Source: Candidatus Cloacimonadales bacterium (GTDB taxonomy: Bacteria > Cloacimonadota > Cloacimonadia > Cloacimonadales > JAFGVF01). Taken from it: a stretch of 64,000 nt of DNA. Location of the stretch: assembly GCA_963663475.2 (NCBI GenBank), contig CAXXJV010000002.1:288001-352000 (forward strand). The letters are read 5' to 3'. A program made the position numbers and the translations under genes. Shown one piece after another: positions 1 to 64,000 of the stretch (positions within the stretch are counted from its first letter, which is position 1; each line of letters opens with the position of its first letter). The notes under the pieces were generated by a model. That model saw only the letters and a program-made list of their open reading frames with translations. It did not search any database and was not told the origin of the DNA.

Positions 1-601
1 TGCCAATTGTAGCTGAATCTACAAAAAAAAGATTGTTTTCTTTACACCATTCAAGCACGGTTGTCATAACTTCTTTATCTGCAGTTGCTTTACTTCCCAT
101 GTGATTATTGAGTCCTACTATTTTATCCAGTTGGCCATACATACTATTTAGTTTATTAATTATTGTTATTGCATCATCATCAGTTTGAATAACTTCTTGG
201 CCAGCATTAATTTTTTCATTCAAAGGTTGCATTGGAGTATGTAAAAGTAGCTCTCTACCAGTATCTTGAAAAAACTCCATTACAAATTCAGAGTAAGGGA
301 GATTAGGAAGTATAGCAAAAGCTACCTGGGGTGGTAACTGACCAAACTTAACTAACAAAGAATCTAACATAAAATTGTTATAATTACCAAAGTCATCAAT
401 AATAATACTTAATTTTGGATAAACTTCTTCTTCTTCATTCTCAGTGGTAATTTCACTTTCTTTATCTAGCTCTTCCTGGTACAAAGTATCTGCAACTTCA
501 TAAGCTGTCTCAACTTCTTTTACTTCTTTTTTCCCACAGGCTACTAGTACAAAAATAAATAGACAGCTTAGTAATATATTTAATTTTTTAATTTTTCCCA
601 T
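1..601 (-). CDS. Divergent polysaccharide deacetylase family lipoprotein (runs off the window start)
   Basis: Manual translation from ATG at 601: MGKIKKLNILLSCLFIFVLVACGKK (lipobox LVAC) ...LSIIIDDFG...AFAILP...LLHTPMQP, typical YibQ-family motifs. Confidence 0.8.
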   Translation of the reverse strand, partial: MGKIKKLNILLSCLFIFVLVACGKKEVKEVETAYEVADTLYQEELDKESEITTENEEEEVYPKLSIIIDDFGNYNNFMLDSLLVKFGQLPPQVAFAILPNLPYSEFVMEFFQDTGRELLLHTPMQPLNEKINAGQEVIQTDDDAITIINKLNSMYGQLDKIVGLNNHMGSKATADKEVMTTVLEWCKENNLFFVDSATIG

Positions 602-1071
602 TTAACCTTATCTCCTATAATAATATAATTTTCCTGACAAAATCCAGCATTGACCTCTAAAACATATTTACTCAATAGGTCACTATGAATATTTTTTTCA
701 GAAAAGGGTTTAGTATTTTCAGCTAAATCTACGATTACACCATCTTCATCTATAAAAATTAAATCCAAGGGTATGTGAGTATTCTTCATCCAGAAATTCA
801 TTTCCTGTTGGTAGGGATAGATAAAGAGCATGCCCTGGTTATTTGCCATAGAATCTCGATACATCAAACCCTGCATCATTTCGCTGTCACTAATTGCAAA
901 CTCAATTTCAATATGTAAAGAATCATGCATTTCTGAAGCTAGTATCCATAAATTACCCTCATGGTGAAAATCAATATTATGCTTAATATCCTGACAAGCC
1001 AGAAATGAAAGACTAACTAGGAATATGATAATAAATAATAAAGTCTTTTCTATTCGGAAATTATTTTGCAT
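580..1071 (-). CDS. DUF192 family protein (probable lipoprotein)
   Basis: QGLMYRDSM..QGMLF..FWMKNTHIPLDLIFID..YVLEVNAG; start probably ATG 1071 (ORF track extends to 1128). Confidence 0.85.
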   Translation of the reverse strand: MQNNFRIEKTLLFIIIFLVSLSFLACQDIKHNIDFHHEGNLWILASEMHDSLHIEIEFAISDSEMMQGLMYRDSMANNQGMLFIYPYQQEMNFWMKNTHIPLDLIFIDEDGVIVDLAENTKPFSEKNIHSDLLSKYVLEVNAGFCQENYIIIGDKVKWEKLKN

Positions 1072-1258
1072 TCTTGTTTTCAACTTGTTCAACTTTAATA
1101 GGATCTTGGCCTTTAGTGAGTTTATCACTCTCTTTACCCAAAATATGGATTACAGCTAATACAACTACAAGAAAAATTACTAGCATTATCATCTTGTTAC
1201 GATAATCTCTTTTAGCTCTTTTTTGAGCTTGTTCTCTTAGCTCATCTTGATAACTCAT
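1061..1258 (-). CDS. Small single-TM membrane protein
   Basis: 65 aa, AGAGG RBS, one hydrophobic helix. Confidence 0.6.
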   Translation of the reverse strand: MSYQDELREQAQKRAKRDYRNKMIMLVIFLVVVLAVIHILGKESDKLTKGQDPIKVEQVENKNAK

Positions 1259-1503
1259 TTTATACCTCTAACTTTTTTTTATTATAAAAAAACAGACAAA
1301 AAAAGTTGTCAATAAAAGAATTTAAATTGCCTTTTTCTTACCTGGCTAAAAAGTATTAAAAAATACCTTAAAAAACTTACAAGAAATTTGAAAAAATACT
1401 AAAAAAAACAAGTAGATAAAATTAGGCTAAATGCTGATAAATAGTGGAATAAACACTAAGTAAAGTGTTAAGAAAAAAAAGAGTAAAAAAAGTGAAAAAT
1501 CTG

Positions 1504-1532
1504 TTGACAAAATAGATGATATTTGATAAATT
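1504..1532 (+). promoter_or_regulatory. Sigma70-type promoter of the gyrBA operon
   Basis: TTGACA-17 bp-TAAATT upstream of gyrB. Confidence 0.55.
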
Positions 1533-1644
1533 GCCTATATGTAAATTACTGATGAATTTGTAACTTTTTTGAAGATATATTACAAATTTAACGACAGATT
1601 CTTATTAATGTAAGAAATCTGTTATAAATATTATAACTTATTAA

Positions 1645-3567
<1,923 letters not shown>

Positions 3568-3584
3568 ACTTAGGAGATTAATTA

Positions 3585-6071
3585 ATGGAAAAGACTAATG
3601 ATCCAAGAATAATAATTAGACAAATAGAAGATGAACTAAAAACATCATACTTAGACTATTCAATGAGTGTGATTGTTTCCCGTGCATTACCAGATGTAAG
3701 AGATGGCTTAAAACCTTCTCAAAGAAGAATCTTATTCGCTATGAATGAGTTAAATTTATCACCTGGTGGTCACTTTAGAAAATGTGCTAAAATCGCTGGT
3801 GATACATCAGGTAACTATCACCCTCATGGTGAACAGGTTGTCTATCCCACTCTTGTTAGATTAGCTCAAGACTGGAATCTTAGATATCCTCTAATCAACG
3901 GACAAGGTAACTTCGGTTCTATTGATGGTGACCCACCTGCTGCTATGCGTTATACAGAAGCTAGACTTCACAAGACTGCTGTTGATTTAATGGTCGATCT
4001 CGACAAAGATACTGTTGATTATAGATCTAACTATGATGAAACTAGAAAAGAACCTGAAGTTTTCCCTTCTAGATTACCAAACTTAATAGTCAATGGCTCC
4101 TCTGGTATTGCCGTAGGTATGGCTACTAATATGGCTCCTCACAATGTAGGTGAAGTATGTGATGCTATAATTGAAACTATTGATAATCCTGACATATCTG
4201 CAACTGATTTGATGCAAATTATTCCTGGTCCTGATTTCCCAACAGGCGGATATATTGTTGGAAGATCTGGTATTAAAGAATATTTTGAAACTGGCCGTGG
4301 TAAGCTAAAAGTTCGTGGTAAGGCAGATATTTTTACTGATAAGAAGAGTGGACAGGAATCTATTATTATTTCTGAAATCCCTTATATGTTAAATAAAACC
4401 TTGCTGATTGAAAAGATTGCTTCTTTAGTTAAAGATAAAAGAATCGAAGGTATTAGCGACATTAGAGACGAGTCTGGTAGAGATGGAATGAGACTGGTTA
4501 TTGTTGTTAAGAAAACTGCTGATGCTAATGTTGTTCTAAATAAACTTTATGCTTATTCTCAGTTGCAAAATACTTTCGGTGTGATTAACTTAGCCCTTGT
4601 TGAAGGTGTTCCTCAAGTTTTATCTATGAAAGAATTATTGGAAAATTTCATTTCCTTTAGACATGGTGTTATCATTCGTAGAACAAAGTATGAATTAGCC
4701 CAAACCGAAGCTAGATTACATATTCTTGAAGGTCTTAGAATTGCTCTTGATAATATTGATGCAATTATTAAAACTATCAGAGCTTCGGAAAGTACTCAAG
4801 ATGCTCGTGATAACCTTATGAGCGAATTCAGCTTAAGTGAAATTCAAGCTAAAGCAATTCTAGATATGAGACTTCAAAAGTTGACTGGTCTAGAAAGAGA
4901 TAAAATTGAAAATGAATATAAAGAATTATCTGCCCTAAGAGATAAACTCAATGAAATTCTTGCAAGTAGAGAATTGCAAATGAATATTATCAAAGAAGAA
5001 ACTCTGGAAATTAAAGAGAAATATGCAGATCCTCGTAGAACAAAAATTATTGAAGGTGAACTAACTCTTGATATGGAAGATCTAATTCCAGAAGAAGACG
5101 TTGTGGTTGTTATCAGTAATGAAGGTTACATTAAAAGAATGCCTGCTGATCTCTATAAGTCTCAAGGTCGTGGAGGAAGAGGATTATCAGGATCAAACCT
5201 CAAGGATACTGATTTTATTCAAAATATCTTCACTGCTTCAACCCATGATTATATTCTCTTCTTCACTGATTTTGGTAAATGTTACTGGCTAAAAGTTTAT
5301 CAGATACCATCAGTAGGAAGACAGGCAAGAGGTAAGGCGATAGTAAACCTAATTAATATCGCTAAAGAAGAAAATATTAAAGCAATTGTGGCAGTAAAAG
5401 AATTTGATGATTCTCATTATATTGTTATGGCTACCCGTAATGGTTTGTTAAAGAAAACTCTCCTAAGTGCTTACTCACGTCCTAGAACAAATGGAATCAT
5501 TGCAATAAAACTTGTTGATGGCGATGAACTCTTAGAAGCAAAACTAACTGATGGTACTAATGATATTATTTTAGCTACTCATAATGGCTATTGTAATAGA
5601 TTCTCTGAAGTTACAGCTAGACCTCTTGGTAGAAATTCTCAAGGTGTATGTGGTATAAAACTAAGAGAAGATGATTTTGTTGTTTCTATGATTGTGGTTG
5701 CTGAAAACTCAGAAGAAACTGTTCTTTCTATTAGTGAAAATGGTTATGGCAAGAGAACAAGCCTTACACAGTATAAAGTTACTAATAGGGGTACAAAAGG
5801 ATTCATTACTCTCAAGACTACTATGAGAAATGGTTACCTAGTTAAACTCTTAGATATTACTGATGATGATGATTTAATGATTACAACTCGTGGTGGTATG
5901 ATTATTAGACAATCAGGTGAATCTATCTCTTCAATTGGTAGAAATACTCAAGGTGTTAGACTTATCAATTTACTTAAGGATGATAAGGTCTTTGATGCTA
6001 CTAGGATTAGAAAAGAAGATGAAGATGATCAAGATGCAAATGTTGAAAATGAGTCTGAAGATAAAGAATAA
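3585..6071 (+). CDS. gyrA: DNA gyrase subunit A
   Basis: RDGLKP, YHPHG, AAMRYTE, GyrA-box QGRGGRG, C-terminal beta-pinwheel repeats. Confidence 0.98.
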   Translation: MEKTNDPRIIIRQIEDELKTSYLDYSMSVIVSRALPDVRDGLKPSQRRILFAMNELNLSPGGHFRKCAKIAGDTSGNYHPHGEQVVYPTLVRLAQDWNLRYPLINGQGNFGSIDGDPPAAMRYTEARLHKTAVDLMVDLDKDTVDYRSNYDETRKEPEVFPSRLPNLIVNGSSGIAVGMATNMAPHNVGEVCDAIIETIDNPDISATDLMQIIPGPDFPTGGYIVGRSGIKEYFETGRGKLKVRGKADIFTDKKSGQESIIISEIPYMLNKTLLIEKIASLVKDKRIEGISDIRDESGRDGMRLVIVVKKTADANVVLNKLYAYSQLQNTFGVINLALVEGVPQVLSMKELLENFISFRHGVIIRRTKYELAQTEARLHILEGLRIALDNIDAIIKTIRASESTQDARDNLMSEFSLSEIQAKAILDMRLQKLTGLERDKIENEYKELSALRDKLNEILASRELQMNIIKEETLEIKEKYADPRRTKIIEGELTLDMEDLIPEEDVVVVISNEGYIKRMPADLYKSQGRGGRGLSGSNLKDTDFIQNIFTASTHDYILFFTDFGKCYWLKVYQIPSVGRQARGKAIVNLINIAKEENIKAIVAVKEFDDSHYIVMATRNGLLKKTLLSAYSRPRTNGIIAIKLVDGDELLEAKLTDGTNDIILATHNGYCNRFSEVTARPLGRNSQGVCGIKLREDDFVVSMIVVAENSEETVLSISENGYGKRTSLTQYKVTNRGTKGFITLKTTMRNGYLVKLLDITDDDDLMITTRGGMIIRQSGESISSIGRNTQGVRLINLLKDDKVFDATRIRKEDEDDQDANVENESEDKE

Positions 6072-6136
6072 ATAAATATTACTTGACATTTAATCCTACA
6101 ATATCATGATAAGATATAAAAAACTGGAGGAATTTA

Positions 6137-7021
6137 GTGCTACTACAAAAATATTTTGTAACCAGACAGAAATTAGTGGATGAAGCTCTTGCAAAATACT
6201 TTGATGACAAAGATAAAAATAGAAAGTATTTAAATGGAGCTATTAGATATTCTCTTCTTCTTGAGGGGAAAAGACTACGTCCCATCCTATTATTTGCTGT
6301 TTATGAGATGCTCAAAGGAAGAAAATCTACCAAATCTCTGGAAAAAATCATGCCAGTTGCTCTTGCACTAGAAATGGTTCATACAGCTTCTTTAGTCCAT
6401 GATGACCTTCCAAGTCTAGACAATGCTTCTGTTAGAAGAGGACAAGCAAGTAATCATGTCAAGTATGATCCTGCAACTGCTATTCTTGTTGGAGATGCTC
6501 TCATTACCAAAGCATTTGAAGTTCTTACAGAATTAAAAGATAAGGAACAGGCAGTGCAATGTGTCAGAATTCTTGCTAAATCAGTGTCAACTTCAGGCAT
6601 TATTGGTGGCCAAACAGTAGATTTAGAATCTAGAACTAAAAGTGTTAAGATTAATGTCCTAAAGTATATACATTTGAAAAAGACAGGAGCTCTTCTACAA
6701 GCAGCTACTGATATGGCTTGTACTCTATGTCAAGCTGAAGAAAATGTAATGATAACTTTAGGAAATTATGCTCTAAATCTAGGTTTATCATATGAAATAA
6801 TTAATGATATTCTTGATGATATGGGAGCCTTAGATATTATTGATAAGGACAATACTTCAAGAGCTAGTAACAGGGCTAACTATGCCAGCCTCATTGGAGT
6901 TGAAACTGCTAAAAAGAATGCTGAGAAATTATTGTCAGATGCCTATAAAATGGTTAAAAACTTCGAAAATAACGATATCTTAATTGAACTAATCAACCTT
7001 GTAAAAGAGAGATTACCTTAG
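6137..7021 (+). CDS. Polyprenyl synthetase (IspA-like), second Asp-rich motif atypical
   Basis: GKRLRP, LVHDDLPSLDN..RRG, GQTVDL, KTGALL. Confidence 0.85.
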   Translation: MLLQKYFVTRQKLVDEALAKYFDDKDKNRKYLNGAIRYSLLLEGKRLRPILLFAVYEMLKGRKSTKSLEKIMPVALALEMVHTASLVHDDLPSLDNASVRRGQASNHVKYDPATAILVGDALITKAFEVLTELKDKEQAVQCVRILAKSVSTSGIIGGQTVDLESRTKSVKINVLKYIHLKKTGALLQAATDMACTLCQAEENVMITLGNYALNLGLSYEIINDILDDMGALDIIDKDNTSRASNRANYASLIGVETAKKNAEKLLSDAYKMVKNFENNDILIELINLVKERLP

Positions 7022-7025
7022 ACCC

Positions 7026-7835
7026 ATGAAAATTATTGATTTGCATACACACATTTTACCAAATGTTGATGATGGCTCTGATTCATTAGAGAAAACCATT
7101 GAACATTTGCATACTATTTCAGAAGCTGGGGTTGAGAAGCTTTTTCTCACCCCCCATTATATGTTGGGAAAATTTGCTAATTCAAAAGCAAATGTTAAAA
7201 AAGAGTATGAGAAATTAAAGGATTCTGTTAAAGATTCTTTAATTAATACACAAGTACTTCTTGGGGCAGAAGTATATTGTGATGATACATTAATAAATCA
7301 AGTTATAGAGGAGAGATTGACTTTAGGTGATTCAAATTATGTGCTTTTTGAGACATCTTTGAATGACACTAGTGATAATTCTAAAAAGTTCATTTATGAA
7401 CTGCAAATGAATCGTTTTAGACCTATCTTAGCTCATCCAGAGCGCTATAGTTATGTTCAATCCCATCCTCATATTGTTAAAGAGTTTATGAATAGGGATG
7501 TCTTACTTCAAGTTAATGCTTCTAGTTTACTTGGTTATCATGGCAAAAAAGTTAAGTATATTGCTTGGAATTTAGTATATAAAGGCTATGCTCATTTTGT
7601 TGCATCTGATGATCATTGTAGACATTCAGATTATATTCTTAAGAAGGCCTATTATAAGGTGGCTGATAAGATTGATGAAAGAACAGCTGATTTGCTATTT
7701 TATACAAACCCCTTAAAAGTCTTTAATAATCAAGAAATTGATACTTTTTATGTAGAGGTTAGAGAAGAGAGTAATAATAAGCACCGGAGGCATAGGCCTT
7801 GGTGGAAGAAATTATTATCTTTTACAATAGGATAG
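7026..7835 (+). CDS. CpsB/CapC (YwqE-like) PHP tyrosine-protein phosphatase
   Basis: DLHTHILPNVDDGS, TPH, AHPERY, ASDDH. Confidence 0.9.
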   Translation: MKIIDLHTHILPNVDDGSDSLEKTIEHLHTISEAGVEKLFLTPHYMLGKFANSKANVKKEYEKLKDSVKDSLINTQVLLGAEVYCDDTLINQVIEERLTLGDSNYVLFETSLNDTSDNSKKFIYELQMNRFRPILAHPERYSYVQSHPHIVKEFMNRDVLLQVNASSLLGYHGKKVKYIAWNLVYKGYAHFVASDDHCRHSDYILKKAYYKVADKIDERTADLLFYTNPLKVFNNQEIDTFYVEVREESNNKHRRHRPWWKKLLSFTIG

Positions 7836-8795
7836 ATGAGAAAGAAAGTTCTAATCACAAACTTACAGAGCTATATTGGCTCTAAATTTTGTAGTGGTAT
7901 TAGTAATAAGGGTTGCGATTATTACGCATTTTATCCTGAAGGCCAAGACCCTCAGAAATATGCGAGTATAAGCAAAAAAATCTTACTAATACCACTAAAT
8001 CTTGCCAACACACTCATTCTTAAAAAACACTTTCAAATGAATGATTATGATACAATTATTCATATTCCTGATTTTCATGCAAACTTAAAAAAAAGTAGAA
8101 ATCATTTACGAATAGCAAATGTTTTTTCTACTCAACAAATTATTGAATATTGTCTTAAGTCTGGAGCAAAATTAATATATTGTTCCTCCGTTGCTATTTA
8201 TGGGAACTCCCCCTTTGAATTGCCTAGTAATGACCTCTCTGAAAAAATCATCTTTGGACATCGTACAAAAATGATAGCAGAAATAGAGTCAAATATAGAG
8301 AGAAGTAGGCTAAAAGGTTTGCAGGCAATTATTTTGCGACCAGCTATTATCTATGGTCAAGGTTCTACTGGATTCTTTGCTACATTAATGAAATTAGTTA
8401 AATACAGGTTGTTACCCAAGGTAAATGAAAGAATTTACATTCACCTTTGCAACATAGAGCTGTTGAATACTATCATAGCTAAGGCCATTTTCAATGAAGA
8501 TGTTTATGGTAAAAACTACAATGTAGCAGATAAAGAACCTGTAATTTTAAAAGAGTTGCTTGATTTTATCAGTTATCAGTACAGGAAAAAAGATTATAAA
8601 ACAATTTTACAGTTGAATCTTTATATAGGTAGAAACATAGCAAATTTATTTTACAGACTAAACTGGTCTTTTGCAGGTAACTTTATGGAGCGGATTACTC
8701 ACAATTGGTTTTATGATATTGAGGACTTAGAAAAAGATTTTTCTTTTACGAAAACAGACACTTTTTCTTCAATAACTAATTTATTTGATAAGTAG
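7836..8795 (+). CDS. NAD-dependent epimerase/dehydratase-like protein (degenerate)
   Basis: YCSSVAIYG, ILRPAIIYG, YNVAD; Gly-rich Rossmann loop and YxxxK not canonical. Confidence 0.65.
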   Translation: MRKKVLITNLQSYIGSKFCSGISNKGCDYYAFYPEGQDPQKYASISKKILLIPLNLANTLILKKHFQMNDYDTIIHIPDFHANLKKSRNHLRIANVFSTQQIIEYCLKSGAKLIYCSSVAIYGNSPFELPSNDLSEKIIFGHRTKMIAEIESNIERSRLKGLQAIILRPAIIYGQGSTGFFATLMKLVKYRLLPKVNERIYIHLCNIELLNTIIAKAIFNEDVYGKNYNVADKEPVILKELLDFISYQYRKKDYKTILQLNLYIGRNIANLFYRLNWSFAGNFMERITHNWFYDIEDLEKDFSFTKTDTFSSITNLFDK

Positions 8796-8807
8796 GTTTT
8801 AATAAAG

Positions 8808-9806
8808 ATGCATAAATACCAAAAATCAATTATTATTGGCATTGTGATTGGTCTAGTTTTCTTTTCTATATGGGCTTATTTTTTTGATTTTTCTCAACTA
8901 ATCCATAATCTTAAGAATCTAAATTTAGCTTTTCTATTTATTAGTATTCTTACATATATTTCAGCCTATTTTGTAAGATCTGTCCGCTGGAATAGACTTT
9001 TAAAGCCAATAAAATCCTTTAAGATTAGGGATACATATCTTTGGGCTTTAAGTGGTAATTTTATTAATTACTTAATTCCTATTAGAGCTGGTGAGGCTGC
9101 TAGGGCGATTATCATAAAGAAAAGAGCAAATATGCCAATATCTTTAGTTTTACCTTCAATTTTTATTGATAAGTTTTTTGATACAGTAGGAATATTCATT
9201 ATATTGGCAATGATACCTTTTCTTGATATTGAAATGGTTCCCATCCTGCAATGGCTAGTTACCATCCTTTTGACAATTTTCACTATAGGAATTTTGATTT
9301 TAATTACTGCTATAGTAGCTGAAGAAAAATTAGTTAGGGTATTGAAAAGAGTATTTTTCTTTATACCTGATAAGTATCAAGACAAGGTATTTTCTATGAT
9401 TGAGCTGTTTGTAGAAGGGACTGCTCTTTTTAAAAATCATAACAAAACTTTTATAGAAGTAATAATTTTAACTATAGTAGGAATAATGCTTGACGGATTG
9501 TATTTCTATTTAATGTTTAAAGCATTCGGATTTGAAACTATGAATGTTGCTATGATATTCTTTGGTTATACCCTTCTAAATCTGGCTTATATCCTGCCTC
9601 AACCACCAGGTCAACTCGGTAGTAATGAACTGCTAATGAGCATAATATTTGTTAGTGGAATGGGAATGAATTATGCTGATGCTGGTTCTCTTATTGCTGT
9701 AGCCCATTTACTTACTGGAATCCTAGTAAGTTTACTAGGAATATTGTCACTAAGTGTTATTGGAATCCGAATTATAGATTTAATTGATAGGAGAAAAAAT
9801 GAGTAA
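8808..9806 (+). CDS. UPF0104 / lysylphosphatidylglycerol synthase TM-domain (flippase-like) protein
   Basis: RSVRW, NYLIPIRAGEAAR, PGQLGSNE, multiple TM helices. Confidence 0.85.
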   Translation: MHKYQKSIIIGIVIGLVFFSIWAYFFDFSQLIHNLKNLNLAFLFISILTYISAYFVRSVRWNRLLKPIKSFKIRDTYLWALSGNFINYLIPIRAGEAARAIIIKKRANMPISLVLPSIFIDKFFDTVGIFIILAMIPFLDIEMVPILQWLVTILLTIFTIGILILITAIVAEEKLVRVLKRVFFFIPDKYQDKVFSMIELFVEGTALFKNHNKTFIEVIILTIVGIMLDGLYFYLMFKAFGFETMNVAMIFFGYTLLNLAYILPQPPGQLGSNELLMSIIFVSGMGMNYADAGSLIAVAHLLTGILVSLLGILSLSVIGIRIIDLIDRRKNE

Positions 9807-10773
9807 TTCTAATGTAGATTTAATAGAAAAATTAAGTAAGATAAAAGAAGATATAGTTCTTGAATTAAAGAAGGTTATTGTTGGACAAGATGATGTAGTT
9901 GAGAAGATTTTAATTGCTCTTTTTGCTAATGGACATATTCTTTTAGAAGGTGTACCAGGTTTAGCCAAAACTCTTTTAATATCTAGTCTGGCCAAAGTCT
10001 TGAACCTAGATTTTAGTAGAATTCAGTTTACTCCTGATTTGATGCCTTCAGATATCACTGGTACAGATATTTTATCTGAAAATAAAAGTGATGGCAAGAG
10101 ATATTTTGAATATATAAAAGGTCCTATCTTTGCTAACATAATTTTAGCTGATGAGATTAATAGAACTCCTCCTAAGACACAGGCAGCTTTATTGCAAGCC
10201 ATGCAGGAATATGAGATTACAAATGGTAATCAAACATATAAATTAGATAGACCATTTCTTGTCTTAGCTACTCAGAATCCTATTGAACAAGAAGGAACAT
10301 ATCCCTTACCAGAGGCCCAACTTGATAGGTTTATGTTCAATATTATCATTGATTACCCTTCTTATGAAGATGAGTTAGAGATTGTTAAAGTTACAACAAA
10401 TACCCAGAACAAGGTGATTAAACCAATAATTTCTGGCCAAGAAATATTAGCAATTCAAAGGGCAATATTAGATATACCTGTTAGTGAACATGTTTATGAA
10501 TATGCAGTAAAATTGGTGAGAAAAACAAGACCTAATTCAGAACTGGTCTCCAGTGAGATTGCTAAACTGATTAGTTGGGGAGCAGGACCAAGAGCTTCTC
10601 AATACTTAGTACTAGCTGCTAAAGCAAGAGCAGCATTACTTGGAAGACTTACCCCTTCTGAAGAAGATATTAAATTTGTGGCTCCATTAGTCTTAAGACA
10701 TAGAGTTCTACCTTCCTTTACTGCAGATGCTGAAGGTATTAAATCTATTGATATAATCAAGAAAATACTCTAA
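9799..10773 (+). CDS. moxR: MoxR family AAA+ ATPase
   Basis: GVPGLAKT, RIQFTPDLMPSD, ADEINR, ATQNPIEQEGTYPLPEAQLDRF. Confidence 0.95.
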   Translation: MSNSNVDLIEKLSKIKEDIVLELKKVIVGQDDVVEKILIALFANGHILLEGVPGLAKTLLISSLAKVLNLDFSRIQFTPDLMPSDITGTDILSENKSDGKRYFEYIKGPIFANIILADEINRTPPKTQAALLQAMQEYEITNGNQTYKLDRPFLVLATQNPIEQEGTYPLPEAQLDRFMFNIIIDYPSYEDELEIVKVTTNTQNKVIKPIISGQEILAIQRAILDIPVSEHVYEYAVKLVRKTRPNSELVSSEIAKLISWGAGPRASQYLVLAAKARAALLGRLTPSEEDIKFVAPLVLRHRVLPSFTADAEGIKSIDIIKKIL

Positions 10774-10777
10774 AATT

Positions 10778-11710
10778 ATGAAAAGAAATATCTTAATTTT
10801 ATTTATTCTGCTTCAGTTAGCTCTTTTACCAGCAGATTTTTATAAATATCTTTGGGATACTGGCAGAGAAATTGATGTTACAGGACAGATTATTGAGCAT
10901 GATGATAAAGTGCTAAGTGTGGGAAATGCCAATGAATTATATGTATACTCCATGTTTGATATTTATAATTTTAACCTGAATGGGGCATATAGACTGAATG
11001 GAGATATTCAAGATATTGAAATTCTTTCTTCTAAGAAAGTTGTAGTTACAACAAACTCAATTAGCAGCTCAATAAGAGATATAGATTCCCTCTTTACGGT
11101 GGGTAGAAAGATTGATGTTAGTGCCTACACTGGAAATGAAATTGTACAAGATGGTACTTTGCTTTATTTGGCGCATGGGGATAATGGCTTAACTGTCTTT
11201 GATATGGGGAATAACTTAGCAAATGAAATAGTAAGTAACTATCATAAAGATTGGGGACTAAATGCTTTAGCTGTCAAATGGCCCTTAGTATATGTTGGAA
11301 ATACTCATGGTGTGGCAAGTGTAAATTTGTCAAATATTAGACATCCAATGCCCTTTGGTCAAAATTATACTCTTTTCTCAGTTAGTGAAATCGAAATATA
11401 TGATGATGTGATGTTTGCTGTTTCTAATAGAAGCTTGAATATTCTCGACATATCAAATCCAGGAAAAATAGAAAATTTAGATGTCTTATATTTTCCTTAT
11501 TCTATAAAAAATATAAAAGTCCATGCTAATGAACTTTATGTGATTTTAGGCCAAGGGGGCTTAGAGATATATAAGATTAACTCTGACGGGTCACTTGACC
11601 ATGCAACTTCTTATAATGATGGTAATTATTTATATGACATTAGCTTTTATCAAGATTATATATTCATGTTAAGTCGTGATAAAAAGTTAAGGATTTTTCA
11701 ATACAGATAG
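10778..11710 (+). CDS. Secreted LVIVD-repeat-like beta-propeller protein
   Basis: Signal peptide; repeats such as LYLAHGDNGLTVFD and LNILDISNP. Confidence 0.6.
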   Translation: MKRNILILFILLQLALLPADFYKYLWDTGREIDVTGQIIEHDDKVLSVGNANELYVYSMFDIYNFNLNGAYRLNGDIQDIEILSSKKVVVTTNSISSSIRDIDSLFTVGRKIDVSAYTGNEIVQDGTLLYLAHGDNGLTVFDMGNNLANEIVSNYHKDWGLNALAVKWPLVYVGNTHGVASVNLSNIRHPMPFGQNYTLFSVSEIEIYDDVMFAVSNRSLNILDISNPGKIENLDVLYFPYSIKNIKVHANELYVILGQGGLEIYKINSDGSLDHATSYNDGNYLYDISFYQDYIFMLSRDKKLRIFQYR

Positions 11711-11848
11711 TATAAGCTTAGATTATGAGACTAACATAACCTAACAAGTTAAGGGTAATGGCTAGTAGTACAGAAATTAAGTAGTTTAAGTTGTTAGCAG
11801 AGAAAAATATCATCTCTTGCTAATTTTTCCCTATTCCTCTTATCCATC

Positions 11849-11919
11849 ATTAATCCTTCCTTTACAGTCTTTCGATGAAAGTCCCAGTTTCATCGAAAGA
11901 CTGTAAAGGAAGGATTAAT
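11849..11919. repeat. Perfect 32-bp-stem palindrome (MITE/REP-like) between convergent genes
   Basis: ATTAATCCTTCCTTTACAGTCTTTCGATGAAA-gtcccag-exact reverse complement. Confidence 0.9.
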
Positions 11920-12187
11920 CATGCTACAAGGATTTAGCAAGCAAAACCAACTCCTATCAGTAAAGTTATACTAGTAACATTCGGCTCAAGTTCAAGTCTG
12001 GTGGGAATAAAATAGGAAAATGAGAATATTTCATTACTATATTGATTCATCAAAAATCCCTGAAAGGGATAAAATAATTTAGCCCAGGGTAAATTATTTA
12101 TCACATTTCCCACTCTCCTTTGGAGAGAGCCTAAAAAGATAGTTGTCTTAGAAGCTAGGAAATAGTCTTGTTTACTTATACCGAAAT

Positions 12188-12679
12188 TTACCTTAAAGCA
12201 TAGATTAAAGCGGTAGTAAGTTTGAGGATATCATTATCATTTTTCTCTAAGATTTGAGCTAGTTTTTGAGAAATTTCCCAGAGAATAACCATACCAATAT
12301 GGTGGTGGTCTTTGATAATCTTAACAAAATCATCGTGACTAATTGAAAAAAGCTTACAGTCGGTAGTAGCCCTTACCGTAGCTGTTCTTAGCTGTTTACC
12401 AAGCAAACCAACTTCTCCAAAAAACGGGTAATCTTTGGCATTCAAACTAATAAGTGTTTTGTTAATATCAATTTGCTGGTCTATGAAAGAAGTCTTTTTT
12501 GATATACAGACTTGTCCTTCGAACAAGAGGAACAGTTCATTACCTGAGCTATCTTCTTCAAAGATAATATCATTAGCTTTAAAATGCACAAGTTTAAGTG
12601 ACTTTGCAATAATGTCTAGTTCTTCTTGCGATAAGTCACTAAACAATTTAATATTTTTAAGGAAGCCTTTATTATTCAC
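12188..12679 (-). CDS. Cyclic nucleotide-binding domain protein
   Basis: LFSDLSQEEL, IFEED..G, FFGEVGLL, RTATVRA. Confidence 0.9.
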   Translation of the reverse strand: MNNKGFLKNIKLFSDLSQEELDIIAKSLKLVHFKANDIIFEEDSSGNELFLLFEGQVCISKKTSFIDQQIDINKTLISLNAKDYPFFGEVGLLGKQLRTATVRATTDCKLFSISHDDFVKIIKDHHHIGMVILWEISQKLAQILEKNDNDILKLTTALIYALR

Positions 12680-12686
12680 GTTAACC

Positions 12687-13850
12687 TCACAGTACTATTG
12701 CAGTATCATTAGGATCAATAATATAGTCGTCAGCAGGTTTAATTTTAATATTATCATTTTGGTTCATGAAGTTTATCTTCTTATTAGACTGTTGAAATTG
12801 TTGTTTAATAAAGAGGTCAATACTAGATGAATTATCTGAGAGGATGTCATCAATAGAAAATTCAGGTTGAATAGTAACAATACCAATTAAGATAAGTTTC
12901 TTCTCAGCTTTTAAGTAATCGAAAAGCTCTTTAAAAGTCTTACCAATAAAGTCACTCGGGATTTTAAACTCTTTAAAACTTGAGTTTTCATCACCCCTAA
13001 TTAGAGCTTGTAGGAAGTTAGGTATTGTAGGGTGAAGGGTTGAATTTGCTAAAATATCTCCTCCGATATCTTCATAGATAACAACATTCTGAATTTTATC
13101 ACGTTGGATACTAGGCAGGTATTTCTCATGCCTAAGCTGTAGGTTTATCTGCCCCTTAACTTTTAGAAAACTAATATTATGGGCAGCTATAATAGTTCTT
13201 TCATCTGATGGTACACCTTCTGTACAGCTCTCATCAAAGAGAATGATTATTTGATCTGCATCTTTTATATTAGCCCTGTTTAAAATTTCTTGATTAGTAA
13301 AATCACCTCTAATGAATTTAATATCTATAAGCTCATAATGATTTCTTATTGTAGAAACACGACTTTCTTCTAACTCATTAATCAGAACCACTGTAAGAGA
13401 AGCCTGATCTTTATGGTCAACTAAAAACTTAAGAATTCTTTTTGCACTATTATTCCAGCCACAAATCACAATGTGATTTCTTAATTTAATTTTATTCAAA
13501 CCTTTCCTCTCTTTAATTTTCTGGTCAATAAAGTTACTAGCTATATAGGCTGTGAAAGTGGAAAAAATGATAAAGCCTGCTATAATTATAACAATACCCA
13601 GCAGTCTCCCCATAATCGTTACAGGGTAATAATCACCATATCCTACCGTAGTAATGGTTACAATAGTCCACCATACAGCATCAAAAAAAGATTTAATCTT
13701 AACTGTTGGATCACTGTCTTTACCTTCAATAAAGGTAATAATGAAAGCACTTATCAAAATTAAGATAATAATAAGTGAGAATATCTTTGCTAAATCTAAG
13801 AATTTTCTATTATTATTTAAGAATTTTAGCAGACTATTTTTGTGTTTCAT
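12687..13850 (-). CDS. Potassium channel with RCK/TrkA-N domain
   Basis: WWTIVTITTVGYGD selectivity filter; HIVICGW RCK domain. Confidence 0.92.
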   Translation of the reverse strand: MKHKNSLLKFLNNNRKFLDLAKIFSLIIILILISAFIITFIEGKDSDPTVKIKSFFDAVWWTIVTITTVGYGDYYPVTIMGRLLGIVIIIAGFIIFSTFTAYIASNFIDQKIKERKGLNKIKLRNHIVICGWNNSAKRILKFLVDHKDQASLTVVLINELEESRVSTIRNHYELIDIKFIRGDFTNQEILNRANIKDADQIIILFDESCTEGVPSDERTIIAAHNISFLKVKGQINLQLRHEKYLPSIQRDKIQNVVIYEDIGGDILANSTLHPTIPNFLQALIRGDENSSFKEFKIPSDFIGKTFKELFDYLKAEKKLILIGIVTIQPEFSIDDILSDNSSSIDLFIKQQFQQSNKKINFMNQNDNIKIKPADDYIIDPNDTAIVL

Positions 13851-13913
13851 TATACCTCTAAGTCATTATGTTATAGATAAATTACAATGTTTATTCAAAA
13901 AAGCAATAGAATT

Positions 13914-14273
13914 TTAAATCAAATAATTAATAACTTCTTTTAAATTGTCTCTATTATCTATTATTTTGTGTTTATTATGGATAGCACTATCTATAATTTT
14001 CTCCAAATCCTCTTCTGGACAAATCTCAAATAAGGAATGTTTAATTTCAAAACAAGAGTTAGAAATCACTATGATAATAGATCTGGGTAAGGCCAGTTTG
14101 GTTAAGACTAACTTAGTCTCAAGCTCTTTGTTGCTTAAAAGATGGTCAGGGAGGATTATAATTGAATCCTCTCTTAACCATTTTATAAGTTCTTGATAAG
14201 TCTGGAATTCTTTATGAAACCAGGGTAAGTTTTTAGGTCTATACTTATAGTCTAAAGTTAATATTGCTGGCAT
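13914..14273 (-). CDS. Hypothetical protein
   Basis: 119-aa ORF tightly coupled to the upstream kinase gene. Confidence 0.55.
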   Translation of the reverse strand: MPAILTLDYKYRPKNLPWFHKEFQTYQELIKWLREDSIIILPDHLLSNKELETKLVLTKLALPRSIIIVISNSCFEIKHSLFEICPEEDLEKIIDSAIHNKHKIIDNRDNLKEVINYLI

Positions 14274-14277
14274 AAAT

Positions 14278-15939
14278 CTATCCTATAAAAACAGATCCCC
14301 CAATAAATTCTCTCAAAATTGAATTATTGGGAACTAATTTTTCTGGAATATCTTTAATAAAACTTAAGAGCACTAGCAGTCTTTGCGCCTCAGTATAATT
14401 TGGAGAAGACTCAGGTATCTTCTTAAGCTCCTTATAAGCATGACTTTTCAAACAACCTAGTTCATAAGTTAAACCACTATTGAAAATATAATCTGCATTC
14501 TCTTGATAAGGGAAGATATTTCTATTTTCTCCATCACGAACAGACTGCCATCTTGACAGAGTTTCGTTAGCACTGTAACCTCGATAATAATAATCACGGA
14601 CAGATCTTCTAAGCTTACGGCAGTCAGTTGTTGGGATTCTATTATGATTATCAATATTTAGCTGATTTAAAGCTGTGACATAGATCTTAACTTTCGTATC
14701 ATCTGGTATTTGGGCAGTTAATTCAGGATTTAAACCATGAATACCCTCCATAACGATAACATTTTCATCTGTTAATCGAACAAATTTACCACTCTTCTCA
14801 GAAAGTCCTCTACCAAAGTTATATTTGGGAAGTTCAACTACCTGACCAGCTAATAACTTTTTAAGGTGGTCATTTAACATATCAAGGTCGAGGGCATGAA
14901 TTGATTCAAAATCAAACTCACCATTAGGTAAAATAGGTGTTCTGTCCCTACTCATAAAGTAATCATCTAAACCAATTACAATAGGCTTAAGTCCTGAAAC
15001 TAAAAGTTGAACTGCTAATCTATGGGAAAAAGTTGTTTTACCAGAAGAAGAAGGACCAGCTATCAGGATAATCTTCTTATTTGTTTGGGCAATATTTTCT
15101 GCTATGTTAGCTATTTTCTTTTCGTGTAGGGCTTCTTCATGCAGAATAAAGTTTCCGATTTCATATTTATCTATTAATTTATTGATATCAATAATATTAT
15201 GAACTTTAAGGTTATTTAACCATTTATCATGTAATTGATGGGCAGCAAATACCTTTTCTGAGAAATGGATGTTCTCTCTCATGGTAAAAGTACCCCTCTG
15301 TGGGAATCTAAGTATTAGGCCAGGTGCTTGGTAATCAACTTTAAAAACAGGTACATTCTTGGTATTATCTGCTAAAGGTCTTGAATAAAAGTCATAGTAT
15401 TCACCACACTTGTATAAATAAACTTCTCTATCTGAGTAATAATCAAGATTTTTTATAAGATCTTTTCTTCCTTGCCTAGTAAGAATTTCTTTAGCTTCAT
15501 CCCAGGAGAATTTTAACTTATCAATCCAAAGTCCCTTTTTAACTATCTTTTCCATCTCATCTTGAATAAGATAAATATATCTCTCTGAATAATCTTCTAA
15601 GCCAAATAGCTCACAAAAAACACCATCATCTATTGAATGTTCAACAACTAATTGCACCTTGTCAGCAAAGAGATTATAAATAGCTTTGGTAAGAATAAAA
15701 ATAGCTGAATCTTGATAGATTCTTTTACCCTCTATATGATTGTAAGTAATACAGTTAATCTTGCAATCTTCACTTACAATAAAGTTGTCATTCTGGTATT
15801 TCTTACTGTTTATTTTGAATGAGAGTACCTCATCATAATTCTCAACAAAACCATTTACTATTTCTCTTATGGTGTTAGATGTTTCTATTTCTAATCTTTT
15901 AACTTCTATATCATCTTTATAAAGCTCTATATTAATCAT
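14278..15939 (-). CDS. udk: Nucleoside (uridine) kinase with ThrRS-like N-terminal domain
   Basis: IAGPSSSGKTT Walker A, LDDYF, MEGIHGLN, SILREFIGGS C-terminus. Confidence 0.85.
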   Translation of the reverse strand: MINIELYKDDIEVKRLEIETSNTIREIVNGFVENYDEVLSFKINSKKYQNDNFIVSEDCKINCITYNHIEGKRIYQDSAIFILTKAIYNLFADKVQLVVEHSIDDGVFCELFGLEDYSERYIYLIQDEMEKIVKKGLWIDKLKFSWDEAKEILTRQGRKDLIKNLDYYSDREVYLYKCGEYYDFYSRPLADNTKNVPVFKVDYQAPGLILRFPQRGTFTMRENIHFSEKVFAAHQLHDKWLNNLKVHNIIDINKLIDKYEIGNFILHEEALHEKKIANIAENIAQTNKKIILIAGPSSSGKTTFSHRLAVQLLVSGLKPIVIGLDDYFMSRDRTPILPNGEFDFESIHALDLDMLNDHLKKLLAGQVVELPKYNFGRGLSEKSGKFVRLTDENVIVMEGIHGLNPELTAQIPDDTKVKIYVTALNQLNIDNHNRIPTTDCRKLRRSVRDYYYRGYSANETLSRWQSVRDGENRNIFPYQENADYIFNSGLTYELGCLKSHAYKELKKIPESSPNYTEAQRLLVLLSFIKDIPEKLVPNNSILREFIGGSVFIG

Positions 15940-16098
15940 TTAGTCCTCCATATAGTAAATTTTACATCATAATAATAAGCAAAATCAAGTTTCTAACATG
16001 ATTATTTTTATGGCAAGTATTATTTTTAGATATTTGCAATCAAAATACAGACATGTTTTTTTTAGTATTTGATTAATTTTCTTAGAAAAGTGAAAAAC

Positions 16099-16221
16099 TA
16101 TGCACTTTGAAATTAAATTGCAGTGAATGAGAAATTATTTTGCAGTTTAGTCAAAAGTACACTGTTGAGAAATTAAATTGCAGTTTAGTTCTAGGATTTA
16201 GAAATTAAATTGCAGTTTAGT
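16099..16221 (+). repeat. Left end: 53-bp TIR (16099-16151) with four GAAATTAWWTTGCAGT motifs in 16109-16216
   Basis: Motifs start at 16109, 16131, 16169, 16201; putative transposase binding sites. Confidence 0.9.
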
Positions 16222-16225
16222 TTAT

Positions 16226-16681
16226 TCAAAAGTTATTTTTTTGTAGTTTAATAATCAAATCTTTACACTCTAAAAGTTCTCTTAACCTGGTAAATAATTC
16301 TTGATTAAGTTCTTGATTTTTGTTTGAAAGGATAGAGCATTCTTTTTCAGACTCTTCAATGCTTTTTTTTAAGTCATTACAGACCTTTTCCAGCTGATCA
16401 TAACGTCTTCTTAAGTTAATTAACTCACTATTATCTATCCTCTTCTCCTGGGGCTCTTTATTATCCGATAAAAACATCTCTCCCTTACCTGTTAATAACC
16501 AATCCAAAGACACTTTAAAATGTTCGGATATAAGAATAGCCGCCTTTGTTGAAGGCATATTTTTATTATTTTCAATGTCAGAAAGGTTACCTGGGCTAAT
16601 GCCAATAGACTTAGCTAACTTAGTTAAAGATAAACTATTACGCCTCCTTAAATCTTTAATACGAGAACCTATATTTTCCAT
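16226..16681 (-). CDS. Prophage repressor, XRE HTH plus C-terminal coiled coil
   Basis: IGSRIKDLRRRNSLSLTKLAKSIGISPGNLSDIEN..SLDWLLTGKGEM; AAAGGA RBS before ATG 16681. Confidence 0.88.
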   Translation of the reverse strand: MENIGSRIKDLRRRNSLSLTKLAKSIGISPGNLSDIENNKNMPSTKAAILISEHFKVSLDWLLTGKGEMFLSDNKEPQEKRIDNSELINLRRRYDQLEKVCNDLKKSIEESEKECSILSNKNQELNQELFTRLRELLECKDLIIKLQKNNF

Positions 16682-16689
16682 TTTTGTTC

Positions 16690-16771
16690 CTTTTTCCGAA
16701 TATTTATCTTGACACATTCTTATTTCCGAATAATCTTGGTTTTAGAATAAAACAAAAAAGGAATCTGTCAA
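16690..16771. promoter_or_regulatory. Lysis/lysogeny switch: overlapping divergent promoters with repeated operator-like TTTCCGAATA
   Basis: TTGACA at 16709 (+) and 16766-16771 (-); TTTCCGAATA at 16693 and 16723. Confidence 0.6.
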
Positions 16772-16965
16772 TGAAAAAAACAGAAAAGAGAAAAGTAGCA
16801 GAAGTGTTAAGAGCTTACAGAGCCATTAACAGGCTTTCCCAGGGAGAGTTTGGAAAACTATGTGACTTAACCCAGATGACAGTTTCTTTAATAGAGAATG
16901 AAAGATTCGAAAGGGTATCACTAGACACAATAAAGAAGGTAGAGGATTATGTGGCTCACCACTAA
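16771..16965 (+). CDS. Cro/Ner-like HTH regulator
   Basis: LRAYRAINRLSQGEFGKLCDLTQMTVSLIENE; divergent from the repressor. Confidence 0.8.
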   Translation: MKKTEKRKVAEVLRAYRAINRLSQGEFGKLCDLTQMTVSLIENERFERVSLDTIKKVEDYVAHH

Positions 16966-18994
16966 AGAAGCTGCTAAAAAATTAGGTATATCAACAAAAA
17001 CTATTAGAAGACGGATTTCTAATGGCGAATTGAAGACTAAATATGAAACAATCTATAAAAATGGAAGTGGAATAAAGACTCAATTTATATATGTCTTTTT
17101 TGATGAAAATAATCAGATGGACACTTCAAAAAAATCAGATGGACATCAGATGGACACTTCAAAAAAATCAGATGGACATCAGATGGACACTTCAAAAAAA
17201 TCAGATGGACATCAGATGGACACTTCAAAAAAATCAGATGGACATCAGATGGACACTTCTATCACCCCCCAAATCCAACCCTTAACCCTTCCTCCAATTT
17301 TATCAGATTATGGTCCTGATTTTTTCATTAAGCGGACATCTGGTTCCATGCGGGACAAGTTAATCGAGACATATTTAAATTTAAGTCGAGATGAGAAGAG
17401 TCAAGTTTTGGGATATGTCAGGCAGTTCATGAGTGAGCGAACCTGGTATAGTTGGGTAAGCCGATATAGGAATAGGGGTCATTTAAAGAGAAAGGTAAGA
17501 GCAGATAGGGGTAAAAGCCGTAAAGAGCTTCCTACTTTTATGCAGGAGTTATTGCAGGCAATTCTTATTTCTCATCCTCAATGGAATGTTCAGAAGGCTT
17601 ACGAGGATATGAAGCTATTGGCAGTCAATGGGGACTTAGTAGATTATTATACTGGTGAAGTATATGAAGATGTAAGTGAGTATTTGGTCCGTGAATGGAT
17701 AAAGACTTCGATCGTTCGTGATAGATGGTATTTCAGGTGGTATCCTAAGAGCAGGCGAAATCTTTATACCAGTATGAGTCATGCTCGAGGAATAAACCCA
17801 CCTAACACGGTATGGATGATAGATGATCATGACCAGGATGTATTAGTATGGAGTAAAGACAAGGATGGAAATGACAGGCAAATCAGGCCAAAGGTAATTC
17901 GTTCCTTGGATCCAGAGACTAATATGATAATGGGCTGGTGCATGACAGATGACACATATGGTTCTATTGAGATAAAGACAGCTATCATAGATGGAATAAT
18001 CAAGCATAGATGTATTCCTAAGCAGATATATTTAGAATGTGATAAAAGAATGCGGGAAAGCGGATTGATTGAAGGTTTAGAGAAGTTAGGAATAGAAGTA
18101 ATAGGAACTCCTTACAATCCGACAGCTAAGGTTAATGTAGAGCGAAGTTTTGGCAATGACAGGATGGAGCTTGATAGCAAGTATGATTCTTATATTAACC
18201 ACAACACAGTTGAGCGTCCAGATGATGCAGACAGAAGAGTTTTCACCAATTACGAGGAGTATTTCCAGGATTATGCAGATTATGTAGAGCATTGGAATAC
18301 CCAGCGACCAAGTATCTTCAGGGGCAAGATAAAAATGACTCCTGTAGATATGTGGAATGCCTGGATAAAGAGAGGTTGGAAACCTGAAATGTTACCAATG
18401 AATGTAATTGACCATATTCCTTACTGGTTTGGCAAGAAAGAAGTAAGGGTAGTTCAGGGTGGTAGAGTAAGATTTACTATAGATGGTGAGCAGTTCTACT
18501 ATTTAGGAGAGTGCTTAATGCAACTTCCTAATGGAACCCCTGTAGATATAAGAAGAAAGTTTAATGATCCTCGAGAGGGTTATGTATATATAGGTAATGA
18601 GAATTTAGGCAAGATATTCTTACAAGAGAAAGTAGGTTATGGATTCTTAGAGTTCTCACAACCGGAAGCTGTGAAAATGGTACAAGGATTTAATCTCATG
18701 AGAACCAAGTTATTGAAGGTTAATGATGAAGATTATCCATTTATCAAATCTTATCTTAATAGAATTGAGGAACTTAGCAAGTCACAAATCAAAGACGCAA
18801 CTATGTTAATCCCCAATAAGATCATTCGTTTCATCAACGAAAAGACAGGTTCAGCTTTAGAAGTATCTGAGAAGATGCGACAAGAAGAAGTATCAGTTCT
18901 TAAGGTTAAGAGTGGTTTAACTAGGAAGATGGATAGTAAGGTGAATGATTTGGATGATGAAATTAGTGCCTTATTGGGAGGAAGTGGAGAGTGA
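16949..18994 (+). CDS. MuA-like DDE transposase
   Basis: N-terminal HTH (WLTTKEAAKKLGISTKTIRRR), RADRGKSR, WMIDDH, YNPTAKVNVERSFG, HWNTQRP, C-terminal beta-barrel (RVVQGGRVRF...FYY). Confidence 0.88.
   Translation: MWLTTKEAAKKLGISTKTIRRRISNGELKTKYETIYKNGSGIKTQFIYVFFDENNQMDTSKKSDGHQMDTSKKSDGHQMDTSKKSDGHQMDTSKKSDGHQMDTSITPQIQPLTLPPILSDYGPDFFIKRTSGSMRDKLIETYLNLSRDEKSQVLGYVRQFMSERTWYSWVSRYRNRGHLKRKVRADRGKSRKELPTFMQELLQAILISHPQWNVQKAYEDMKLLAVNGDLVDYYTGEVYEDVSEYLVREWIKTSIVRDRWYFRWYPKSRRNLYTSMSHARGINPPNTVWMIDDHDQDVLVWSKDKDGNDRQIRPKVIRSLDPETNMIMGWCMTDDTYGSIEIKTAIIDGIIKHRCIPKQIYLECDKRMRESGLIEGLEKLGIEVIGTPYNPTAKVNVERSFGNDRMELDSKYDSYINHNTVERPDDADRRVFTNYEEYFQDYADYVEHWNTQRPSIFRGKIKMTPVDMWNAWIKRGWKPEMLPMNVIDHIPYWFGKKEVRVVQGGRVRFTIDGEQFYYLGECLMQLPNGTPVDIRRKFNDPREGYVYIGNENLGKIFLQEKVGYGFLEFSQPEAVKMVQGFNLMRTKLLKVNDEDYPFIKSYLNRIEELSKSQIKDATMLIPNKIIRFINEKTGSALEVSEKMRQEEVSVLKVKSGLTRKMDSKVNDLDDEISALLGGSGE
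17114..17259 (+). repeat. In-frame 33-bp tandem repeat, 4.4 copies (QMDTSKKSDGH)
   Basis: Unit CAGATGGACACTTCAAAAAAATCAGATGGACAT. Confidence 0.95.
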
Positions 18995-19054
18995 TTTTGA
19001 ATTGAGAATAAAGGGATATTTGAACAGAGAATAGAGTGATTAAGAGTGAGAAAT

Positions 19055-19167
19055 GTAGGGGCGAAACATCTTTCGCCCAATTAAGAAACCACCCCGTCTT
19101 GGAAATACCAAGACACCCCTCCACAGAGGGGAATTAAGAATGCCGGCAAGATGCCAGCGTTCCCAGT
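19055..19167. repeat. Cluster of three different REP-like palindromes after the transposase
   Basis: GTAGGGGCGAAA..TTTCGCCC; ACCACCCCGTC..CCCCTCCACAGAGGGGAATT; TGCCGGCAAGATGCCAGCGTTCCCAGT. Confidence 0.85.
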
Positions 19168-19185
19168 AAAATAAGGAGTAAGAGA

Positions 19186-19458
19186 ATGGAATTAGAAGTA
19201 ATATTAAAAGAATGGGAAGATGAAGTAAGTGATTTATACAAGTTACTTCAGCAGGATGAGGAAGAGAAGAAGAAGATCAATCTCAAAATGAAAGAGAGTG
19301 AACTAGGTCAACAACGATTGGAGTTAACCAGGAGAATTAAAAAGATAAAAGGCTTAATTGAGCAAAGACGCTTTGAGATATCCGGGTTAAAGAAAGCTGA
19401 ACAAAGGCTTAAAGGCAAGGTAAAGGCAAAGAGGCGATTAACCATAGGAGAAAATTAA
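19186..19458 (+). CDS. Phage coiled-coil hypothetical protein
   Basis: AAGGAG RBS, 90 aa, heptad pattern. Confidence 0.7.
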   Translation: MELEVILKEWEDEVSDLYKLLQQDEEEKKKINLKMKESELGQQRLELTRRIKKIKGLIEQRRFEISGLKKAEQRLKGKVKAKRRLTIGEN

Positions 19459-19462
19459 GGCA

Positions 19463-19648
19463 ATGCTATGCAGGTACTGTAATGGGAAGTTAAAGGTAAT
19501 TAAGACCGAGTGTAATGATAGTGGAGTAATGCGAATAAGACGCTGTAATGATTGCGGAATGGTAATCACTACCTTTGAGAAAAACAGTCAGGAGAAAAGA
19601 GCCAATGGAAAGAAAAGCAGCAATAAGGCTGATTTGGCACAAAAGTAA
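19463..19648 (+). CDS. Zinc-ribbon protein (Ogr/Delta- or NrdR-N-like), candidate transcription regulator
   Basis: CRYC-x20-RRCNDCGMVITTFE. Confidence 0.6.
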   Translation: MLCRYCNGKLKVIKTECNDSGVMRIRRCNDCGMVITTFEKNSQEKRANGKKSSNKADLAQK

Positions 19649-20006
19649 AGACATGGGATGGACACCTGAAGAGCTTCATCAGCAGATAGGTAGTCTAAAC
19701 ATGGTTCGATTTGATAGGATAAGCTGTTGTTCAGGACGGGAGTTATCTCTAATCCTGAACCAGCTTTTTCAGGTTCAAGCATTTGTGGCAGACAGTAAAT
19801 CGGTAAGATATTTGAAGTATCTGTGTAAAGATAATGATAATAAGGAGACCTTGAAAGGTATTCTTAAGCGTTGGAAAAAGCAAAGTGTATATCAAATGAA
19901 TAACAAGCAATTAGCGTTTGCTATATCGTTTTTAAAGGGAGATGAGACTGGAGTTAGGAGTGAGGAGTTGAAGAGGCTCACCACAGAGAACACAGAGAAG
20001 AATTGA
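19605..20006 (+). CDS. GemA/Mu gp16-like protein
   Basis: AIRLIWHKSKDMGWTPEELHQQI..S..ELSLILNQL resembles the GemA N-terminus; Mu-like early context. Confidence 0.5.
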   Translation: MERKAAIRLIWHKSKDMGWTPEELHQQIGSLNMVRFDRISCCSGRELSLILNQLFQVQAFVADSKSVRYLKYLCKDNDNKETLKGILKRWKKQSVYQMNNKQLAFAISFLKGDETGVRSEELKRLTTENTEKN

Positions 20007-20080
20007 GAATTGAGAGTTGAGAGTTGAGAATTTCCTCACACGAAGACACGAAGACACGAAGAAAAAAAAGGAGTAAAATT

Positions 20081-20305
20081 ATGACTATATTTTTATTATT
20101 CACCACGATGGTATTAGCAATAATGCTTACTTTATCATTTTTCGGTTCAACAGGCCGAATATCAGAATTAGAAGAGAAGAACTTTCTTTTAAAGAGTGAG
20201 AACTATCAATTAAAGCAGAAGTTTAACCAATCACAAGACAAGCTAAAGCTTATAAAAGTTCAAGCTAAGAAATTGAGAAATATTCAGAAGTATAGGGGGT
20301 GCTAA
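20081..20305 (+). CDS. Membrane-anchored coiled-coil phage protein
   Basis: AGGAG RBS, N-terminal TM helix followed by heptad repeats. Confidence 0.65.
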   Translation: MTIFLLFTTMVLAIMLTLSFFGSTGRISELEEKNFLLKSENYQLKQKFNQSQDKLKLIKVQAKKLRNIQKYRGC

Positions 20306-20536
20306 ATGGCTGCTTTGCATAAAGCCTTAGTACAGAATGACGGTATATACTGTAATGGCACCTGGTATTATCATAAGGATATCTTAGTGAAAATGGGCCA
20401 AGAGTGCCTGGTGGAGAAAACAGGATTAGGAGAAAGAGCTAATATTTATGATTTAGAAGGTGAGAGATGGGATGGCCAAGCCCAAGCCGTGGTAACGGTG
20501 AGTGTTAAGCCTTTGAAGAGAGGAGTTAGGAAATGA
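20306..20536 (+). CDS. Stand-alone Mu transposase C-terminal-domain-like protein
   Basis: VQNDGIYCNGTWYYHKDILVKMGQECLV...ANIYDLEG pattern. Confidence 0.55.
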   Translation: MAALHKALVQNDGIYCNGTWYYHKDILVKMGQECLVEKTGLGERANIYDLEGERWDGQAQAVVTVSVKPLKRGVRK

Positions 20537-20577
20537 AGTGCTTCACACGAAGGCACGAAGGCACGAAGAAGAAAAAC

Positions 20578-20622
20578 CCCTTAACACAGAGTTTCACAGA
20601 GGTTAAGAGGAGTTTCACAGAG
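20578..20622 (+). repeat. 45-bp repeat, identical copy at 28382-28426
   Basis: CCCTTAACACAGAGTTTCACAGAGGTTAAGAGGAGTTTCACAGAG. Confidence 0.9.
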
Positions 20623-20769
20623 GTTTGAGAGTGGAAAGGATATGAAAAGCGTACTGGAATACGCATTTATACAATTTTAGATATTAACAAATAAGTCAAG
20701 AAGAAATTAAGAATTAAAGAGAATGCGGGCAGGGATGCCCACGTTCCCAGTTAATTAAAGGAGAAAAAG

Positions 20770-21411
20770 ATGTTTAAGTTTTTAGAAGCACGAAAAGAGG
20801 GAAACAAGACTATCTTAAGCGTTCCCAGATGTTTATATGAAGATTTTAGAAATGAAATAATGTTATTAATACATGGTAGTTTACTTATCGTTAATGATCA
20901 TAAGGATTTCCAAAAACAGGTAGAAAAACTGGAAAGTTTTTTGAGTGGTTCGGATCTACATATTTCTCGAGATACTCTTTCGGTATATCTTGCTTACAGT
21001 AATTGTACGGAAATATATTTGACCACACACGGAGTAAAAAGGGGCTGTAAAATGAATGAAAAGGCCACAGCAGAAGCCATGAAAGATGTATTTCGTGCTT
21101 CTGATATTCTAGAAGTTCTTGAGCATTTTTCTGAAAGCTTTGATCAAAGTCTCTTACCCGGGTCAGAGGGTCAGAGAAAGTGTAATGAAAGCACCAGATT
21201 GTGTAAAGAACCAGCTGAGCAAAGCGAGAAGAGGAAGTCTTTGCTTGAATTTCTGCGACGTGATCTGGATGAAGCGATGAAAGCTTTAATACAAACCGGA
21301 CAGTATGCTTATATTTGGCAAGAGAATCTAATAGAGCTGTTTCGCCCGACACTAAACATAATTGATAAAGATGTTCCACCTGCTTCTCAGATAGAAGTGA
21401 AGATAGTTTAG
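20770..21411 (+). CDS. Hypothetical phage protein (overlaps an antisense ORF)
   Basis: AAGGAG RBS; 213-aa ORF; 3' part may be the shadow of the minus-strand gene. Confidence 0.5.
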   Translation: MFKFLEARKEGNKTILSVPRCLYEDFRNEIMLLIHGSLLIVNDHKDFQKQVEKLESFLSGSDLHISRDTLSVYLAYSNCTEIYLTTHGVKRGCKMNEKATAEAMKDVFRASDILEVLEHFSESFDQSLLPGSEGQRKCNESTRLCKEPAEQSEKRKSLLEFLRRDLDEAMKALIQTGQYAYIWQENLIELFRPTLNIIDKDVPPASQIEVKIV

Positions 21412-21457
21412 TAATAGCTTCAGCAACCCGCATTAGGTTGAGTTCATGTTGTTTCAT
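20891..21457 (-). CDS. Antisense moron, hypothetical protein
   Basis: AGGAGG RBS and own TTGACT promoter at about 21513 on the minus strand. Confidence 0.6.
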   Translation of the reverse strand: MKQHELNLMRVAEAITKLSSLLSEKQVEHLYQLCLVSGETALLDSLAKYKHTVRFVLKLSSLHPDHVAEIQAKTSSSRFAQLVLYTIWCFHYTFSDPLTRVRDFDQSFQKNAQELLEYQKHEIHLSWLLLWPFHSFYSPFLLRVWSNIFPYNYCKQDIPKEYLEKYVDPNHSKNFPVFLPVFGNPYDH

Positions 21458-21530
21458 GGGTTCCTCCTAAAGGTAAATTTACAAATAAATACAAGTATTA
21501 ACAAATAAGTCAAGGAAAAAGGAGAAAAAG

Positions 21531-21803
21531 ATGAAACCTAGAGTGATAATCCATTTAGAGTGTGATAGTGTATTAAGAGAACCTAAAGTAGTTAAAGCCT
21601 TGGAAGATTTAGGAATCGAAATAACAGGGACAGCTTATAATCCAACAAGTAAAGTTGATGTGACGATACAGAAAGAATTAACCCTTGAAATGGCTCACAA
21701 GAAGATTGAGAGCATGTTCGAGGGGCTCCCACCCTCTAAAGTAGCCAATATACTAAGTTATATTGCTGATGAGCTAAGAGCTGATACGAGGTTTAAACTA
21801 TGA
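21531..21803 (+). CDS. Small protein with a paralogous segment of the transposase catalytic core
   Basis: IHLECD..RE....ALEDLGIEITGTAYNPTSKVDV vs transposase IYLECD..RE....GLEKLGIEVIGTPYNPTAKVNV. Confidence 0.75.
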   Translation: MKPRVIIHLECDSVLREPKVVKALEDLGIEITGTAYNPTSKVDVTIQKELTLEMAHKKIESMFEGLPPSKVANILSYIADELRADTRFKL

Positions 21804-22093
21804 AATACTATGAAATAATAGACCCTAAAGTAAAAGAAATGACTATACAAGGCATATTAGGGTCTTGTAACAAGTTAAATTTTACCGAAGAGATGCTTGA
21901 AATAGTCAAGAATATATCAGTCAGCCTGGTTCCAAAAGATAAAGGTACTTTATTAATTACAGCCTGCTTTCCTTCCAGACGGGTATTAGTAAAATCAGAT
22001 ACTCTACCAGTTAAAAATGCTGATGATCAAATTGAAATAAGCAAAGAAGAGTATGATGCTTTGGTGGAAGCAAATCATCTGGAGGAAGAGTGA
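21800..22093 (+). CDS. Hypothetical phage protein
   Basis: ATGA overlap with the previous gene; 97 aa. Confidence 0.6.
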   Translation: MKYYEIIDPKVKEMTIQGILGSCNKLNFTEEMLEIVKNISVSLVPKDKGTLLITACFPSRRVLVKSDTLPVKNADDQIEISKEEYDALVEANHLEEE

Positions 22094-22305
22094 AGGAACA
22101 AAGAAAATATGTATGGAAAATCAAGTATAAAAGCGGTAATGGAGACTATATAGAAGTAAGTGTTATTGCATCAGGTTTTGAAGCATTAGCAAAGTGGTTG
22201 TACCGGAGAATATGGGTAAACAATGTAATAACCATTTCCTTAGATAAAGAAATATTGGAGCTTGTTGATGAAGACTCTGATATACTACAATTAGATAACA
22301 ATTAA
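22090..22305 (+). CDS. Hypothetical phage protein
   Basis: GTGA overlap, GGAGG RBS; 71 aa. Confidence 0.6.
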   Translation: MKEQRKYVWKIKYKSGNGDYIEVSVIASGFEALAKWLYRRIWVNNVITISLDKEILELVDEDSDILQLDNN

Positions 22306-22331
22306 CCACCCCGCCTATACAGGCATCAAAG

Positions 22332-22370
22332 AGTTGTCGGAAGTCGCTACTTCGTAAGCAAGACCCGTCA
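22332..22370 (+). repeat. 39-bp repeat, near-identical copy at 25424-25462
   Basis: AGTTGTCGGAAGTCGCTACTTCGTRAGCAAGACCYGTCA. Confidence 0.9.
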
Positions 22371-22382
22371 AAGGAGACAAGT

Positions 22383-23093
22383 ATGAATAACGAACAATTT
22401 ATGGAGTTAAGTCCTGAAGAAAGATTTGAAGCAATCAGGAAGCTCTTAGGAAAGATGGAACTTAGTATGGTAGAGACAGGTAATCTGCTCTCTGAGATTA
22501 AGAGAATGCGAACATACAAAATAAAGGGTTATAAGAGCTTTAGAGAGTTTACTGAAGCTGAGTATAACCTACCCGGTAGAGTGGCCAATTCTTTAACTAA
22601 GATGTATGACTTCTTTATTAGAGAGATGAACCTGGATGAAGATACTATCAATAAGGTTGGTTTTGATAAGTTGGAGTTAATCCACCCAATAGTAAAAGAT
22701 ACAAGTTATGAAGTTCAGGAGGAGTGGGTAAAAACAGCTGAAGACCTTACATATCCTGAGTTAAATGAGAAAGTAAAAGAGATAAAAGTAAAAGCCCGGG
22801 AAGAAGCAAAGACCTTAAAAGATGTCTTAGTAGAACAATACTTTGAGAACATGCTGGGATACTTCAACTGCTCAAAGAGAGAATTAAATTACAAGTTAGC
22901 TCTTTATTTCCAGGATATGGATTTGGAAGAAGTTAATGAAGTGATCAGGAAGCAACAAAGGAAGTTTGAGGAAGAAATAGAAGGGTCTCACACGAAGGTA
23001 CGAAGACACGAAGAAGATAAGGCCCTTAACACAGAGGATACTTTTCCTAAGGGGAGTTTCGTAGAGATTTTAAGAGAAAAGGATAAAAGATGA
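22383..23093 (+). CDS. Phage protein with DUF3102-like N-terminal region
   Basis: VETGNLLSEIK...YKSFREFTEAEYNL...ANSLTKMYD. Confidence 0.55.
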   Translation: MNNEQFMELSPEERFEAIRKLLGKMELSMVETGNLLSEIKRMRTYKIKGYKSFREFTEAEYNLPGRVANSLTKMYDFFIREMNLDEDTINKVGFDKLELIHPIVKDTSYEVQEEWVKTAEDLTYPELNEKVKEIKVKAREEAKTLKDVLVEQYFENMLGYFNCSKRELNYKLALYFQDMDLEEVNEVIRKQQRKFEEEIEGSHTKVRRHEEDKALNTEDTFPKGSFVEILREKDKR

Positions 23094-23149
23094 AAAAAGG
23101 AATCAAACACAGTGAAATTAGTGGATAGATTAAAAAAGGAGAAAGAATA

Positions 23150-23761
23150 ATGGCAAAAGAGATTAAAGAAGGAAAGAGTGTATATTGGGTCGATGGAGAA
23201 GGATATAAGGTTCCTGTAAAGTATATCAGTAAAGATGATCAGGCCCGTGATGAGTTAGTGTGTAAAGTTATAAGTGATGTTATTGCACTTCAGAAGCAGA
23301 TAGCAGAGTTTAGAGTAGATGTCTTCAGAGTAGTGGATAATCATTTAAACAAGGTTGCCCATCAACATGGTGAAGACTGGCGAGGCAATGCCTGGATTTA
23401 TGATTTTTCTAAGGAGAAAGCCATCGAGGTTAAGATCAATAAGAGATTAGCTTTTGATGAACGCCTCCAATTAGCCAAAACTAAGATAGATAACTATATC
23501 AAAGGACTTGTGAAACAATCAGGTAAAGAGATAGTTATGCTTATTAATAAGGCCTTTAATGTCGATAAAAGAGGCAATGTAGATGTTCAGCAGATTTTAG
23601 GATTGAGACAACTAAAAATCGAACATCCGGAATGGCAAGAAGCTATGGCCTTGATAGATGAAGCAACCCAGGTAGAATCTACCAAGAAATATCTTACCTT
23701 TAAGGTTAAGGATGATACTGGGGAATGGAATACTATCAGCTTGAACTTTTCAGCACTGTAA
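23150..23761 (+). CDS. DUF3164 family protein (typical of Mu-like prophages)
   Basis: YWVDGEG..VP...RDELV, FDERLQLAK..ID, AFNVDKRG, WQEAMALI, ISLNFSAL. Confidence 0.85.
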   Translation: MAKEIKEGKSVYWVDGEGYKVPVKYISKDDQARDELVCKVISDVIALQKQIAEFRVDVFRVVDNHLNKVAHQHGEDWRGNAWIYDFSKEKAIEVKINKRLAFDERLQLAKTKIDNYIKGLVKQSGKEIVMLINKAFNVDKRGNVDVQQILGLRQLKIEHPEWQEAMALIDEATQVESTKKYLTFKVKDDTGEWNTISLNFSAL

Positions 23762-23823
23762 GAGAAGACTTTTACACGAATTTAAACGAATTTAAACCAA
23801 TTAACACGAATTAGGAGAAGATA

Positions 23824-24138
23824 ATGAATGATAAAATAAAAACTATTGATGATGAAATAGATGAAATGATAGAAAATGCAAAAAGTGCAAGCCCGGTTAA
23901 TAAGGAGGACTTGCACTTGGTTTCTGATGAAGAGTTAAGTTCTCTTGAGATAAAGAACAGGAGAATCCGCAAAACTGTTGATGTAGCAACAGATAGAATT
24001 CTTAAAACCCTTCATGCTTTGTTAGATGATGGACGTCATCACGAGGCGTCCAAGCTCATCTTTCACATTGAAATACCTTGTGTTAAGCGAGGCGTTGGCA
24101 AGCCTGTGCTTAGCTATAAGGTAGAGAGAAACTGCTAA
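23824..24138 (+). CDS. Hypothetical phage protein
   Basis: AGGAG RBS; 104 aa; 3' end overlaps the antisense gene. Confidence 0.55.
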   Translation: MNDKIKTIDDEIDEMIENAKSASPVNKEDLHLVSDEELSSLEIKNRRIRKTVDVATDRILKTLHALLDDGRHHEASKLIFHIEIPCVKRGVGKPVLSYKVERNC

Positions 24139-24393
24139 ATCAATATCCTGAGAGGCAATTCGGTTAATCTTATTTGAACATTGTTCTGGGAGACACTCCT
24201 GGAAAATACGAGAGAGAACTTTGGTTCTTTCTATGAGCACTGTCTGTTCAATAGATTCATACTTTTTGCCTCTCGCTTTTTTTATGACTTCTTCAGGAAA
24301 GACATATTTCAAAAAATCTTTGGCGAGTTTTTTCTGATTAGTTTCGTAGTAATAGAAGTCAAAGTTACCTTTATAATGAAAGGTTTCGTGCAT
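24022..24393 (-). CDS. Antisense moron, hypothetical protein
   Basis: AAGGAGG RBS and TTGACA (24446-24451, minus strand). Confidence 0.65.
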   Translation of the reverse strand: MHETFHYKGNFDFYYYETNQKKLAKDFLKYVFPEEVIKKARGKKYESIEQTVLIERTKVLSRIFQECLPEQCSNKINRIASQDIDLAVSLYLIAKHRLANASLNTRYFNVKDELGRLVMTSII

Positions 24394-24469
24394 AATATCC
24401 TCCTTTGGAATTAATTATTTCAATAATCGAAGGATAAACTAAAAATGTCAAGTTTTTAAAGGAGAGAAG

Positions 24470-24682
24470 ATGTCTATAATGCTTTGGAAATATTATCTAC
24501 TGGGCTTATTTATTGTTTTAGGATATGGAAGATTATCAAAAAGTGTAATATGTTATCATTTTTTAATAATGCTTATGTTTCCTATATTAGTGGTAATCCA
24601 CTGCCTGAAGATAATAATTCTCTATATAAAAGCATATTGTCCAAAATATGAAATAAGATTTATCCCGGAGAAAAGAAAATGA
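24470..24682 (+). CDS. Small two-TM membrane protein
   Basis: AAGGAG RBS, two hydrophobic stretches, ATGA coupling to the next gene. Confidence 0.55.
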   Translation: MSIMLWKYYLLGLFIVLGYGRLSKSVICYHFLIMLMFPILVVIHCLKIIILYIKAYCPKYEIRFIPEKRK

Positions 24683-25353
24683 CCAACAGAGAGTTATATA
24701 TCAAAGCTGTAGAGTTAGTAGGTAAGGAAGTAATGGAAGTCAAGCAGAGGCAGTTCTTACAGAGGATAATTAAGAAGAACCAAGCCCCTAAATCCCCTAA
24801 AGGGGACTTTGATAAGATGGGAATGAAGAATGAGATATACCAGGAAATAATCACTTATTTAAATAACCTGTCAGGTAAACAATTTCGTTGGAATACTCCA
24901 GAGACTAAAGCTTTAATCAGAGCCAGATTAAACGAAGGTTTTACAGTAAAAGAATTTAAACAGGTTATAGATATTAAGTGTAAGCAATGGCTGACAAATG
25001 AGTATTTTAAATTCTTAAGGCCGAAGACTCTTTTTGGTACTAAATTTGAGGGTTATCTGCAAGAATGGATAGTCTTTAAGAAGAAAGAAGAATATCAAAG
25101 GAAAGAGCTCGAGAAAGCTAGGAGGATTGAGAGAGGACTTCCTGATGAAACTATTACTCCGGAAGAGTTGAAAAAACAAGAAGAGTGGAGAAAGCAAAGT
25201 AAAGAGCTCTTAGCTAAAGCTAGTGAAGAGGATTATAAGACCTTTTATAAGCAATTAAAGCCACCTTTTAAAGACATGGCCTATAAAAGGGGATTGAAGG
25301 ATAATCTTGTGAAGTTGTATTATATTCAGTGGTTAAAAATGAATAAAGACTGA
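24679..25353 (+). CDS. Protein with conserved phage C-terminal (Phg_2220_C-like) replication-initiator domain
   Basis: EIITYLNNLSGKQFR...LIRARLNEGFTVKEFKQVIDIKCKQW...FLRPKTLFGTKFEGYLQ. Confidence 0.8.
   Translation: MTNRELYIKAVELVGKEVMEVKQRQFLQRIIKKNQAPKSPKGDFDKMGMKNEIYQEIITYLNNLSGKQFRWNTPETKALIRARLNEGFTVKEFKQVIDIKCKQWLTNEYFKFLRPKTLFGTKFEGYLQEWIVFKKKEEYQRKELEKARRIERGLPDETITPEELKKQEEWRKQSKELLAKASEEDYKTFYKQLKPPFKDMAYKRGLKDNLVKLYYIQWLKMNKD
24783..24812 (+). repeat. 30-bp palindromic repeat in frame within a CDS; identical copy at 36829-36858
   Basis: AGCCCCTAAATCCCCTAAAGGGGACTTTGA, read as APKSPKGDF in both genes. Confidence 0.92.
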
Positions 25354-25539
25354 AGAGTTAGGAGTTAGGAGTTAGGAGTTTAAGAGGCTCACACGAAGGC
25401 ACGAAGACACGAAGAAGAAGACCAGTTGTCGGAAGTCGCTACTTCGTGAGCAAGACCTGTCATTAGAGTAATTAGTGTAATTAGCCTGGGTTGGCATAGC
25501 TTTAGCGACGCCACCTGGATAGATTAAAAGGAGTTGAAG

Positions 25540-27018
25540 ATGAGTAGGTTCGCCAAGATATTAGCAATTAGTAGAATAGCTAAAAAAACAGGTAATAATG
25601 GCCTTTCCAAAAAAGACCAGGAGAAGTTGTTTAATGCCCTGGTAAAAGATATTACCACCCCGCCCAGGGGCACCCCTCCACAGAGGGGAATTAAAAAGAG
25701 CAATCTTTCTAATTTTACCAAAGTGGCAGAAGAGATAATGGGAGATAATCCCCAAGTAACAAAGTCTTATACAAAATTAGTAGAGAAATGGATAGAGCCT
25801 TATTCAGCAGGGCAAAAGCAGCTAATATTCAGTCAATACCAATCCTTTAGTCAAACAGCTTGGTTTCGTTCTTTAACTAATGACTATGTGTCTAATCTGC
25901 AAGGAAGAGGAGTTACTAAGGTTCAAATCTTGGCTTATATGGATGACAGAACAACCGAGATATGCCAGGCCATGCACGGAAGAGTCTTTGATATATCTTC
26001 TTATAGCATTGACCCTGATTTTGTTACTTATGAGAAGATTGAGTCTATGGGTTATGGAAGTATGCCAACTAAAGATATGAAGGTAATGCTACCTCCTTAT
26101 CATTTTAATTGCAGGACTACTTTTGTTACTTATGAAGAGGCGACTAATGATTTCGATAAAATCAAACAGAAAATATATGATGTAGAAAGTTTAACAAGCA
26201 AAGATGTTAAAACGATTATGGAGCCTCTCAAGGGGGCTGAATGGCTTAATAAATCAAAAGAGAGCCAGCACTATCAGAAGCATGGGATTGACCAAGGCTT
26301 AAGCAGAGAGAAATACAAGCAACAAATTATTGACAGTTTACAAGACAATGATAATATGTACTTGGCAGTTAATAAAGGTAACAAAAACCTTACTTTAACA
26401 ACGGTTAAATATCATCATCTAAGTGATAAAGGTGTTAAAAAATACCTATTTACTATCTTCCTGGTTAAAGAAGGCAAGGTTGTTACCAGTCATCTTAAGC
26501 CAGAGAATGAAGTTTTGCCAAAGGTTAAAGATAAGGCAATAAAAGTTGTTAGTATTAATAATGGTAAGCAAAGAATAATAAAGGAAGCTATCATGAAAAA
26601 AGAAGATTATTGGAACAGGCATAACTCTTATGACAGCATTATAGCAGAGGTTGAGGATAACAAGAAGTGGGGTAATTATCCTCTCAACTGCCTTGTTACC
26701 TGGTACCAATATGTACCCAGTGAGTTAGAAGATGATGAAGACTGGCATTGGGAATTAGATAGATCTATTCCTGCCCGTTATGATATTCATATCCTGCTGA
26801 TGAATGACTATAACTTCACCCAGGAAGAAAGAAACTTAATAGAGAGAACTGATAAAAAACTCTTAGATAACATTGATTATTACTTTAAGAAGATTAAAGT
26901 TATAAGCCCAGATGAACTGGCAGAGTTTTTGATTTGGTTGCAGGAAGCGAGAGAAGCAGAGAAGAAAGAAGAGTCTCACACGAAGACACTAAGCCACGAA
27001 GAAAACACAAAAAAATAA
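25540..27018 (+). CDS. MuF (gpF/SPP1 gp7) minor head protein with C-terminal toxin-like extension
   Basis: DDRTTEICQAMHGRVF, LPPYHFNCRT; then a HYQKHG domain and an acidic C-terminal domain. Confidence 0.8.
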   Translation: MSRFAKILAISRIAKKTGNNGLSKKDQEKLFNALVKDITTPPRGTPPQRGIKKSNLSNFTKVAEEIMGDNPQVTKSYTKLVEKWIEPYSAGQKQLIFSQYQSFSQTAWFRSLTNDYVSNLQGRGVTKVQILAYMDDRTTEICQAMHGRVFDISSYSIDPDFVTYEKIESMGYGSMPTKDMKVMLPPYHFNCRTTFVTYEEATNDFDKIKQKIYDVESLTSKDVKTIMEPLKGAEWLNKSKESQHYQKHGIDQGLSREKYKQQIIDSLQDNDNMYLAVNKGNKNLTLTTVKYHHLSDKGVKKYLFTIFLVKEGKVVTSHLKPENEVLPKVKDKAIKVVSINNGKQRIIKEAIMKKEDYWNRHNSYDSIIAEVEDNKKWGNYPLNCLVTWYQYVPSELEDDEDWHWELDRSIPARYDIHILLMNDYNFTQEERNLIERTDKKLLDNIDYYFKKIKVISPDELAEFLIWLQEAREAEKKEESHTKTLSHEENTKK

Positions 27019-27028
27019 AGGAGTTATT

Positions 27029-27574
27029 ATGAGAAAGTTAGTATTTATAGTGTGTTTGGTATTGTCGTTAATCCAATTAAATGCCAAAAATGATGTTATA
27101 AGTCATACTGAGTTTGGCTGTACCTTGGGGCATTCAATAAACCAAAGAGGCTATACTGCTTCAGCATATCTGTTTAGCCGAAGTAAGTACAGTTCTAAAT
27201 TTTCTCCATTTATAAAAGTTCTAATCGACTACAAAGGCGAACCTAAAGGTGTACTTATAGAAGATGAACCTTTTAGTTGGTGGGTTGATACAGGTAGAGA
27301 ACTATATGAAAAACATATTATTTCTATTGGGAATGTTTATACTATAGACAGAAAATGCAGATATAAATTTGTTCCTTACTTAGGTTTTGGCTTTAAAGAA
27401 AATTTTATTCAGTGGGATTCATCCATTGGAGAGGTATTTTATTCTTCAAAATCTATTAATACTCTTGGTGAAGCTGGAGTAGATTTTCTGTTTGTGTATA
27501 AGCAATTACTTATTTCATTAGGTATTTCTGCTCAGGCAGGAGCTAATCTGGGGGTTGGATTTAGGTACTATTAA
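27029..27574 (+). CDS. Exported outer-membrane beta-barrel-like moron
   Basis: Signal peptide, alternating beta-strands, PYLGFG, C-terminal LGVGFRYY. Confidence 0.65.
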   Translation: MRKLVFIVCLVLSLIQLNAKNDVISHTEFGCTLGHSINQRGYTASAYLFSRSKYSSKFSPFIKVLIDYKGEPKGVLIEDEPFSWWVDTGRELYEKHIISIGNVYTIDRKCRYKFVPYLGFGFKENFIQWDSSIGEVFYSSKSINTLGEAGVDFLFVYKQLLISLGISAQAGANLGVGFRYY

Positions 27575-27586
27575 AAAATATCTTGA

Positions 27587-27703
27587 CAGCGTGTAAAACA
27601 CTGCACCCCTCATGGCAGTGAAGATGATATTAACGCAGGAATGATAGCTATAGTTCTTCGTGAACTATCTGATGAGGTAACTAAAGATTTGTTTCAATCC
27701 TAA
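27587..27703 (+). pseudogene. Possible 3' remnant of a HicA-like toxin gene
   Basis: Frame without an upstream start ..CTPHGSEDDINAGMIAIVLRELSDEVTKDLFQS* between TTGACA and a terminator. Confidence 0.3.
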
Positions 27704-27709
27704 ATAATC

Positions 27710-27742
27710 AAAGAGCAGGCATCAAAACCTGCTCTTTTTTTT
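27710..27742 (+). terminator. Rho-independent terminator
   Basis: AAAGAGCAGG-catcaaaa-CCTGCTCTTT followed by a T run. Confidence 0.85.
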
Positions 27743-27754
27743 GCTTAAAATTAT

Positions 27755-27791
27755 CTAAACTGCAATTTAATTTCTCAATCTTAGAACTAAA
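27755..27791 (+). repeat. Internal copy of the prophage end motif (right-end orientation)
   Basis: CTAAACTGCAATTTAATTTCTCAATCTTAGAACTAAA. Confidence 0.88.
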
Positions 27792-27830
27792 GGCGTATTC
27801 AATACGCCCCTACATTCTCAATTCTCAATT

Positions 27831-28325
27831 CTAAATTCTCAATTCCTGAAGTGTCATTTTCACTGCCAATTCTAAGAAAGGGCTAGGTTTTCTTCCGTGT
27901 TTTTTCATATTGATAGCAATAGCCCAAGCAGTTTGGGTTATTTTTTTATCTATCAAGTCTTGTTTCTTGGGTCTTTTACTTCTTTTCATGCTTTGAGCTT
28001 TAGACCAGGCACTTTTTATCTCATTTTTTACTATTCCCTTCTTGCGAACCCATTCTTTAATCTTATCAACTGGGGGCATATGGGGCTTGATTCCTTCATG
28101 TAGGTACTTAGGATATTTGGTAGAACCTGAGAGTTTCCCACCTTCAGCAACATATACCAGAATATAGGTTTCAGTATCAGACACCACAGTTTTAGTCTGG
28201 ATAGAGTTCTTTAAATGCCCTGTAACGACCATTTTCTCACTTTCTACGATGTTTATTGCCCTTGCCCTTATCTTGTCAGCAATTAAACCTAATTCTTCTT
28301 TTAAATGCCTTTTTACGCTTTCCAT
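27831..28325 (-). CDS. HK97 gp10 / Mu gpG-like virion morphogenesis protein
   Basis: VTGHLKNSI, YPKYLHEG..PHMPP, PSPFLE. Confidence 0.75.
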   Translation of the reverse strand: MESVKRHLKEELGLIADKIRARAINIVESEKMVVTGHLKNSIQTKTVVSDTETYILVYVAEGGKLSGSTKYPKYLHEGIKPHMPPVDKIKEWVRKKGIVKNEIKSAWSKAQSMKRSKRPKKQDLIDKKITQTAWAIAINMKKHGRKPSPFLELAVKMTLQELRI

Positions 28326-28510
28326 CAATTCTCCTTATTAATCTATCCACTAATTTCACTAATTACACTAATTAAGAAATACCCTTAACACAGAGTTTCA
28401 CAGAGGTTAAGAGGAGTTTCACAGAGTTTTTAAACTCTCAATTCTCAACTCTCAATTCTTCTCTGTGTTCTCTGTGTTCTCTGTGGTGAGTCTCTTCAAC
28501 TTCTCACTCA

Positions 28511-28873
28511 CTATATATCAATAAAAGGCAAAAATCCTTCTCGTTCATTTATGATGTCATAGATAATCAGATTAGCTTCTTTGAGATAAAAGTCTTGTCT
28601 TCTCATCACATCAGCATCAGAAATTAAATGTTGAGCAGATTCACCTGTCCCCACTTGTTTAAAGACTCCTTTATTGCCTGCTATATAAGATATACGAGGT
28701 ATCAGGTAATATGCAGTTAAATACTTAAGAGCCTTGGTTATAGCATTATCTCCTGTATCTTCTACACCCTTGCGGCCGATGTATTCATAAGCATCATTTA
28801 TAGCATTCTCAATCACATCGTTATTTACATCTGTAATGTTCATAAATGTTTTAATCTGGTCTGCAGTAATCAT
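28511..28873 (-). CDS. Putative head-tail connector protein
   Basis: MITADQIK..VIENAINDAYEYI..ALKYLTAYYL, gp6/gp36-like pattern; downstream of portal. Confidence 0.55.
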   Translation of the reverse strand: MITADQIKTFMNITDVNNDVIENAINDAYEYIGRKGVEDTGDNAITKALKYLTAYYLIPRISYIAGNKGVFKQVGTGESAQHLISDADVMRRQDFYLKEANLIIYDIINEREGFLPFIDI

Positions 28874-29250
28874 AAAAGCTCCTCAAAGTGTAAGGTTTCT
28901 GTAGTTAAATTAAAGAGGGTGGCCTTGTACTCACTTCCGTTTATAACAAGGGGTGGTGATGTTTCAAGAGAGACAAATAAGTCAGCATCAAACTGCTCAA
29001 TTTTACTGAGCAATTCTAAGACAATTTGAGTATGATTTACACTAGTTTCATCTGTTTTAGTTACTATGGTAAGACTTACGTCCACCTGGTATCGGTTGAG
29101 GTTTAGAGATTCATTTTTCTTTTTAAAGACCTTTTCCAAGGAATACAGAGCCTTTCTATGGTAAGAGGCAATATCAGTATTAATATCTACTAAAGAAAGG
29201 CCTGTGCCTGCAATTAGCTCTTCTATCACATTCCATAAGGGGTAAATCAT
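28870..29250 (-). CDS. Putative head/tail completion protein
   Basis: 126 aa, coupled to portal; position only. Confidence 0.45.
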   Translation of the reverse strand: MIYPLWNVIEELIAGTGLSLVDINTDIASYHRKALYSLEKVFKKKNESLNLNRYQVDVSLTIVTKTDETSVNHTQIVLELLSKIEQFDADLFVSLETSPPLVINGSEYKATLFNLTTETLHFEELL

Positions 29251-30305
29251 TAAGACCTCCTAAGCAAGCTGTCCACACTTGTATTTTCTTTGATATTATA
29301 GACTAGAGGGTTAATAGTGAAGTCTGGATTATTTCCAAAAATACCAGGATATTTCTTTGCCAGTCCTCCGAATTGCCCAGATAAGACTAATTGTTTTGGA
29401 TGGATGGTAGTCTGGAAGAAGATCTCCATTTGCCCTTCAGTTTCTCCTGAACCTCCCATAGCAGTAGTATTAACCATAGAGAGTAAGCGGGGTGGTACTG
29501 CATGACAAGCAATGATGTTAGTAATACATTGTTGCTCCAACTGTAAGAAAGAAGCATCTTCTCTTTGCTGTAAAGCAGTCCATTTTCCTGACATTCCTTC
29601 TTTGTAAGGTATAACTAAAAGTTTATGAGCTCTTTCTTCTCCCTGGAACTTTTGTCTGAAGAAAGATTGAACATTATATTGAGCATTGGGTGAAATAGCT
29701 CCTCCCATTATCTCATAAACATAGTCTGGGATAGCGTTATTATCAAAAAATCTCTCATTATAAGTCTTAATCCTTTTAATAATCCTAATATCAGGGAGTA
29801 TAGGAAGATAAGAAGGTGCACCATAAATTGTAGATAAAGGTGTAGCTTGTTTAAAATGAAATACTTCATCTTCTTTAAAATCAACACTTTCTCCGTTAAC
29901 TGTTTGCCTGTAACCTGTTTTAATTTTTCTCATAGTTTGAGCAGGCAAGTGAAAGATTTGTCTTTTGCTTCCTACTTTAGGTAACTCCCAGTAAGCATTT
30001 CCATACATTTCATAATCCTTAATTGTTTTTAATAATAAAGTAATTGCTGAATCTGTTGGCGTTACTTCTTCCAGGATGTCCATAATTCTCTTATCAAAGC
30101 CCTTGCCCAGGATATTGATTGCTTTCTTTTCAATACACTCAGCATGATAAGGATTGATTGTATAAGCATCAGTGAGTTCATCCATTTCAAAAGGATAGTT
30201 GAACTCGTCGTCTTTTAAATCTAAAGCCTTACTTTTAGATGCTTGAGTATCATCAGATTTACTGATAATTACAAATGGTTCGTAGTTTAATTCATTACTA
30301 TTCAT
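29250..30305 (-). CDS. Portal protein (PBSX/P2 gpQ type)
   Basis: YEMYGNAYWE, IYGAPSY, YNERFFDNNAIP, IIACHAVPPRLL. Confidence 0.88.
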   Translation of the reverse strand: MNSNELNYEPFVIISKSDDTQASKSKALDLKDDEFNYPFEMDELTDAYTINPYHAECIEKKAINILGKGFDKRIMDILEEVTPTDSAITLLLKTIKDYEMYGNAYWELPKVGSKRQIFHLPAQTMRKIKTGYRQTVNGESVDFKEDEVFHFKQATPLSTIYGAPSYLPILPDIRIIKRIKTYNERFFDNNAIPDYVYEIMGGAISPNAQYNVQSFFRQKFQGEERAHKLLVIPYKEGMSGKWTALQQREDASFLQLEQQCITNIIACHAVPPRLLSMVNTTAMGGSGETEGQMEIFFQTTIHPKQLVLSGQFGGLAKKYPGIFGNNPDFTINPLVYNIKENTSVDSLLRRS

Positions 30306-30337
30306 ATATTTCTCCTTTTATTCCCCTACATTCCTCA

Positions 30338-31606
30338 CTAAACAACCATCACTCCATCAATCACTCTTTCAGAATGTCTTAAATCATAAAGCATAGCTAA
30401 AGACCAAAATTTATCTCCATGATGTTCAGTGCTTTCTGCATTATAGGAGAAGATGTTAGTACGGTTAGCAGATCTCTTTATTGATAAAATATGATTAAGC
30501 AGTGAAGGATCATTTGGTATTAATAGTTTCTTGTCTTCGAAGCCTCTTTTTAATCTTTTGGCAAGCCTTTCTTTAACAGCAGGAGCAAAGCTATATCCCT
30601 CAATTACATTAGGATAAAGGTAAGATAAATCTTCCCAGAGATTATAACCTATACCACCTCTATCTATAGCAAATCCATCTGCATCAGATTGTCTTATCAA
30701 GTTTATAAAAAACTCTTTCTGATAGGCAAAAGTCTCTCTCTTTAAGTCCTTTATATAATTAACAACCATTAACTTATCATCATTAATAAAGGCTCCTGTG
30801 ATAGCAGTTTCATCTTTCTTTCTTCCAATATCAGCAGCATAAAACATTTTAGTGTCTTCAGGGGTTGGATGTTCGTTAACATAAAGACAGGGTTCTATCA
30901 GGTTGTAAGGAATATAAGAGTCTGTAGTATCTAATGGCAGGCATTCATAAGCTTGAGCAAATTCTTCAGGTGTAAAAAGACTTCTTAATTCATCAACATT
31001 AATATCAAGTCCTTCTTCTTTGGCTGTATGAATAGTGATTAAATGCTTAGAAAAAGCATCATTCTTATCCCATATTTCCCAAAACTTATCTATCCTACTC
31101 TTAGGAGTCGAGATTACTGTTACTCTTCCTTGAGCTGCTGTAATAGCAGGAATAATAGCTTTCCATACTTCCCTGTCCTGGATAATAAAAGCAAACTCAT
31201 CTAAATATACATCACCTGCAAAACCTCTAGCAGTCATCCAATTAGTCGCCAAAGCTTTAATACTTTTACCATTGGGCATTAAGATTTCATGTTCAGTATC
31301 ATTAAAAGCTTCTATTCCCATTGCTTTAAGATGACTTCTTACATGGTTCATCACAATAACAGCATTATCTTTAGAAGCTGAAACTATTAACTGGTCCTTG
31401 TTATTAATTAATGAACCAATAATCATCTCTAGGCCTGATAGAAAAGAAAATCCTATTTGTCTCGATTTATTAGCAATCCTATACCTGGATTTATCAGCTA
31501 AGAACTTCTTTTGATATATTCTTAAGTTCTTGATACAGTATTGCTGTATAGCAGTCCTGACAAAAGCAGGTACCTTATCTGTTGACCATATTTGCCCTTT
31601 TTTCAT
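30338..31606 (-). CDS. terL: Terminase large subunit
   Basis: YQKKFLAD, NKSRQIGFS, VYLDEFAF, ISTP, ADIGRKKD, HGDKFWSLA. Confidence 0.93.
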   Translation of the reverse strand: MKKGQIWSTDKVPAFVRTAIQQYCIKNLRIYQKKFLADKSRYRIANKSRQIGFSFLSGLEMIIGSLINNKDQLIVSASKDNAVIVMNHVRSHLKAMGIEAFNDTEHEILMPNGKSIKALATNWMTARGFAGDVYLDEFAFIIQDREVWKAIIPAITAAQGRVTVISTPKSRIDKFWEIWDKNDAFSKHLITIHTAKEEGLDINVDELRSLFTPEEFAQAYECLPLDTTDSYIPYNLIEPCLYVNEHPTPEDTKMFYAADIGRKKDETAITGAFINDDKLMVVNYIKDLKRETFAYQKEFFINLIRQSDADGFAIDRGGIGYNLWEDLSYLYPNVIEGYSFAPAVKERLAKRLKRGFEDKKLLIPNDPSLLNHILSIKRSANRTNIFSYNAESTEHHGDKFWSLAMLYDLRHSERVIDGVMVV

Positions 31607-31813
31607 TTTTCTCCTTTAATCTATCCACGAATTACACTAATTACACTAAGAAATAGCCACCGAAAACACTGAAAACACCGAATATCTTAAATTCGTAAAT
31701 TATTAAATTCTTAAATCTTCTCTGTGTTCTCTGTGTCTCTGTGGTAAAATCTTCTTTCTTCAATTCCTCACTCCTAATTCCTAACTCTTAGCTTGGTCCT
31801 GTCTACAACTTTC

Positions 31814-31875
31814 GGTATAGATGTATATATCTATACCAAAACATATTGACACCCTTTAAAAAAAGAGCAATTTTA
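31814..31875 (+). promoter_or_regulatory. Late control region: 24-bp near-palindrome next to TTGACA
   Basis: GGTATAGATGTATATATCTATACC (31814-31837), TTGACA at 31846, between divergent head operons. Confidence 0.55.
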
Positions 31876-31907
31876 TCCATGTAATTAATTTTATTAAGGA
31901 GGCTTGA

Positions 31908-32543
31908 ATGCCAAAATTAAAAGAGTTAGATGTCTCTTTTGTGTCATTGGTTAAGAACCCTGCCAATAAAAAGGATATCGTATTTAAAGCAGCTGATAAA
32001 TACAATATCACTAAAATGGTTAAAGTGGTTAAAACTGATCCTAAAGGGCTTATCTATGGAACTGTCTATGAAGCTGACACTAAGGATTCACAAGGTGACT
32101 GGGCTGATATTGATACTATTAGAAAAGCTGCTCATGAATTTCTAATGAAAGGTAAAAATCTAAATGTTGATGAAGACCATAATGAAAAACCTTCAGGTGC
32201 TGCTATTGTCGAATCTTATGTTGATGACAAAGCTTGGAAGGTAACTATTAAGGCCGACCCGGAAAGCGAAACCTTTAAAAAAGTTATGAAAGGTGATTAT
32301 GAAGGACTTTCTCTCATGGGAGTTGCTAAGAAAGTTGAAGAAGAACCACCTGCTAAAGAAGATGCTTTAGCAAAATCTATGGAAGAAATTAAACAATTAA
32401 AAGAACAGGTTGCTCAATTACAGAAAAGTATGGAAAGCCTACCTGGTACAAAGCAAATCGAATTCGATAAAGACGGTAATATCATAGCTAAAAAAAGCGA
32501 TGATACCGAACTATTCTCTGAATTCAAAACCTTGGAGGTTTAA
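31908..32543 (+). CDS. XkdF-like prohead protease/scaffold
   Basis: VSFVSLVKNPANKK, YGTVYE...DSQGD...IRKAAHEF, IVESY, GLSLMG, C-terminal coiled coil. Confidence 0.85.
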   Translation: MPKLKELDVSFVSLVKNPANKKDIVFKAADKYNITKMVKVVKTDPKGLIYGTVYEADTKDSQGDWADIDTIRKAAHEFLMKGKNLNVDEDHNEKPSGAAIVESYVDDKAWKVTIKADPESETFKKVMKGDYEGLSLMGVAKKVEEEPPAKEDALAKSMEEIKQLKEQVAQLQKSMESLPGTKQIEFDKDGNIIAKKSDDTELFSEFKTLEV

Positions 32544-32545
32544 GA

Positions 32546-33379
32546 ATGGCTAAACTTTTATCAAAAAAATCTGCTGACCGCTTCATTGAGATAATGGTAG
32601 AAAACTCTCCAGTTCTCAAGAAGATTTCCTTCGCAACTCTCTCTATGCCTGTTTGTGAATATCCTCTTTTGGGAATTAGCAGATATAAGACTCGCGGGAT
32701 TGCCCGTAACTCTGTCGCATCTCTCGTAAATCCTACTGATGTAACAATTTCTTTCAACTGTAAAGAAGTTGTTTTACCTTTAGTTATTCCTGATTCTTAT
32801 GCTGAAGATATGAATACTTCACAAGAAAAAATAGCTAATTATGTTGCTCGCGTTTTTGGCCTGGATATGCAATACCTTTTCTTAGCAGGTGATACTGCTA
32901 ATGAAGGAACTGCTGATAAAGACCTTCTTGCAAAAACTCTTGATGGTTTGGTTAAGCAAGTAACTGCCAGTGGAAACACTGTTGATTATCCTGCTGATGC
33001 TACACCTTTAGACAAGCTTAAGCTCTTAATCAAGGCACTTCCCGATAACGCTTTGGCTGATCCTAAACTGGAAATCTGGATGGGTTCCTCTGATTACACT
33101 GACCTCTGGGATTCCATTGCCAATAACTCTGCTGATAAAGCACTCTTGATGAAAGATAACAAAATCTATTATAGAACTAAAGAAGTTGTCGAAATTCCTG
33201 AACTCTCTAAGATTATTGTTCTCAATCCTGAGCATGTTGCAGCTGGTATTGTTAGAGATATGACTATCGAAACTCAGCGTTATCCTGAAGCTCGTGGTAA
33301 CAAAGTTGTTCTTTCTGCTCGTGTAGATATTCAACCTGTTACTGATCACATGGTTATTGAAGGTAGCCAATCAGCTTAA
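32546..33379 (+). CDS. Major capsid protein (XkdG/P2 gpN-like, HK97 fold)
   Basis: Follows protease; ADRFI..MVENSPVL, FGLDMQYLFLAGD, DGLVKQ. Confidence 0.8.
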   Translation: MAKLLSKKSADRFIEIMVENSPVLKKISFATLSMPVCEYPLLGISRYKTRGIARNSVASLVNPTDVTISFNCKEVVLPLVIPDSYAEDMNTSQEKIANYVARVFGLDMQYLFLAGDTANEGTADKDLLAKTLDGLVKQVTASGNTVDYPADATPLDKLKLLIKALPDNALADPKLEIWMGSSDYTDLWDSIANNSADKALLMKDNKIYYRTKEVVEIPELSKIIVLNPEHVAAGIVRDMTIETQRYPEARGNKVVLSARVDIQPVTDHMVIEGSQSA

Positions 33380-33389
33380 GGAGTTGATT

Positions 33390-33587
33390 ATGCCTGTTTG
33401 TGAGCAACACGCACGACTTGAAGAAGATATTAAATATATCAAAAATAAACTTGATGGCAATGGTCGTCCAGGTGTCCTGGAACGGCTTAGCCGTCTGGAA
33501 ACGAAATTAACAATCATAATCTGGCTTAATGGTTTTATGGCTTCTGCTGTGATTGGAAGCATTATTAAGTCTATAATTGGAGGATAA
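33390..33587 (+). CDS. Small holin/XhlA-like membrane protein
   Basis: LDGNGRPGVLERLSRLE plus C-terminal TM; lysis cassette position. Confidence 0.5.
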   Translation: MPVCEQHARLEEDIKYIKNKLDGNGRPGVLERLSRLETKLTIIIWLNGFMASAVIGSIIKSIIGG

Positions 33588-33588
33588 T

Positions 33589-33999
33589 GTGGGCGAATTA
33601 TTTAATCATCCTGCTGTTGTATCTGCTATTAGTGTAATCTTTACACTTTTTATTATGGGGGCTTTCTGGATTATTAAAAAGCAAAAACTTAACTTTGACT
33701 TCTTACTTCCAACAGTCACCACTATTATTGAAGCTATCTTTGCTAATGCTAAGGCAACTAATCCTGCTTTAGCTGCAAGACAAGAAGTAGAGACGCGACT
33801 GTCTCAAGAGGAATTAGCTAGACTCTCTAAACGCTTAGCTACCAACGACCCCGTCCAAACTATATATAATACTATAACAAATCCGGCCAGAGAGTCCGGG
33901 GAAAAAGATGCTTCTTCCTGGATAAGACAAATTGCAAGTGGCTTAGGTGCTTCTGCTATCTCTGGACTCGCAAAAGGATTGGCAAAGAAGTTGTTTTAG
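33589..33999 (+). CDS. Putative holin
   Basis: N-terminal TM helix, directly upstream of the endolysin. Confidence 0.5.
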   Translation: MGELFNHPAVVSAISVIFTLFIMGAFWIIKKQKLNFDFLLPTVTTIIEAIFANAKATNPALAARQEVETRLSQEELARLSKRLATNDPVQTIYNTITNPARESGEKDASSWIRQIASGLGASAISGLAKGLAKKLF

Positions 34000-34007
34000 A
34001 GAAAATT

Positions 34008-34457
34008 ATGATGAGACACATTAAAATTCAATGTAAAGAAATCGCTCGTAAGATGCTGATGAAACACGAAGGTCTAAGACTTAAACCTTATTCTTGCTCA
34101 GCAGGAAAACTAACAATTGGTTTTGGGCGAAATTTGGAAGACAAGGGAATCACTGAAGTTGAAGCACATAATCTACTTGATAATGATATTGATTCTCTTG
34201 TCTCTCAACTGATTAAAACTTATCCCTGGTTTAGGGAACTCAATGATGTGAGAAAGGCTGTTGTTATTGATATGGCCTTTAACTTAGGACTAGCAGGCTT
34301 CTCTGCTTTTAAAAAGACTATTGCTTACCTTACTCAGCATGATTACTCTAATGCTTCTCGCGAAATGCTTAACAGCAAGTGGGCTATGCAAGTGGGTTAT
34401 CGTGCCAATGAGCTATCTAAGCTAATGGAGAATGGAGAATTGAGAAGTGAGAAATAA
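34008..34457 (+). CDS. Endolysin, T4-like lysozyme (GH24)
   Basis: HEGLRLKPY.CSAGKLTIGFGRNL, DMAFNLG, EMLNSKWAMQVG.RA. Confidence 0.92.
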   Translation: MMRHIKIQCKEIARKMLMKHEGLRLKPYSCSAGKLTIGFGRNLEDKGITEVEAHNLLDNDIDSLVSQLIKTYPWFRELNDVRKAVVIDMAFNLGLAGFSAFKKTIAYLTQHDYSNASREMLNSKWAMQVGYRANELSKLMENGELRSEK

Positions 34458-34504
34458 CCGGGAACGCTGACATCTTGTCGGCACACTAAATATAAGGAGA
34501 AAAT

Positions 34505-35026
34505 ATGTTAACTAAAATAACAACTCTTACTTATGACTTGCTAACATCAGTTAATTCTGTATTTAGCAAACAATGTAGAGTTTATGTAGCAAAAGGTTCA
34601 ATGGAAGAAGCTGATATACCTACAGACAAAGCATCACTTCAAGCACTCTATTCAGGTGTTGACGCTAAGTTTGTCTTTCTGGGTAACCTTTCTGAAAGTG
34701 GATCTAAAATTGGTTGGAAGCAAAACTCAATTGCAATTGACTTTGGTTCAATAAATACCAATACTGATATTACAGGAACACTAATTTCACTTATGTGCGA
34801 TAAAAATATGCTTGGTTTCATCGAAACTCAAGTAGGAGAACATTCATTTCTTTTTATACCTGATAAAGGTGATGATACTATTCTCTGTGCTCTTTCTGGA
34901 GTAACAATGTCTCATGAAGGTGAGATTCCTGTAGTAGGAAAGAATGAAACAGCCAAAATAACCTTAAATCTAACTGCAAACGTTAATAAGGTTACTGATG
35001 CTGTTAAATTTAGCAATCTAGCATAG
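34505..35026 (+). CDS. Putative major tail tube protein
   Basis: 173 aa, beta-rich, strong RBS, first gene of the tail block. Confidence 0.5.
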   Translation: MLTKITTLTYDLLTSVNSVFSKQCRVYVAKGSMEEADIPTDKASLQALYSGVDAKFVFLGNLSESGSKIGWKQNSIAIDFGSINTNTDITGTLISLMCDKNMLGFIETQVGEHSFLFIPDKGDDTILCALSGVTMSHEGEIPVVGKNETAKITLNLTANVNKVTDAVKFSNLA

Positions 35027-35036
35027 AGGTGAAATA

Positions 35037-35468
35037 ATGAAAATGATAAGAATAAAGACCGGTAGTGAACTCCATGAGTTTTACGGAACTATTGATGTTA
35101 CCCCTGAAATAAAGCATATGGTAGAAGAAGAATGTGTTTATAATACTGGTCTTTCTTATCGTTTTGGTAAGTATTTTGTTGATAAGATTCAGCTTAATCT
35201 GAGTATTTCAGCTGAGGACTACGAAAATCTCTACTATAAAGTTATGAACTTGAATGAGTGGATTATTGCCTGGGAAACCTTAAACGGCTACCAATGGAGA
35301 AAATCTCGTTCTCCTCTCCCATATCCCTCTAAAATTCGCTTTATTAACGATGCTGTTACCCTAAAAATTGAGTCTGAACCTTACACTATACCAATGCAAA
35401 ACATGACTAATATTACTATGAATACTATCTGGAATGAATCTACTCCGGATAATACTATATGGAACTAG
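35037..35468 (+). CDS. Hypothetical tail protein
   Basis: 143 aa in the tail block. Confidence 0.5.
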   Translation: MKMIRIKTGSELHEFYGTIDVTPEIKHMVEEECVYNTGLSYRFGKYFVDKIQLNLSISAEDYENLYYKVMNLNEWIIAWETLNGYQWRKSRSPLPYPSKIRFINDAVTLKIESEPYTIPMQNMTNITMNTIWNESTPDNTIWN

Positions 35469-35631
35469 GAGTGAGGAGTGAATAGAACACAATGACACAG
35501 ATTAAACAGATTTACACAGATAAGAAAGATTTAATAATTTCGGTGTATTCGGTGTTTTCGGTGGCTAATATTTTCTTATCTTAAGACTCTGTGTTAAGGA
35601 AATTTAAAAGAATATAAAAAAAGGAGAAAGT

Positions 35632-36459
35632 ATGATAAATTTACCCGGTCCTGATACTACAGATTGGGGCACTCTCTATAACAGTGCTATTAATCAACTC
35701 GAAACTATGATTAATGCCAAAACAACAGAAATTTCATCTCTACAAACTCTTGTTAGCCAACTTCAAGCAGCTTTAAGCGAAATAGAAATGGATACGCAAC
35801 ATATAGATCACAATGGTACACCACTTTCTGATGTTGTCCATAATTTGGAAGGATCTTTTAACAATCCAATAACCCCAGGAACTAAAACCAAAATAACTTA
35901 TGATGCTAAAGGTTTTGTGACAGGAGGTACTAACCTAACTGAAGGAGATATTCCTGCACTTTCAATATCTAAAATCATAGGGCTTGAGGATATAATTAAC
36001 ATGGTGTTAGTTGATATGGATAGAGTAGAAATATCTGCTTCTATTCGTAATACAAATGGTGGAATTAGAGTCTCATGTTTTACTAATCCTCCTGTACCAG
36101 TACAATCATGGTCTGTAATGTTGGAATGGAAAGGGTCAATTTTTTATGATGTCCGTTCTTCCTCAAGTGAAAGCTTTATCAATATGGGTAATTATCCAGA
36201 AATACCTGATGGCCAATTAGTTAATATTATGGTGGCAGCAATATCTGGAACCAGTATTAAAAAAAAGGACTATTCACATACTTATAATTATGTGGCAACT
36301 TCCATAGATTTAAGAGTAAAAGCTGTAGAACATGAACTCGCACCTCAAGCTCTCATGGACAGAATAGCTCAAGATGATAATATTCTGAATGAATTAGTTA
36401 ACAAGCTTCAACACTCTGGCACATTAGTACAGCGGCTTAGTGAGGTTCTTGCCCGATGA
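35632..36459 (+). CDS. Tail fibre-like protein
   Basis: Coiled coil plus GTKTKITYDAKGFVTGG..DIPALSISKIIGL fibre repeat. Confidence 0.65.
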   Translation: MINLPGPDTTDWGTLYNSAINQLETMINAKTTEISSLQTLVSQLQAALSEIEMDTQHIDHNGTPLSDVVHNLEGSFNNPITPGTKTKITYDAKGFVTGGTNLTEGDIPALSISKIIGLEDIINMVLVDMDRVEISASIRNTNGGIRVSCFTNPPVPVQSWSVMLEWKGSIFYDVRSSSSESFINMGNYPEIPDGQLVNIMVAAISGTSIKKKDYSHTYNYVATSIDLRVKAVEHELAPQALMDRIAQDDNILNELVNKLQHSGTLVQRLSEVLAR

Positions 36460-36701
36460 TAAAGACCTTAAGAGACCTCAATGTTTATGAGTGGATGCAA
36501 GGCAAAACTGTAGCCACTAAACGCATTGATATTAGCCTTGAATATAAAGCTCCTATCTACTCTCTTGTAGATAAAAAGGAAGAAATTAACATTTTCGATA
36601 AAAATATAATCACTGAATCTGATGACTTTCCTGCTACACCTGAACCAGGTCAAATTGTTAGAAAAAATGGAATAACATACATATATAGAGGAGAAGAATA
36701 A
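36456..36701 (+). CDS. Small tail/fibre-associated protein
   Basis: C-terminal FPATPEPGQIVRKNGITYIY motif. Confidence 0.5.
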   Translation: MIKTLRDLNVYEWMQGKTVATKRIDISLEYKAPIYSLVDKKEEINIFDKNIITESDDFPATPEPGQIVRKNGITYIYRGEE

Positions 36702-36901
36702 TGAATTTAACCGAATATCTCGAACAAAAAAGAAAAAGTTTAATAGCTACCAACAAGAACCTATCAGATGAAAAACTAAGAGTTGAAGGTGCTTGGTTAA
36801 TCTTACAAGAGATTGAAGAAATTGTAAGAGCCCCTAAATCCCCTAAAGGGGACTTTGAGGAAGAGAATCCCAAATCAAAAACAAAAAAGAGAGGTAAATA
36901 A
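36701..36901 (+). CDS. Small coiled-coil protein (fibre chaperone-like)
   Basis: 66 aa, LRVEGAWLILQEIE; contains the in-frame palindromic repeat. Confidence 0.5.
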   Translation: MNLTEYLEQKRKSLIATNKNLSDEKLRVEGAWLILQEIEEIVRAPKSPKGDFEEENPKSKTKKRGK

Positions 36902-37485
36902 TGGCTTGGAAGAAAATAGTAGATTCATCATTTACTATTAATGGTAAGGCACTAGACGGTCCAATTGATATAACAAAAGAAGATGTTGGACTTGGTAATG
37001 TAGATAACATTTCCAGAGAACAACTAATTGCTAGTCTAACAGCTGATGATATTCCTATAATTACTATCTCTAAAGTAACAGGTCTCCAAGGTGCCTTAGA
37101 TGCAAAGGTTCCTACTAGCAGGACTATTGCTGGTAAGTCCTTAACAGCTGATATATCTCTTGCTAAGGCTGATGTAGGACTGGCAAACGTAGAAAATAAA
37201 TCACCTGAAGAACTTTCATCACTTATCAGAAGTCAAATTGTGGCTGATGATGTACCACTGCTTGAAATAACAAAAATAAATGGATTAGCTGATTTCCATG
37301 TGGTTCTAGCCTCTGAAATTAGCTCTAAAGTGTCTAAAACCACTACCATTAATGGAAAAGCTTTAGATGCTAATATATCTCTTGGGGGACAAGACATCAT
37401 CAGACCAGAGTCTTCTCTCCCCGCATCTGGTTCCCCTGGTGAAATGATAAGATTCTCAGGTAATACTTATATTTGGAAGGCATAA
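36901..37485 (+). CDS. Tail fibre repeat protein
   Basis: Repeats INGKAL..I.(L)..DVGLGNVDN / DVGLANVEN. Confidence 0.7.
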   Translation: MAWKKIVDSSFTINGKALDGPIDITKEDVGLGNVDNISREQLIASLTADDIPIITISKVTGLQGALDAKVPTSRTIAGKSLTADISLAKADVGLANVENKSPEELSSLIRSQIVADDVPLLEITKINGLADFHVVLASEISSKVSKTTTINGKALDANISLGGQDIIRPESSLPASGSPGEMIRFSGNTYIWKA

Positions 37486-37486
37486 G

Positions 37487-38125
37487 ATGTGGGTGAAAGT
37501 AGCTGATAGAGAAGAAATAGCTAAGTTTGAGATTACGGCTGAAGCTAACAAAGTTACTAGTCTAATTGGTGAAACACCAGATAGTTTTATGGCCTCTGAA
37601 GATGATTTAGGCCTTATGCTTCTTTGCAAAGTTCCTCTTAAAATTTCCTCTTTGGATATCCAATTAGAAGATGATGCTGAAATTAACCTAGAATGTTGGC
37701 AATATGAGGGACAGAACTCTCATTTAATCTTTTCTAAATCAGGCTTTACTGGTATTCTAGGTCTTAATACTATTCCTTGTGATATTATGCTTAGTCCTGG
37801 TAAATACTTTCTAAGAGTGATTAGTAGAGGTATCTTGCTTAAAAATACTACAAAAATCTCTACAAGTCATCACTTCCTGTCAGTTGTTGGAGGCTCAAGT
37901 GTAACAAATGACCTTATTCCTGATTATAACGAACTTTTAAATCCTACTGTTTGGTTTGGTATTTATAATATCCAAATACAAGTAGCAAATAAATCCTTAT
38001 ATCTAGGTATAACTGATGATCTTCTAAATAATGATGATCTCATACTAGGAGCTTTTTATCACTGTATTAAAAGTGGCTCCTTAACTATGTATGTCTTTGA
38101 CGGTACTCAACAATATTCAAAATAA
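37487..38125 (+). CDS. Putative receptor-binding/tail tip protein
   Basis: 212 aa, beta-rich, follows the fibre genes. Confidence 0.45.
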   Translation: MWVKVADREEIAKFEITAEANKVTSLIGETPDSFMASEDDLGLMLLCKVPLKISSLDIQLEDDAEINLECWQYEGQNSHLIFSKSGFTGILGLNTIPCDIMLSPGKYFLRVISRGILLKNTTKISTSHHFLSVVGGSSVTNDLIPDYNELLNPTVWFGIYNIQIQVANKSLYLGITDDLLNNDDLILGAFYHCIKSGSLTMYVFDGTQQYSK

Positions 38126-38188
38126 CTGGGAACGCTGACATCTTGTCGGCATCTTAAATAACTGGGAATGTGGGCATCCTTGCCCGCA
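38125..38188 (+). repeat. Tandem pair of GGGAAC-type REP-like palindromes (others at 19141, 20724, 34457)
   Basis: ACTGGGAACGCTGACATCTTGTCGGCA and ACTGGGAATGTGGGCATCCTTGCCCGCA. Confidence 0.85.
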
Positions 38189-38204
38189 TCTTAAAGGAGA
38201 AATA

Positions 38205-38546
38205 ATGCAATATAAAACTAATATCAAGACTCTTAAAAGAGTATATGCAATTGCCAAAGAAGTAGGATTGGAGAATATCTTAATGGGCTCCAATGAAAAC
38301 AAAGAAGTGAAATTTGACCTCAAAGTGCTTTTAGATGGTATCTTTGAAAAAGATTTAGTTAATGAATTCTGTCAAACCGTTACAGGAGAGACTAAGGACT
38401 TTGAAGAAAACTTAAAAATACCAGGACTGGAGAGTGTCATACTGGGTTTTTTCGATGCTATCAAAGAGGACTTGCAAGAATCAAGCATCTTAAAAGCAAT
38501 GATAGTAACGCAAGTCAAGAATCAGACAACCCCTTCTACGATATAA
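38205..38546 (+). CDS. Tail assembly chaperone; -1 frameshift product would end at 38626
   Basis: Upstream of TMP; slippery G GGT TTT TTC at 38444-38453; -1 frame open to TAA 38624-38626. Confidence 0.75.
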   Translation: MQYKTNIKTLKRVYAIAKEVGLENILMGSNENKEVKFDLKVLLDGIFEKDLVNEFCQTVTGETKDFEENLKIPGLESVILGFFDAIKEDLQESSILKAMIVTQVKNQTTPSTI

Positions 38547-38683
38547 GCTTTGTCTTATATCAAAATAATATTAACCCGGATAACTTAGAGATTGATGAAG
38601 CATTTCATTATTTGGAAAAGATTTAATTTACTTGTAGGGGCGTATTGCATACGCCCTTCCATTGGCGGTGTGGTTTCATTCCA

Positions 38684-38791
38684 TCACCTTAAATATTTAT
38701 CTATCGGATTACTTCCATCATCTGATAAGATAAACCAAATGATAAAAGCTATAGGTACTAAAAATACTAATATCGCGATTATAAGCCACAT
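38684..38791 (-). CDS. 35-aa antisense membrane peptide (not in ORF track)
   Basis: GGAG RBS; MWLIIAILVFLVPIAFIIWFILSDDGSNPIDKYLR. Confidence 0.6.
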   Translation of the reverse strand: MWLIIAILVFLVPIAFIIWFILSDDGSNPIDKYLR

Positions 38792-38890
38792 GGGTAACTC
38801 CTTTCTTCTCTGTGTCCTCTGTGTCTCTGTGGTGAGTTCTTCATTCCTGACTCTTAACTCCTAACTAAATAATAACCAAGTAGGTATAAT

Positions 38891-41770
38891 ATGCAAGATT
38901 TAAAATTAATGATAAGATTTAACTTCGACGGTAAGAACGAATTAGAAAAGATTATCGATGAAGTTGCTAAGAAACATAACCTGGAAGTAAAGAGTAATCT
39001 GGGTCAAGTAAAGGTGGATGTAGATAGTATTGGTAAAGGTTTTACTAATATAACCAATAAAATAACTACTGCTGTTACTAAATTTGGTTTCTTTACTCAA
39101 GGTCTTTCTCAGGCAGGCGGTATATTAAGAATGCTGGCTGATGAAACTGTTAACTTAGGTAGAGAACAAATAAGATCTGATAAATTAGTTGAAGGTGCTG
39201 TTAAAGCTACTGGTGCGGCCGCTGGATTTACTACTGCTGAACTTAAACGCATGGCAAACCAACTTCAAGATGATACTAACTTCGGTGATGAAAAGCTTCT
39301 TGCTAAAGTTACCTCTGTTTTACTCACCTTTAAACAAGTTCAAGGTGATGTATTCCGGGAAGCTCAATCTCTTATCCTGGATATGTCAGAAGCTCTTGAC
39401 CAAGACCTCCAGCAAGCATCAATCCAAGTAGGTAAAGCCTTGCAAGACCCAATTCAAGGAGTTACTGCCCTTCGCCGTGTTGGTGTTCAACTATCTGAAC
39501 AACAAGAACAGCAAATTAAAGACTTCATGGCTGTCAATAAAGTAGCTAAAGCTCAAAAAATTATCCTACAAGAACTAAATTCTCAGTTTGGAGGACAAGC
39601 TAAGAATGTCGCAGACCCTTTTATTCAGCTCAAAAACACTTTTGGAGATATTAAAGAAATTATTGGTATTGCCTTACTTCCTGGTCTTAATGCTATTGCC
39701 TCCTCTACCAAAAATTGGCTTGAATCTCTTAAACCTGCTACTTCTGAACTAGAAAAAGTTACTGATGAATCCCAAAACCAACAAGCTGAATTCTTTAGCT
39801 TAACCTCTGCCTATGAAACACTTCGCTTTAAACAAGGCGAAACCCTTGAATCTAGCACTGCCCTTAAAGATATTATCGATACTCTTAATTCTAAATATGG
39901 TGATTACCTAGGTAATATTGACCTGGCCACTACTAAATACCAAGACTTTAAAACTGCTGTTAGTAATGCGACTCTTGAACTACAAAAAGAGGCAATGACT
40001 AAAGCCTTTCTTGCTAAAAGACAAGATATTACTGATAAAATAACTGATGTGTCTGCTGACCTTGTTAATGATATAATGAAGAAAAGAAAAAAATTAGAGA
40101 TTGCACAAAAACAACTCCAAAAAGCAATGGCAGAACAAAAAGTCGCAGAAACAAACTGGGAAGCAGACCAGGGTAATAATCCACAATTAGAAAGTGATCT
40201 AGAAGATGCAATATGGTGGACTGAACGAAAACAAAAACAATTAGAACAAGAACAAGAAGATTTTGACCAAGCTGTAGAAGATTTAAACAATAAAGCCAAA
40301 GCTAAACTAACCGGCTTAGAATTAGAACTTAGTTTATTCGATGACTCCTCAACTTCTTTATTAAAACAACTTCTCGGTGAAGAAGAAGATGATGATAAGG
40401 GCAAAGGTAAGGGTAAGGGAGGAAATACTGTTATTGCTAACCCAGATGAAATAGATAAACAACTACAAGCCCTTAAAGATAGCTTCAAAACCAAACAGCA
40501 ACTTCTTACTGATAACTACAATGCTCAAACAGAGCTTATCAATAAGAACGTCGCTGATGAAACAGAAAGGACTAACCTCTTAACAGCTTTAGATGAAAAA
40601 TATGCTAATGATTCCAAAGCTCTTAAACACCAGGAATTTCAAGAAGAGCTTGCTATTGCTGAGAATAAGAAACAACTGGGTATTCTTACCTACCAAGAAC
40701 TTAAAACTACTGTAGATGAATACTATAACTGGGTTAAAGCTAATTATGATAAAGATTCTAAAGAATATGTCCAAGCCCTTAATATGAAACATAATGCAGA
40801 CCTTCGTTATGGCCAAGAAACTAAAAAACTTAACGATAAGCTGCTTAAAGATACTAAAGATACCTGGCAAACTGCTCTGAAAATGTTTGACTTAGACTTA
40901 ATACCTTACCAACAGCTTCAAACTGCCTACCAGAACTATAAAAACATGCTTCAATCTACTTCTGAAGATGCTGATCTAACTGAAGACCAAATTAATAAGA
41001 TTACCATAGCTGTTAAAGAACTCGATAACCAAATGGAGAAAATATCTCAAAATCAGAACTGGCTCTCTAAATGGGTTAATAACACTAACGAAGCTTTTGA
41101 TGAAGTTAATGATCAGTCGTGGGGAGTTGCCGGCAATGTTGCCTCCTCCTGGGCTAATACCTTTACTAAAATACAAAAAGAAGGTATGGACTTTAAAAAA
41201 GATATGGAAGCCATCTGGAAAGGCTTAGCATATGCTGTTATAGAAGAGATAAACAGAATGATTGCCCGTTGGCTTGTGCTTATGGCTATTAAAGGGATTG
41301 GTAAGCTTTTTGGATTGGATTCAGTCTTCGGTATAGCAGTGAATAAAGCCGAAGGTGGTTATATCTCAGGACCAGGCGGACCAAAAGACGATGTTATCCC
41401 TGCCTGGCTATCTAACGGAGAGTTTGTAATCAATGCAGAAAAAACAGCCATTTTTAGACCTCTCTTAGAGTATCTTAACTATACTCCTATGGCTTCTCTT
41501 AAAACTAGCTTATCACTCCCTAAAGTTAATATGCCTGCTATTCCTAAAGTAGCTTACTCTTCAGGTGGATATGCTAATCACCCAGGATTTGACCTGTCTC
41601 GAATAGAAGAAAAATTAGATAAACTTGATAAATTAGAAAAAGTAATTAATGAACTGCAAGAACTTAAGAAAAAAGACTACACTGTCCAGGTTTCTACTAA
41701 ATTTAGAGGTGTAGAGTTCGCTAAAGAAGTAAATAAAGCCCAATCACAATACCAAAGGATTATGAGATGA
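38891..41770 (+). CDS. Tail tape measure protein
   Basis: 959 aa, helical; QVGKALQDPIQGVTALRRVGVQ; AEGGYISGPGGPKDDVIPAWLSNGEFVINA. Confidence 0.92.
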   Translation: MQDLKLMIRFNFDGKNELEKIIDEVAKKHNLEVKSNLGQVKVDVDSIGKGFTNITNKITTAVTKFGFFTQGLSQAGGILRMLADETVNLGREQIRSDKLVEGAVKATGAAAGFTTAELKRMANQLQDDTNFGDEKLLAKVTSVLLTFKQVQGDVFREAQSLILDMSEALDQDLQQASIQVGKALQDPIQGVTALRRVGVQLSEQQEQQIKDFMAVNKVAKAQKIILQELNSQFGGQAKNVADPFIQLKNTFGDIKEIIGIALLPGLNAIASSTKNWLESLKPATSELEKVTDESQNQQAEFFSLTSAYETLRFKQGETLESSTALKDIIDTLNSKYGDYLGNIDLATTKYQDFKTAVSNATLELQKEAMTKAFLAKRQDITDKITDVSADLVNDIMKKRKKLEIAQKQLQKAMAEQKVAETNWEADQGNNPQLESDLEDAIWWTERKQKQLEQEQEDFDQAVEDLNNKAKAKLTGLELELSLFDDSSTSLLKQLLGEEEDDDKGKGKGKGGNTVIANPDEIDKQLQALKDSFKTKQQLLTDNYNAQTELINKNVADETERTNLLTALDEKYANDSKALKHQEFQEELAIAENKKQLGILTYQELKTTVDEYYNWVKANYDKDSKEYVQALNMKHNADLRYGQETKKLNDKLLKDTKDTWQTALKMFDLDLIPYQQLQTAYQNYKNMLQSTSEDADLTEDQINKITIAVKELDNQMEKISQNQNWLSKWVNNTNEAFDEVNDQSWGVAGNVASSWANTFTKIQKEGMDFKKDMEAIWKGLAYAVIEEINRMIARWLVLMAIKGIGKLFGLDSVFGIAVNKAEGGYISGPGGPKDDVIPAWLSNGEFVINAEKTAIFRPLLEYLNYTPMASLKTSLSLPKVNMPAIPKVAYSSGGYANHPGFDLSRIEEKLDKLDKLEKVINELQELKKKDYTVQVSTKFRGVEFAKEVNKAQSQYQRIMR

Positions 41771-42834
41771 GAATAGATTTTATAGATAATAATACCGTCG
41801 TTGCCTCTACTGATAAACTTATTGATATCGACTTATCTTACTACGATAATGTCCTGGTCTCTAAACCTGTTGCCCCTGAAGTAAGATTTACCATAGCTTA
41901 TAACCACCTCGATAACAACGACCCCTTTGTTACCTGGTGGAAAACTATCACTCAAGGCGAAATACCCGAAAATGTCTTTGCTGTTATCTACGACGGAAAT
42001 GGTTATGAAGTCGCTTCTGGAGACCTCTTTGAATACGATGAAGACCTACAAAACTTCGCTCTCGAAATCCTTATTGTGCCAGGGTTTACTCAAATTCTTG
42101 ATGAAGAGAAGAATAAATCTGGAGAAATTGTTAAGCCTATTACTCATGATGCATCTCTTAACTATATAACTGGCTTACTCAGAGAAGTATTTCTTAATAT
42201 GTGGAACAAATTGAATATTCCTTATTCTTGCATTTTAAATGATCCTACTCCAAACGGTGTCATCTGGATGGATTTTATTGATGTTGCTAACATTATTCAC
42301 TACTTTTGCCAATCCAGGCTATTATCTGGTAACGCGTACTTCCTGCGGATTAATTATGTATTAAATGGGACAAAAGCTAATTCTATCAATAGTTTGGGCT
42401 TCAGCAATCTCCTAAAATTATTTTATTCTAGAAAATCAAACTCTTTCTCTTCATGGAATCCTCAGCAAACTAAACAAGTTCAAGGTTTTGTTACTGGTAC
42501 TTCATATAATGAACTTGATACAGATGATTTCTCTCCTTTATATAGACTTCGTGTATATGATTATGGTGGTGATGATGAAATAGGTGATTTAGACTCTCTA
42601 TACAAAGCTAAGATACAACAAAAAGTTAATTCCTTAAAAGTAAGAAAAAATTATCATATCCAAGGAAATGTAGCTTTTACATGGCTTTACCCGGGAGACT
42701 CAATAAGCCTTAATGGACAAACTTATATCATCAAAGAAATTAATTACGATCCTGTATCATTAAATACTATATCTCACATGGGTTCAAATTTAAACCTAAA
42801 ATTCTTCAATGCTGTATGTGTCAAAGGTAGTTAA
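41767..42834 (+). CDS. Putative distal tail/baseplate hub protein
   Basis: ATGA-coupled to TMP; stop codon abuts the right-end motifs. Confidence 0.5.
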   Translation: MRIDFIDNNTVVASTDKLIDIDLSYYDNVLVSKPVAPEVRFTIAYNHLDNNDPFVTWWKTITQGEIPENVFAVIYDGNGYEVASGDLFEYDEDLQNFALEILIVPGFTQILDEEKNKSGEIVKPITHDASLNYITGLLREVFLNMWNKLNIPYSCILNDPTPNGVIWMDFIDVANIIHYFCQSRLLSGNAYFLRINYVLNGTKANSINSLGFSNLLKLFYSRKSNSFSSWNPQQTKQVQGFVTGTSYNELDTDDFSPLYRLRVYDYGGDDEIGDLDSLYKAKIQQKVNSLKVRKNYHIQGNVAFTWLYPGDSISLNGQTYIIKEINYDPVSLNTISHMGSNLNLKFFNAVCVKGS

Positions 42835-42979
42835 ACTGCAAAATAATTTCTAAATCTTAGAACTAAACTGCAAAATAATTTCTCATTAAGTGATTTACCA
42901 CTGCAAAATAATTTCTAAATCTTAGAACTAAACTGCAAAATAATTTCTCATTCACTGCAATTTAATTTCAAAGTGCATA
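42835..42979 (-). repeat. Right end: five end motifs, a 53-bp direct duplication and the 53-bp TIR (42927-42979)
   Basis: ACTGCAAWWTAATTTC at 42835, 42867, 42900, 42932, 42954; exact reverse complement of 16099-16151. Confidence 0.92.
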
Positions 42980-43085
42980 AAAACCAATGATAGATAATAT
43001 TATTATTAGATTATTTTATTGACTACTATATAAAAAATAAAATATTGTCTTAGATAAAGTATAAAATGATTTTCATGGAGGAAAT

Positions 43086-43652
43086 GTGAAAAAAATAATA
43101 TTATTAAGTGTACTGATACTAACTTTATCAGTCGTAATTGCCAATGCAACTAACCTTGCTTACGTAAACGTTGAAAGAATAATGGTTGAAGCAGACGATG
43201 TTCAGGAAGCTAAAAGAATTTTTGATTCTGAAAGCCAAGCTTGGAGAACCGAAATTGAAGCTATGCAACAAGAATTAGAAGGCATGGTTGCCCAATATGA
43301 GAATAAAAAACTAATCCTTAATGAACAAGGTAAGAAAGATGCAGAAGATAAAATTAAAGCTAAAGATCAAGCTTTAAATCGTAAAATGGAAGAGTACTTC
43401 GGCCAAGAAGGTACTGCTGCAGCTAGAAATGCTGAATTGTTAGAACCAATTCTTGATAGAATTAATGAAGTTATTCAATCAATAGCTATTGATGATAACT
43501 ATGACATGGTGCTTGATATTACTGCAGGAAATGTTCTATATGCTAAAGATTATATGGATATTACTGAGAAAGTTATTGCTAGATTAAATAGTGGTCAAGC
43601 AAGTGATAATAATGAAGATACACCTCAAACATCAAATCCAGATAAAAAATAA
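43086..43652 (+). CDS. skp: OmpH/Skp periplasmic chaperone
   Basis: Signal peptide, LAYVNVERI, YDMVLD, DITEKVIARLN; upstream of lpxD. Confidence 0.9.
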   Translation: MKKIILLSVLILTLSVVIANATNLAYVNVERIMVEADDVQEAKRIFDSESQAWRTEIEAMQQELEGMVAQYENKKLILNEQGKKDAEDKIKAKDQALNRKMEEYFGQEGTAAARNAELLEPILDRINEVIQSIAIDDNYDMVLDITAGNVLYAKDYMDITEKVIARLNSGQASDNNEDTPQTSNPDKK

Positions 43653-43662
43653 GAAAGTATAA

Positions 43663-44709
43663 ATGAAGAAATTTAAGAATGAATTAAAAATTGAAGATAT
43701 AATCTCCCAAGCTAAGGGGGATTATGTCTCACGTTTTGAAACACTTCTTACTAGTGTTGCTGAACTAGAAGATGCAGACTCTAGTTCAGTTTGCTTTTAT
43801 GAAAATGAAGCTTATCTAAACAAATTAACCAAGAGCAAAGCAGGATTAATAATCGTAAATAAAGATTTTGATGATTCTCTAAATGAATTTTCTAATCTAT
43901 TAAAAGTTGAAAAACCATATTTTGTCTTTATGGTTCTTGTCAAATTATGGTTAGAAATTGATAAACAAACAAAAGCTACTAAAATCTCAGCTAATGCATC
44001 AATTTCGCCTAGTGCTTTAATTGGTGAGAATGTCTCCCTAGGAGATAATGTTGTAATTGAAGATAATGTTTCCATTGGTAATGATACCACCATTGAAGCT
44101 AATTGTGTAATTAAGGAAGGCACAGTGATTGGTAATAATTGCTATATCTTCCCTAACTGTACAATTTATGATAATATGGTTCTGGAAAATAATGTAATAC
44201 TTCATGCTGGTGTGGTAATTGGTGCCGATGGCTTCGGCTATATTTTATATAATGGACAACAGGAAAAAGTCCCCCAAATAGGAAATGTCATAATTAAAGA
44301 TAATGTGGAAATTGGAGCAAATACCTGCATTGATAGAGGTACAATTGGTTCAACAATTATAAGTAAGAATACCAAGCTTGATAATTTAGTACAGATTGGC
44401 CATAATGTAAAGATTGGCGAAAACACTATCATTTGTTCTCAAGTAGGTATTGCTGGCTCTACTCAGGTAGGAGATTTAGTTTATCTTGCTGGGCAAGTAG
44501 GTGTTGCAGATCATGTTAAGATAGGAAATAAAGTAATGGCTGGAGCTAAATCTGGTATCCATGGAACTCTTAAAGATGATGTAAAAGTTTTGGGTTACCC
44601 AGCTAGGGATGTTGCTCTGCAAAGAAGAATTATGGCTGCAGAAACTAAATTACCAGACATGTTTAAGAACTATTTAAAAAATATTAAAAAAGAAAATAAA
44701 GAGAAATAA
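43663..44709 (+). CDS. lpxD: UDP-3-O-acylglucosamine N-acyltransferase
   Basis: Hexapeptide repeats, [32 protein letters not shown]. Confidence 0.96.
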
Positions 44710-44711
44710 TT

Positions 44712-46103
44712 ATGAGTGATTTTAAAAAAACTATAGCAGGAACAATTTCTTATACTGGTATCGGCTTACATTCAGGTATAATTTCAACCATAACTTTCAA
44801 ACCCGCTGGCTCTGATGACGGCATCTGTTTTGTAAGAGTTGATATGCCTGGAAAACCAGTCATACCTGCTGATATTGACCATGTGATAGATATCTCAAGA
44901 GGCACAACTATCGGTATTAAAGATGCTTCTGTCGGAACAATAGAACATGTACTAGCTGCCGTTAAAGGTATGGATATAGATAACTTAATTATAGAAATTG
45001 ATGGTCCTGAAGCACCTGTTGCTGATGGTTCAGCATATCCTTTTATCCAGCTAATTAAGCAAGTTGGTGTAAAACAACAAGAATCTGTTAGAGAATATTT
45101 TGAATTTGATAAACCAATCAATTTCTCAGCTCCTGAAGATAATGTTGATATCGTTATCGTTCCTTCTAATGAGTTGAAAGTTACCTTCTTGATCGATTAT
45201 CACCACCCATATCTTGGTACTCAATATACTTGGCTACCTAATATGTCTTATTTTGAAGAAGAATTCTCTAAAGCTAGGACTTTCTGCTTTATTAATGAAA
45301 TTCTCTACTTAAAAGAAAAGAATCTGATTAAGGGTGGTTCTTTAGAAAATGCAGTTGTTATTGGTGAACCTAATATGACTGAAGCAGAACTAAGTAACTT
45401 AAAAGATACTTTTGATTATCATAAAGATATAGAAGTCACTTCAGAAGGTATCCTTAATACTAGCTCTCTAAGATATAATAATGAATTTGTGAGACATAAA
45501 GTCCTTGATGTTATTGGTGATATAGCTCTATTAGGTATGCCTATCAAAGGTCATATCTTAGCTGCTCGTTCTGGCCATAAAACAAATGTTGAACTTGTGA
45601 AAAAACTTCGTTCTATTCAAAGAAAGAATGAGCTTCAAAAAATGTTCCAAAAGAAAAGAACTGAAGATGTAGTCTTTGATATAAACGCTATTCAAAAGAT
45701 ACTTCCTCATAGATATCCTTTCTTATTTGTTGATAAAATTATTGAGTTTATCCCAGGTAAAATTATTGTAGGTATTAAGAATGTCACTATGAATGAACCA
45801 TTCTTCCAAGGACATTTCCCTGACCATCCTGTAATGCCAGGCGTTATTATTGTTGAAGCTATGGCTCAAACAGGTGGAATTATGTTACTTAATCAGTTAA
45901 ATGATCCTGAAAATTATGTAGCTTATTTTGCTTCTATAGATAATGTAAAGTTTAGGAAACCTGTTCTGCCTGGAGATATCTTAAGATTTGAAATGAAAGT
46001 AATCTCGCTAAAATCAACTATCACAAAGATGCATGGCGATGCGTATGTTGGCTCAACTAAAGTCTGTGAAGGTGATTTCTTAGCTAAATTAATGAAAAAG
46101 TAG
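44712..46103 (+). CDS. lpxC-fabZ: Bifunctional LpxC deacetylase / FabZ dehydratase
   Basis: GIGLHSG, TIEHVLAA, RHKVLDVIGD; LPHRYPFLFVD, FFQGHFP..PVMPGV. Confidence 0.96.
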   Translation: MSDFKKTIAGTISYTGIGLHSGIISTITFKPAGSDDGICFVRVDMPGKPVIPADIDHVIDISRGTTIGIKDASVGTIEHVLAAVKGMDIDNLIIEIDGPEAPVADGSAYPFIQLIKQVGVKQQESVREYFEFDKPINFSAPEDNVDIVIVPSNELKVTFLIDYHHPYLGTQYTWLPNMSYFEEEFSKARTFCFINEILYLKEKNLIKGGSLENAVVIGEPNMTEAELSNLKDTFDYHKDIEVTSEGILNTSSLRYNNEFVRHKVLDVIGDIALLGMPIKGHILAARSGHKTNVELVKKLRSIQRKNELQKMFQKKRTEDVVFDINAIQKILPHRYPFLFVDKIIEFIPGKIIVGIKNVTMNEPFFQGHFPDHPVMPGVIIVEAMAQTGGIMLLNQLNDPENYVAYFASIDNVKFRKPVLPGDILRFEMKVISLKSTITKMHGDAYVGSTKVCEGDFLAKLMKK

Positions 46104-46111
46104 GTGGAAAT

Positions 46112-46906
46112 ATGTCTAAGATACATCCTACAGCAATCATTAAAGAAGGGGCAAAAATAGGGGAGAATAATGTTATCGGACCCTATTGTCTTATTTCTGA
46201 GAACGTAGTAATTGGTGATAATAATATACTTCAATCTCATGTTGTACTTGATGGTCATACCACTATAGGTGATAATAATGAATTTTATCCTTTTGCTTGT
46301 ATTGGAACTAAACCTCAAGATTTAAAGTATAAAGGAGAACCTACTAGGGTAAATATTGGAGATAATAACACTATTAGAGAGTATGTTACCATAAATGCTT
46401 CTAACGGACTTGATGAAGATACTAATGTTGGTAGTCATAATCTAATAATGTCTTATGTCCATGTGGCTCATAATTGTCAAATAGGTTCTCATGTAATAAT
46501 ATCTTCAGCAACTACATTTGCAGGTCATGTGCATGTACTTGATCATGCTATTGTTAGTGGTATGTGTGCTGCTAATCAGTTTGTTAAAATCGGACGATAT
46601 GCTTTTGTTGGTGGTGCATCTCAGATTAAGAAAGATATACCTCCCTTTACACGAGGACAGGGAACTGACTATCATTTAGGTGGTATAAATAGTGTTGGTT
46701 TGCAACGTAGAGGTTTTTCTATGGAAGATATTGCTGAGATTAAGGAAATATTTCGGATCTTTTATAGGTCTGGTCTCAATGTTTCTCAAGCCATTGCAGC
46801 AGGAGAAAAATTGGATAACTTAACAGCTTATCAAAGAGAATTTATTGATTTTGCTAAGGCTTCTGAAAGGGGCATAGTTCTTAATAGCAGAGAATCTTCT
46901 GAATAA
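46112..46906 (+). CDS. lpxA: UDP-N-acetylglucosamine acyltransferase
   Basis: IHPTAII, PQDLKYKGE, HVAHNC, INSVGLQRRGF. Confidence 0.96.
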   Translation: MSKIHPTAIIKEGAKIGENNVIGPYCLISENVVIGDNNILQSHVVLDGHTTIGDNNEFYPFACIGTKPQDLKYKGEPTRVNIGDNNTIREYVTINASNGLDEDTNVGSHNLIMSYVHVAHNCQIGSHVIISSATTFAGHVHVLDHAIVSGMCAANQFVKIGRYAFVGGASQIKKDIPPFTRGQGTDYHLGGINSVGLQRRGFSMEDIAEIKEIFRIFYRSGLNVSQAIAAGEKLDNLTAYQREFIDFAKASERGIVLNSRESSE

Positions 46907-46958
46907 ACTAAAAAAATATTGACAAAAATATCAGATGTGATTTTTTTTACTCGTATGT

Positions 46959-47034
46959 GGGGCATTAGCTCAGCTGGGAGAGCGCTACACTGGCAGTGTA
47001 GAGGTCAGCGGTTCGATCCCGCTATGCTCCACCA
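46959..47034 (+). tRNA. tRNA-Ala (GGC)
   Basis: 76-nt cloverleaf, anticodon loop CTGGCAG, G3:U70, TTCGA loop, encoded CCA; TTGACA upstream. Confidence 0.97.
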
Positions 47035-47105
47035 TACTTGGCTTTTTATAGCTTAGCTTAAAAAAGCTTAGTATGGTGTATTATCTAGCAAGATTTTTTT
47101 TCTTT

Positions 47106-47693
47106 TTATTCCCCCAATAGCTTAACGATGTCTTCTTCCATACTCTCAGGTTTTTTAGTTGAAGCATATCTCTCAACTACTTTTCCCTTCCTATCAACCA
47201 AGAACTTGGTAAAATTCCACTTGATAGAATCCCCTGGGAAACCAGATTGTTGTGATTTTAAATAGACATAAAGTGGGTGAGCATTATCTCCATTAACATC
47301 TATTTTACTAAACATAGGGAAGGTAACTCCATAATTAAGAGTGCAGAATTCTTGTATATCTTCATTAGAAGCTGGTTCTTGATTAGCAAATTGATTAGAA
47401 GGGAAGCCAAGTATTACTAAGCCTTCTTTCTCATATTTTTCATAAAGGGCTTGTAAGCCTTCATACTGAGGAGTGAATCCGCATTTGCTCGCTACATTTA
47501 CGATAACAATAACTTTTCCTTTGTATTCAGACATTGAAATATCCTTGCCATCTATACTAGTAGCAGAATAATCATAGAAAGTTTTGCTATTTAATTCTTC
47601 CTTGATATTATCAATTTCCCTTTTATTATGGTCTTTAGCGAATAAAGCCATAGTAGCAAGTAGCATTATAGTAATAATTATGATATATTTCAT
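47106..47693 (-). CDS. gpx: Glutathione peroxidase family protein with signal peptide
   Basis: [31 protein letters not shown]. Confidence 0.95.
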
Positions 47694-47826
47694 TTTTCTT
47701 TACCTCTTATTATTTTTAAATAGTATAAGCTAAAGATATCTTAATGCTAGAAATATTTTCTTATTGTCTCAGCTAGACTGGACCTTAGATTTTCTATTTC
47801 TTCTACTGCATTCTTATTGGCTTAAT

Positions 47827-48744
47827 CTAGAAAATAGAAACTTCAGTAATGCTAGTAAATTCCTCGAGAAACTTCATCCCAAATGCTGAATTTCCCTTAT
47901 TGTTAAGTCTAGGACTATAGACAGTTATGACATAATTACCAGGATGTACAGCAACAATACCACCACCAACTCCACTTTTACCAGGTAAGCCAATTTTATA
48001 AGAGAAGAGTCCAGCTTGATCATAGAAACCACAAGTTTGCATAATAGCATTAATTCTTTTTGATTGACTCAAGGTAATTACTCTTTCTCCTGAGAGAAGT
48101 TTACCTCTATTAGCAAAAAGAATAAAGGCATTGCAAGCATCTTTGCAGGAAAGTTCAAGAGAGCAGATAGTGAAGTAGAAGTTCATAACATCATCAATAT
48201 TATGTTTAATATTATTATGAGCTTTCATGAAATTAGCAAGGGCATAGTTACGAAAGCCAGTAGCTTTTTCTGATTCTGCTATTTTGTTATTATATTGCAC
48301 TTCTTTATTGTTGGTTAATCTTCTAACAAAACCTAAAAAATTTTCTGCAGGATTTTTTAAATGATCCATTAAGATATCACAGACTACAATTGCACCTGCA
48401 TTAATAAAGGGATTTCTAGGAATGCCATTCTCATATTCAAGTTGGACAACAGAATTAAAGGGATTACCAGAAGGTTCCATATTTACCCTTTGCCATAACT
48501 TATCTTTCTCAAACTCTAGGGCTAAGGTAAGAGTTAGAACTTTTACTATACTTTGTACAGAAAAAATATGTTCATTTTTACCAATATGGTAGTTTTGACC
48601 ATCAACTGTTAATAGATGTACTCCAAACAAGTCTGCATCAACCTTAGCTAACTCAGGAATATAGCTAGCTACTTTACCTTCTCTAGGAATATCTTTAATC
48701 ATTTCATATACTTTATTCAATGCTTCTTGATAGCTCATAATCAC
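47827..48744 (-). CDS. glsA: Glutaminase
   Basis: ASYIPELAKV, FSVQSIVK, NPFINAGA, PGKSGVGGG. Confidence 0.95.
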   Translation of the reverse strand: MIMSYQEALNKVYEMIKDIPREGKVASYIPELAKVDADLFGVHLLTVDGQNYHIGKNEHIFSVQSIVKVLTLTLALEFEKDKLWQRVNMEPSGNPFNSVVQLEYENGIPRNPFINAGAIVVCDILMDHLKNPAENFLGFVRRLTNNKEVQYNNKIAESEKATGFRNYALANFMKAHNNIKHNIDDVMNFYFTICSLELSCKDACNAFILFANRGKLLSGERVITLSQSKRINAIMQTCGFYDQAGLFSYKIGLPGKSGVGGGIVAVHPGNYVITVYSPRLNNKGNSAFGMKFLEEFTSITEVSIF

Positions 48745-48901
48745 CTCTTTAATAATTGATTGACATTAAATAATAAACTGAAAGCTTGACAAGATAATTT
48801 TAATATTGGTTAAATCATGCAAAATGGCTTATATTTTGCATATTATTATAGTAATTATAATTTAGAGGAAAAAAGATAAATATAAAAAGGAAGGATGATA
48901 T

Positions 48902-51550
48902 ATGAAGAGGACTATATTTATAGGCTTGGTGATGCTGGTTTGTTATGGCTTGTTAGCTGTGCCAGCAGCACCTTTTTTAACAACTTACACGCAAGAAGAT
49001 GGCTCAACATTAGAAATCTATGTTAGAGGAGATGAAAGACTTAATTGGACAGAAACATCAGATGGATATACCTTGTTGACCAAAAACAAAAGTAAATACT
49101 ATGCTGTAAAAGATAGAGATGGCGATTTAGTGGTCTCTGATATTTTAGCAAATGACCCAGCTAATAGAAGTGCAGAAGAAGTCGAGTTTCTCAGGTCTAT
49201 TCCTAAAAAACTAGCTTATAGTAGAGCTCAGATTAATATTGCTAAAGAAATTAGAACTAACAGATTAGGTGGCTTTCCTACATCTGGTGAAAACAATATG
49301 ATCTTAATTTTAGCAAATTTTGCAGATACTAATCCAACCTATTCACAAGCTAATTTTATTAATATGATGAACCAAAATAATTATAGTGGAATTGGCTCTT
49401 TCAAACAATACTATCTTGAAGTATCTTATGGTCAGCTTACTGTTAATACTACAGTTGTTGGTTGGGTAGATGTACCTCATAACCATGATTATTATGGACC
49501 TCAAGATAGATGGTCTGAGTTTGCTCGTGATGCAGTTGAAGCTGCTGACCCACTAGTTGATTATTCTCAGTTTGATAATGATGGTGATGGAAGAGTTGAT
49601 GGTGTAGCTATTTATCATCAAGGAAGGGGACAGGAAACTACAGGTGATACTTCTGATATTTGGTCTCATTCTTTCTCACTTACCTCTGCTGGTTATTATC
49701 TTAATCTTGATGGTGTACAAATAGCTGATTATACTATGCAAGCTGAAAAGCAATACTGGTCAATGGCTGGTATAGGTGTTATTGCTCATGAATTTGGTCA
49801 TAATCTGGGAACTCCTGATTTCTATGATACAGATTATCAAGTAGGTGGAAATCAAGATGGCACAGGTGAATGGGATATCATGGGTTCAGGTGCTTACAAT
49901 GGTGGGGGAGATAGACCTGCTCATCATAACATGTGGACCAAGAAATATTTTGGTTGGGTGCAACCACAAGAGCTTTATTTTGATGCAAGTGTTACAGTGG
50001 CAAGTTCAACTACCTACCCTGTTGCTTATTACTTTACTACACCAGTTAATGGCGAGTATATGCTTATGGAAAATGTTCAACAGACAGGTTTTAATGCTTC
50101 TGTTCCTGGAAATGGACTTCTCATCTGTCATGTTGATGAAAACTGGATTATGTCCCATCTTAACCAAAACAATTTAAATGCAACCTCTCATCAAGGTTTT
50201 TATGTAGTTGCTGCTTCAGGTGGAACAAACTCTTCTACTGCTACTTTCCCAAGTTATTCAGCAACTTCATTTACTGATACTAGTTTCCCTGCTATCCCAT
50301 CATGGGGCAACTATGATGTCTCTAAGGGATTAACAGGAATTACTAAGACAGGTGGGGTTGTGAACTTCAGCTTCTTTGATGATTCTGCATACACCCCGCA
50401 AGTTACCTTTACTAACTTAATGAATAATCAATACTTTAATATCGGAGATGAGATTAATCTTGACCTTGAAATTGCAATGTCTATTGAAGAGATGAATATT
50501 GATATGGTTGAAATTTTTGTTAATGGAACTACTCAACAGGTCCACCTTTCCCAACCCTACAACTATAGTCTAATTCCAACAAGTGAACATTTTGGTCAGA
50601 ATGAAGTCATGGTAAGAGTTTATACAAACTTCCAAACTTATGATACTTACTATTACTTCAATGTCAGTGATGGACAAGAGCGTTTCCTAGACCAATTTGA
50701 GGATTATGAAGATTTCTCATTAAACATGGGAGAATGGCAAAATATTGATAATGATAATCAAGAAACTATTTCTCTTCCTAATTATGATTACTCAAACCAA
50801 ACAGACCCTAAAGCTTTCATGATTTTTAATCCAAATACAACCTTTCCATATATCAGAGAAATTGATGCTTATTCAGGCAATAAAATGGCTGTGGCCTTTA
50901 CTAATTCTACTGAAGTGGCTAATGATGACTGGATGATAAGTCCTGAAATAAATCTATCTGTAGTACTACCTGAAGAAGAAGAATCGCAGATGATGCTTAA
51001 CTTAAATGTCTTGGGAACAGGGGAAGAGGGTGAGCTATTTAATGTACTCTATTCAGAATCTTATCCAGATTATGAAGATTTCATAGCCCTTAATGATAGT
51101 CCTCTTGAAGCTGGTCCAGAATGGACTCAACTCTCTTATAATTTACCAGCTGGACCTATGGTTAAAGTCGCTATCCAAGTTCTTTCAACTGGTGGAAGCT
51201 TTGTTATGGTTGATGATATTTCTCTTATAGAAGTTTTCCCAGTTTCCAATAATGAAAATGAAATAGCAGACCTTACTCCACTTAAAACTTATAATTATCC
51301 AAATCCATTTAATCCTGAAACTACTATTAGTTTTGCTATGAGTGAGGCTGGAAATGCTAAAGTGCAAGTCTTTAATCTTCGTGGTCAATTAGTAAATACT
51401 CTGCTTAATGATCAAGTAGTTGCTGGAAATCAAAGTGTAGTTTGGAATGGTAAAGATTATAATAACAAAGATGTAGCTTCTGGTATTTATTTCTATAGAA
51501 TAAAAACTTCAAAAGCTACAGTTCAAAGAAAAATGATTTTGCAAAAGTAA
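48902..51550 (+). CDS. Secreted M6 (immune inhibitor A-like) metalloprotease with FlgD-Ig/secretion C-terminal domain
   Basis: Signal peptide, FDNDGDGRVD, IWSH, AHEFGHNLGTPDFYD, NYPNPFNPETTI..SGIYFYRI. Confidence 0.9.
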   Translation: MKRTIFIGLVMLVCYGLLAVPAAPFLTTYTQEDGSTLEIYVRGDERLNWTETSDGYTLLTKNKSKYYAVKDRDGDLVVSDILANDPANRSAEEVEFLRSIPKKLAYSRAQINIAKEIRTNRLGGFPTSGENNMILILANFADTNPTYSQANFINMMNQNNYSGIGSFKQYYLEVSYGQLTVNTTVVGWVDVPHNHDYYGPQDRWSEFARDAVEAADPLVDYSQFDNDGDGRVDGVAIYHQGRGQETTGDTSDIWSHSFSLTSAGYYLNLDGVQIADYTMQAEKQYWSMAGIGVIAHEFGHNLGTPDFYDTDYQVGGNQDGTGEWDIMGSGAYNGGGDRPAHHNMWTKKYFGWVQPQELYFDASVTVASSTTYPVAYYFTTPVNGEYMLMENVQQTGFNASVPGNGLLICHVDENWIMSHLNQNNLNATSHQGFYVVAASGGTNSSTATFPSYSATSFTDTSFPAIPSWGNYDVSKGLTGITKTGGVVNFSFFDDSAYTPQVTFTNLMNNQYFNIGDEINLDLEIAMSIEEMNIDMVEIFVNGTTQQVHLSQPYNYSLIPTSEHFGQNEVMVRVYTNFQTYDTYYYFNVSDGQERFLDQFEDYEDFSLNMGEWQNIDNDNQETISLPNYDYSNQTDPKAFMIFNPNTTFPYIREIDAYSGNKMAVAFTNSTEVANDDWMISPEINLSVVLPEEEESQMMLNLNVLGTGEEGELFNVLYSESYPDYEDFIALNDSPLEAGPEWTQLSYNLPAGPMVKVAIQVLSTGGSFVMVDDISLIEVFPVSNNENEIADLTPLKTYNYPNPFNPETTISFAMSEAGNAKVQVFNLRGQLVNTLLNDQVVAGNQSVVWNGKDYNNKDVASGIYFYRIKTSKATVQRKMILQK

Positions 51551-51569
51551 TAATCAGATTAACTTCTGG

Positions 51570-51599
51570 AATCCCTGCTCAAATTGAGCAGGGATTTTT
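51570..51599 (+). terminator. Rho-independent terminator
   Basis: AATCCCTGCTCAA-a-TTGAGCAGGGATT followed by a T run. Confidence 0.8.
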
Positions 51600-51846
51600 C
51601 TATATTATGGATAAATAAGACTCTATATTCTTGTGATTAACAGATGGTTATTACTTTTTCATTAGGGAAAAGAAGCAGAAAAATCTGGGTATGATATATA
51701 AGGTAAATTTGCCTGATATATCTTGTCGATTGGGGGACTATTATTCCTAGAGCTAATAGATGCCTAATCTAGGCCTAATAGCCCCCAATAGACCGTAAAG
51801 TAAATGATTACAATAAATCTTGTGGACCACTTGGAATAAAATGAAA

Positions 51847-52998
51847 TTAATCTACTAAAAGCCTTGGTATTTCTCTAGGTATTCTACTTAAAATTTCATA
51901 ATTTACCTGCTGACTAATCTCACTAAAGGAATCAACTGTTATAGTATGATTTTTTTGATCTCCCACTATCACAACTTCATCACCAACTGAGGCAGAAAAT
52001 AATTGCGTAATATCAGCAATAATCATATTCATGTTAACTAAGCCAATCACAGGACAAGGAATACCATTTATTAGTACTCGACCATGATTGCTCAATGATC
52101 TGCTATAACCATTAGAATAGCCAATAGGAACAATGGCAATTGTCTTTGGCTCAAAAGCAACATAGGAAGTTCCATAACTAATAAATTCACCAATTTTTAC
52201 TTCTTTTATAGCCATAATCTGAGATTTCCAACAAATAACTCTCTTAAGTGGATCTTGCTTGTTTACCCGAGAACTCATAAAACGAAGAAAGGTCTCCTTA
52301 CTAGACCAAAAACCATACTGCATGATACCTACTCTTACCATGTCAAATCTGGCTTCAGGGTAAGATATTGCTCCTGCTGAACAAGCAATATGACAATATT
52401 CTGGGACCATCCCCAACTTAATCATATCAGCCTTATAGCATTTAAGTTTCTTAATCTGACTCTTTACTCTGACATGATTTGCTATACTTTCTGGTCCTGC
52501 TAAATGAGAACATAAGCCCTTAATCTGCAAATAATCAAGATTATTTCTTATTAATTTTAAAGCTTGTTGGAAATCATTATTACTAAAGCCAGTCCTGTTT
52601 AAACCTGTCTCAACCTCAAGATGAATTTTGGCCTTAATCTTGATTTGTTTGGCTATTTCAATTGCCTGCTTTAATCTAGTTGATTCAAAGACAAAAAACT
52701 CATATCCACCCTCAATTGCTTCACTTAAATCTTCTGGAGAAATCCAACCCATTACCATTATATCTGTTTCAGCTTTAACTATCTTTCGTATCCTCTGGGC
52801 TTCTTCAAAATTAAAGGTGGCAAAATGATTAATACCACATTTTTCTACTTCTGGAACAAATTGCTCAATTCCATGACCATAAGCATTGGCCTTTACTACA
52901 GATGATATTCTTACCTTATTTCTAAAATGTTTCTTCAAAAAGTTAATGTTGTTTCTTATTGCACTTGCACTTAAATATATCTTTGTTGAGTAAGTCAT
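51847..52998 (-). CDS. alr: Alanine racemase
   Basis: VVKANAYGHG, HLEVETGLNRTG, DMVRVGI, PIGYSNGY. Confidence 0.95.
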   Translation of the reverse strand: MTYSTKIYLSASAIRNNINFLKKHFRNKVRISSVVKANAYGHGIEQFVPEVEKCGINHFATFNFEEAQRIRKIVKAETDIMVMGWISPEDLSEAIEGGYEFFVFESTRLKQAIEIAKQIKIKAKIHLEVETGLNRTGFSNNDFQQALKLIRNNLDYLQIKGLCSHLAGPESIANHVRVKSQIKKLKCYKADMIKLGMVPEYCHIACSAGAISYPEARFDMVRVGIMQYGFWSSKETFLRFMSSRVNKQDPLKRVICWKSQIMAIKEVKIGEFISYGTSYVAFEPKTIAIVPIGYSNGYSRSLSNHGRVLINGIPCPVIGLVNMNMIIADITQLFSASVGDEVVIVGDQKNHTITVDSFSEISQQVNYEILSRIPREIPRLLVD

Positions 52999-53285
52999 AT
53001 TTCCTTTAAAATTTTTAGGTTAAATCTTTTTCTAGATATTTCTGTAAAATTATTAATGTGATAAGGCTATTATTGAATTATTGATAATAGCACCTAGCTG
53101 TTATTTACTTTATATATGTAATTTTTAATTTATCTAATAAATGAAATACTTTAAAAAAAGACGTCAAGTAATTATTTAATTTTTTTCTCGAAAAACAAAG
53201 AAAGTAAAATTAATCCTTGACATATAACTATAATTAGAAAATATTATACCTAGAGTTTATTAAAAAGACTAACAAAGGAGTAAAT

Positions 53286-54656
53286 ATGAACTTAAATGAA
53301 CTAAAATCTCTCCTAAATGGATATGGCGAGTTAAGGTACCAAGTTAATAATAATGCAGCCCTAATGCTTTCAAATGGAACATTAGTGCATAATGCCAGCA
53401 GTGAAAATAAAGGTTTCTCTGCTCGTACCTTAAATGGAAGTGGTTGGGGATTTGCCTCTACTTCTCAACTGAATCCTGATAAGATTAAAGAAACTATCAA
53501 ACAAGCACAAAGAAATGCAGATTTTCTTAATTTCAAGCAAAAACGTAAAGATTTACTTATCCCATCAAGGCCAATATCCTTACATAGAGATTTATCTACA
53601 AGTAACAATAAATTATCTTCAAGAGAAAAAATTGATTACATAAGTGAACTCTCCAACTACATTAGAGGTAAGTATAAGGATATTCCTACTGTTAGAATTA
53701 TCGTAAATGAAGAGAAGGTTGAAAAGATGGTTTCGACCACTGATAATTCAGATTTTCATACTATCATACCTAGAGCACATATTATATGTTCCTTTATAAT
53801 GCCTAGTGATGGTGGGATGATAACAGAAACATGCCGTATAGGTGGTCTAGGAGAATTTGAAGATTATTATCAAAACTTAGAGCAACTATACAAGGAGATC
53901 GATGAAGCTTATGGTCATTTAATTAATAAAAAAACAGCTGTTTTTGCCAAAGCTGGACTACAAGATGTTATCTTAGATTCACAGTTAGCAGGTATTTTAG
54001 CTCATGAGGCCATAGGCCATACAACAGAGGCTGATATTGTGCGTGGTGGCTCAATAATGGAAGACTTGATGGATCAACCAGTAGCTTCAGAACTCGTTAA
54101 TTTAATAGATGTTGCTCATACTTATGATGGAAAGCTTTGTCCAAGACCTGTATTTGTTGATGATGAAGGTGTAGATCCAATTACTGCCAATATCATAGAA
54201 AATGGTATTTTAAAGGGCTTCATGCATAATAAGGCTTCAGCAGCAGCTTATGGTCATCAAGTTACAGGTAATGCTAGAGCAAGTCAATATAGTGATGAAC
54301 CAATTATTAGAATGAGAAATACTATGATTGTACCAGGGAAAGATAAGCTAGATGATATGATAAGATCCATTAAAGATGGTTATTATTTAATCAATCCAAA
54401 TAATGGACAAGCTGATAAAACTTCTGAGTTTATGTTTGGTGTTGTTCGTGGTTATGAAATCAAGAATGGAAAACTTGCTAAGGCAATAAAAGAAACAACT
54501 ATTTCTGGTATTGCAGTAGAACTTTTAAAAAGTATAACTGCTATTTCAGATGATTTAACCTGGTCTGGTGGTGGTACATGTGGAAAGAAACAAGGAATTG
54601 CTGTCGGAATGGGCGGACCTGCTATCAAGTGTAAAGTTAATATTGGAGGTAAATAA
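53286..54656 (+). CDS. tldD: TldD metalloprotease
   Basis: LAHEAIGHTTEAD, DDEG, RMRNT, CGK.Q...GMGGP. Confidence 0.93.
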   Translation: MNLNELKSLLNGYGELRYQVNNNAALMLSNGTLVHNASSENKGFSARTLNGSGWGFASTSQLNPDKIKETIKQAQRNADFLNFKQKRKDLLIPSRPISLHRDLSTSNNKLSSREKIDYISELSNYIRGKYKDIPTVRIIVNEEKVEKMVSTTDNSDFHTIIPRAHIICSFIMPSDGGMITETCRIGGLGEFEDYYQNLEQLYKEIDEAYGHLINKKTAVFAKAGLQDVILDSQLAGILAHEAIGHTTEADIVRGGSIMEDLMDQPVASELVNLIDVAHTYDGKLCPRPVFVDDEGVDPITANIIENGILKGFMHNKASAAAYGHQVTGNARASQYSDEPIIRMRNTMIVPGKDKLDDMIRSIKDGYYLINPNNGQADKTSEFMFGVVRGYEIKNGKLAKAIKETTISGIAVELLKSITAISDDLTWSGGGTCGKKQGIAVGMGGPAIKCKVNIGGK

Positions 54657-55945
54657 TGAAGATTAGAGATATTGCTAAACTTAGCTTAGATAAATTACTA
54701 GCTCTTGGGGCTGATAAGGCTTCAGTACAAGTTAAGAGAGACTTTTCTTCGGAACTACAAAAAGAATTTAATGGTATTGACCTGTTCAGAGATGTAGATG
54801 CAATTGAAGTGGAAATGAAGGTTATTAAAGATGATAGAAGAGGAGTGCATACTTTTACTTTTTCATCTGAAGAGGATATTGATAAAAATGCTAACAAGAC
54901 CTTTAAATCAGCCTCTGAATCAAATCAAGATAAAGCTTATGGAATGGCTAAAGGAGTTAAGTATAGCCAGAAGTTTGGTATAGAAAATCCTGATACAGAT
55001 TCTATGTATAAGCTTCTTGCAGACTTTGAACAAGAAAAAGAGGATAAATTTCCACAAATAACAGACACAACGTCTGTAGTTTTTCATAAAGAAGAAATAT
55101 GTTATATGAACAATTATGATTCAGAAATAACTTACAGTAATGGCTACTATCACATTCTTTCTCTATTTTCAGCTGCAGAAAAAGATAAACACTCTTCTAT
55201 GAATTACACTTACCAACCATGTCTTCAGTTACCTGAATCTATTCTAGCTCTTAACAAGTTTAACCAAGATTATCAAGATACTATCAAACAACTCAATCCT
55301 CACTCTCTAGCTGACAAATTTACAGGTGAAGTAATTCTTACACCTCAAGTTTTTTGCCAGTTAGCTGGTCATATACTTGGAGAAGTGCAAGGCTTGAGTC
55401 TGGTAGATAAAAATTCTCTCTTCCAGGAAAAAATACAAGATAAAATCTTTGATTCCAAACTAAGTCTCAGAACTTTAGCTAACCATCCAGACCTTGTAAA
55501 TAAAGATATTTTCACTGCTGAAGGTTATCTTAATAGAGATGATTTCATAATTGAAAATGGAATACTAAAAAACTTTATTGTTTCAGAATATGTAGCTAAT
55601 CGTAGTGAGTTTGCAATGAATAATATTGCTTCAGAAGCTTTTGAAGTTCAAGCAGGTTCTGATAATTTACAAGATATGATTAAATCAGTCAAAAAAGGTG
55701 TCATAGTTCATGGAATATCTTCTGGTAATCCCAATAAAAATAAGGATTTCTCAGGTGTTATTAAAAACTCTTATTATGTTGAAGATGGTCAAATCAAATA
55801 CCCTATAAATGAAGCTATGATAACAGCTAATATTGTAGAAATGTTCAATAATATTGTCTCAATATCTCAAGAAAGAGAAAGTGTATTCGGTTCCTGTATT
55901 GTTCCTTGGATGAAAATATCTGGAGTTAATATCGCAGGTAAATAA
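54656..55945 (+). CDS. pmbA: TldE/PmbA partner subunit
   Basis: Coupled to tldD, same fold (IIENGILKNF) without HExxxH. Confidence 0.85.
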   Translation: MKIRDIAKLSLDKLLALGADKASVQVKRDFSSELQKEFNGIDLFRDVDAIEVEMKVIKDDRRGVHTFTFSSEEDIDKNANKTFKSASESNQDKAYGMAKGVKYSQKFGIENPDTDSMYKLLADFEQEKEDKFPQITDTTSVVFHKEEICYMNNYDSEITYSNGYYHILSLFSAAEKDKHSSMNYTYQPCLQLPESILALNKFNQDYQDTIKQLNPHSLADKFTGEVILTPQVFCQLAGHILGEVQGLSLVDKNSLFQEKIQDKIFDSKLSLRTLANHPDLVNKDIFTAEGYLNRDDFIIENGILKNFIVSEYVANRSEFAMNNIASEAFEVQAGSDNLQDMIKSVKKGVIVHGISSGNPNKNKDFSGVIKNSYYVEDGQIKYPINEAMITANIVEMFNNIVSISQERESVFGSCIVPWMKISGVNIAGK

Positions 55946-55959
55946 ATTATCATAAAAAC

Positions 55960-55984
55960 TAAGCCCATGATTTGCATGGGCTTA
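55960..55984. terminator. Hairpin between convergent genes (probable bidirectional terminator)
   Basis: TAAGCCCATG-atttg-CATGGGCTTA. Confidence 0.65.
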
Positions 55985-55997
55985 ATCTACTTTAAGT

Positions 55998-57956
55998 CTA
56001 TGGTAGAGAATTATTACATGCCTTTACTCGGAAAAACTTGTACTTTTCAGGAAGATCATAAATATAACCTTGATAAGGGGTAATGATAATAGGTTCCCAA
56101 GCATTATTAGATAGATCACTTGATGCTCGAATTTCATAGAATTCTGCATAAGGAATATGTTCCCAGCGTAGGACATTGTGAGAGTTTTCCCTGCTTATAC
56201 TTAGCTGGGGATTCGCTAGGTTAACATAAACATCTTGAGGAGAAGTGTAAATTGTAAAGTCAGTTATTCTTGGTCTAGCTAACTGACTATGTGCCACAAA
56301 ATTGAATTGTAATTTAAAGTTTACACCAAGATACTGTTGAGGTATATCAATATTCCTAATAACATATTGATTTATTAATACACCCTCATCATCTTGAAAA
56401 GTAATATTGTCATCTGTGTTAATTGAAGAAATAGTTGTCCAGTTAATTGAATGATAAGGAGAACTATCTTGTCCAATTTGTATTAGAAGAGGATTAAAAG
56501 TCATAGTAGAACTTGGAATCATTAGTTTGAATTGTACTGTCAAATGCGAATCTGAATAAAAACTAGGTGTTACTAAACTCATGATATGAGCAGTTGTATC
56601 AAAAGAAGGAGAACGTGCCCATGATTTATTGTTTGAATCAAATACCTGTGTCCAAGCAGCAGATACCCAGTTTAAAGGAGGCCATTCGCTAAAATCTTGT
56701 TGATAGGGGAAACTACTAATGCTAGGATTTGGACAATCAGCAGATAAAGTCATCAGAATTTGAGTTGGTTCACCAGGAGAAACTCCTCCATCCTCAGAAA
56801 ATTCATAGGTTACGGCAGAGTTCATATAACCATATTCGTAAGCATAAAAGTCTATAGAAAATGAATATGAATATCCCTCAGGCAAAGTTATATCAGATTG
56901 GGAACTATTTAAGAAAAAGTTATTCGGTGAAATTGGGTTTACAGCAATTGCTAAGTTTTCTATTGATAGTTCATAAGTAGAGTAATTGGTAATAACAACA
57001 TCTTGGTTGTAAGTTAAATTGATTAATCCATTTTCAATATCCCAGGTTTCTGGAGAAACATTTAAGTGAGGTTGGCTAATATTCTCTCTAATAAAGAAGT
57101 TATCAAGATATAGTTTAGGATTATTACTAGTACCAAAAAAAGAATAATAGAAATGGTATAAATTATAAGTAAATTTTACATAGAAAGTTCCAGGATAGTT
57201 AGCTAAGTCAATTGTTACTTTATTATATTGATCATTTAAGTTATCATCGTAGCAGGACAATAGGTTTATTTCTTGAAAATTAATATTATCATATGAAATA
57301 TAGCTTGTCAAGAAGCTTGGATCTTGACTAGCACTATCACCTAATTGAAAGTCACTTAATCTATAATAAAATACCACTTGGTTACTAGACAAGTTTGCTC
57401 CAATAGCATTGCTTGTCTGGAAACTACCTGATAAAGCACTTGTGGCGATGCCAGAAGAATTCTGGATACCTTGATCATTAGACATGAGAATATTACCAGT
57501 AAATCCATTAATATCATTAATAAAGTTTCTATATGGTATGCTATCAGAAGCACTAGATTTAGTCTGAAAACTCCAAATAGGGCAATTAAGGGCATCACCA
57601 TTATCAACATGATATGGGACTACCTGCCAATAATAAGTCTGATTTAACTCTAAATTTATATCTGGATAGAAACTTAAAACATTGCCTAAATCCACTCCAT
57701 TTACTAAATTACTTGGACTTGTCTCCCCTTGCCCATCGCTTCCTAAATAGAATCTATAACCTGTTAGACTACCACTAGCTTCTTGCCAGGCAAAAACTGG
57801 AGACTCTGTAACTTGATTTGCATTAAGTCCTGGGTAGCGCAGACTAGTAGGAGAGGGAGGATTTTCTCTAAATTGTCCGTGAAGTGAGGTAAAAGGAAGT
57901 GAAAATATGCTTATAAGAGAATAGAAAACAATAAAAGTAATAGTTAATTTTTTCAT
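55998..57956 (-). CDS. Secreted multi-domain protein (FN3/Ig-like domains)
   Basis: Signal peptide; LNQTYYWQVVPY..CPIWSFQT; C-terminal KFFRVKA. Confidence 0.7.
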   Translation of the reverse strand: MKKLTITFIVFYSLISIFSLPFTSLHGQFRENPPSPTSLRYPGLNANQVTESPVFAWQEASGSLTGYRFYLGSDGQGETSPSNLVNGVDLGNVLSFYPDINLELNQTYYWQVVPYHVDNGDALNCPIWSFQTKSSASDSIPYRNFINDINGFTGNILMSNDQGIQNSSGIATSALSGSFQTSNAIGANLSSNQVVFYYRLSDFQLGDSASQDPSFLTSYISYDNINFQEINLLSCYDDNLNDQYNKVTIDLANYPGTFYVKFTYNLYHFYYSFFGTSNNPKLYLDNFFIRENISQPHLNVSPETWDIENGLINLTYNQDVVITNYSTYELSIENLAIAVNPISPNNFFLNSSQSDITLPEGYSYSFSIDFYAYEYGYMNSAVTYEFSEDGGVSPGEPTQILMTLSADCPNPSISSFPYQQDFSEWPPLNWVSAAWTQVFDSNNKSWARSPSFDTTAHIMSLVTPSFYSDSHLTVQFKLMIPSSTMTFNPLLIQIGQDSSPYHSINWTTISSINTDDNITFQDDEGVLINQYVIRNIDIPQQYLGVNFKLQFNFVAHSQLARPRITDFTIYTSPQDVYVNLANPQLSISRENSHNVLRWEHIPYAEFYEIRASSDLSNNAWEPIIITPYQGYIYDLPEKYKFFRVKACNNSLP

Positions 57957-58070
57957 AAAACCTTCTTTTTATTTTAATTACGTACTAAATCATTTATATA
58001 AGGAAGTAATTAAACTGTCAAGAAAAATAAACTTGACAGTATTTATCAGTAAAAAATATTTGATTTAAGA

Positions 58071-58106
58071 ACATACCAAGAGTATGTAAAATACCGTGAG
58101 TATGTT
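58071..58106. promoter_or_regulatory. Tandem palindromic TetR-type operators
   Basis: ACATAC-N5-GTATGT and AATAC-N5-GTATG just downstream of TTGACA (58033). Confidence 0.65.
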
Positions 58107-58145
58107 AATAAGTTATTGAAAAATAATATTATAAAAGAGGATAGT

Positions 58146-58850
58146 ATGAATAGAAGAGAAAAACAAACAGCTAAGACAATTGCTGATATTATTAAGGTGG
58201 CTGAGAAATTGTTTATCCAGAAAGGTTTTGAAGAGACTTCAGTTCAAGAGATTGCTGAAAAGTGTGGCATGACTAAAGGTGCCTTTTATCATCATTTTAA
58301 ATCAAAGGATCATGTCTTAGAGAAAATGCTTACTGATCATCACCAAGAGATTATAAAAGCAGTTCAACCAATTCTGCAAAATACCCAAGCAGACTTAGTT
58401 AGTAGGGTTAATATGGTTATCAAAATTATGAGAAAAGTAGGAAAACAAAAGTCATCTTTTTTAGCTGAATATCTTAGGATAAGAAGGAGTGATGGTAATA
58501 TAGTTTTAAAAGAAAGATTAAAGAAATATGATAAGAAAGTCTATCTTGAAGTAATTGCTCCTATTCTGGAAGAAGGACGAAACAAAGGCGAATGTAGTTT
58601 TACAGGACCAGCCCAAGTAATAGCTATATTAATCTTTCAACTAGATAAAGGAATAACAGAAGAATTAAACTTCATTTTTGCTCAAGAAGATAAAGAGAAA
58701 GCTCAAGAATATTCAAAGTCTATAATGGAGAATTTTGTTATGATACTAGCTAAATTACTTGGTACAAGCCAAGAAGATATGAAGAAAATGATTGATTATG
58801 ATAATGCAATTCTTTTCTTTAAAGAAATATTAAAGTCTGAGGATAAATAA
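58146..58850 (+). CDS. TetR/AcrR family regulator
   Basis: LFIQKGFEETSVQEIAEKCGMTKGAFYHHFKSKD. Confidence 0.93.
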   Translation: MNRREKQTAKTIADIIKVAEKLFIQKGFEETSVQEIAEKCGMTKGAFYHHFKSKDHVLEKMLTDHHQEIIKAVQPILQNTQADLVSRVNMVIKIMRKVGKQKSSFLAEYLRIRRSDGNIVLKERLKKYDKKVYLEVIAPILEEGRNKGECSFTGPAQVIAILIFQLDKGITEELNFIFAQEDKEKAQEYSKSIMENFVMILAKLLGTSQEDMKKMIDYDNAILFFKEILKSEDK

Positions 58851-59765
58851 ATGAAAAGATACCTAATTATTACTTTAATATTTTGTCTTTTTCTGTCTCT
58901 TTTTGGAAACACTAATAAAGTAAACTTCATTCCATTAATGCAATATGAACACTTAAATTATGGTGGCCAGACTGTTTATTCACCTGCAGGGGGACTGCTA
59001 GTTACGGGGTCTAATTTTCAGGTGATAGGTATTTACTCAAATTACCATTTTAAAAATGATTTATCAAATAGTTACCCTGATCAATTCCACACACTAGATT
59101 TCTTAGCTGAGTCCTTTAGGGGAAGACACCACTTTGTAAGTCTCTTAAAGAGTGAATCTGATAAGCCTATCAGTGGTGGACTTCACACTTTTCAGTTGGC
59201 TTCTGTATGGGGTTATGAAATAGTAAGTAGGGAAAATTTCCAGTTTGTTTTAGGTAGCGGTATAGGCATTAGTGATTTTGGAATTGACATGTCTAATGGT
59301 AAACCTTTACCTCTAATTCCCTTACCTTTAATCAGAATGAAATCAAACTCTAAATGGTTGAATACTAAATTAGATTTTATAACAGGACCTAACTTTGAGT
59401 TTATTATTACTCCTCAAAAACAGACTAGATTAAAAGGAGATTTTAGAATTGATAATTTAAGAGATGAAAGGGATATAATCTTTGATTTATCAGGTCATTA
59501 TCGTTTCTTCTCATCAACTAGCTCAATGGGAGATTTTGCTGGTTTAGCCATAGGACTAGCCAATAATAATATTGCTTTTGATTTAGCTGAAAAGGATGAG
59601 ATTTTTGATTATCATTACTACAGCTTATATTCAGAATTAGATTTAAGTTTTTTGAAGATTAGTGGAGCTTATACTTTCAAAAATAGAGAAATGTATCGTG
59701 AAGAAGAAAAGATTAACTTTGATGATGGCTTTACTTTTTCTATTCAGGCTCTTTATCAATTCTAA
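58851..59765 (+). CDS. Putative outer-membrane beta-barrel protein
   Basis: Signal peptide, C-terminal FSIQALYQF. Confidence 0.6.
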   Translation: MKRYLIITLIFCLFLSLFGNTNKVNFIPLMQYEHLNYGGQTVYSPAGGLLVTGSNFQVIGIYSNYHFKNDLSNSYPDQFHTLDFLAESFRGRHHFVSLLKSESDKPISGGLHTFQLASVWGYEIVSRENFQFVLGSGIGISDFGIDMSNGKPLPLIPLPLIRMKSNSKWLNTKLDFITGPNFEFIITPQKQTRLKGDFRIDNLRDERDIIFDLSGHYRFFSSTSSMGDFAGLAIGLANNNIAFDLAEKDEIFDYHYYSLYSELDLSFLKISGAYTFKNREMYREEEKINFDDGFTFSIQALYQF

Positions 59766-59776
59766 GGAAAGCAAAA

Positions 59777-61048
59777 ATGAAATCACCGTTAAGTAATTTT
59801 CTTATTATCTGGATTGGTCAGCTTATTTCCAACATAGGCAATGGAATGACAGCTTTTGCACTAGGTATTTATGTTTACCAAAAAAGTGGAAGTTTAGTCA
59901 ATTTCTCCTTTATATTACTATGTCAGTTTTTGCCTGCAATTCTCCTCAGACCTCTTGGAGGAGTCTTTGCTGATAGATACAGTCGCAAATTCATGATAAT
60001 GTTAGGTGATTTAGGTTCTGCTATAGGAGTCTTCTTAATTTTATTTGCAATCACAGGAGGGGAAATAAATTTAGGTAGAATTTATCTAGGACTAGTCATA
60101 TCCTCATGTTTTATAGCTATTCAGAATCCAGCTTACAAGGCAATAATTTCAGATATAGTAGTAGCCAAAGATTTTGCAAGAGTTAGTGGATTAGTTCAAC
60201 TTTCAGCAAGTTCTCAGCATCTTATATCACCTTTATTGGCTGGCTTCATCTTAGCTATAAGTGGTATTAAGGTAATCTTATATATTGATATTTCCTCCTT
60301 TGTCTTTGCTATAGTTAGTTTAGCCTTACTAGGGAAAACAATTACTTCTCAAAGCAGGAAATTAACAAGTAATATTTGGTATGACTTAAGAGAGGGCTGG
60401 AAATATTTATTAGCAAGTAAACTTGTTATTACAATTGTGATTATCATATCTTGGGTGACCTTTTTTGTTGGTATGATCCAGAGTTTGCTTACACCAATGC
60501 TACTAACAATAACAGATGCCAAAAACATAGGAATCATTCAATCCGTAAGTGCTTCAGGTATGTTATTAAGTAGTTTATATATAGGTTTAAAGTCATTTAA
60601 AATTCACTTATCAAAGCTACTTGTTTGGTCAATGTTTTTTGCTGGCATATTAATGTCTCTTTTAGGCATTTTCACAAATTTAATAGTCATTACTCTTCTC
60701 TTCTTTCTCTTTTTTGGGCTACTACCCTTCATTAACACAGGAGCGGAAGTCATTATCAGGCAGAACATAGTCAATGAAGGTCAGGGGAGAGTATGGGGTA
60801 TGATAGGATTTATATCACAGATAGGTTATTTGCTGGCATATTTAGCTTCAGGCTGGTTAGCTGAGGAGGTTTTTAATCCTCTAATGGCAAGCAATAGCAA
60901 ATTTATAGAATATTTAGGAAGTATTACAGATTTTAATCAAGCCCAAGGAATAGCTATAATGTTTCTGTTAGCAGGCTTATTCTGGCTAGGATTAACTATA
61001 ATTAGCAGATTTAGAATTAAGGAAGGGGAAAAGAATGTTAATGTTTAA
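59777..61048 (+). CDS. MFS transporter (DHA3/MefA-like)
   Basis: IWIGQLISNIG, GGVFADRYSRK, QGRVWG; about 12 TM helices. Confidence 0.9.
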   Translation: MKSPLSNFLIIWIGQLISNIGNGMTAFALGIYVYQKSGSLVNFSFILLCQFLPAILLRPLGGVFADRYSRKFMIMLGDLGSAIGVFLILFAITGGEINLGRIYLGLVISSCFIAIQNPAYKAIISDIVVAKDFARVSGLVQLSASSQHLISPLLAGFILAISGIKVILYIDISSFVFAIVSLALLGKTITSQSRKLTSNIWYDLREGWKYLLASKLVITIVIIISWVTFFVGMIQSLLTPMLLTITDAKNIGIIQSVSASGMLLSSLYIGLKSFKIHLSKLLVWSMFFAGILMSLLGIFTNLIVITLLFFLFFGLLPFINTGAEVIIRQNIVNEGQGRVWGMIGFISQIGYLLAYLASGWLAEEVFNPLMASNSKFIEYLGSITDFNQAQGIAIMFLLAGLFWLGLTIISRFRIKEGEKNVNV

Positions 61049-63377
61049 GATGTTAAAGAAAGATTTTCTGCGTAAGCCAAGTATCTTTATAGTAATCTTT
61101 ATTTTTATAACACTATCAGGTTTACTAATGTCTAATGGCGCATCATTGATAGTTCAGTTAACTTCGTCGTTAGATATATTTTTTGCGAAAGCTAAAACAC
61201 CTCACTTTGTTCAAATGCATTCAGGTGCTTTATCTAAGAGTAAGCTAGAGTTTTGGAGCCAAAACAATTCTAAGGTTGAAGAATATCAACTACTGGAGAT
61301 GATATCTATACCTGGAAATAAACTTTTTTGGGGAGACAAACACGAAGTTTTAGAAAATAGTGTTATGGATATCAGTTTTGTTGAACAGAATGAAAAGTTT
61401 GATTATCTTCTAAACTTGAATAATCAGGTGATTAAAGTATCTGCAGGGCAGATTGCTATCCCTATATATTTTAAAGAAAAATTTGCTCTAAAGAAGGGTG
61501 ATAGACTAACTTTACATTCTGAAAATCAGAATATAGACTTTGAAATTGTTTCTTTTATCAGAGATTCACAAATGAATCCAGCAATAATACATTCTAAAAG
61601 ATTTCTAATCAGTAATGAAGACAAAGAAATAGTCAGTAAAATCTTTCCCGAGAAAGAGTATTTGATAGAATATAGATTAAAGAATCTTGCTGATTTAGGA
61701 GATTTTGAAGGAGAATACCAAGCTTCAGGACTGCCTATGAATGGTCCAAGTCTAAATATCAATCTATTCAAACTCTTAAATTCACTTTCAGATGGTATTG
61801 TTGCAGGTCTTGTGATAATATTAAGTCTTTTAATTATGCTAGTAGCCATTCTTTGTCTCAGATTCGTAATTCTATCTTCACTTGAAGAAGATTTACGAGA
61901 AATAGGGGTTATGAAGGCAATAGGATTACCTTTAAGGAGAATTAAAAACATCTATAACTATAAATATCTAGGAATGAGTTATTTAGCCTTGTTAACAGGT
62001 TATGGTCTTTCCTTAATTACCAATGATTTCTTATTAGATAATATCCTCCTTTATACTGGTCAGGTTCCTACAAATTGGCAGACAATCTTTCTACCCTTCC
62101 TTGCTGCAAATCTAATTATTTTCTTCATTGCCTTATCACTCAGAATTATTATCAGAAAGATTGGTAAAATAAGCTCGGTTGAGGCTATAAATATGAGCAG
62201 AAAAAGTGGTAAAGTATCCTCTTTTTCTTTTTTATCACTACAAGCTAATAAGTTGTGGAACTTAGATCTTTTTTTAGCTTTAAGAGAAATTCTAATCAAA
62301 TTTAAACTCTACTGGTTATTACTAGTAATATTTATTTTTGCAGTATTTATTATTCTAGTTCCTTATAACATATACTATACAGTTAGTTCTCCAAATTTTA
62401 TCACCTATATGGGGATAGGTCAAAGTGATCTTCGCATAGATTTACGTAATTCATTAACTGTAAAAGATCAATTTTCTAATCTAGGACAAGCACTTGCTTC
62501 TGATGATGATATTGCTGAATATAGTAAATTGGTTACCAGTAAATATGAACTTATACTTGCCGATGAAAGCAGGGAGAGTGTGGCTATTGAAAGCGGAAAT
62601 AGTAAAGATTTTCCTTTAAGCTATCTTCAAGGCCAGGCCCCAAGTAAAGACTCAGAAATATCACTTTCTTTCTTGAATTCCCAAGAACTTAACAAGGGTC
62701 TTAATGATAGTCTCAGACTTGTCATTAATGACCAAGAAAAGCTTTTAAAAATCACTGGTATTTATCAGGATATAACCAATGGAGGTAAATCTGCTAAAGC
62801 ACTGTTCGATTACGATAGCGAAAATGTCTTATGGTACACAATTTTGCTAAATGTTAAAGCTGGTGTTAATATCCAAGACAAGCTTAAAGAATATAAAACT
62901 CTAGTCCCTTCTGCCCGAGTTACCGATATTTCAGGTTATCTGCAACAAACTTTTGGAAGCACTATAAGAGCTATTAAGCAAGTAGCAATTATTGCAGGCA
63001 TGGCAGGATTATTCATAAGTCTCTTTATCAGTCTTCTCTTCCTTAAAATGATGATTAACAAAGATATGGCATCTCTTGCAATCATGATGAGCCAAGGATT
63101 TAGTAAGAGGTCTATTCAAATGCAATATATCTACAGGACTTTCTTTCTCTTAGTATCTGGCTTATTATTTGGTATTTTATTAACTTATTCTCTGGGACAA
63201 AGAATTATTTCTCTTTTTTCTGCTATGTTAGGAATTGCTAAATTCTCTTTTGAATATAACCCTCTTTTCCTATTTGTTATCCTACCACTTACCCTTATTA
63301 TCGCAGTGGTATTGACCACTATCATAAGTCTTAAATCACTATCAAATGAAAATTTAATAAATAGAATTACCCAATAG
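61035..63377 (+). CDS. ABC transporter permease (FtsX-like, duplicated)
   Basis: REIGVMKAIG and second half SLAIMMSQGF. Confidence 0.88.
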   Translation: MLMFKMLKKDFLRKPSIFIVIFIFITLSGLLMSNGASLIVQLTSSLDIFFAKAKTPHFVQMHSGALSKSKLEFWSQNNSKVEEYQLLEMISIPGNKLFWGDKHEVLENSVMDISFVEQNEKFDYLLNLNNQVIKVSAGQIAIPIYFKEKFALKKGDRLTLHSENQNIDFEIVSFIRDSQMNPAIIHSKRFLISNEDKEIVSKIFPEKEYLIEYRLKNLADLGDFEGEYQASGLPMNGPSLNINLFKLLNSLSDGIVAGLVIILSLLIMLVAILCLRFVILSSLEEDLREIGVMKAIGLPLRRIKNIYNYKYLGMSYLALLTGYGLSLITNDFLLDNILLYTGQVPTNWQTIFLPFLAANLIIFFIALSLRIIIRKIGKISSVEAINMSRKSGKVSSFSFLSLQANKLWNLDLFLALREILIKFKLYWLLLVIFIFAVFIILVPYNIYYTVSSPNFITYMGIGQSDLRIDLRNSLTVKDQFSNLGQALASDDDIAEYSKLVTSKYELILADESRESVAIESGNSKDFPLSYLQGQAPSKDSEISLSFLNSQELNKGLNDSLRLVINDQEKLLKITGIYQDITNGGKSAKALFDYDSENVLWYTILLNVKAGVNIQDKLKEYKTLVPSARVTDISGYLQQTFGSTIRAIKQVAIIAGMAGLFISLFISLLFLKMMINKDMASLAIMMSQGFSKRSIQMQYIYRTFFLLVSGLLFGILLTYSLGQRIISLFSAMLGIAKFSFEYNPLFLFVILPLTLIIAVVLTTIISLKSLSNENLINRITQ

Positions 63378-63385
63378 GAGGAAGT

Positions 63386-64000
63386 ATGAATACTGTTTTA
63401 AGTGCACAAAATCTAAATAAGATTTTTAACCAACATAAAGAAAATGAACTTCACATTCTAAAAGATATAAAGCTTGAATTAAAAGAAGGAGAATTTGTAA
63501 CTATTATGGGACCTTCTGGTTCAGGAAAATCTACCCTACTCTATAATATCAGCGGTATGGATAGACCTTCCTCTGGCAAAGTAGAATTCTTAGGTCAAGA
63601 TATCTCCTTGCTTAAAGAAAAAGAACTAGCTCAGCTTAGACTTACTAAAATGGGCTTTATTTTCCAACATATTAACCTTTTAAAGAATTTGTCTTTATTT
63701 GATAATATCATTCTGACAGCTTATCATGCTGCTAAAAAAAATAGAAAGCTGATTGATCAAAGAGCTAGAGATCTTATGGCTAAAACTGCAATTAGCCACT
63801 TAGCTGACAAGGATTTAACCCAAGCTTCTGGAGGAGAACTTCAACGTGTAGGTATCTGCCGTGCCTTAATAAATAATCCCCAAATTATTTTCGGTGATGA
63901 ACCTACTGGTGCCCTCAACTCTAAATCTACTGAAAATATTATGGATATTCTGATTGATATTAATAAAGAGGGTAAAAGTCTCTTTATTGCCACACATGAT
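63386..64000 (+). CDS. ABC transporter ATP-binding protein (LolD-like), truncated by window end
   Basis: GPSGSGKST, ASGGELQRV, IFGDEPTGALNS. Confidence 0.92.
   Translation, partial: MNTVLSAQNLNKIFNQHKENELHILKDIKLELKEGEFVTIMGPSGSGKSTLLYNISGMDRPSSGKVEFLGQDISLLKEKELAQLRLTKMGFIFQHINLLKNLSLFDNIILTAYHAAKKNRKLIDQRARDLMAKTAISHLADKDLTQASGGELQRVGICRALINNPQIIFGDEPTGALNSKSTENIMDILIDINKEGKSLFIATHD

Follow-up and report, generated by a model that had tools for sequence, protein, structure and literature searches.

Classical REP elements are recognised by a GTAG head. In the BIMEs of E. coli, REP hairpins are combined with other short motifs in mosaic order, in extragenic DNA and mainly in the spacers of core operons. 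The cyanobacterial STRR are direct repeats of heptamers, and Elhai and colleagues reportedly described, in 2008, small dispersed repeats inserted in tandem heptamers of Nostoc and Anabaena. Lambdoid phages have single conserved boundary or linker stretches between their modules, which are peculiar to phages, and the hairpins of integron cassettes carry attC core sites. According to one published account, REPINs are inherited vertically and RAYTs are missing from elements that move horizontally (bioRxiv 10.1101/2021.07.10.451892). TAACTGA repeats are found in Beggiatoaceae, Cyanobacteria and Bacteroidetes, and most sets are located just upstream of start codons (PMC4679880).

We analysed a window of 64,000 nucleotides, meaning the whole stretch of DNA considered here, from a Candidatus Cloacimonadales bacterium. 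It contains a Mu-like transposable prophage of 26,881 bp (16099-42979, plus strand) with 53-nt terminal inverted repeats; over their first 60 nt the two ends match at 56 positions, without interruption in the first 53. The prophage is bordered by a 5-bp target duplication, AAAAC, and both ends carry what look like repeated transposase-binding sites (16100-16225 and 42835-42975). Three copies are present in the genome, the two further ones with the target duplications ATTAA and TAATG. The prophage encodes a DDE transposase (match to phrog_310, E 3.6e-37), a repressor, DUF3164, Mu F, portal, large terminase, protease, capsid, lysozyme and tape measure proteins. The range 19000-38870, which the initial annotation had assigned to a phage, is inside this prophage, although the true extent is larger.

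Our favoured, though by no means certain, reading is that the repeat clusters in its spacers are a REP/BIME-like mosaic of small non-coding repeats of the host lineage. These would have colonised almost every intercistronic spacer of the resident multi-copy prophage, and two kinds of module are distinguished. The first comprises hairpins of REP type, in which the 5' head is conserved and the stem co-varies (the CTGGGAAYG and GTAGGGGCG families and the CCCC..GGGG hairpins). The second comprises short arrays, namely stop-bearing GAG-type heptamers and 'triple CAC' arrays, the latter made of about three units of CACNNNG plus 1-3 nt and present throughout the host order as arms of long hairpins. 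The clusters are as follows.

18995-19185, plus strand: hairpin (REP) cluster (folding z-scores -3.8 and -5.9) with a GTAG-headed REP (19055-19078), two CCCC/GGGG-type hairpins and a minus-strand CTGGGAACG REP (about 19138-19166), absent in copy C, which has a different 42-nt REP there instead.
19950-20080, plus strand: unstructured array stack (z-score -0.35) of GGAGTGA x2.7, CACAGAGAA x2, AGAATTG x4.9, which includes the stop codon of gene 19605-20006, and ACACGAAG x3.1, then AAGGAG and ATG at 20081.
20537-20769, plus strand: mixed cluster of CACGAAGG x2.9, a composite CCCTTAA-CACAGAGTTT module (found again at 28383-28429 and in host DNA), a small hairpin (20649-20664) and a minus-strand CTGGGAACG REP (about 20721-20749).
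22336-22366, plus strand: 31-nt hairpin element, only in this window's copy and missing in copies A, B and C, where the flanks are otherwise identical; it belongs to a 45-nt family with other members at about 25430-25470 and in host DNA, there upstream of a Y1 transposase gene.
22985-23149, plus strand: ACACGAAG x3.1 array and degenerate CACAGAG module; here a CACGAATT-type array is found in copies A, B and C instead.
23762-23823, plus strand: CACGAATT-type array (TTTAAACGAA x4.2) running into the ribosome-binding site of gene 23824.
25354-25700, plus strand: array/hairpin cluster of GAGTTAG x3.7, beginning 2 nt past a stop codon, ACACGAAG x3.1, the 45-nt hairpin element, TGTAATTAG x3 and a CCCCTCC..GAGGGG hairpin (about 25670-25690); as the cluster spans this stretch, the TTG start listed at 25534 is probably too far upstream.
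26940-27028, plus strand: GCAGAGAA x3.1 and three CACGAAG-like units in the 3'-terminal part of the Mu F gene, just ahead of the ribosome-binding site of gene 27029.
27782-27845, minus strand: GTAG-headed REP and TGAGAAT x4.6 array, the latter including the stop codon of gene 27831-28328.
28329-28510, minus strand: mixed cluster with a long-hairpin fold (z-score -5.0), made of CACAGAGAA x3, ATTGAGA x3.4, inverted CACAGAGTTT x4, AATTAGTG x3 and a ribosome-binding site; copies A, B and C have an unrelated 50-nt hairpin here.
31607-31907, no single strand: divergent spacer separating the genes of large terminase and protease (z-score -2.9) with CACTAATTA x2.7, CACCGAAAA x2.8, TCTTAAAT x4, TTCTCTGTG x3 and TCCTAAC x3.3.
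34424-34504, plus strand: AATGGAG/GAGAAGT heptamers where the lysozyme gene ends, followed by a single CTGGGAACG-type REP (34459-34485).
35465-35631, plus strand: array cluster (z-score +0.37) of AGGAGTG x2.1 over a stop codon, ACACAGATTT x2.8 and inverted CACCGAA x2.8.
38126-38204, plus strand: direct doublet of CTGGGAAYG REPs (z-score -3.7).
38634-38866, minus strand: mini-cassette within the tail operon, with GTTAGGA x3.1, CACAGAG x3, a ribosome-binding site, a predicted 35-aa hydrophobic ORF (38684-38791) and a GTAG-headed REP (38634-38657).

All the repeat families that the initial annotation had reported were found within a few bases of where it had placed them. Tandem arrays were identified using Tandem Repeats Finder at a period of 7-10, with a minimum of 2.5 copies and of 80% matches. 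There were 24 of them in 19000-38870, whereas 50 dinucleotide-preserving shuffles averaged 0.42 (sd 0.67, maximum 2). The repeats are thus non-random, and they are stacked as mixed clusters at gene junctions. Several clusters reach into ORFs at their 3' side (19950-20006, 26976-27003 and 34424-34453, among others), and both copies of CCCCTAAAGGGG are within ORFs. The motif counts in the region, the rest of the window and the whole genome were: CACGAAG, 16/3/174; CACAGAGAA, 9/0/59; GTAGGGGCG, 3/0/22; GGGAACGC, 4/0/53; CCCCTAAAGGGG, 2/0/8; CACGAATT, 3/0/142; and CACTAATT, 7/3/228. Enrichment was weak for CACCGAA (5/4/131) and GAGTTAG (10/7/542); the bare heptamer GAGAATT (11/20/1134) was not enriched, only its tandem runs were.

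The repeats had also been described as nearly absent from the host flanks. Within the window this is correct, with three tandem arrays in 37,119 nt (1-16098 and 42980-64000), but it does not extend to the whole genome, as other parts of the chromosome harbour these families too; 38 of 112 arrays (unit with at least three G or C, outside copies of the window's phage) were found in C1:670-750 kb. Per kb of intergenic DNA, we counted 5.25 arrays in the phage copies vs 0.35 in the rest of the genome. Array packing in phage gene junctions is about 15-fold above that of the host, and with these densities the objection that ordinary host intergenic DNA might be equally rich, raised in the initial annotation itself, does not hold.

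The CTGGGAAYG hairpins belong to the REP elements of the host genus. A perfect 7-bp stem follows 55 of 150 heads vs 1 of 144 reversed-head controls, and stem pairs 3 and 4 co-vary, being found as GC, CG, AT, TA and TG. Every one of the six remaining genomes of the genus contains these repeats, with 12-48 matches per genome, as do 9 of 11 genomes of the host's family; beyond that family 4 of 29 genomes have matches, one to four each, and the distribution tracks close RAYT homologues. The RAYT of genome G000 has inverted REPs with a GGGAAYG head on its flanks, and three forward and eight reverse CTGGGAACG REPs flank a RAYT homologue in G005 within 1.5 kb. It seems likely that CTGGGAAYG is the REP population of the RAYT (HUH/Y1) transposase of the genus, and its members would be inserted and removed as single-stranded DNA hairpins. 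The REPs beside the RAYT of G000 are of a sister type, unlike that in the phage, which does not sit easily with our favoured reading. For the GTAGGGGCG family, no RAYT was found.

Additionally, 32 of the 61 CTGGGAAYG REPs are in 158 kb of Mu-like prophage DNA, at 0.07-0.29 per kb by prophage copy or group (0.186 in the window copy) vs 0.009 per kb elsewhere, and by a crude ORF map 34 of the 61 are intergenic. Such enrichment in a phage runs contrary to the chromosomal, vertically inherited REPINs of the published account (bioRxiv 10.1101/2021.07.10.451892), and counts against our favoured reading.

We also looked in the host for the gene classes that had been named as neighbours of similar repeats. 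RAYT, GxxExxY and DUF559 genes were present: one RAYT with inverted REPs on either side, another three Y1 transposases, four PDDEXK_3 (GxxExxY) genes and one DUF559 gene, all outside the window, as had been supposed. The GxxExxY and DUF559 genes adjoin such repeat clusters. A four-helix-bundle (PF05635) gene was not found in the host. That the host has the same families and that their local density is high are the only points in favour of the phage sites acting as decoys that titrate host repeat-binding proteins, e.g. RAYT or nucleoid proteins. Three integrated copies add little to about 30 chromosomal REPs, unless the phage replicates, and there was no sign of any binding protein or benefit; we regard this explanation as highly improbable.

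The idea of a code private to the phage had to be abandoned, the families being part of the host lineage's repertoire and carried by other genomes of the genus and order. (CACAGAGNN)x3 was found in 8 of 41 genomes and 6 of 26 genera, the reversed-pattern control in none. Across the order, triple CACAGAG arrays lie between housekeeping genes, where they make up the arms of long hairpins, and the mosaic of CACGAAG, GAATTGA and REP was also seen in host DNA of G004 and G006 and elsewhere in G000. From its distribution, (CACGAAGN)x3 looks more phage-borne than host-borne: 12 of 14 copies in G000 are in the window's phage and one is in another prophage, and among the six other genomes of the genus just two contain it, each at a single locus. 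This bias towards the phage speaks against our favoured reading, and so does the failure to connect the tandem arrays with any enzyme.

The initial annotation had proposed a breakpoint check, and differences among the prophage copies and related phages indeed concentrate in the repeat clusters. Most 500-nt bins showed no differences between the three copies. Otherwise identical, they differ mainly in single modules inserted, deleted or replaced (a 31-nt insert, a 36-nt REP, a 42-nt REP and a 58-nt hairpin) and in two swapped stretches, 28327-28490 and 31616-31806, the latter replaced in copy B. The relatives L013 and L014 have arrays at homologous junctions, some units being identical and some other. 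Among 70 joints from contigs of four metagenome runs, 15 were listed, and 27 of their 30 endpoints, by our own count, were in clusters covering about 15% of the stretch; many joints have short sides (24-60 nt) and could come from contigs that switch from one paralogous module to another. The modules are discrete, also present in host DNA and the fastest-changing part of the phage.

These data bear on the possibility that the clusters exist as recombination joints, with modules giving homology for gene swaps between related phages, and stop-bearing heptamers and a ribosome-binding site keeping any junction viable. Gene-skipping contig joints (19139>20646, 19139>24670 and 20635>23090) end in or at most 10 nt from clusters, and replaced clusters are exchanged entire, along with the neighbouring start region. 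In L013, window 19925-23146 is missing and the REP block of 19078-19137 has been relocated beside DUF3164, which also agrees with joints. Heptamer arrays overlap a stop codon in 4 of 9 cases in the window copy (shifted-control mean 0.3, maximum 2), and period-7/8 arrays do so in 3 of 6 cases in L013. Outside the phage, however, there is no such association (5 of 83 vs a control mean of 4.0), and in hosts the same modules occur between housekeeping genes. Gene-content breakpoints must be intergenic in any case, and cluster-free junctions are mostly overlapping genes and thus no fair control; the short sides of many contig joints weaken the case further. Divergent patches usually have one edge within a gene, the pattern of ordinary homologous recombination, and a causal role of the repeats in recombination is therefore unsupported. 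Taken together, we consider joints an unlikely reason for the clusters. As a host-lineage mosaic, the clusters could still serve as portable linkers, built of a stop module, a spacer or hairpin and a ribosome-binding site, and as homology patches for cassette exchange; these roles, and the cause of the phage's richness in modules, we can only infer.

Another characteristic that may suggest a role is orientation. In GAG-heptamer and CACAGAG/CACGAAG arrays the purine-rich strand was the sense strand in all 14 cases with unambiguous local gene direction, and CAC arrays have a near-constant three units, conserved across the order, which hints at selection rather than neutral colonisation and speaks against our favoured reading. 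Array-only clusters were unstructured (z -0.35 to +1.6), hairpin clusters strongly structured (z -2.9 to -5.9), and in the fold of 31607-31750 the CACAGAG arm pairs with a CACCGAA-type arm partly through G-U pairs, possible in RNA only. This would suit an RNA-level code of phage or host, made of sites for a multimeric RNA-binding regulator or of processing or stabilising sites setting cistron expression; the TAACTGA heptamers of Beggiatoaceae were proposed to be sites of a post-transcriptional regulator (PMC4679880). However, CACTAATT, CACCGAA and the REPs lie in both orientations relative to genes, an Rfam search gave no family match, the prophage has just one convincing intrinsic terminator (27710-27737), and no candidate binding protein was identified. 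Modules are also present or absent between otherwise identical prophage copies, therefore each of them is dispensable. Such a code appears to us rather doubtful.

Of the known systems, integron cassettes similarly have small genes set apart by imperfect hairpins of varying sequence, but the hairpins here have a conserved 5' head in place of attC core sites, and no tyrosine recombinase or integrase of integron type was found among the 43 ORFs scanned. As with lambdoid linkers, short sequences are shared at gene borders where the gene content of related phages differs, although here they are multi-family repeats common to the host chromosome. Like the dispersed repeats of Nostoc and Anabaena, the modules are insertions of about 20-40 nt, present or absent in otherwise identical paralogous sequences and nested among tandem repeats and hairpins; the phylum and sequences are different, and at least one family here has an identifiable RAYT partner. 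With STRR and TAACTGA they share two to several tandem stop-bearing heptamers in intergenic DNA, in unrelated lineages. The phage heptamers, unlike TAACTGA, begin at or across the stop codon of the upstream gene, and many unit families are mixed with 8-10-nt arrays and hairpins.

The likeness to REP/REPIN-RAYT systems of Pseudomonas and Enterobacteria includes tens of copies of a short palindrome whose 5' head is conserved while its stem co-varies, lineage-specific variants, a Y1/HUH RAYT between inverted REPs and co-distribution of REP and RAYT; one family here is GTAG-headed. In contrast to those systems, more than half of the CTGGGAAYG copies are in transposable prophages, related phage contigs of other samples carry them too, and the phage REPs are single or direct doublets rather than REPIN-style inverted doublets, a further point against our favoured reading. 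Similarly, E. coli BIMEs and the clusters both mix REP hairpins with several short motifs in mosaic order in extragenic DNA, whereas the partner motifs here are tandem 7-10-nt arrays and their site is a phage genome together with accessory loci.

The genome from which the window derives (3.30 Mb, 33% G+C, two contigs, C1 and C2) has host genes that fit Cloacimonadales, namely genes with type IX secretion sorting domains and an Rnf cluster. We identified window positions 16099-42979 as a Mu-like transposable prophage. It encodes an HTH repressor, a DDE transposase (phrog_310, E 3.6e-37), DUF3164 (E 7.5e-49) and a Phg_2220_C protein, together with head/tail and lysis genes (Mu F, portal, large terminase, protease, capsid, lysozyme, tape measure). 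The markers of the Mu-like class, a DDE transposase with an adjoining repressor and Mu-type head genes, are thus present, and no MuB-like ATPase was recognised among the prophage genes. At the prophage ends 56 of 60 positions are identical over the first 60 nt. Terminal inverted repeats as in Mu-like phages are found, and all three copies have 5-bp target duplications (AAAAC for the window copy, ATTAA and TAATG). The other two lie at:

C1:1362917-1391188, copy A, duplication ATTAA, transposase gene interrupted by an insertion sequence
C2:1-14149 (left half, start of C2) and C1:1-23265 (right half, start of C1), second further copy, TAATG outside both halves

Since TAATG stands at both outer ends of the split copy, C1 and C2 join through the phage. 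The insertion sequence in copy A (about 1.45 kb, C1:1364716-1366180, corresponding to window 17895) occurs eight times in the genome, and its copy at C1:689410-690863 encodes HTH_Tnp_1 and rve domains. The transposase gene also contains a perfect, in-frame and variable tandem repeat of 33 nt x4.5 (window 17112-17259), and the related phage contig L013 has an 11-nt x13 array at the matching place. In the middle of the prophage there is a strong bidirectional terminator (27710-27737), followed by a stretch that resembles the phage right-end transposase sites (27756-27790) and then by the neck, portal and terminase block on the opposite strand (27831-31606). One metagenome contig runs from window 27791 into right-end sequence, which, together with the right-end-like site, suggests phage variants with another arrangement.

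The gene junctions of the prophage carry clusters, i.e. mixed stacks of short tandem arrays and REP hairpins. Every repeat family listed in the initial annotation was located at the place given for it or a few bases away. Between 19000 and 38870 we counted 24 tandem arrays with a period of 7-10, against 0.42 +/- 0.67 (maximum 2) in 50 dinucleotide-preserving shuffles; the true host flanks of the window contain 3 arrays in 37.1 kb. With intergenic DNA defined from a crude ORF map, the array density was 5.25/kb in the phage copies (51 in 9.7 kb) and 0.35/kb in the rest of the genome (127 in 359 kb), so that an equal density in ordinary host intergenic DNA, which would have spoken against the proposed phage association, is clearly not the case. 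For intergenic arrays with units of at least 3 G or C the values were 2.68/kb and 0.15/kb. The GAGAATT heptamer is enriched as tandem runs but not as a bare heptamer.

Near-identical copies of the prophage differ in single REP or array modules, so that a comparison of them traces recent gains and losses as they occurred in nature. The three copies have no differences in most 500-nt bins, and what differences there are occur as short patches. A 31-nt hairpin element at 22336-22366 is unique to the window copy. Copy C lacks the 36-nt REP at 19131-19166 and has another REP, of 42 nt, close by. Copies A and B alone have a 58-nt hairpin block at 36687; in the window copy the genes 36456-36701 and 36701-36901 overlap by one base, and in A and B the block, which brings its own AAGGAG, parts the two genes and alters the upstream C-terminus and the downstream start region. 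Other modules are replaced: the other copies have an unrelated 50-nt hairpin instead of the 165-nt cluster at 28327-28490, the stretch 31616-31806 is replaced in copy B, and a CACGAATT-type array is substituted for the CACGAAG array at 22990. In L013, arrays stand at homologous junctions with partly different units (CAATTAG, ATTAGGA), about 1 kb takes the place of window 19925-23146, and the REP block of 19078-19137 adjoins DUF3164.

The initial annotation had proposed the clusters as joints of a cassette architecture, at which breakpoints would fall. We aligned contigs of four metagenome runs from four studies to the region. For the 15 joints listed out of 70, 27 of the 30 endpoints lie, by our own count, in clusters that cover about 15% of the stretch, and some joints skip genes (19139>20646, 19139>24670, 20635>23090); the sides are short (24-60 nt), and many joints are probably the same module at another junction. 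The longer divergent patches between copies (22787-23145, 24035-24458, 36435-37541, 38080-38566) mostly run from a point inside a gene to a junction, a pattern that ordinary homologous recombination would give equally. The locus is a concrete test case for whether repeat-bounded junctions promote phage mosaicism.

The REP initially described as GGGAACGC was redefined as an (A)CTGGGAAYG head followed by a 7-bp stem with a 3-5-nt loop. A perfect 7/7 stem stands behind 55 of 150 heads in this genome and behind 1 of 144 reversed-head controls. Among the 34 distinct CTGGGAAYG hairpins, stem pairs 3 and 4 vary between GC, CG, AT, TA and TG (3-5 standard pair types), so the palindrome behind the conserved head is kept by compensatory changes, as expected of a REP. 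In the prophage of the window this family is represented by:

19138-19166, 20721-20749 and 34459-34485, single REPs
38126-38204, direct REP doublet

The inverted doublet (REPIN) form was not seen among the phage REPs. The family pattern has 58 matches in this genome, and 12-48 in each of the six other genomes of the genus. Of the 11 genomes in the family 9 are matched, and of the 29 outside it 4, with 1 to 4 matches each; reversed-pattern controls gave 0-1. The dominant stem variant differs from genome to genome.

A host search for the RAYT, GxxExxY and DUF559 genes, which the initial annotation had named as neighbours of similar repeats, found all three: a RAYT at C1:198709-199278, four PDDEXK_3 genes and one DUF559 gene. 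The RAYT contains an HVH motif and shows YLPHYD in its N-terminal part; inverted sister-type REPs with the head GGGAAYG stand on both sides of the gene. Its homologues with E below 1e-55 (G001-G006, G008, G009, G015, G016, G031) have a distribution close to that of the REPs. All genomes with at least 4 pattern matches (G000-G006, G008, G009, G016, where G000 is the window's genome) have such a homologue, though these genomes are related and hence non-independent; where a close homologue is lacking there are 0 to 2 matches, and G031 has a close homologue and 0 matches. In G005, 3 forward and 8 reverse CTGGGAACG REPs lie within 1.5 kb of the RAYT homologue. Because the RAYT is flanked by REPs and the distributions across genomes are close, the CTGGGAAYG family is the REP population of the RAYT of the genus. 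Cleavage or mobility of the REPs may depend on the RAYT; the evidence is indirect, in that prophage copies with no other difference have or lack single REPs. A 53-nt unit with the REP GGGAAYGGGTCGCGGGATTCYAGCCCGCG forms tandem arrays at C1:199440-199750, directly 3' of the RAYT gene, and at about 20 other sites of the genome. A second hairpin family, GTAGGGGCG, has a fixed GTAG head and variable hairpins (19055, 27782-27805, 38634) and 22 genome copies; no partner gene was found for it, the flanks of all four Y1_Tnp genes being free of this REP.

The usual view of REP and REPIN elements is that they are chromosomal and inherited vertically, as partners of a transposase that has been domesticated. 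Of 61 CTGGGAAYG REPs in the genome, 13 are in copies of this phage, 19 in a second Mu-like prophage (two inverted copies, at about C1:147-182 kb and C1:2684-2704 kb) and 29 elsewhere (3.14 Mb). Their density by copy or group is 0.07-0.29 per kb in prophages compared with 0.009 per kb elsewhere, and more than half of the copies thus lie in transposable prophage DNA, which makes up about 5% of the genome. The cores of the second prophage carry mirrored CTGGGAAYG sets, 8/8 on one strand in each; another DUF3164 gene is located at C1:1926 kb. Four genuine REPs and several of the phage's array families stand on an IMG/VR contig whose DUF3164 protein is 57% identical.

The arrays also occur in host DNA. 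(CACAGAGNN)x3 with at most 1 mismatch was found in 8 of 41 genomes and 6 of 26 genera of the order (control, none). In genomes of the order these arrays make up the two arms of a long hairpin, ACCACAGAG..CACAGAG..CACAGAG followed by an A-rich loop (40-60 nt), the inverse and GTGAAAA, for which no match was found in the literature searched; such a hairpin is a defined target for RNA- or DNA-binding studies. Triple CACAGAG arrays also stand alone between ordinary genes (class II tRNA synthetase, FolD, uridine kinase). In the window's genome CACAGAG-armed hairpins are found in series just 5' of GxxExxY (PDDEXK_3) genes within polysaccharide loci, and the DUF559 gene adjoins such array clusters. 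The densest host hot spot of the phage's arrays is C1:668-748 kb (loci L001-L003, polysaccharide/glycosyltransferase genes), where all four PDDEXK_3 genes lie, one with an internal TGA and two preceded by the hairpin series. We rejected the view that a GxxExxY mobile element ends in these arrays, since none of 15 ORFs beside CACAGAG hairpins in five other genomes is GxxExxY; those with Pfam matches are ordinary cellular genes, including housekeeping enzymes. The literature searched contained nothing on such repeats in Cloacimonadota or on GxxExxY-linked repeats.

Host DNA of G004 and G006, two of the genomes compared, has a mosaic of the phage type: GAGAGTT runs, REP, ..GACTCAC, (CACGAAGN)x3-5 and then GAATTGA runs. 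Composite modules, for example a CAC array followed by AGAAAWACCCTTAA and the CACAGAGTTT block, are common to phage and host DNA, which together with the shuffles rules out chance or slippage alone as the origin of the clusters. The (CACGAAGN)x3 family looks more phage-borne (12 of 14 copies in the window's genome are in this phage and 1 in another prophage; within the genus it occurs in only 2 of the other 6 genomes, each time at a single locus). GAGAATT/GAGAATG runs were matched in 5 of 6 genomes of the genus with a poorly designed pattern that gave 0 in the window's own genome and no clean reversed control.

We then considered what the clusters may do. An RNA-level code, proposed initially, may apply. 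Clusters with hairpins fold far better than shuffles (z -2.9 to -5.9), whereas pure array stacks do not (z -0.35 to +1.6). Rfam 15 gave nothing relevant at E up to 1 for window 15000-44000 and only sub-threshold matches, to plant microRNA precursors and similar, for five host loci with long hairpins. In our own reading, the purine-rich strand is the sense strand in all 14 direction-unambiguous GAG-type heptamer and CACAGAG/CACGAAG arrays, and four more fit this rule only if they lie in the large-terminase leader or serve one predicted ORF:

38684-38791, minus strand, predicted 35-aa hydrophobic ORF in the tail operon, preceded by an array leader of its own and followed by a GTAG REP

The listed 90-aa ORF 38592-38864 is probably spurious. 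The other repeat families occur in both orientations. For the CAC-type arrays in the genome, the downstream gene is co-oriented for 19 of 28 intergenic host arrays, on a crude ORF map and with many copies of one dispersed element among them. Heptamer arrays lie over a stop codon in 4 of 9 cases in this copy (shifted-control mean 0.3) and in 3 of 6 period-7/8 arrays of L013; as genome-wide stop-codon markers they were dismissed, with 5 of 83 outside the phage against a control of 4.0. A scan gave 78 promoter-like sites (65.5 +/- 7.6 expected) and 20 terminator-like sites (11.0 +/- 2.9 expected), and only that at 27710-27737 is convincing, so the clusters are not classical terminators. The initial suggestion of decoy sites for host repeat-binding proteins found no support.

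The clusters are real and non-random and turn over module by module; the data establish what the repeats are and how they are distributed, that one family is linked to a RAYT, and that modules are gained, lost and replaced as discrete units. In our best description the clusters form a REP/BIME-like mosaic, in which repeats of the host lineage saturate the spacers of a Mu-like phage present in several copies. The REPs would insert via single-stranded DNA, their enrichment in the phage would perhaps come from transpositional replication and high copy number, and the clusters could be used as stop/spacer/ribosome-binding-site linkers or as recombination patches. A bolder and in our opinion rather improbable extension is that the RAYT-dependent REPs of the hosts have their main reservoir, and also a horizontal vehicle, in the transposable Mu-like phages of the Cloacimonadales, and that these phages have made a co-oriented kit of modules (all-frame-stop heptamers, triple CAC arrays, REP hairpins and a ribosome-binding site) into universal intercistronic linkers. 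Such linkers would leave every cassette junction expressible and drive gene shuffling.

An integron cassette array requires IntI and attI/attC, and no integron-type tyrosine recombinase was present in the 43 ORFs of window 14278-44709 (Pfam, PHROGs), so the prophage differs from such a system. The likeness to BIMEs, in which REPs are mixed with other recurrent short motifs in variable order, is seen in phage and host clusters alike: the same blocks (GNCTCAC with a CAC array, the CCCTTAA-CACAGAGTTT module, GAATTGA runs and REP) recur in varying order. If phages carry REPs between hosts, the 'strictly vertical' picture of these elements would need amending. Published REPIN-RAYT systems are described (bioRxiv 10.1101/2021.07.10.451892) as chromosomal, vertically inherited and kept off mobile elements, whereas here the heavy REP load in phages is the unusual point.

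Follow-up and report, generated by a model that had tools for sequence, protein, structure and literature searches.

A two-module mini-gene with a transposase-derived head in an accessory slot of a Cloacimonadales Mu-like prophage

Introduction

Does a short reading frame that resembles part of a DDE transposase, and that stands apart from the transposase gene of the same prophage, encode a regulator of transposition, or is it something else? The question is raised by a mini-gene in a 64,000-nt stretch of DNA from a Candidatus Cloacimonadales bacterium (contig CAXXJV010000002.1, positions 288,001 to 352,000), referred to hereafter as the window; coordinates are those of the window unless a contig is named. 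A first-pass annotation, made from the letters alone, had described the mini-gene as a duplicated piece of the transposase catalytic core whose product is a catalytically dead mimic, acting as a regulator of the transpososome or as a decoy, and had proposed that together with the gene at 20306 it compensates for a missing MuB. Here we examine where the two halves of the mini-gene come from, how they are distributed among relatives, and which of the possible roles the evidence favors.

Results

The prophage and its transposase

The mini-gene lies in a Mu-like transposable prophage of about 26.9 kb (16099..42979). The termini of the prophage are perfect inverted repeats of 53 nt (16099-16151 and 42927-42979), and its end sites are repeated. 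Genes for a repressor, a Ner-like protein, DUF3164, terminase, portal, protease, capsid, endolysin, tail-fibre and tape-measure proteins are present, so that head, tail and lysis functions are all represented. The prophage occurs as a mosaic family of four copies with 90-100% identity, one in the window and the others at G000 C1:1-23265, C1:1362917-1391213 and C2:1-14149. While the transposase region of the last of these (C2:11143-13505) is only 90% identical, positions 20327-22070 are identical in all four, and the copies are therefore uninformative on selection in this interval. Two copies touch contig ends, the assembly breaking at the prophage repeat. In G000 C1:1364720-1366173 (about window position 17897) some 1.45 kb of extra DNA interrupts the transposase gene, leaving an open frame of 375 aa compared to 680-683 aa elsewhere.

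The transposase (16949..18994, + strand, 681 aa) is of the MuA/TnsB DDE family. It matches phrog_310 'transposase' (E 3.6e-37), and a profile of it and nine homologues (A4) matches the TnsB structures 8rdu and 7svw (E 5.5e-5); no phage record out of 50,697 matched it. In its 5' part the gene contains five tandem 33-nt repeats (17079-17276) that encode QMDTSKKSDGH about four times. The homologue in a relative of the same genus, G003, lacks these repeats and has its N-terminus split into 74-aa and 594-aa frames.

Shorter tandem repeats, of 7-8 nt, stand between many of the prophage genes and are in every case oriented with the local coding strand. Their units are (CACGAAGR)3, (CACAGAG)n, (TTGAGAR)n and (GGAGTTA)n, found at 19933-20084, 20523-20626, 22968-23036, 25344-25462 and 26949-27003, with reverse-complement arrays at 27814-27845, 28366-28509, 31706-31790 and 34424-34454. 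The depth of metagenome contigs at these repeats is very high (644 at 20002-20168 in run X5) with many joints, and the repeats may act as boundaries for recombination or regulation. Between the gene for a 181-aa protein and the first minus-strand late gene, at 27749-27816, the end-site repeat occurs once more inside the prophage, oriented as at the right end.

No MuB-type ATPase was detectable in the prophage at Pfam sensitivity, as the first-pass annotation had assumed. None of the 41 AAA_22 matches and neither of the two TniB matches in the genome falls inside any of the four prophage copies, the only Walker-A pattern in six frames lies within a 30-aa frame and offers no usable P-loop, and the mini-protein and its neighbors gave no hit to an AAA family. 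In PMC8705779, TnpA and TnpB are described as the sole core proteins of transposable phages.

The mini-gene has the signals and codon usage of a gene

The mini-gene (21531..21803, + strand) begins with ATG and encodes 90 aa plus a stop. A ribosome-binding site, AAGGAG, has its 3' end 7 nt upstream of the start, as good as it had been judged at first sight. The DNA is identical in all four prophage copies, and the frame is unbroken in every instance found. The stop overlaps the start of a gene for a 97-aa protein in the sequence ATGA, and the GAGG that precedes this second gene sits within the last codons of the mini-gene. The downstream gene (21800..22093, + strand) was identified from the list of open reading frames and from reading the sequence, and has no family match. 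A promoter scan returned 9 sites, compared to 7.7 expected.

Codon usage was scored against 11 confident prophage genes (+0.20 to +0.48 per codon) and the antisense frames of the same genes (-0.19 to -0.62). The score of the mini-gene, +0.196 per codon, is within or near the range of the confident genes, and both the N-terminal part (+0.224) and the C-terminal part (+0.165) are gene-like. Gene-like codon usage, together with the far stronger conservation of the N-terminal part described below, indicates that the mini-gene is probably a real gene.

The head corresponds to a segment of the transposase catalytic core

A BLASTP comparison of the mini-protein with the 681-aa transposase aligned residues 7-44 with residues 360-397 (18026..18139, + strand). 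Identity was 22/38 with 30/38 positives and no gaps (52.4 bits, pairwise E 1e-13), which bears out both the gapless match over residues 6-44 or thereabouts that had been seen by eye and the description of the frame as diverged but open. At the DNA level 75 of 114 bases are identical, while the 60 bases on each side of the match, compared in register, are unrelated (19/60 and 16/60). The DNA alignment suggests that homology extends back to Pro3 across a one-codon gap, so that the transposase-like part would begin practically at the start codon. We refer to residues 3-44 (21537..21662, + strand) as the head.

In the alignment with TnsB, Asp365 of the transposase falls on the motif YTDGGKDF and Glu398 on the catalytic-Glu motif VVERPF, and both residues are invariant in the ten aligned members of the family. 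The second catalytic Asp, Asp365, has its counterpart in Asp12 of the mini-protein. The homology ends at Val44/Val397, one residue short of Glu398, whose place is taken by Thr45; the earlier observation that the match stops at the catalytic Glu holds. Judged by these alignments, the head is the segment from the second catalytic Asp to the residue preceding the catalytic Glu, a strand-helix-strand-loop that presumably spans strands 4 and 5 of the RNase H-like fold with the helix between them, and the active-site loop. AlphaFold2 placed strands at residues 5-10 and 29-32 and a helix at 18-26 with low confidence. The model of the whole mini-protein, made from a three-sequence alignment, had a mean pLDDT of 54.7 and fell below 50 at residues 34-49, and was set aside as a fold-search query on grounds of quality.

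Only the second Asp of the Asp-Asp-Glu triad is present in the mini-protein. The head covers about 42 of the 681 residues of the transposase, less than an RNase H-like fold and an end-binding domain, and Pfam detected neither an rve nor an HTH domain in the mini-protein. Because the first Asp, the Glu and most of the fold are missing, the head cannot be catalytic; to judge from its sequence, catalysis by the mini-protein is excluded, as the term catalytically dead had implied.

The head is an old offshoot of the family

Compared to the resident transposase, the head has a dS of 1.7 (saturated), a dN of 0.31 and a dN/dS of 0.18. This ratio was dropped as a test of function, as most of the divergence may predate capture. 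Eleven transposases of the family, which share 35-90% overall identity with the one in the window, were compared with the head; identity to each was 50-59% for the mini-protein (P0001) and 51-61.5% for the head of a relative, P0003. All 11 are matched, so the homology is not due to chance. Since dS is saturated and identity is 50-61% to every one of the 11, the head is not a recent duplicate of the resident gene. It is an old offshoot, equidistant from all sampled members of the family, none of which is its source. Of the original claim of duplication, the derivation from a transposase catalytic core stands, but the resident gene is not what was duplicated.

Twenty of 29 columns conserved in ten transposases are unchanged in the head and nine are changed, among them the invariant Lys366-Arg367-Met368, which became Ser-Val-Leu, and Gly372, which became Lys. 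Variable columns changed more often (7/9) than conserved ones (9/29; Fisher p 0.021). The hydrophobic pattern and the motifs LECD and YNPT.K are kept. By this comparison, certain constraints specific to transposases have been lost in the head.

The tail is a separate module

The residues after the head have a different origin. A word-indexed search of 5.8 billion clusters found four relatives besides the mini-protein itself. P0002 (90 aa) is 87% identical over its full length and has both parts; P0003 (94 aa) has a head like that of the mini-protein and a strongly diverged C-terminal part; P0004 and P0005 (both 112 aa) have the C-terminal part of the mini-protein behind a quite different N-terminus. 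Residues 49-90 are 93% identical to residues 71-112 of P0004, and alignment A5 concurs. Homology to P0004 and P0005, and to a contig of metagenome run X7, starts at residue 49 (position 21675). We therefore refer to residues 49-90 (21675..21800, + strand) as the tail, and to residues 45-48, TIQK (21663..21674, + strand), which lie between the end of one homology and the start of the other, as the linker.

An exhaustive HMMER search of 1.84 billion representatives gave three hits, namely P0002, P0004 and one spurious repeat protein, P0006 (E 3.2e-4), which scores through six short repeats and was rejected as a relative. L032, the sole tail-side locus from the contig scans, was rejected too, as it is part of a restriction-enzyme gene in a GC-rich organism. 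A word-based search, which is a weak one for this purpose, found no longer proteins that share words with the head.

The alternative head of P0004 and P0005 is a widespread phage domain of about 50 residues that is unrelated to transposases. It forms the C-terminal part of small stand-alone proteins at 24 metagenome loci and one genome locus, where it neighbors phage helicase, exonuclease, methyltransferase and capsid genes; scans of genome and metagenome contigs with P0005 and P0004 returned only such relatives of the alternative head and not the P0004 and P0005 loci themselves. Of the 15 stand-alone proteins aligned, 14 terminate no more than about 10 residues past the domain, at the place where proteins of the P0004 type continue into the tail, so that the tail is an add-on in the P0004 type too. 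The domain is unannotated (DGNQWC.LYGEDLQSG.AGFGDTP), and its small proteins belong to replication and recombination modules (loci L010-L031 and L009, for example L011:9899-10165 and L025:9938-10201).

In the model of P0004 (mean pLDDT 73.7) the head folds as alpha-beta-beta-beta-alpha and is followed by a low-confidence linker at residues 65-73 and a two-helix tail (74-84 and 90-106). The corresponding helices in the model of the mini-protein are at 52-62 and 68-89. Beyond residue 48 the mini-protein is thus predicted to be helical, and it bears no relation to the transposase there, as had been proposed. A ribbon-helix-helix fold was considered for the tail and rejected, as the P0004 model has two helices after a disordered linker and no strand; no family of that fold was matched at E up to 0.1, nor up to 1.

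No family that carries a function matched the head or the tail. A Foldseek search of the PDB with the P0004 model gave a best E of 0.17, with weak dsRBD-like rows of which none was significant, and a sequence-profile search of the PDB with A3 gave a best E of 0.27, to a generic helix-strand motif in nitrogenase chains. In the ESM Atlas the mini-protein had no usable hit and P0004 had hits of 0.86-0.88 to unnamed clusters. PADLOC reported nothing meaningful at the mini-gene and its neighbors.

The tail recurs behind another head, the head recurs on a diverged tail, and the linker of the P0004 model is of low confidence. On the strength of these alignments and models, head and tail are separate modules joined by a linker, the mini-gene is a two-module chimera, and both architectures are fusions.

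The mini-gene is cargo in a hypervariable slot

The mini-gene is preceded by a 38-nt leader (21496..21533, + strand) that consists of a 19-nt box, GAA, and a 16-nt box containing the ribosome-binding site and ATG. Both boxes have an exact second copy upstream, the 19-nt box at 20682-20700 and 21496-21514 and the 16-nt box at 20757-20772 and 21518-21533. The first leader copy is split by a 56-nt hairpin element (20701-20756) and precedes a 213-aa ORF. Together they form an upstream cassette (20682..21495, + strand) in which the 213-aa ORF (20770-21411, +) overlaps an antisense ORF of 188 aa (20891-21457, -).

Neither ORF of the cassette has a family match. The 213-aa ORF carries the ribosome-binding site of the shared leader and the 188-aa ORF carries AGGAGG, while the codon scores were +0.138 and +0.010, respectively. 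The 188-aa ORF, considered as a divergent gene because of its AGGAGG, was dropped on the codon scores and the shared leader, and we lean towards the plus strand as the coding strand of 20770-21457. Copies of a GC-rich hairpin element, about 36-41 nt long, lie in either orientation at 19133-19167, 20723-20758, 34452-34492 and 38120-38189; the second of these is the insert of 56 nt in the first leader, and the element scores as terminator-like on the minus strand.

Other cargo follows the leader in relatives. In G003 the leader is 35/38 identical and is followed by an unrelated ORF of 106 aa, and the membrane-protein and DUF3164 genes are separated by a block of about 0.7 kb, compared to 2.8 kb in the window. 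Contigs of four metagenome runs were compared with 19000-24000 and two of them, one from run X7 and one from run X5, were informative. The X7 contig (3184 nt) is collinear over 20757-21535 and again over 21675-22093, but 705 other letters replace 21536-21674, the region of the head. Over the tail and the 97-aa gene (21675-22093) it has 32 differences in 419 nt, and its first leader has GAA in place of the 56-nt hairpin element. The X5 contig contains 21496-21885 with 5 differences in 390 nt, so that the mini-gene is present, and the upstream cassette is absent: 20681 is joined directly to 21496, with 19 letters that fit either side, leaving a single leader and then the mini-gene. Joints such as 20573 to 22332 were not taken as absence of the block, since they may reflect the paralogous repeat at 25380-25462 in two pieces. 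P0005 and P0009, an 88%-identical transposase, are each on a contig of 17,332 nt, probably the same one.

At least four cargoes are therefore found after the leader, namely the mini-gene, the 213-aa ORF, the 106-aa ORF of G003 and the 705-nt replacement in X7. Since the conserved leader precedes different cargo in relatives, the mini-gene is cargo in a hypervariable accessory slot of the transposable prophage.

Distribution and divergence

The family is extremely rare. About 15 billion proteins contained three sequences with the head, and the family was absent from 2.9 million viral contigs, 50,697 phage records and 231 other genomes of the phylum. Sequencing runs with related sequence were landfill, wastewater, sludge and soda-lake metagenomes, and no RNA run was among them. 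Keyword searches of the literature brought up neither a mini-gene derived from a transposase core nor transposable phages of Cloacimonadota.

Divergence is concentrated in the tail. Relative to P0002, 0 of 48 positions changed in the head and 12 of 42 in the tail (p 4e-5); relative to P0003, the numbers were 6/48 and 32/42 (p 6e-10). The contrast, which is drawn from protein comparison, could reflect recombination between lineages and not selection. The first-pass annotation had offered absence or a broken frame in relatives as the mark of a decaying fragment. The mini-gene is indeed absent or replaced in some of them, but where present it is never broken, and the head is more conserved than the tail.

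Discussion

We read the mini-gene as a real but dispensable accessory gene of the Mu-like prophage, built by module shuffling, and give this reading a probability of about 55%. Recombination at the leader and at the flexible linker would have assembled the two modules and later re-assorted them. The product would be a small protein that binds rather than catalyses, expressed from the early operon, and its translation may be coupled to that of the downstream 97-aa gene. In such a protein the tail might be the constant part that works with the 97-aa neighbor and the head the swappable part that confers specificity. By analogy with other cargo of hypervariable slots, a role in phage-host or phage-phage conflict is most likely, rather than one as a core part of transposition. 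The extreme rarity of the family and the poor AlphaFold2 model weigh against an accessory gene, and a piece of 40 residues cut from an RNase H-like fold would not be expected to fold alone.

The same rarity and low-confidence model would suit a recombination scar, in which a transposase fragment serves as filler between the leader and a pre-existing tail and has stayed open because it is young and short, with no selected function. The mini-gene sits in the most recombinogenic block of the phage and is missing or exchanged in relatives, as a scar might be. We nevertheless regard this explanation as doubtful. The head diverged from all transposases long ago and its frame is still intact, three different tail alleles carry it almost unchanged, both halves have gene-like codon usage, and both junctions are in frame, one at the start codon and one at the linker.

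That the product mimics the transposase, its head docking on the transposase or transpososome or soaking up a binder of the core and so tuning or blocking transposition, seems to us unlikely. The retention of LECD, YNPT.K and 20 of the 29 conserved columns, the near invariance of the head among P0001-P0003 and the position of the mini-gene in the early region downstream of the transposase are all in its favor, and the several related transposase alleles in the genome, one of them 90% identical at the DNA level, would give scope for interference between phages. Against it, nine conserved columns are changed, including Lys366-Arg367-Met368 and Gly372, the head is interchangeable with a domain unrelated to transposases, the G003 relative does without the mini-gene, and the head slice contains no DNA-binding or multimerisation domain of the kind that known transposase-derived inhibitors keep whole. 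A prediction of the complex between the mini-protein and transposase residues 262-575, with alignments for both chains, scored 0.00 and 0.01 without controls and carries no weight in either direction. We think it similarly unlikely, or slightly more so, that the head still targets the transposition machinery at all. A specific form of this idea, in which the head is kept to imitate the active-site region of the transposase (the second Asp and the YNPT.K loop) as a decoy mounted on a helical adaptor, poisoning transpososome assembly by rival transposable phages in the same cell or masking the transposase from a host sensor, is improbable.

Finally, although no MuB/TniB-type ATPase is detectable in the prophage, the proposal that the mini-gene and the 76-aa gene at 20306 form a split accessory system replacing the missing target-DNA ATPase hardly deserves credence, as neither protein has a nucleotide-binding motif or a family match, the two genes are separated by a cassette (20682-21495) that the X5 relative lacks, and the G003 prophage fragment has neither gene, nor an ATPase, between its transposase and DUF3164 genes.

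If the mini-gene is an accessory gene built by shuffling, it illustrates cleanly, and in a way that can be dated, how new small genes arise in phages, from a slice of an essential enzyme gene, a reusable leader and a portable helical module, with the halves re-assorted among relatives after fusion. Should the head still recognise the transposase or a partner, it would represent a new way of regulating or sabotaging DDE transposition and would provide a handle on a transposable phage of an uncultured lineage, probably Cloacimonadota, in which no MuB-type ATPase is detectable. Were the decoy reading true, the mini-protein would define a new class of transposase-core-derived conflict protein in transposable phages. 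The prophage itself is multi-copy although it has no detectable MuB-type ATPase, the product of a gene regarded as core in PMC8705779.

How does the mini-gene compare with known systems? Through its head the mini-protein is related to MuA/TnsB-family DDE transposases in the stretch from the second Asp up to the Glu. It has neither the first Asp nor the Glu, strands 1-3 are missing along with the DNA-binding domains and the beta-barrel, and it is not a member of that family. Its likeness to the MuB/TnpB AAA+ target-binding ATPases is positional only, in that both are encoded downstream of the transposase; it has neither the ATPase motifs nor the size nor the homology.

Transposase-derived inhibitors of transposition include Tn5 Inh, the P-element KP repressor, IS1 InsA and IS911 OrfA. 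Like the mini-protein, these are shorter, catalytically inactive relatives of a transposase encoded on the same element. They are, however, products of the transposase gene itself in which a DNA-binding or multimerisation domain is complete. The mini-gene is instead a separate locus 2.5 kb downstream with its own leader and start, and its product joins an internal slice of about 42 residues from the catalytic core, with 58% identity to the resident transposase, to a tail of unrelated sequence.

The semi-essential early region of Mu-like phages is among the hypervariable cargo slots. The mini-gene resembles the mosaic chimeric ORFs and 'moron'-type cargo of such slots in having conserved flanks around small variable cargo, junctions at gene starts or linkers, and a dispensable character. 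Short genes of unknown function in the early region of Mu and B3 are mentioned in PMC8705779. The mini-gene departs from 'moron'-type cargo in two respects: one of its modules is a recognisable piece of the phage's own replication enzyme family, and its head and tail re-assort independently, with two heads and at least two tail alleles. On our best reading, the mini-gene belongs with the chimeric cargo ORFs of hypervariable phage slots, an already known kind.
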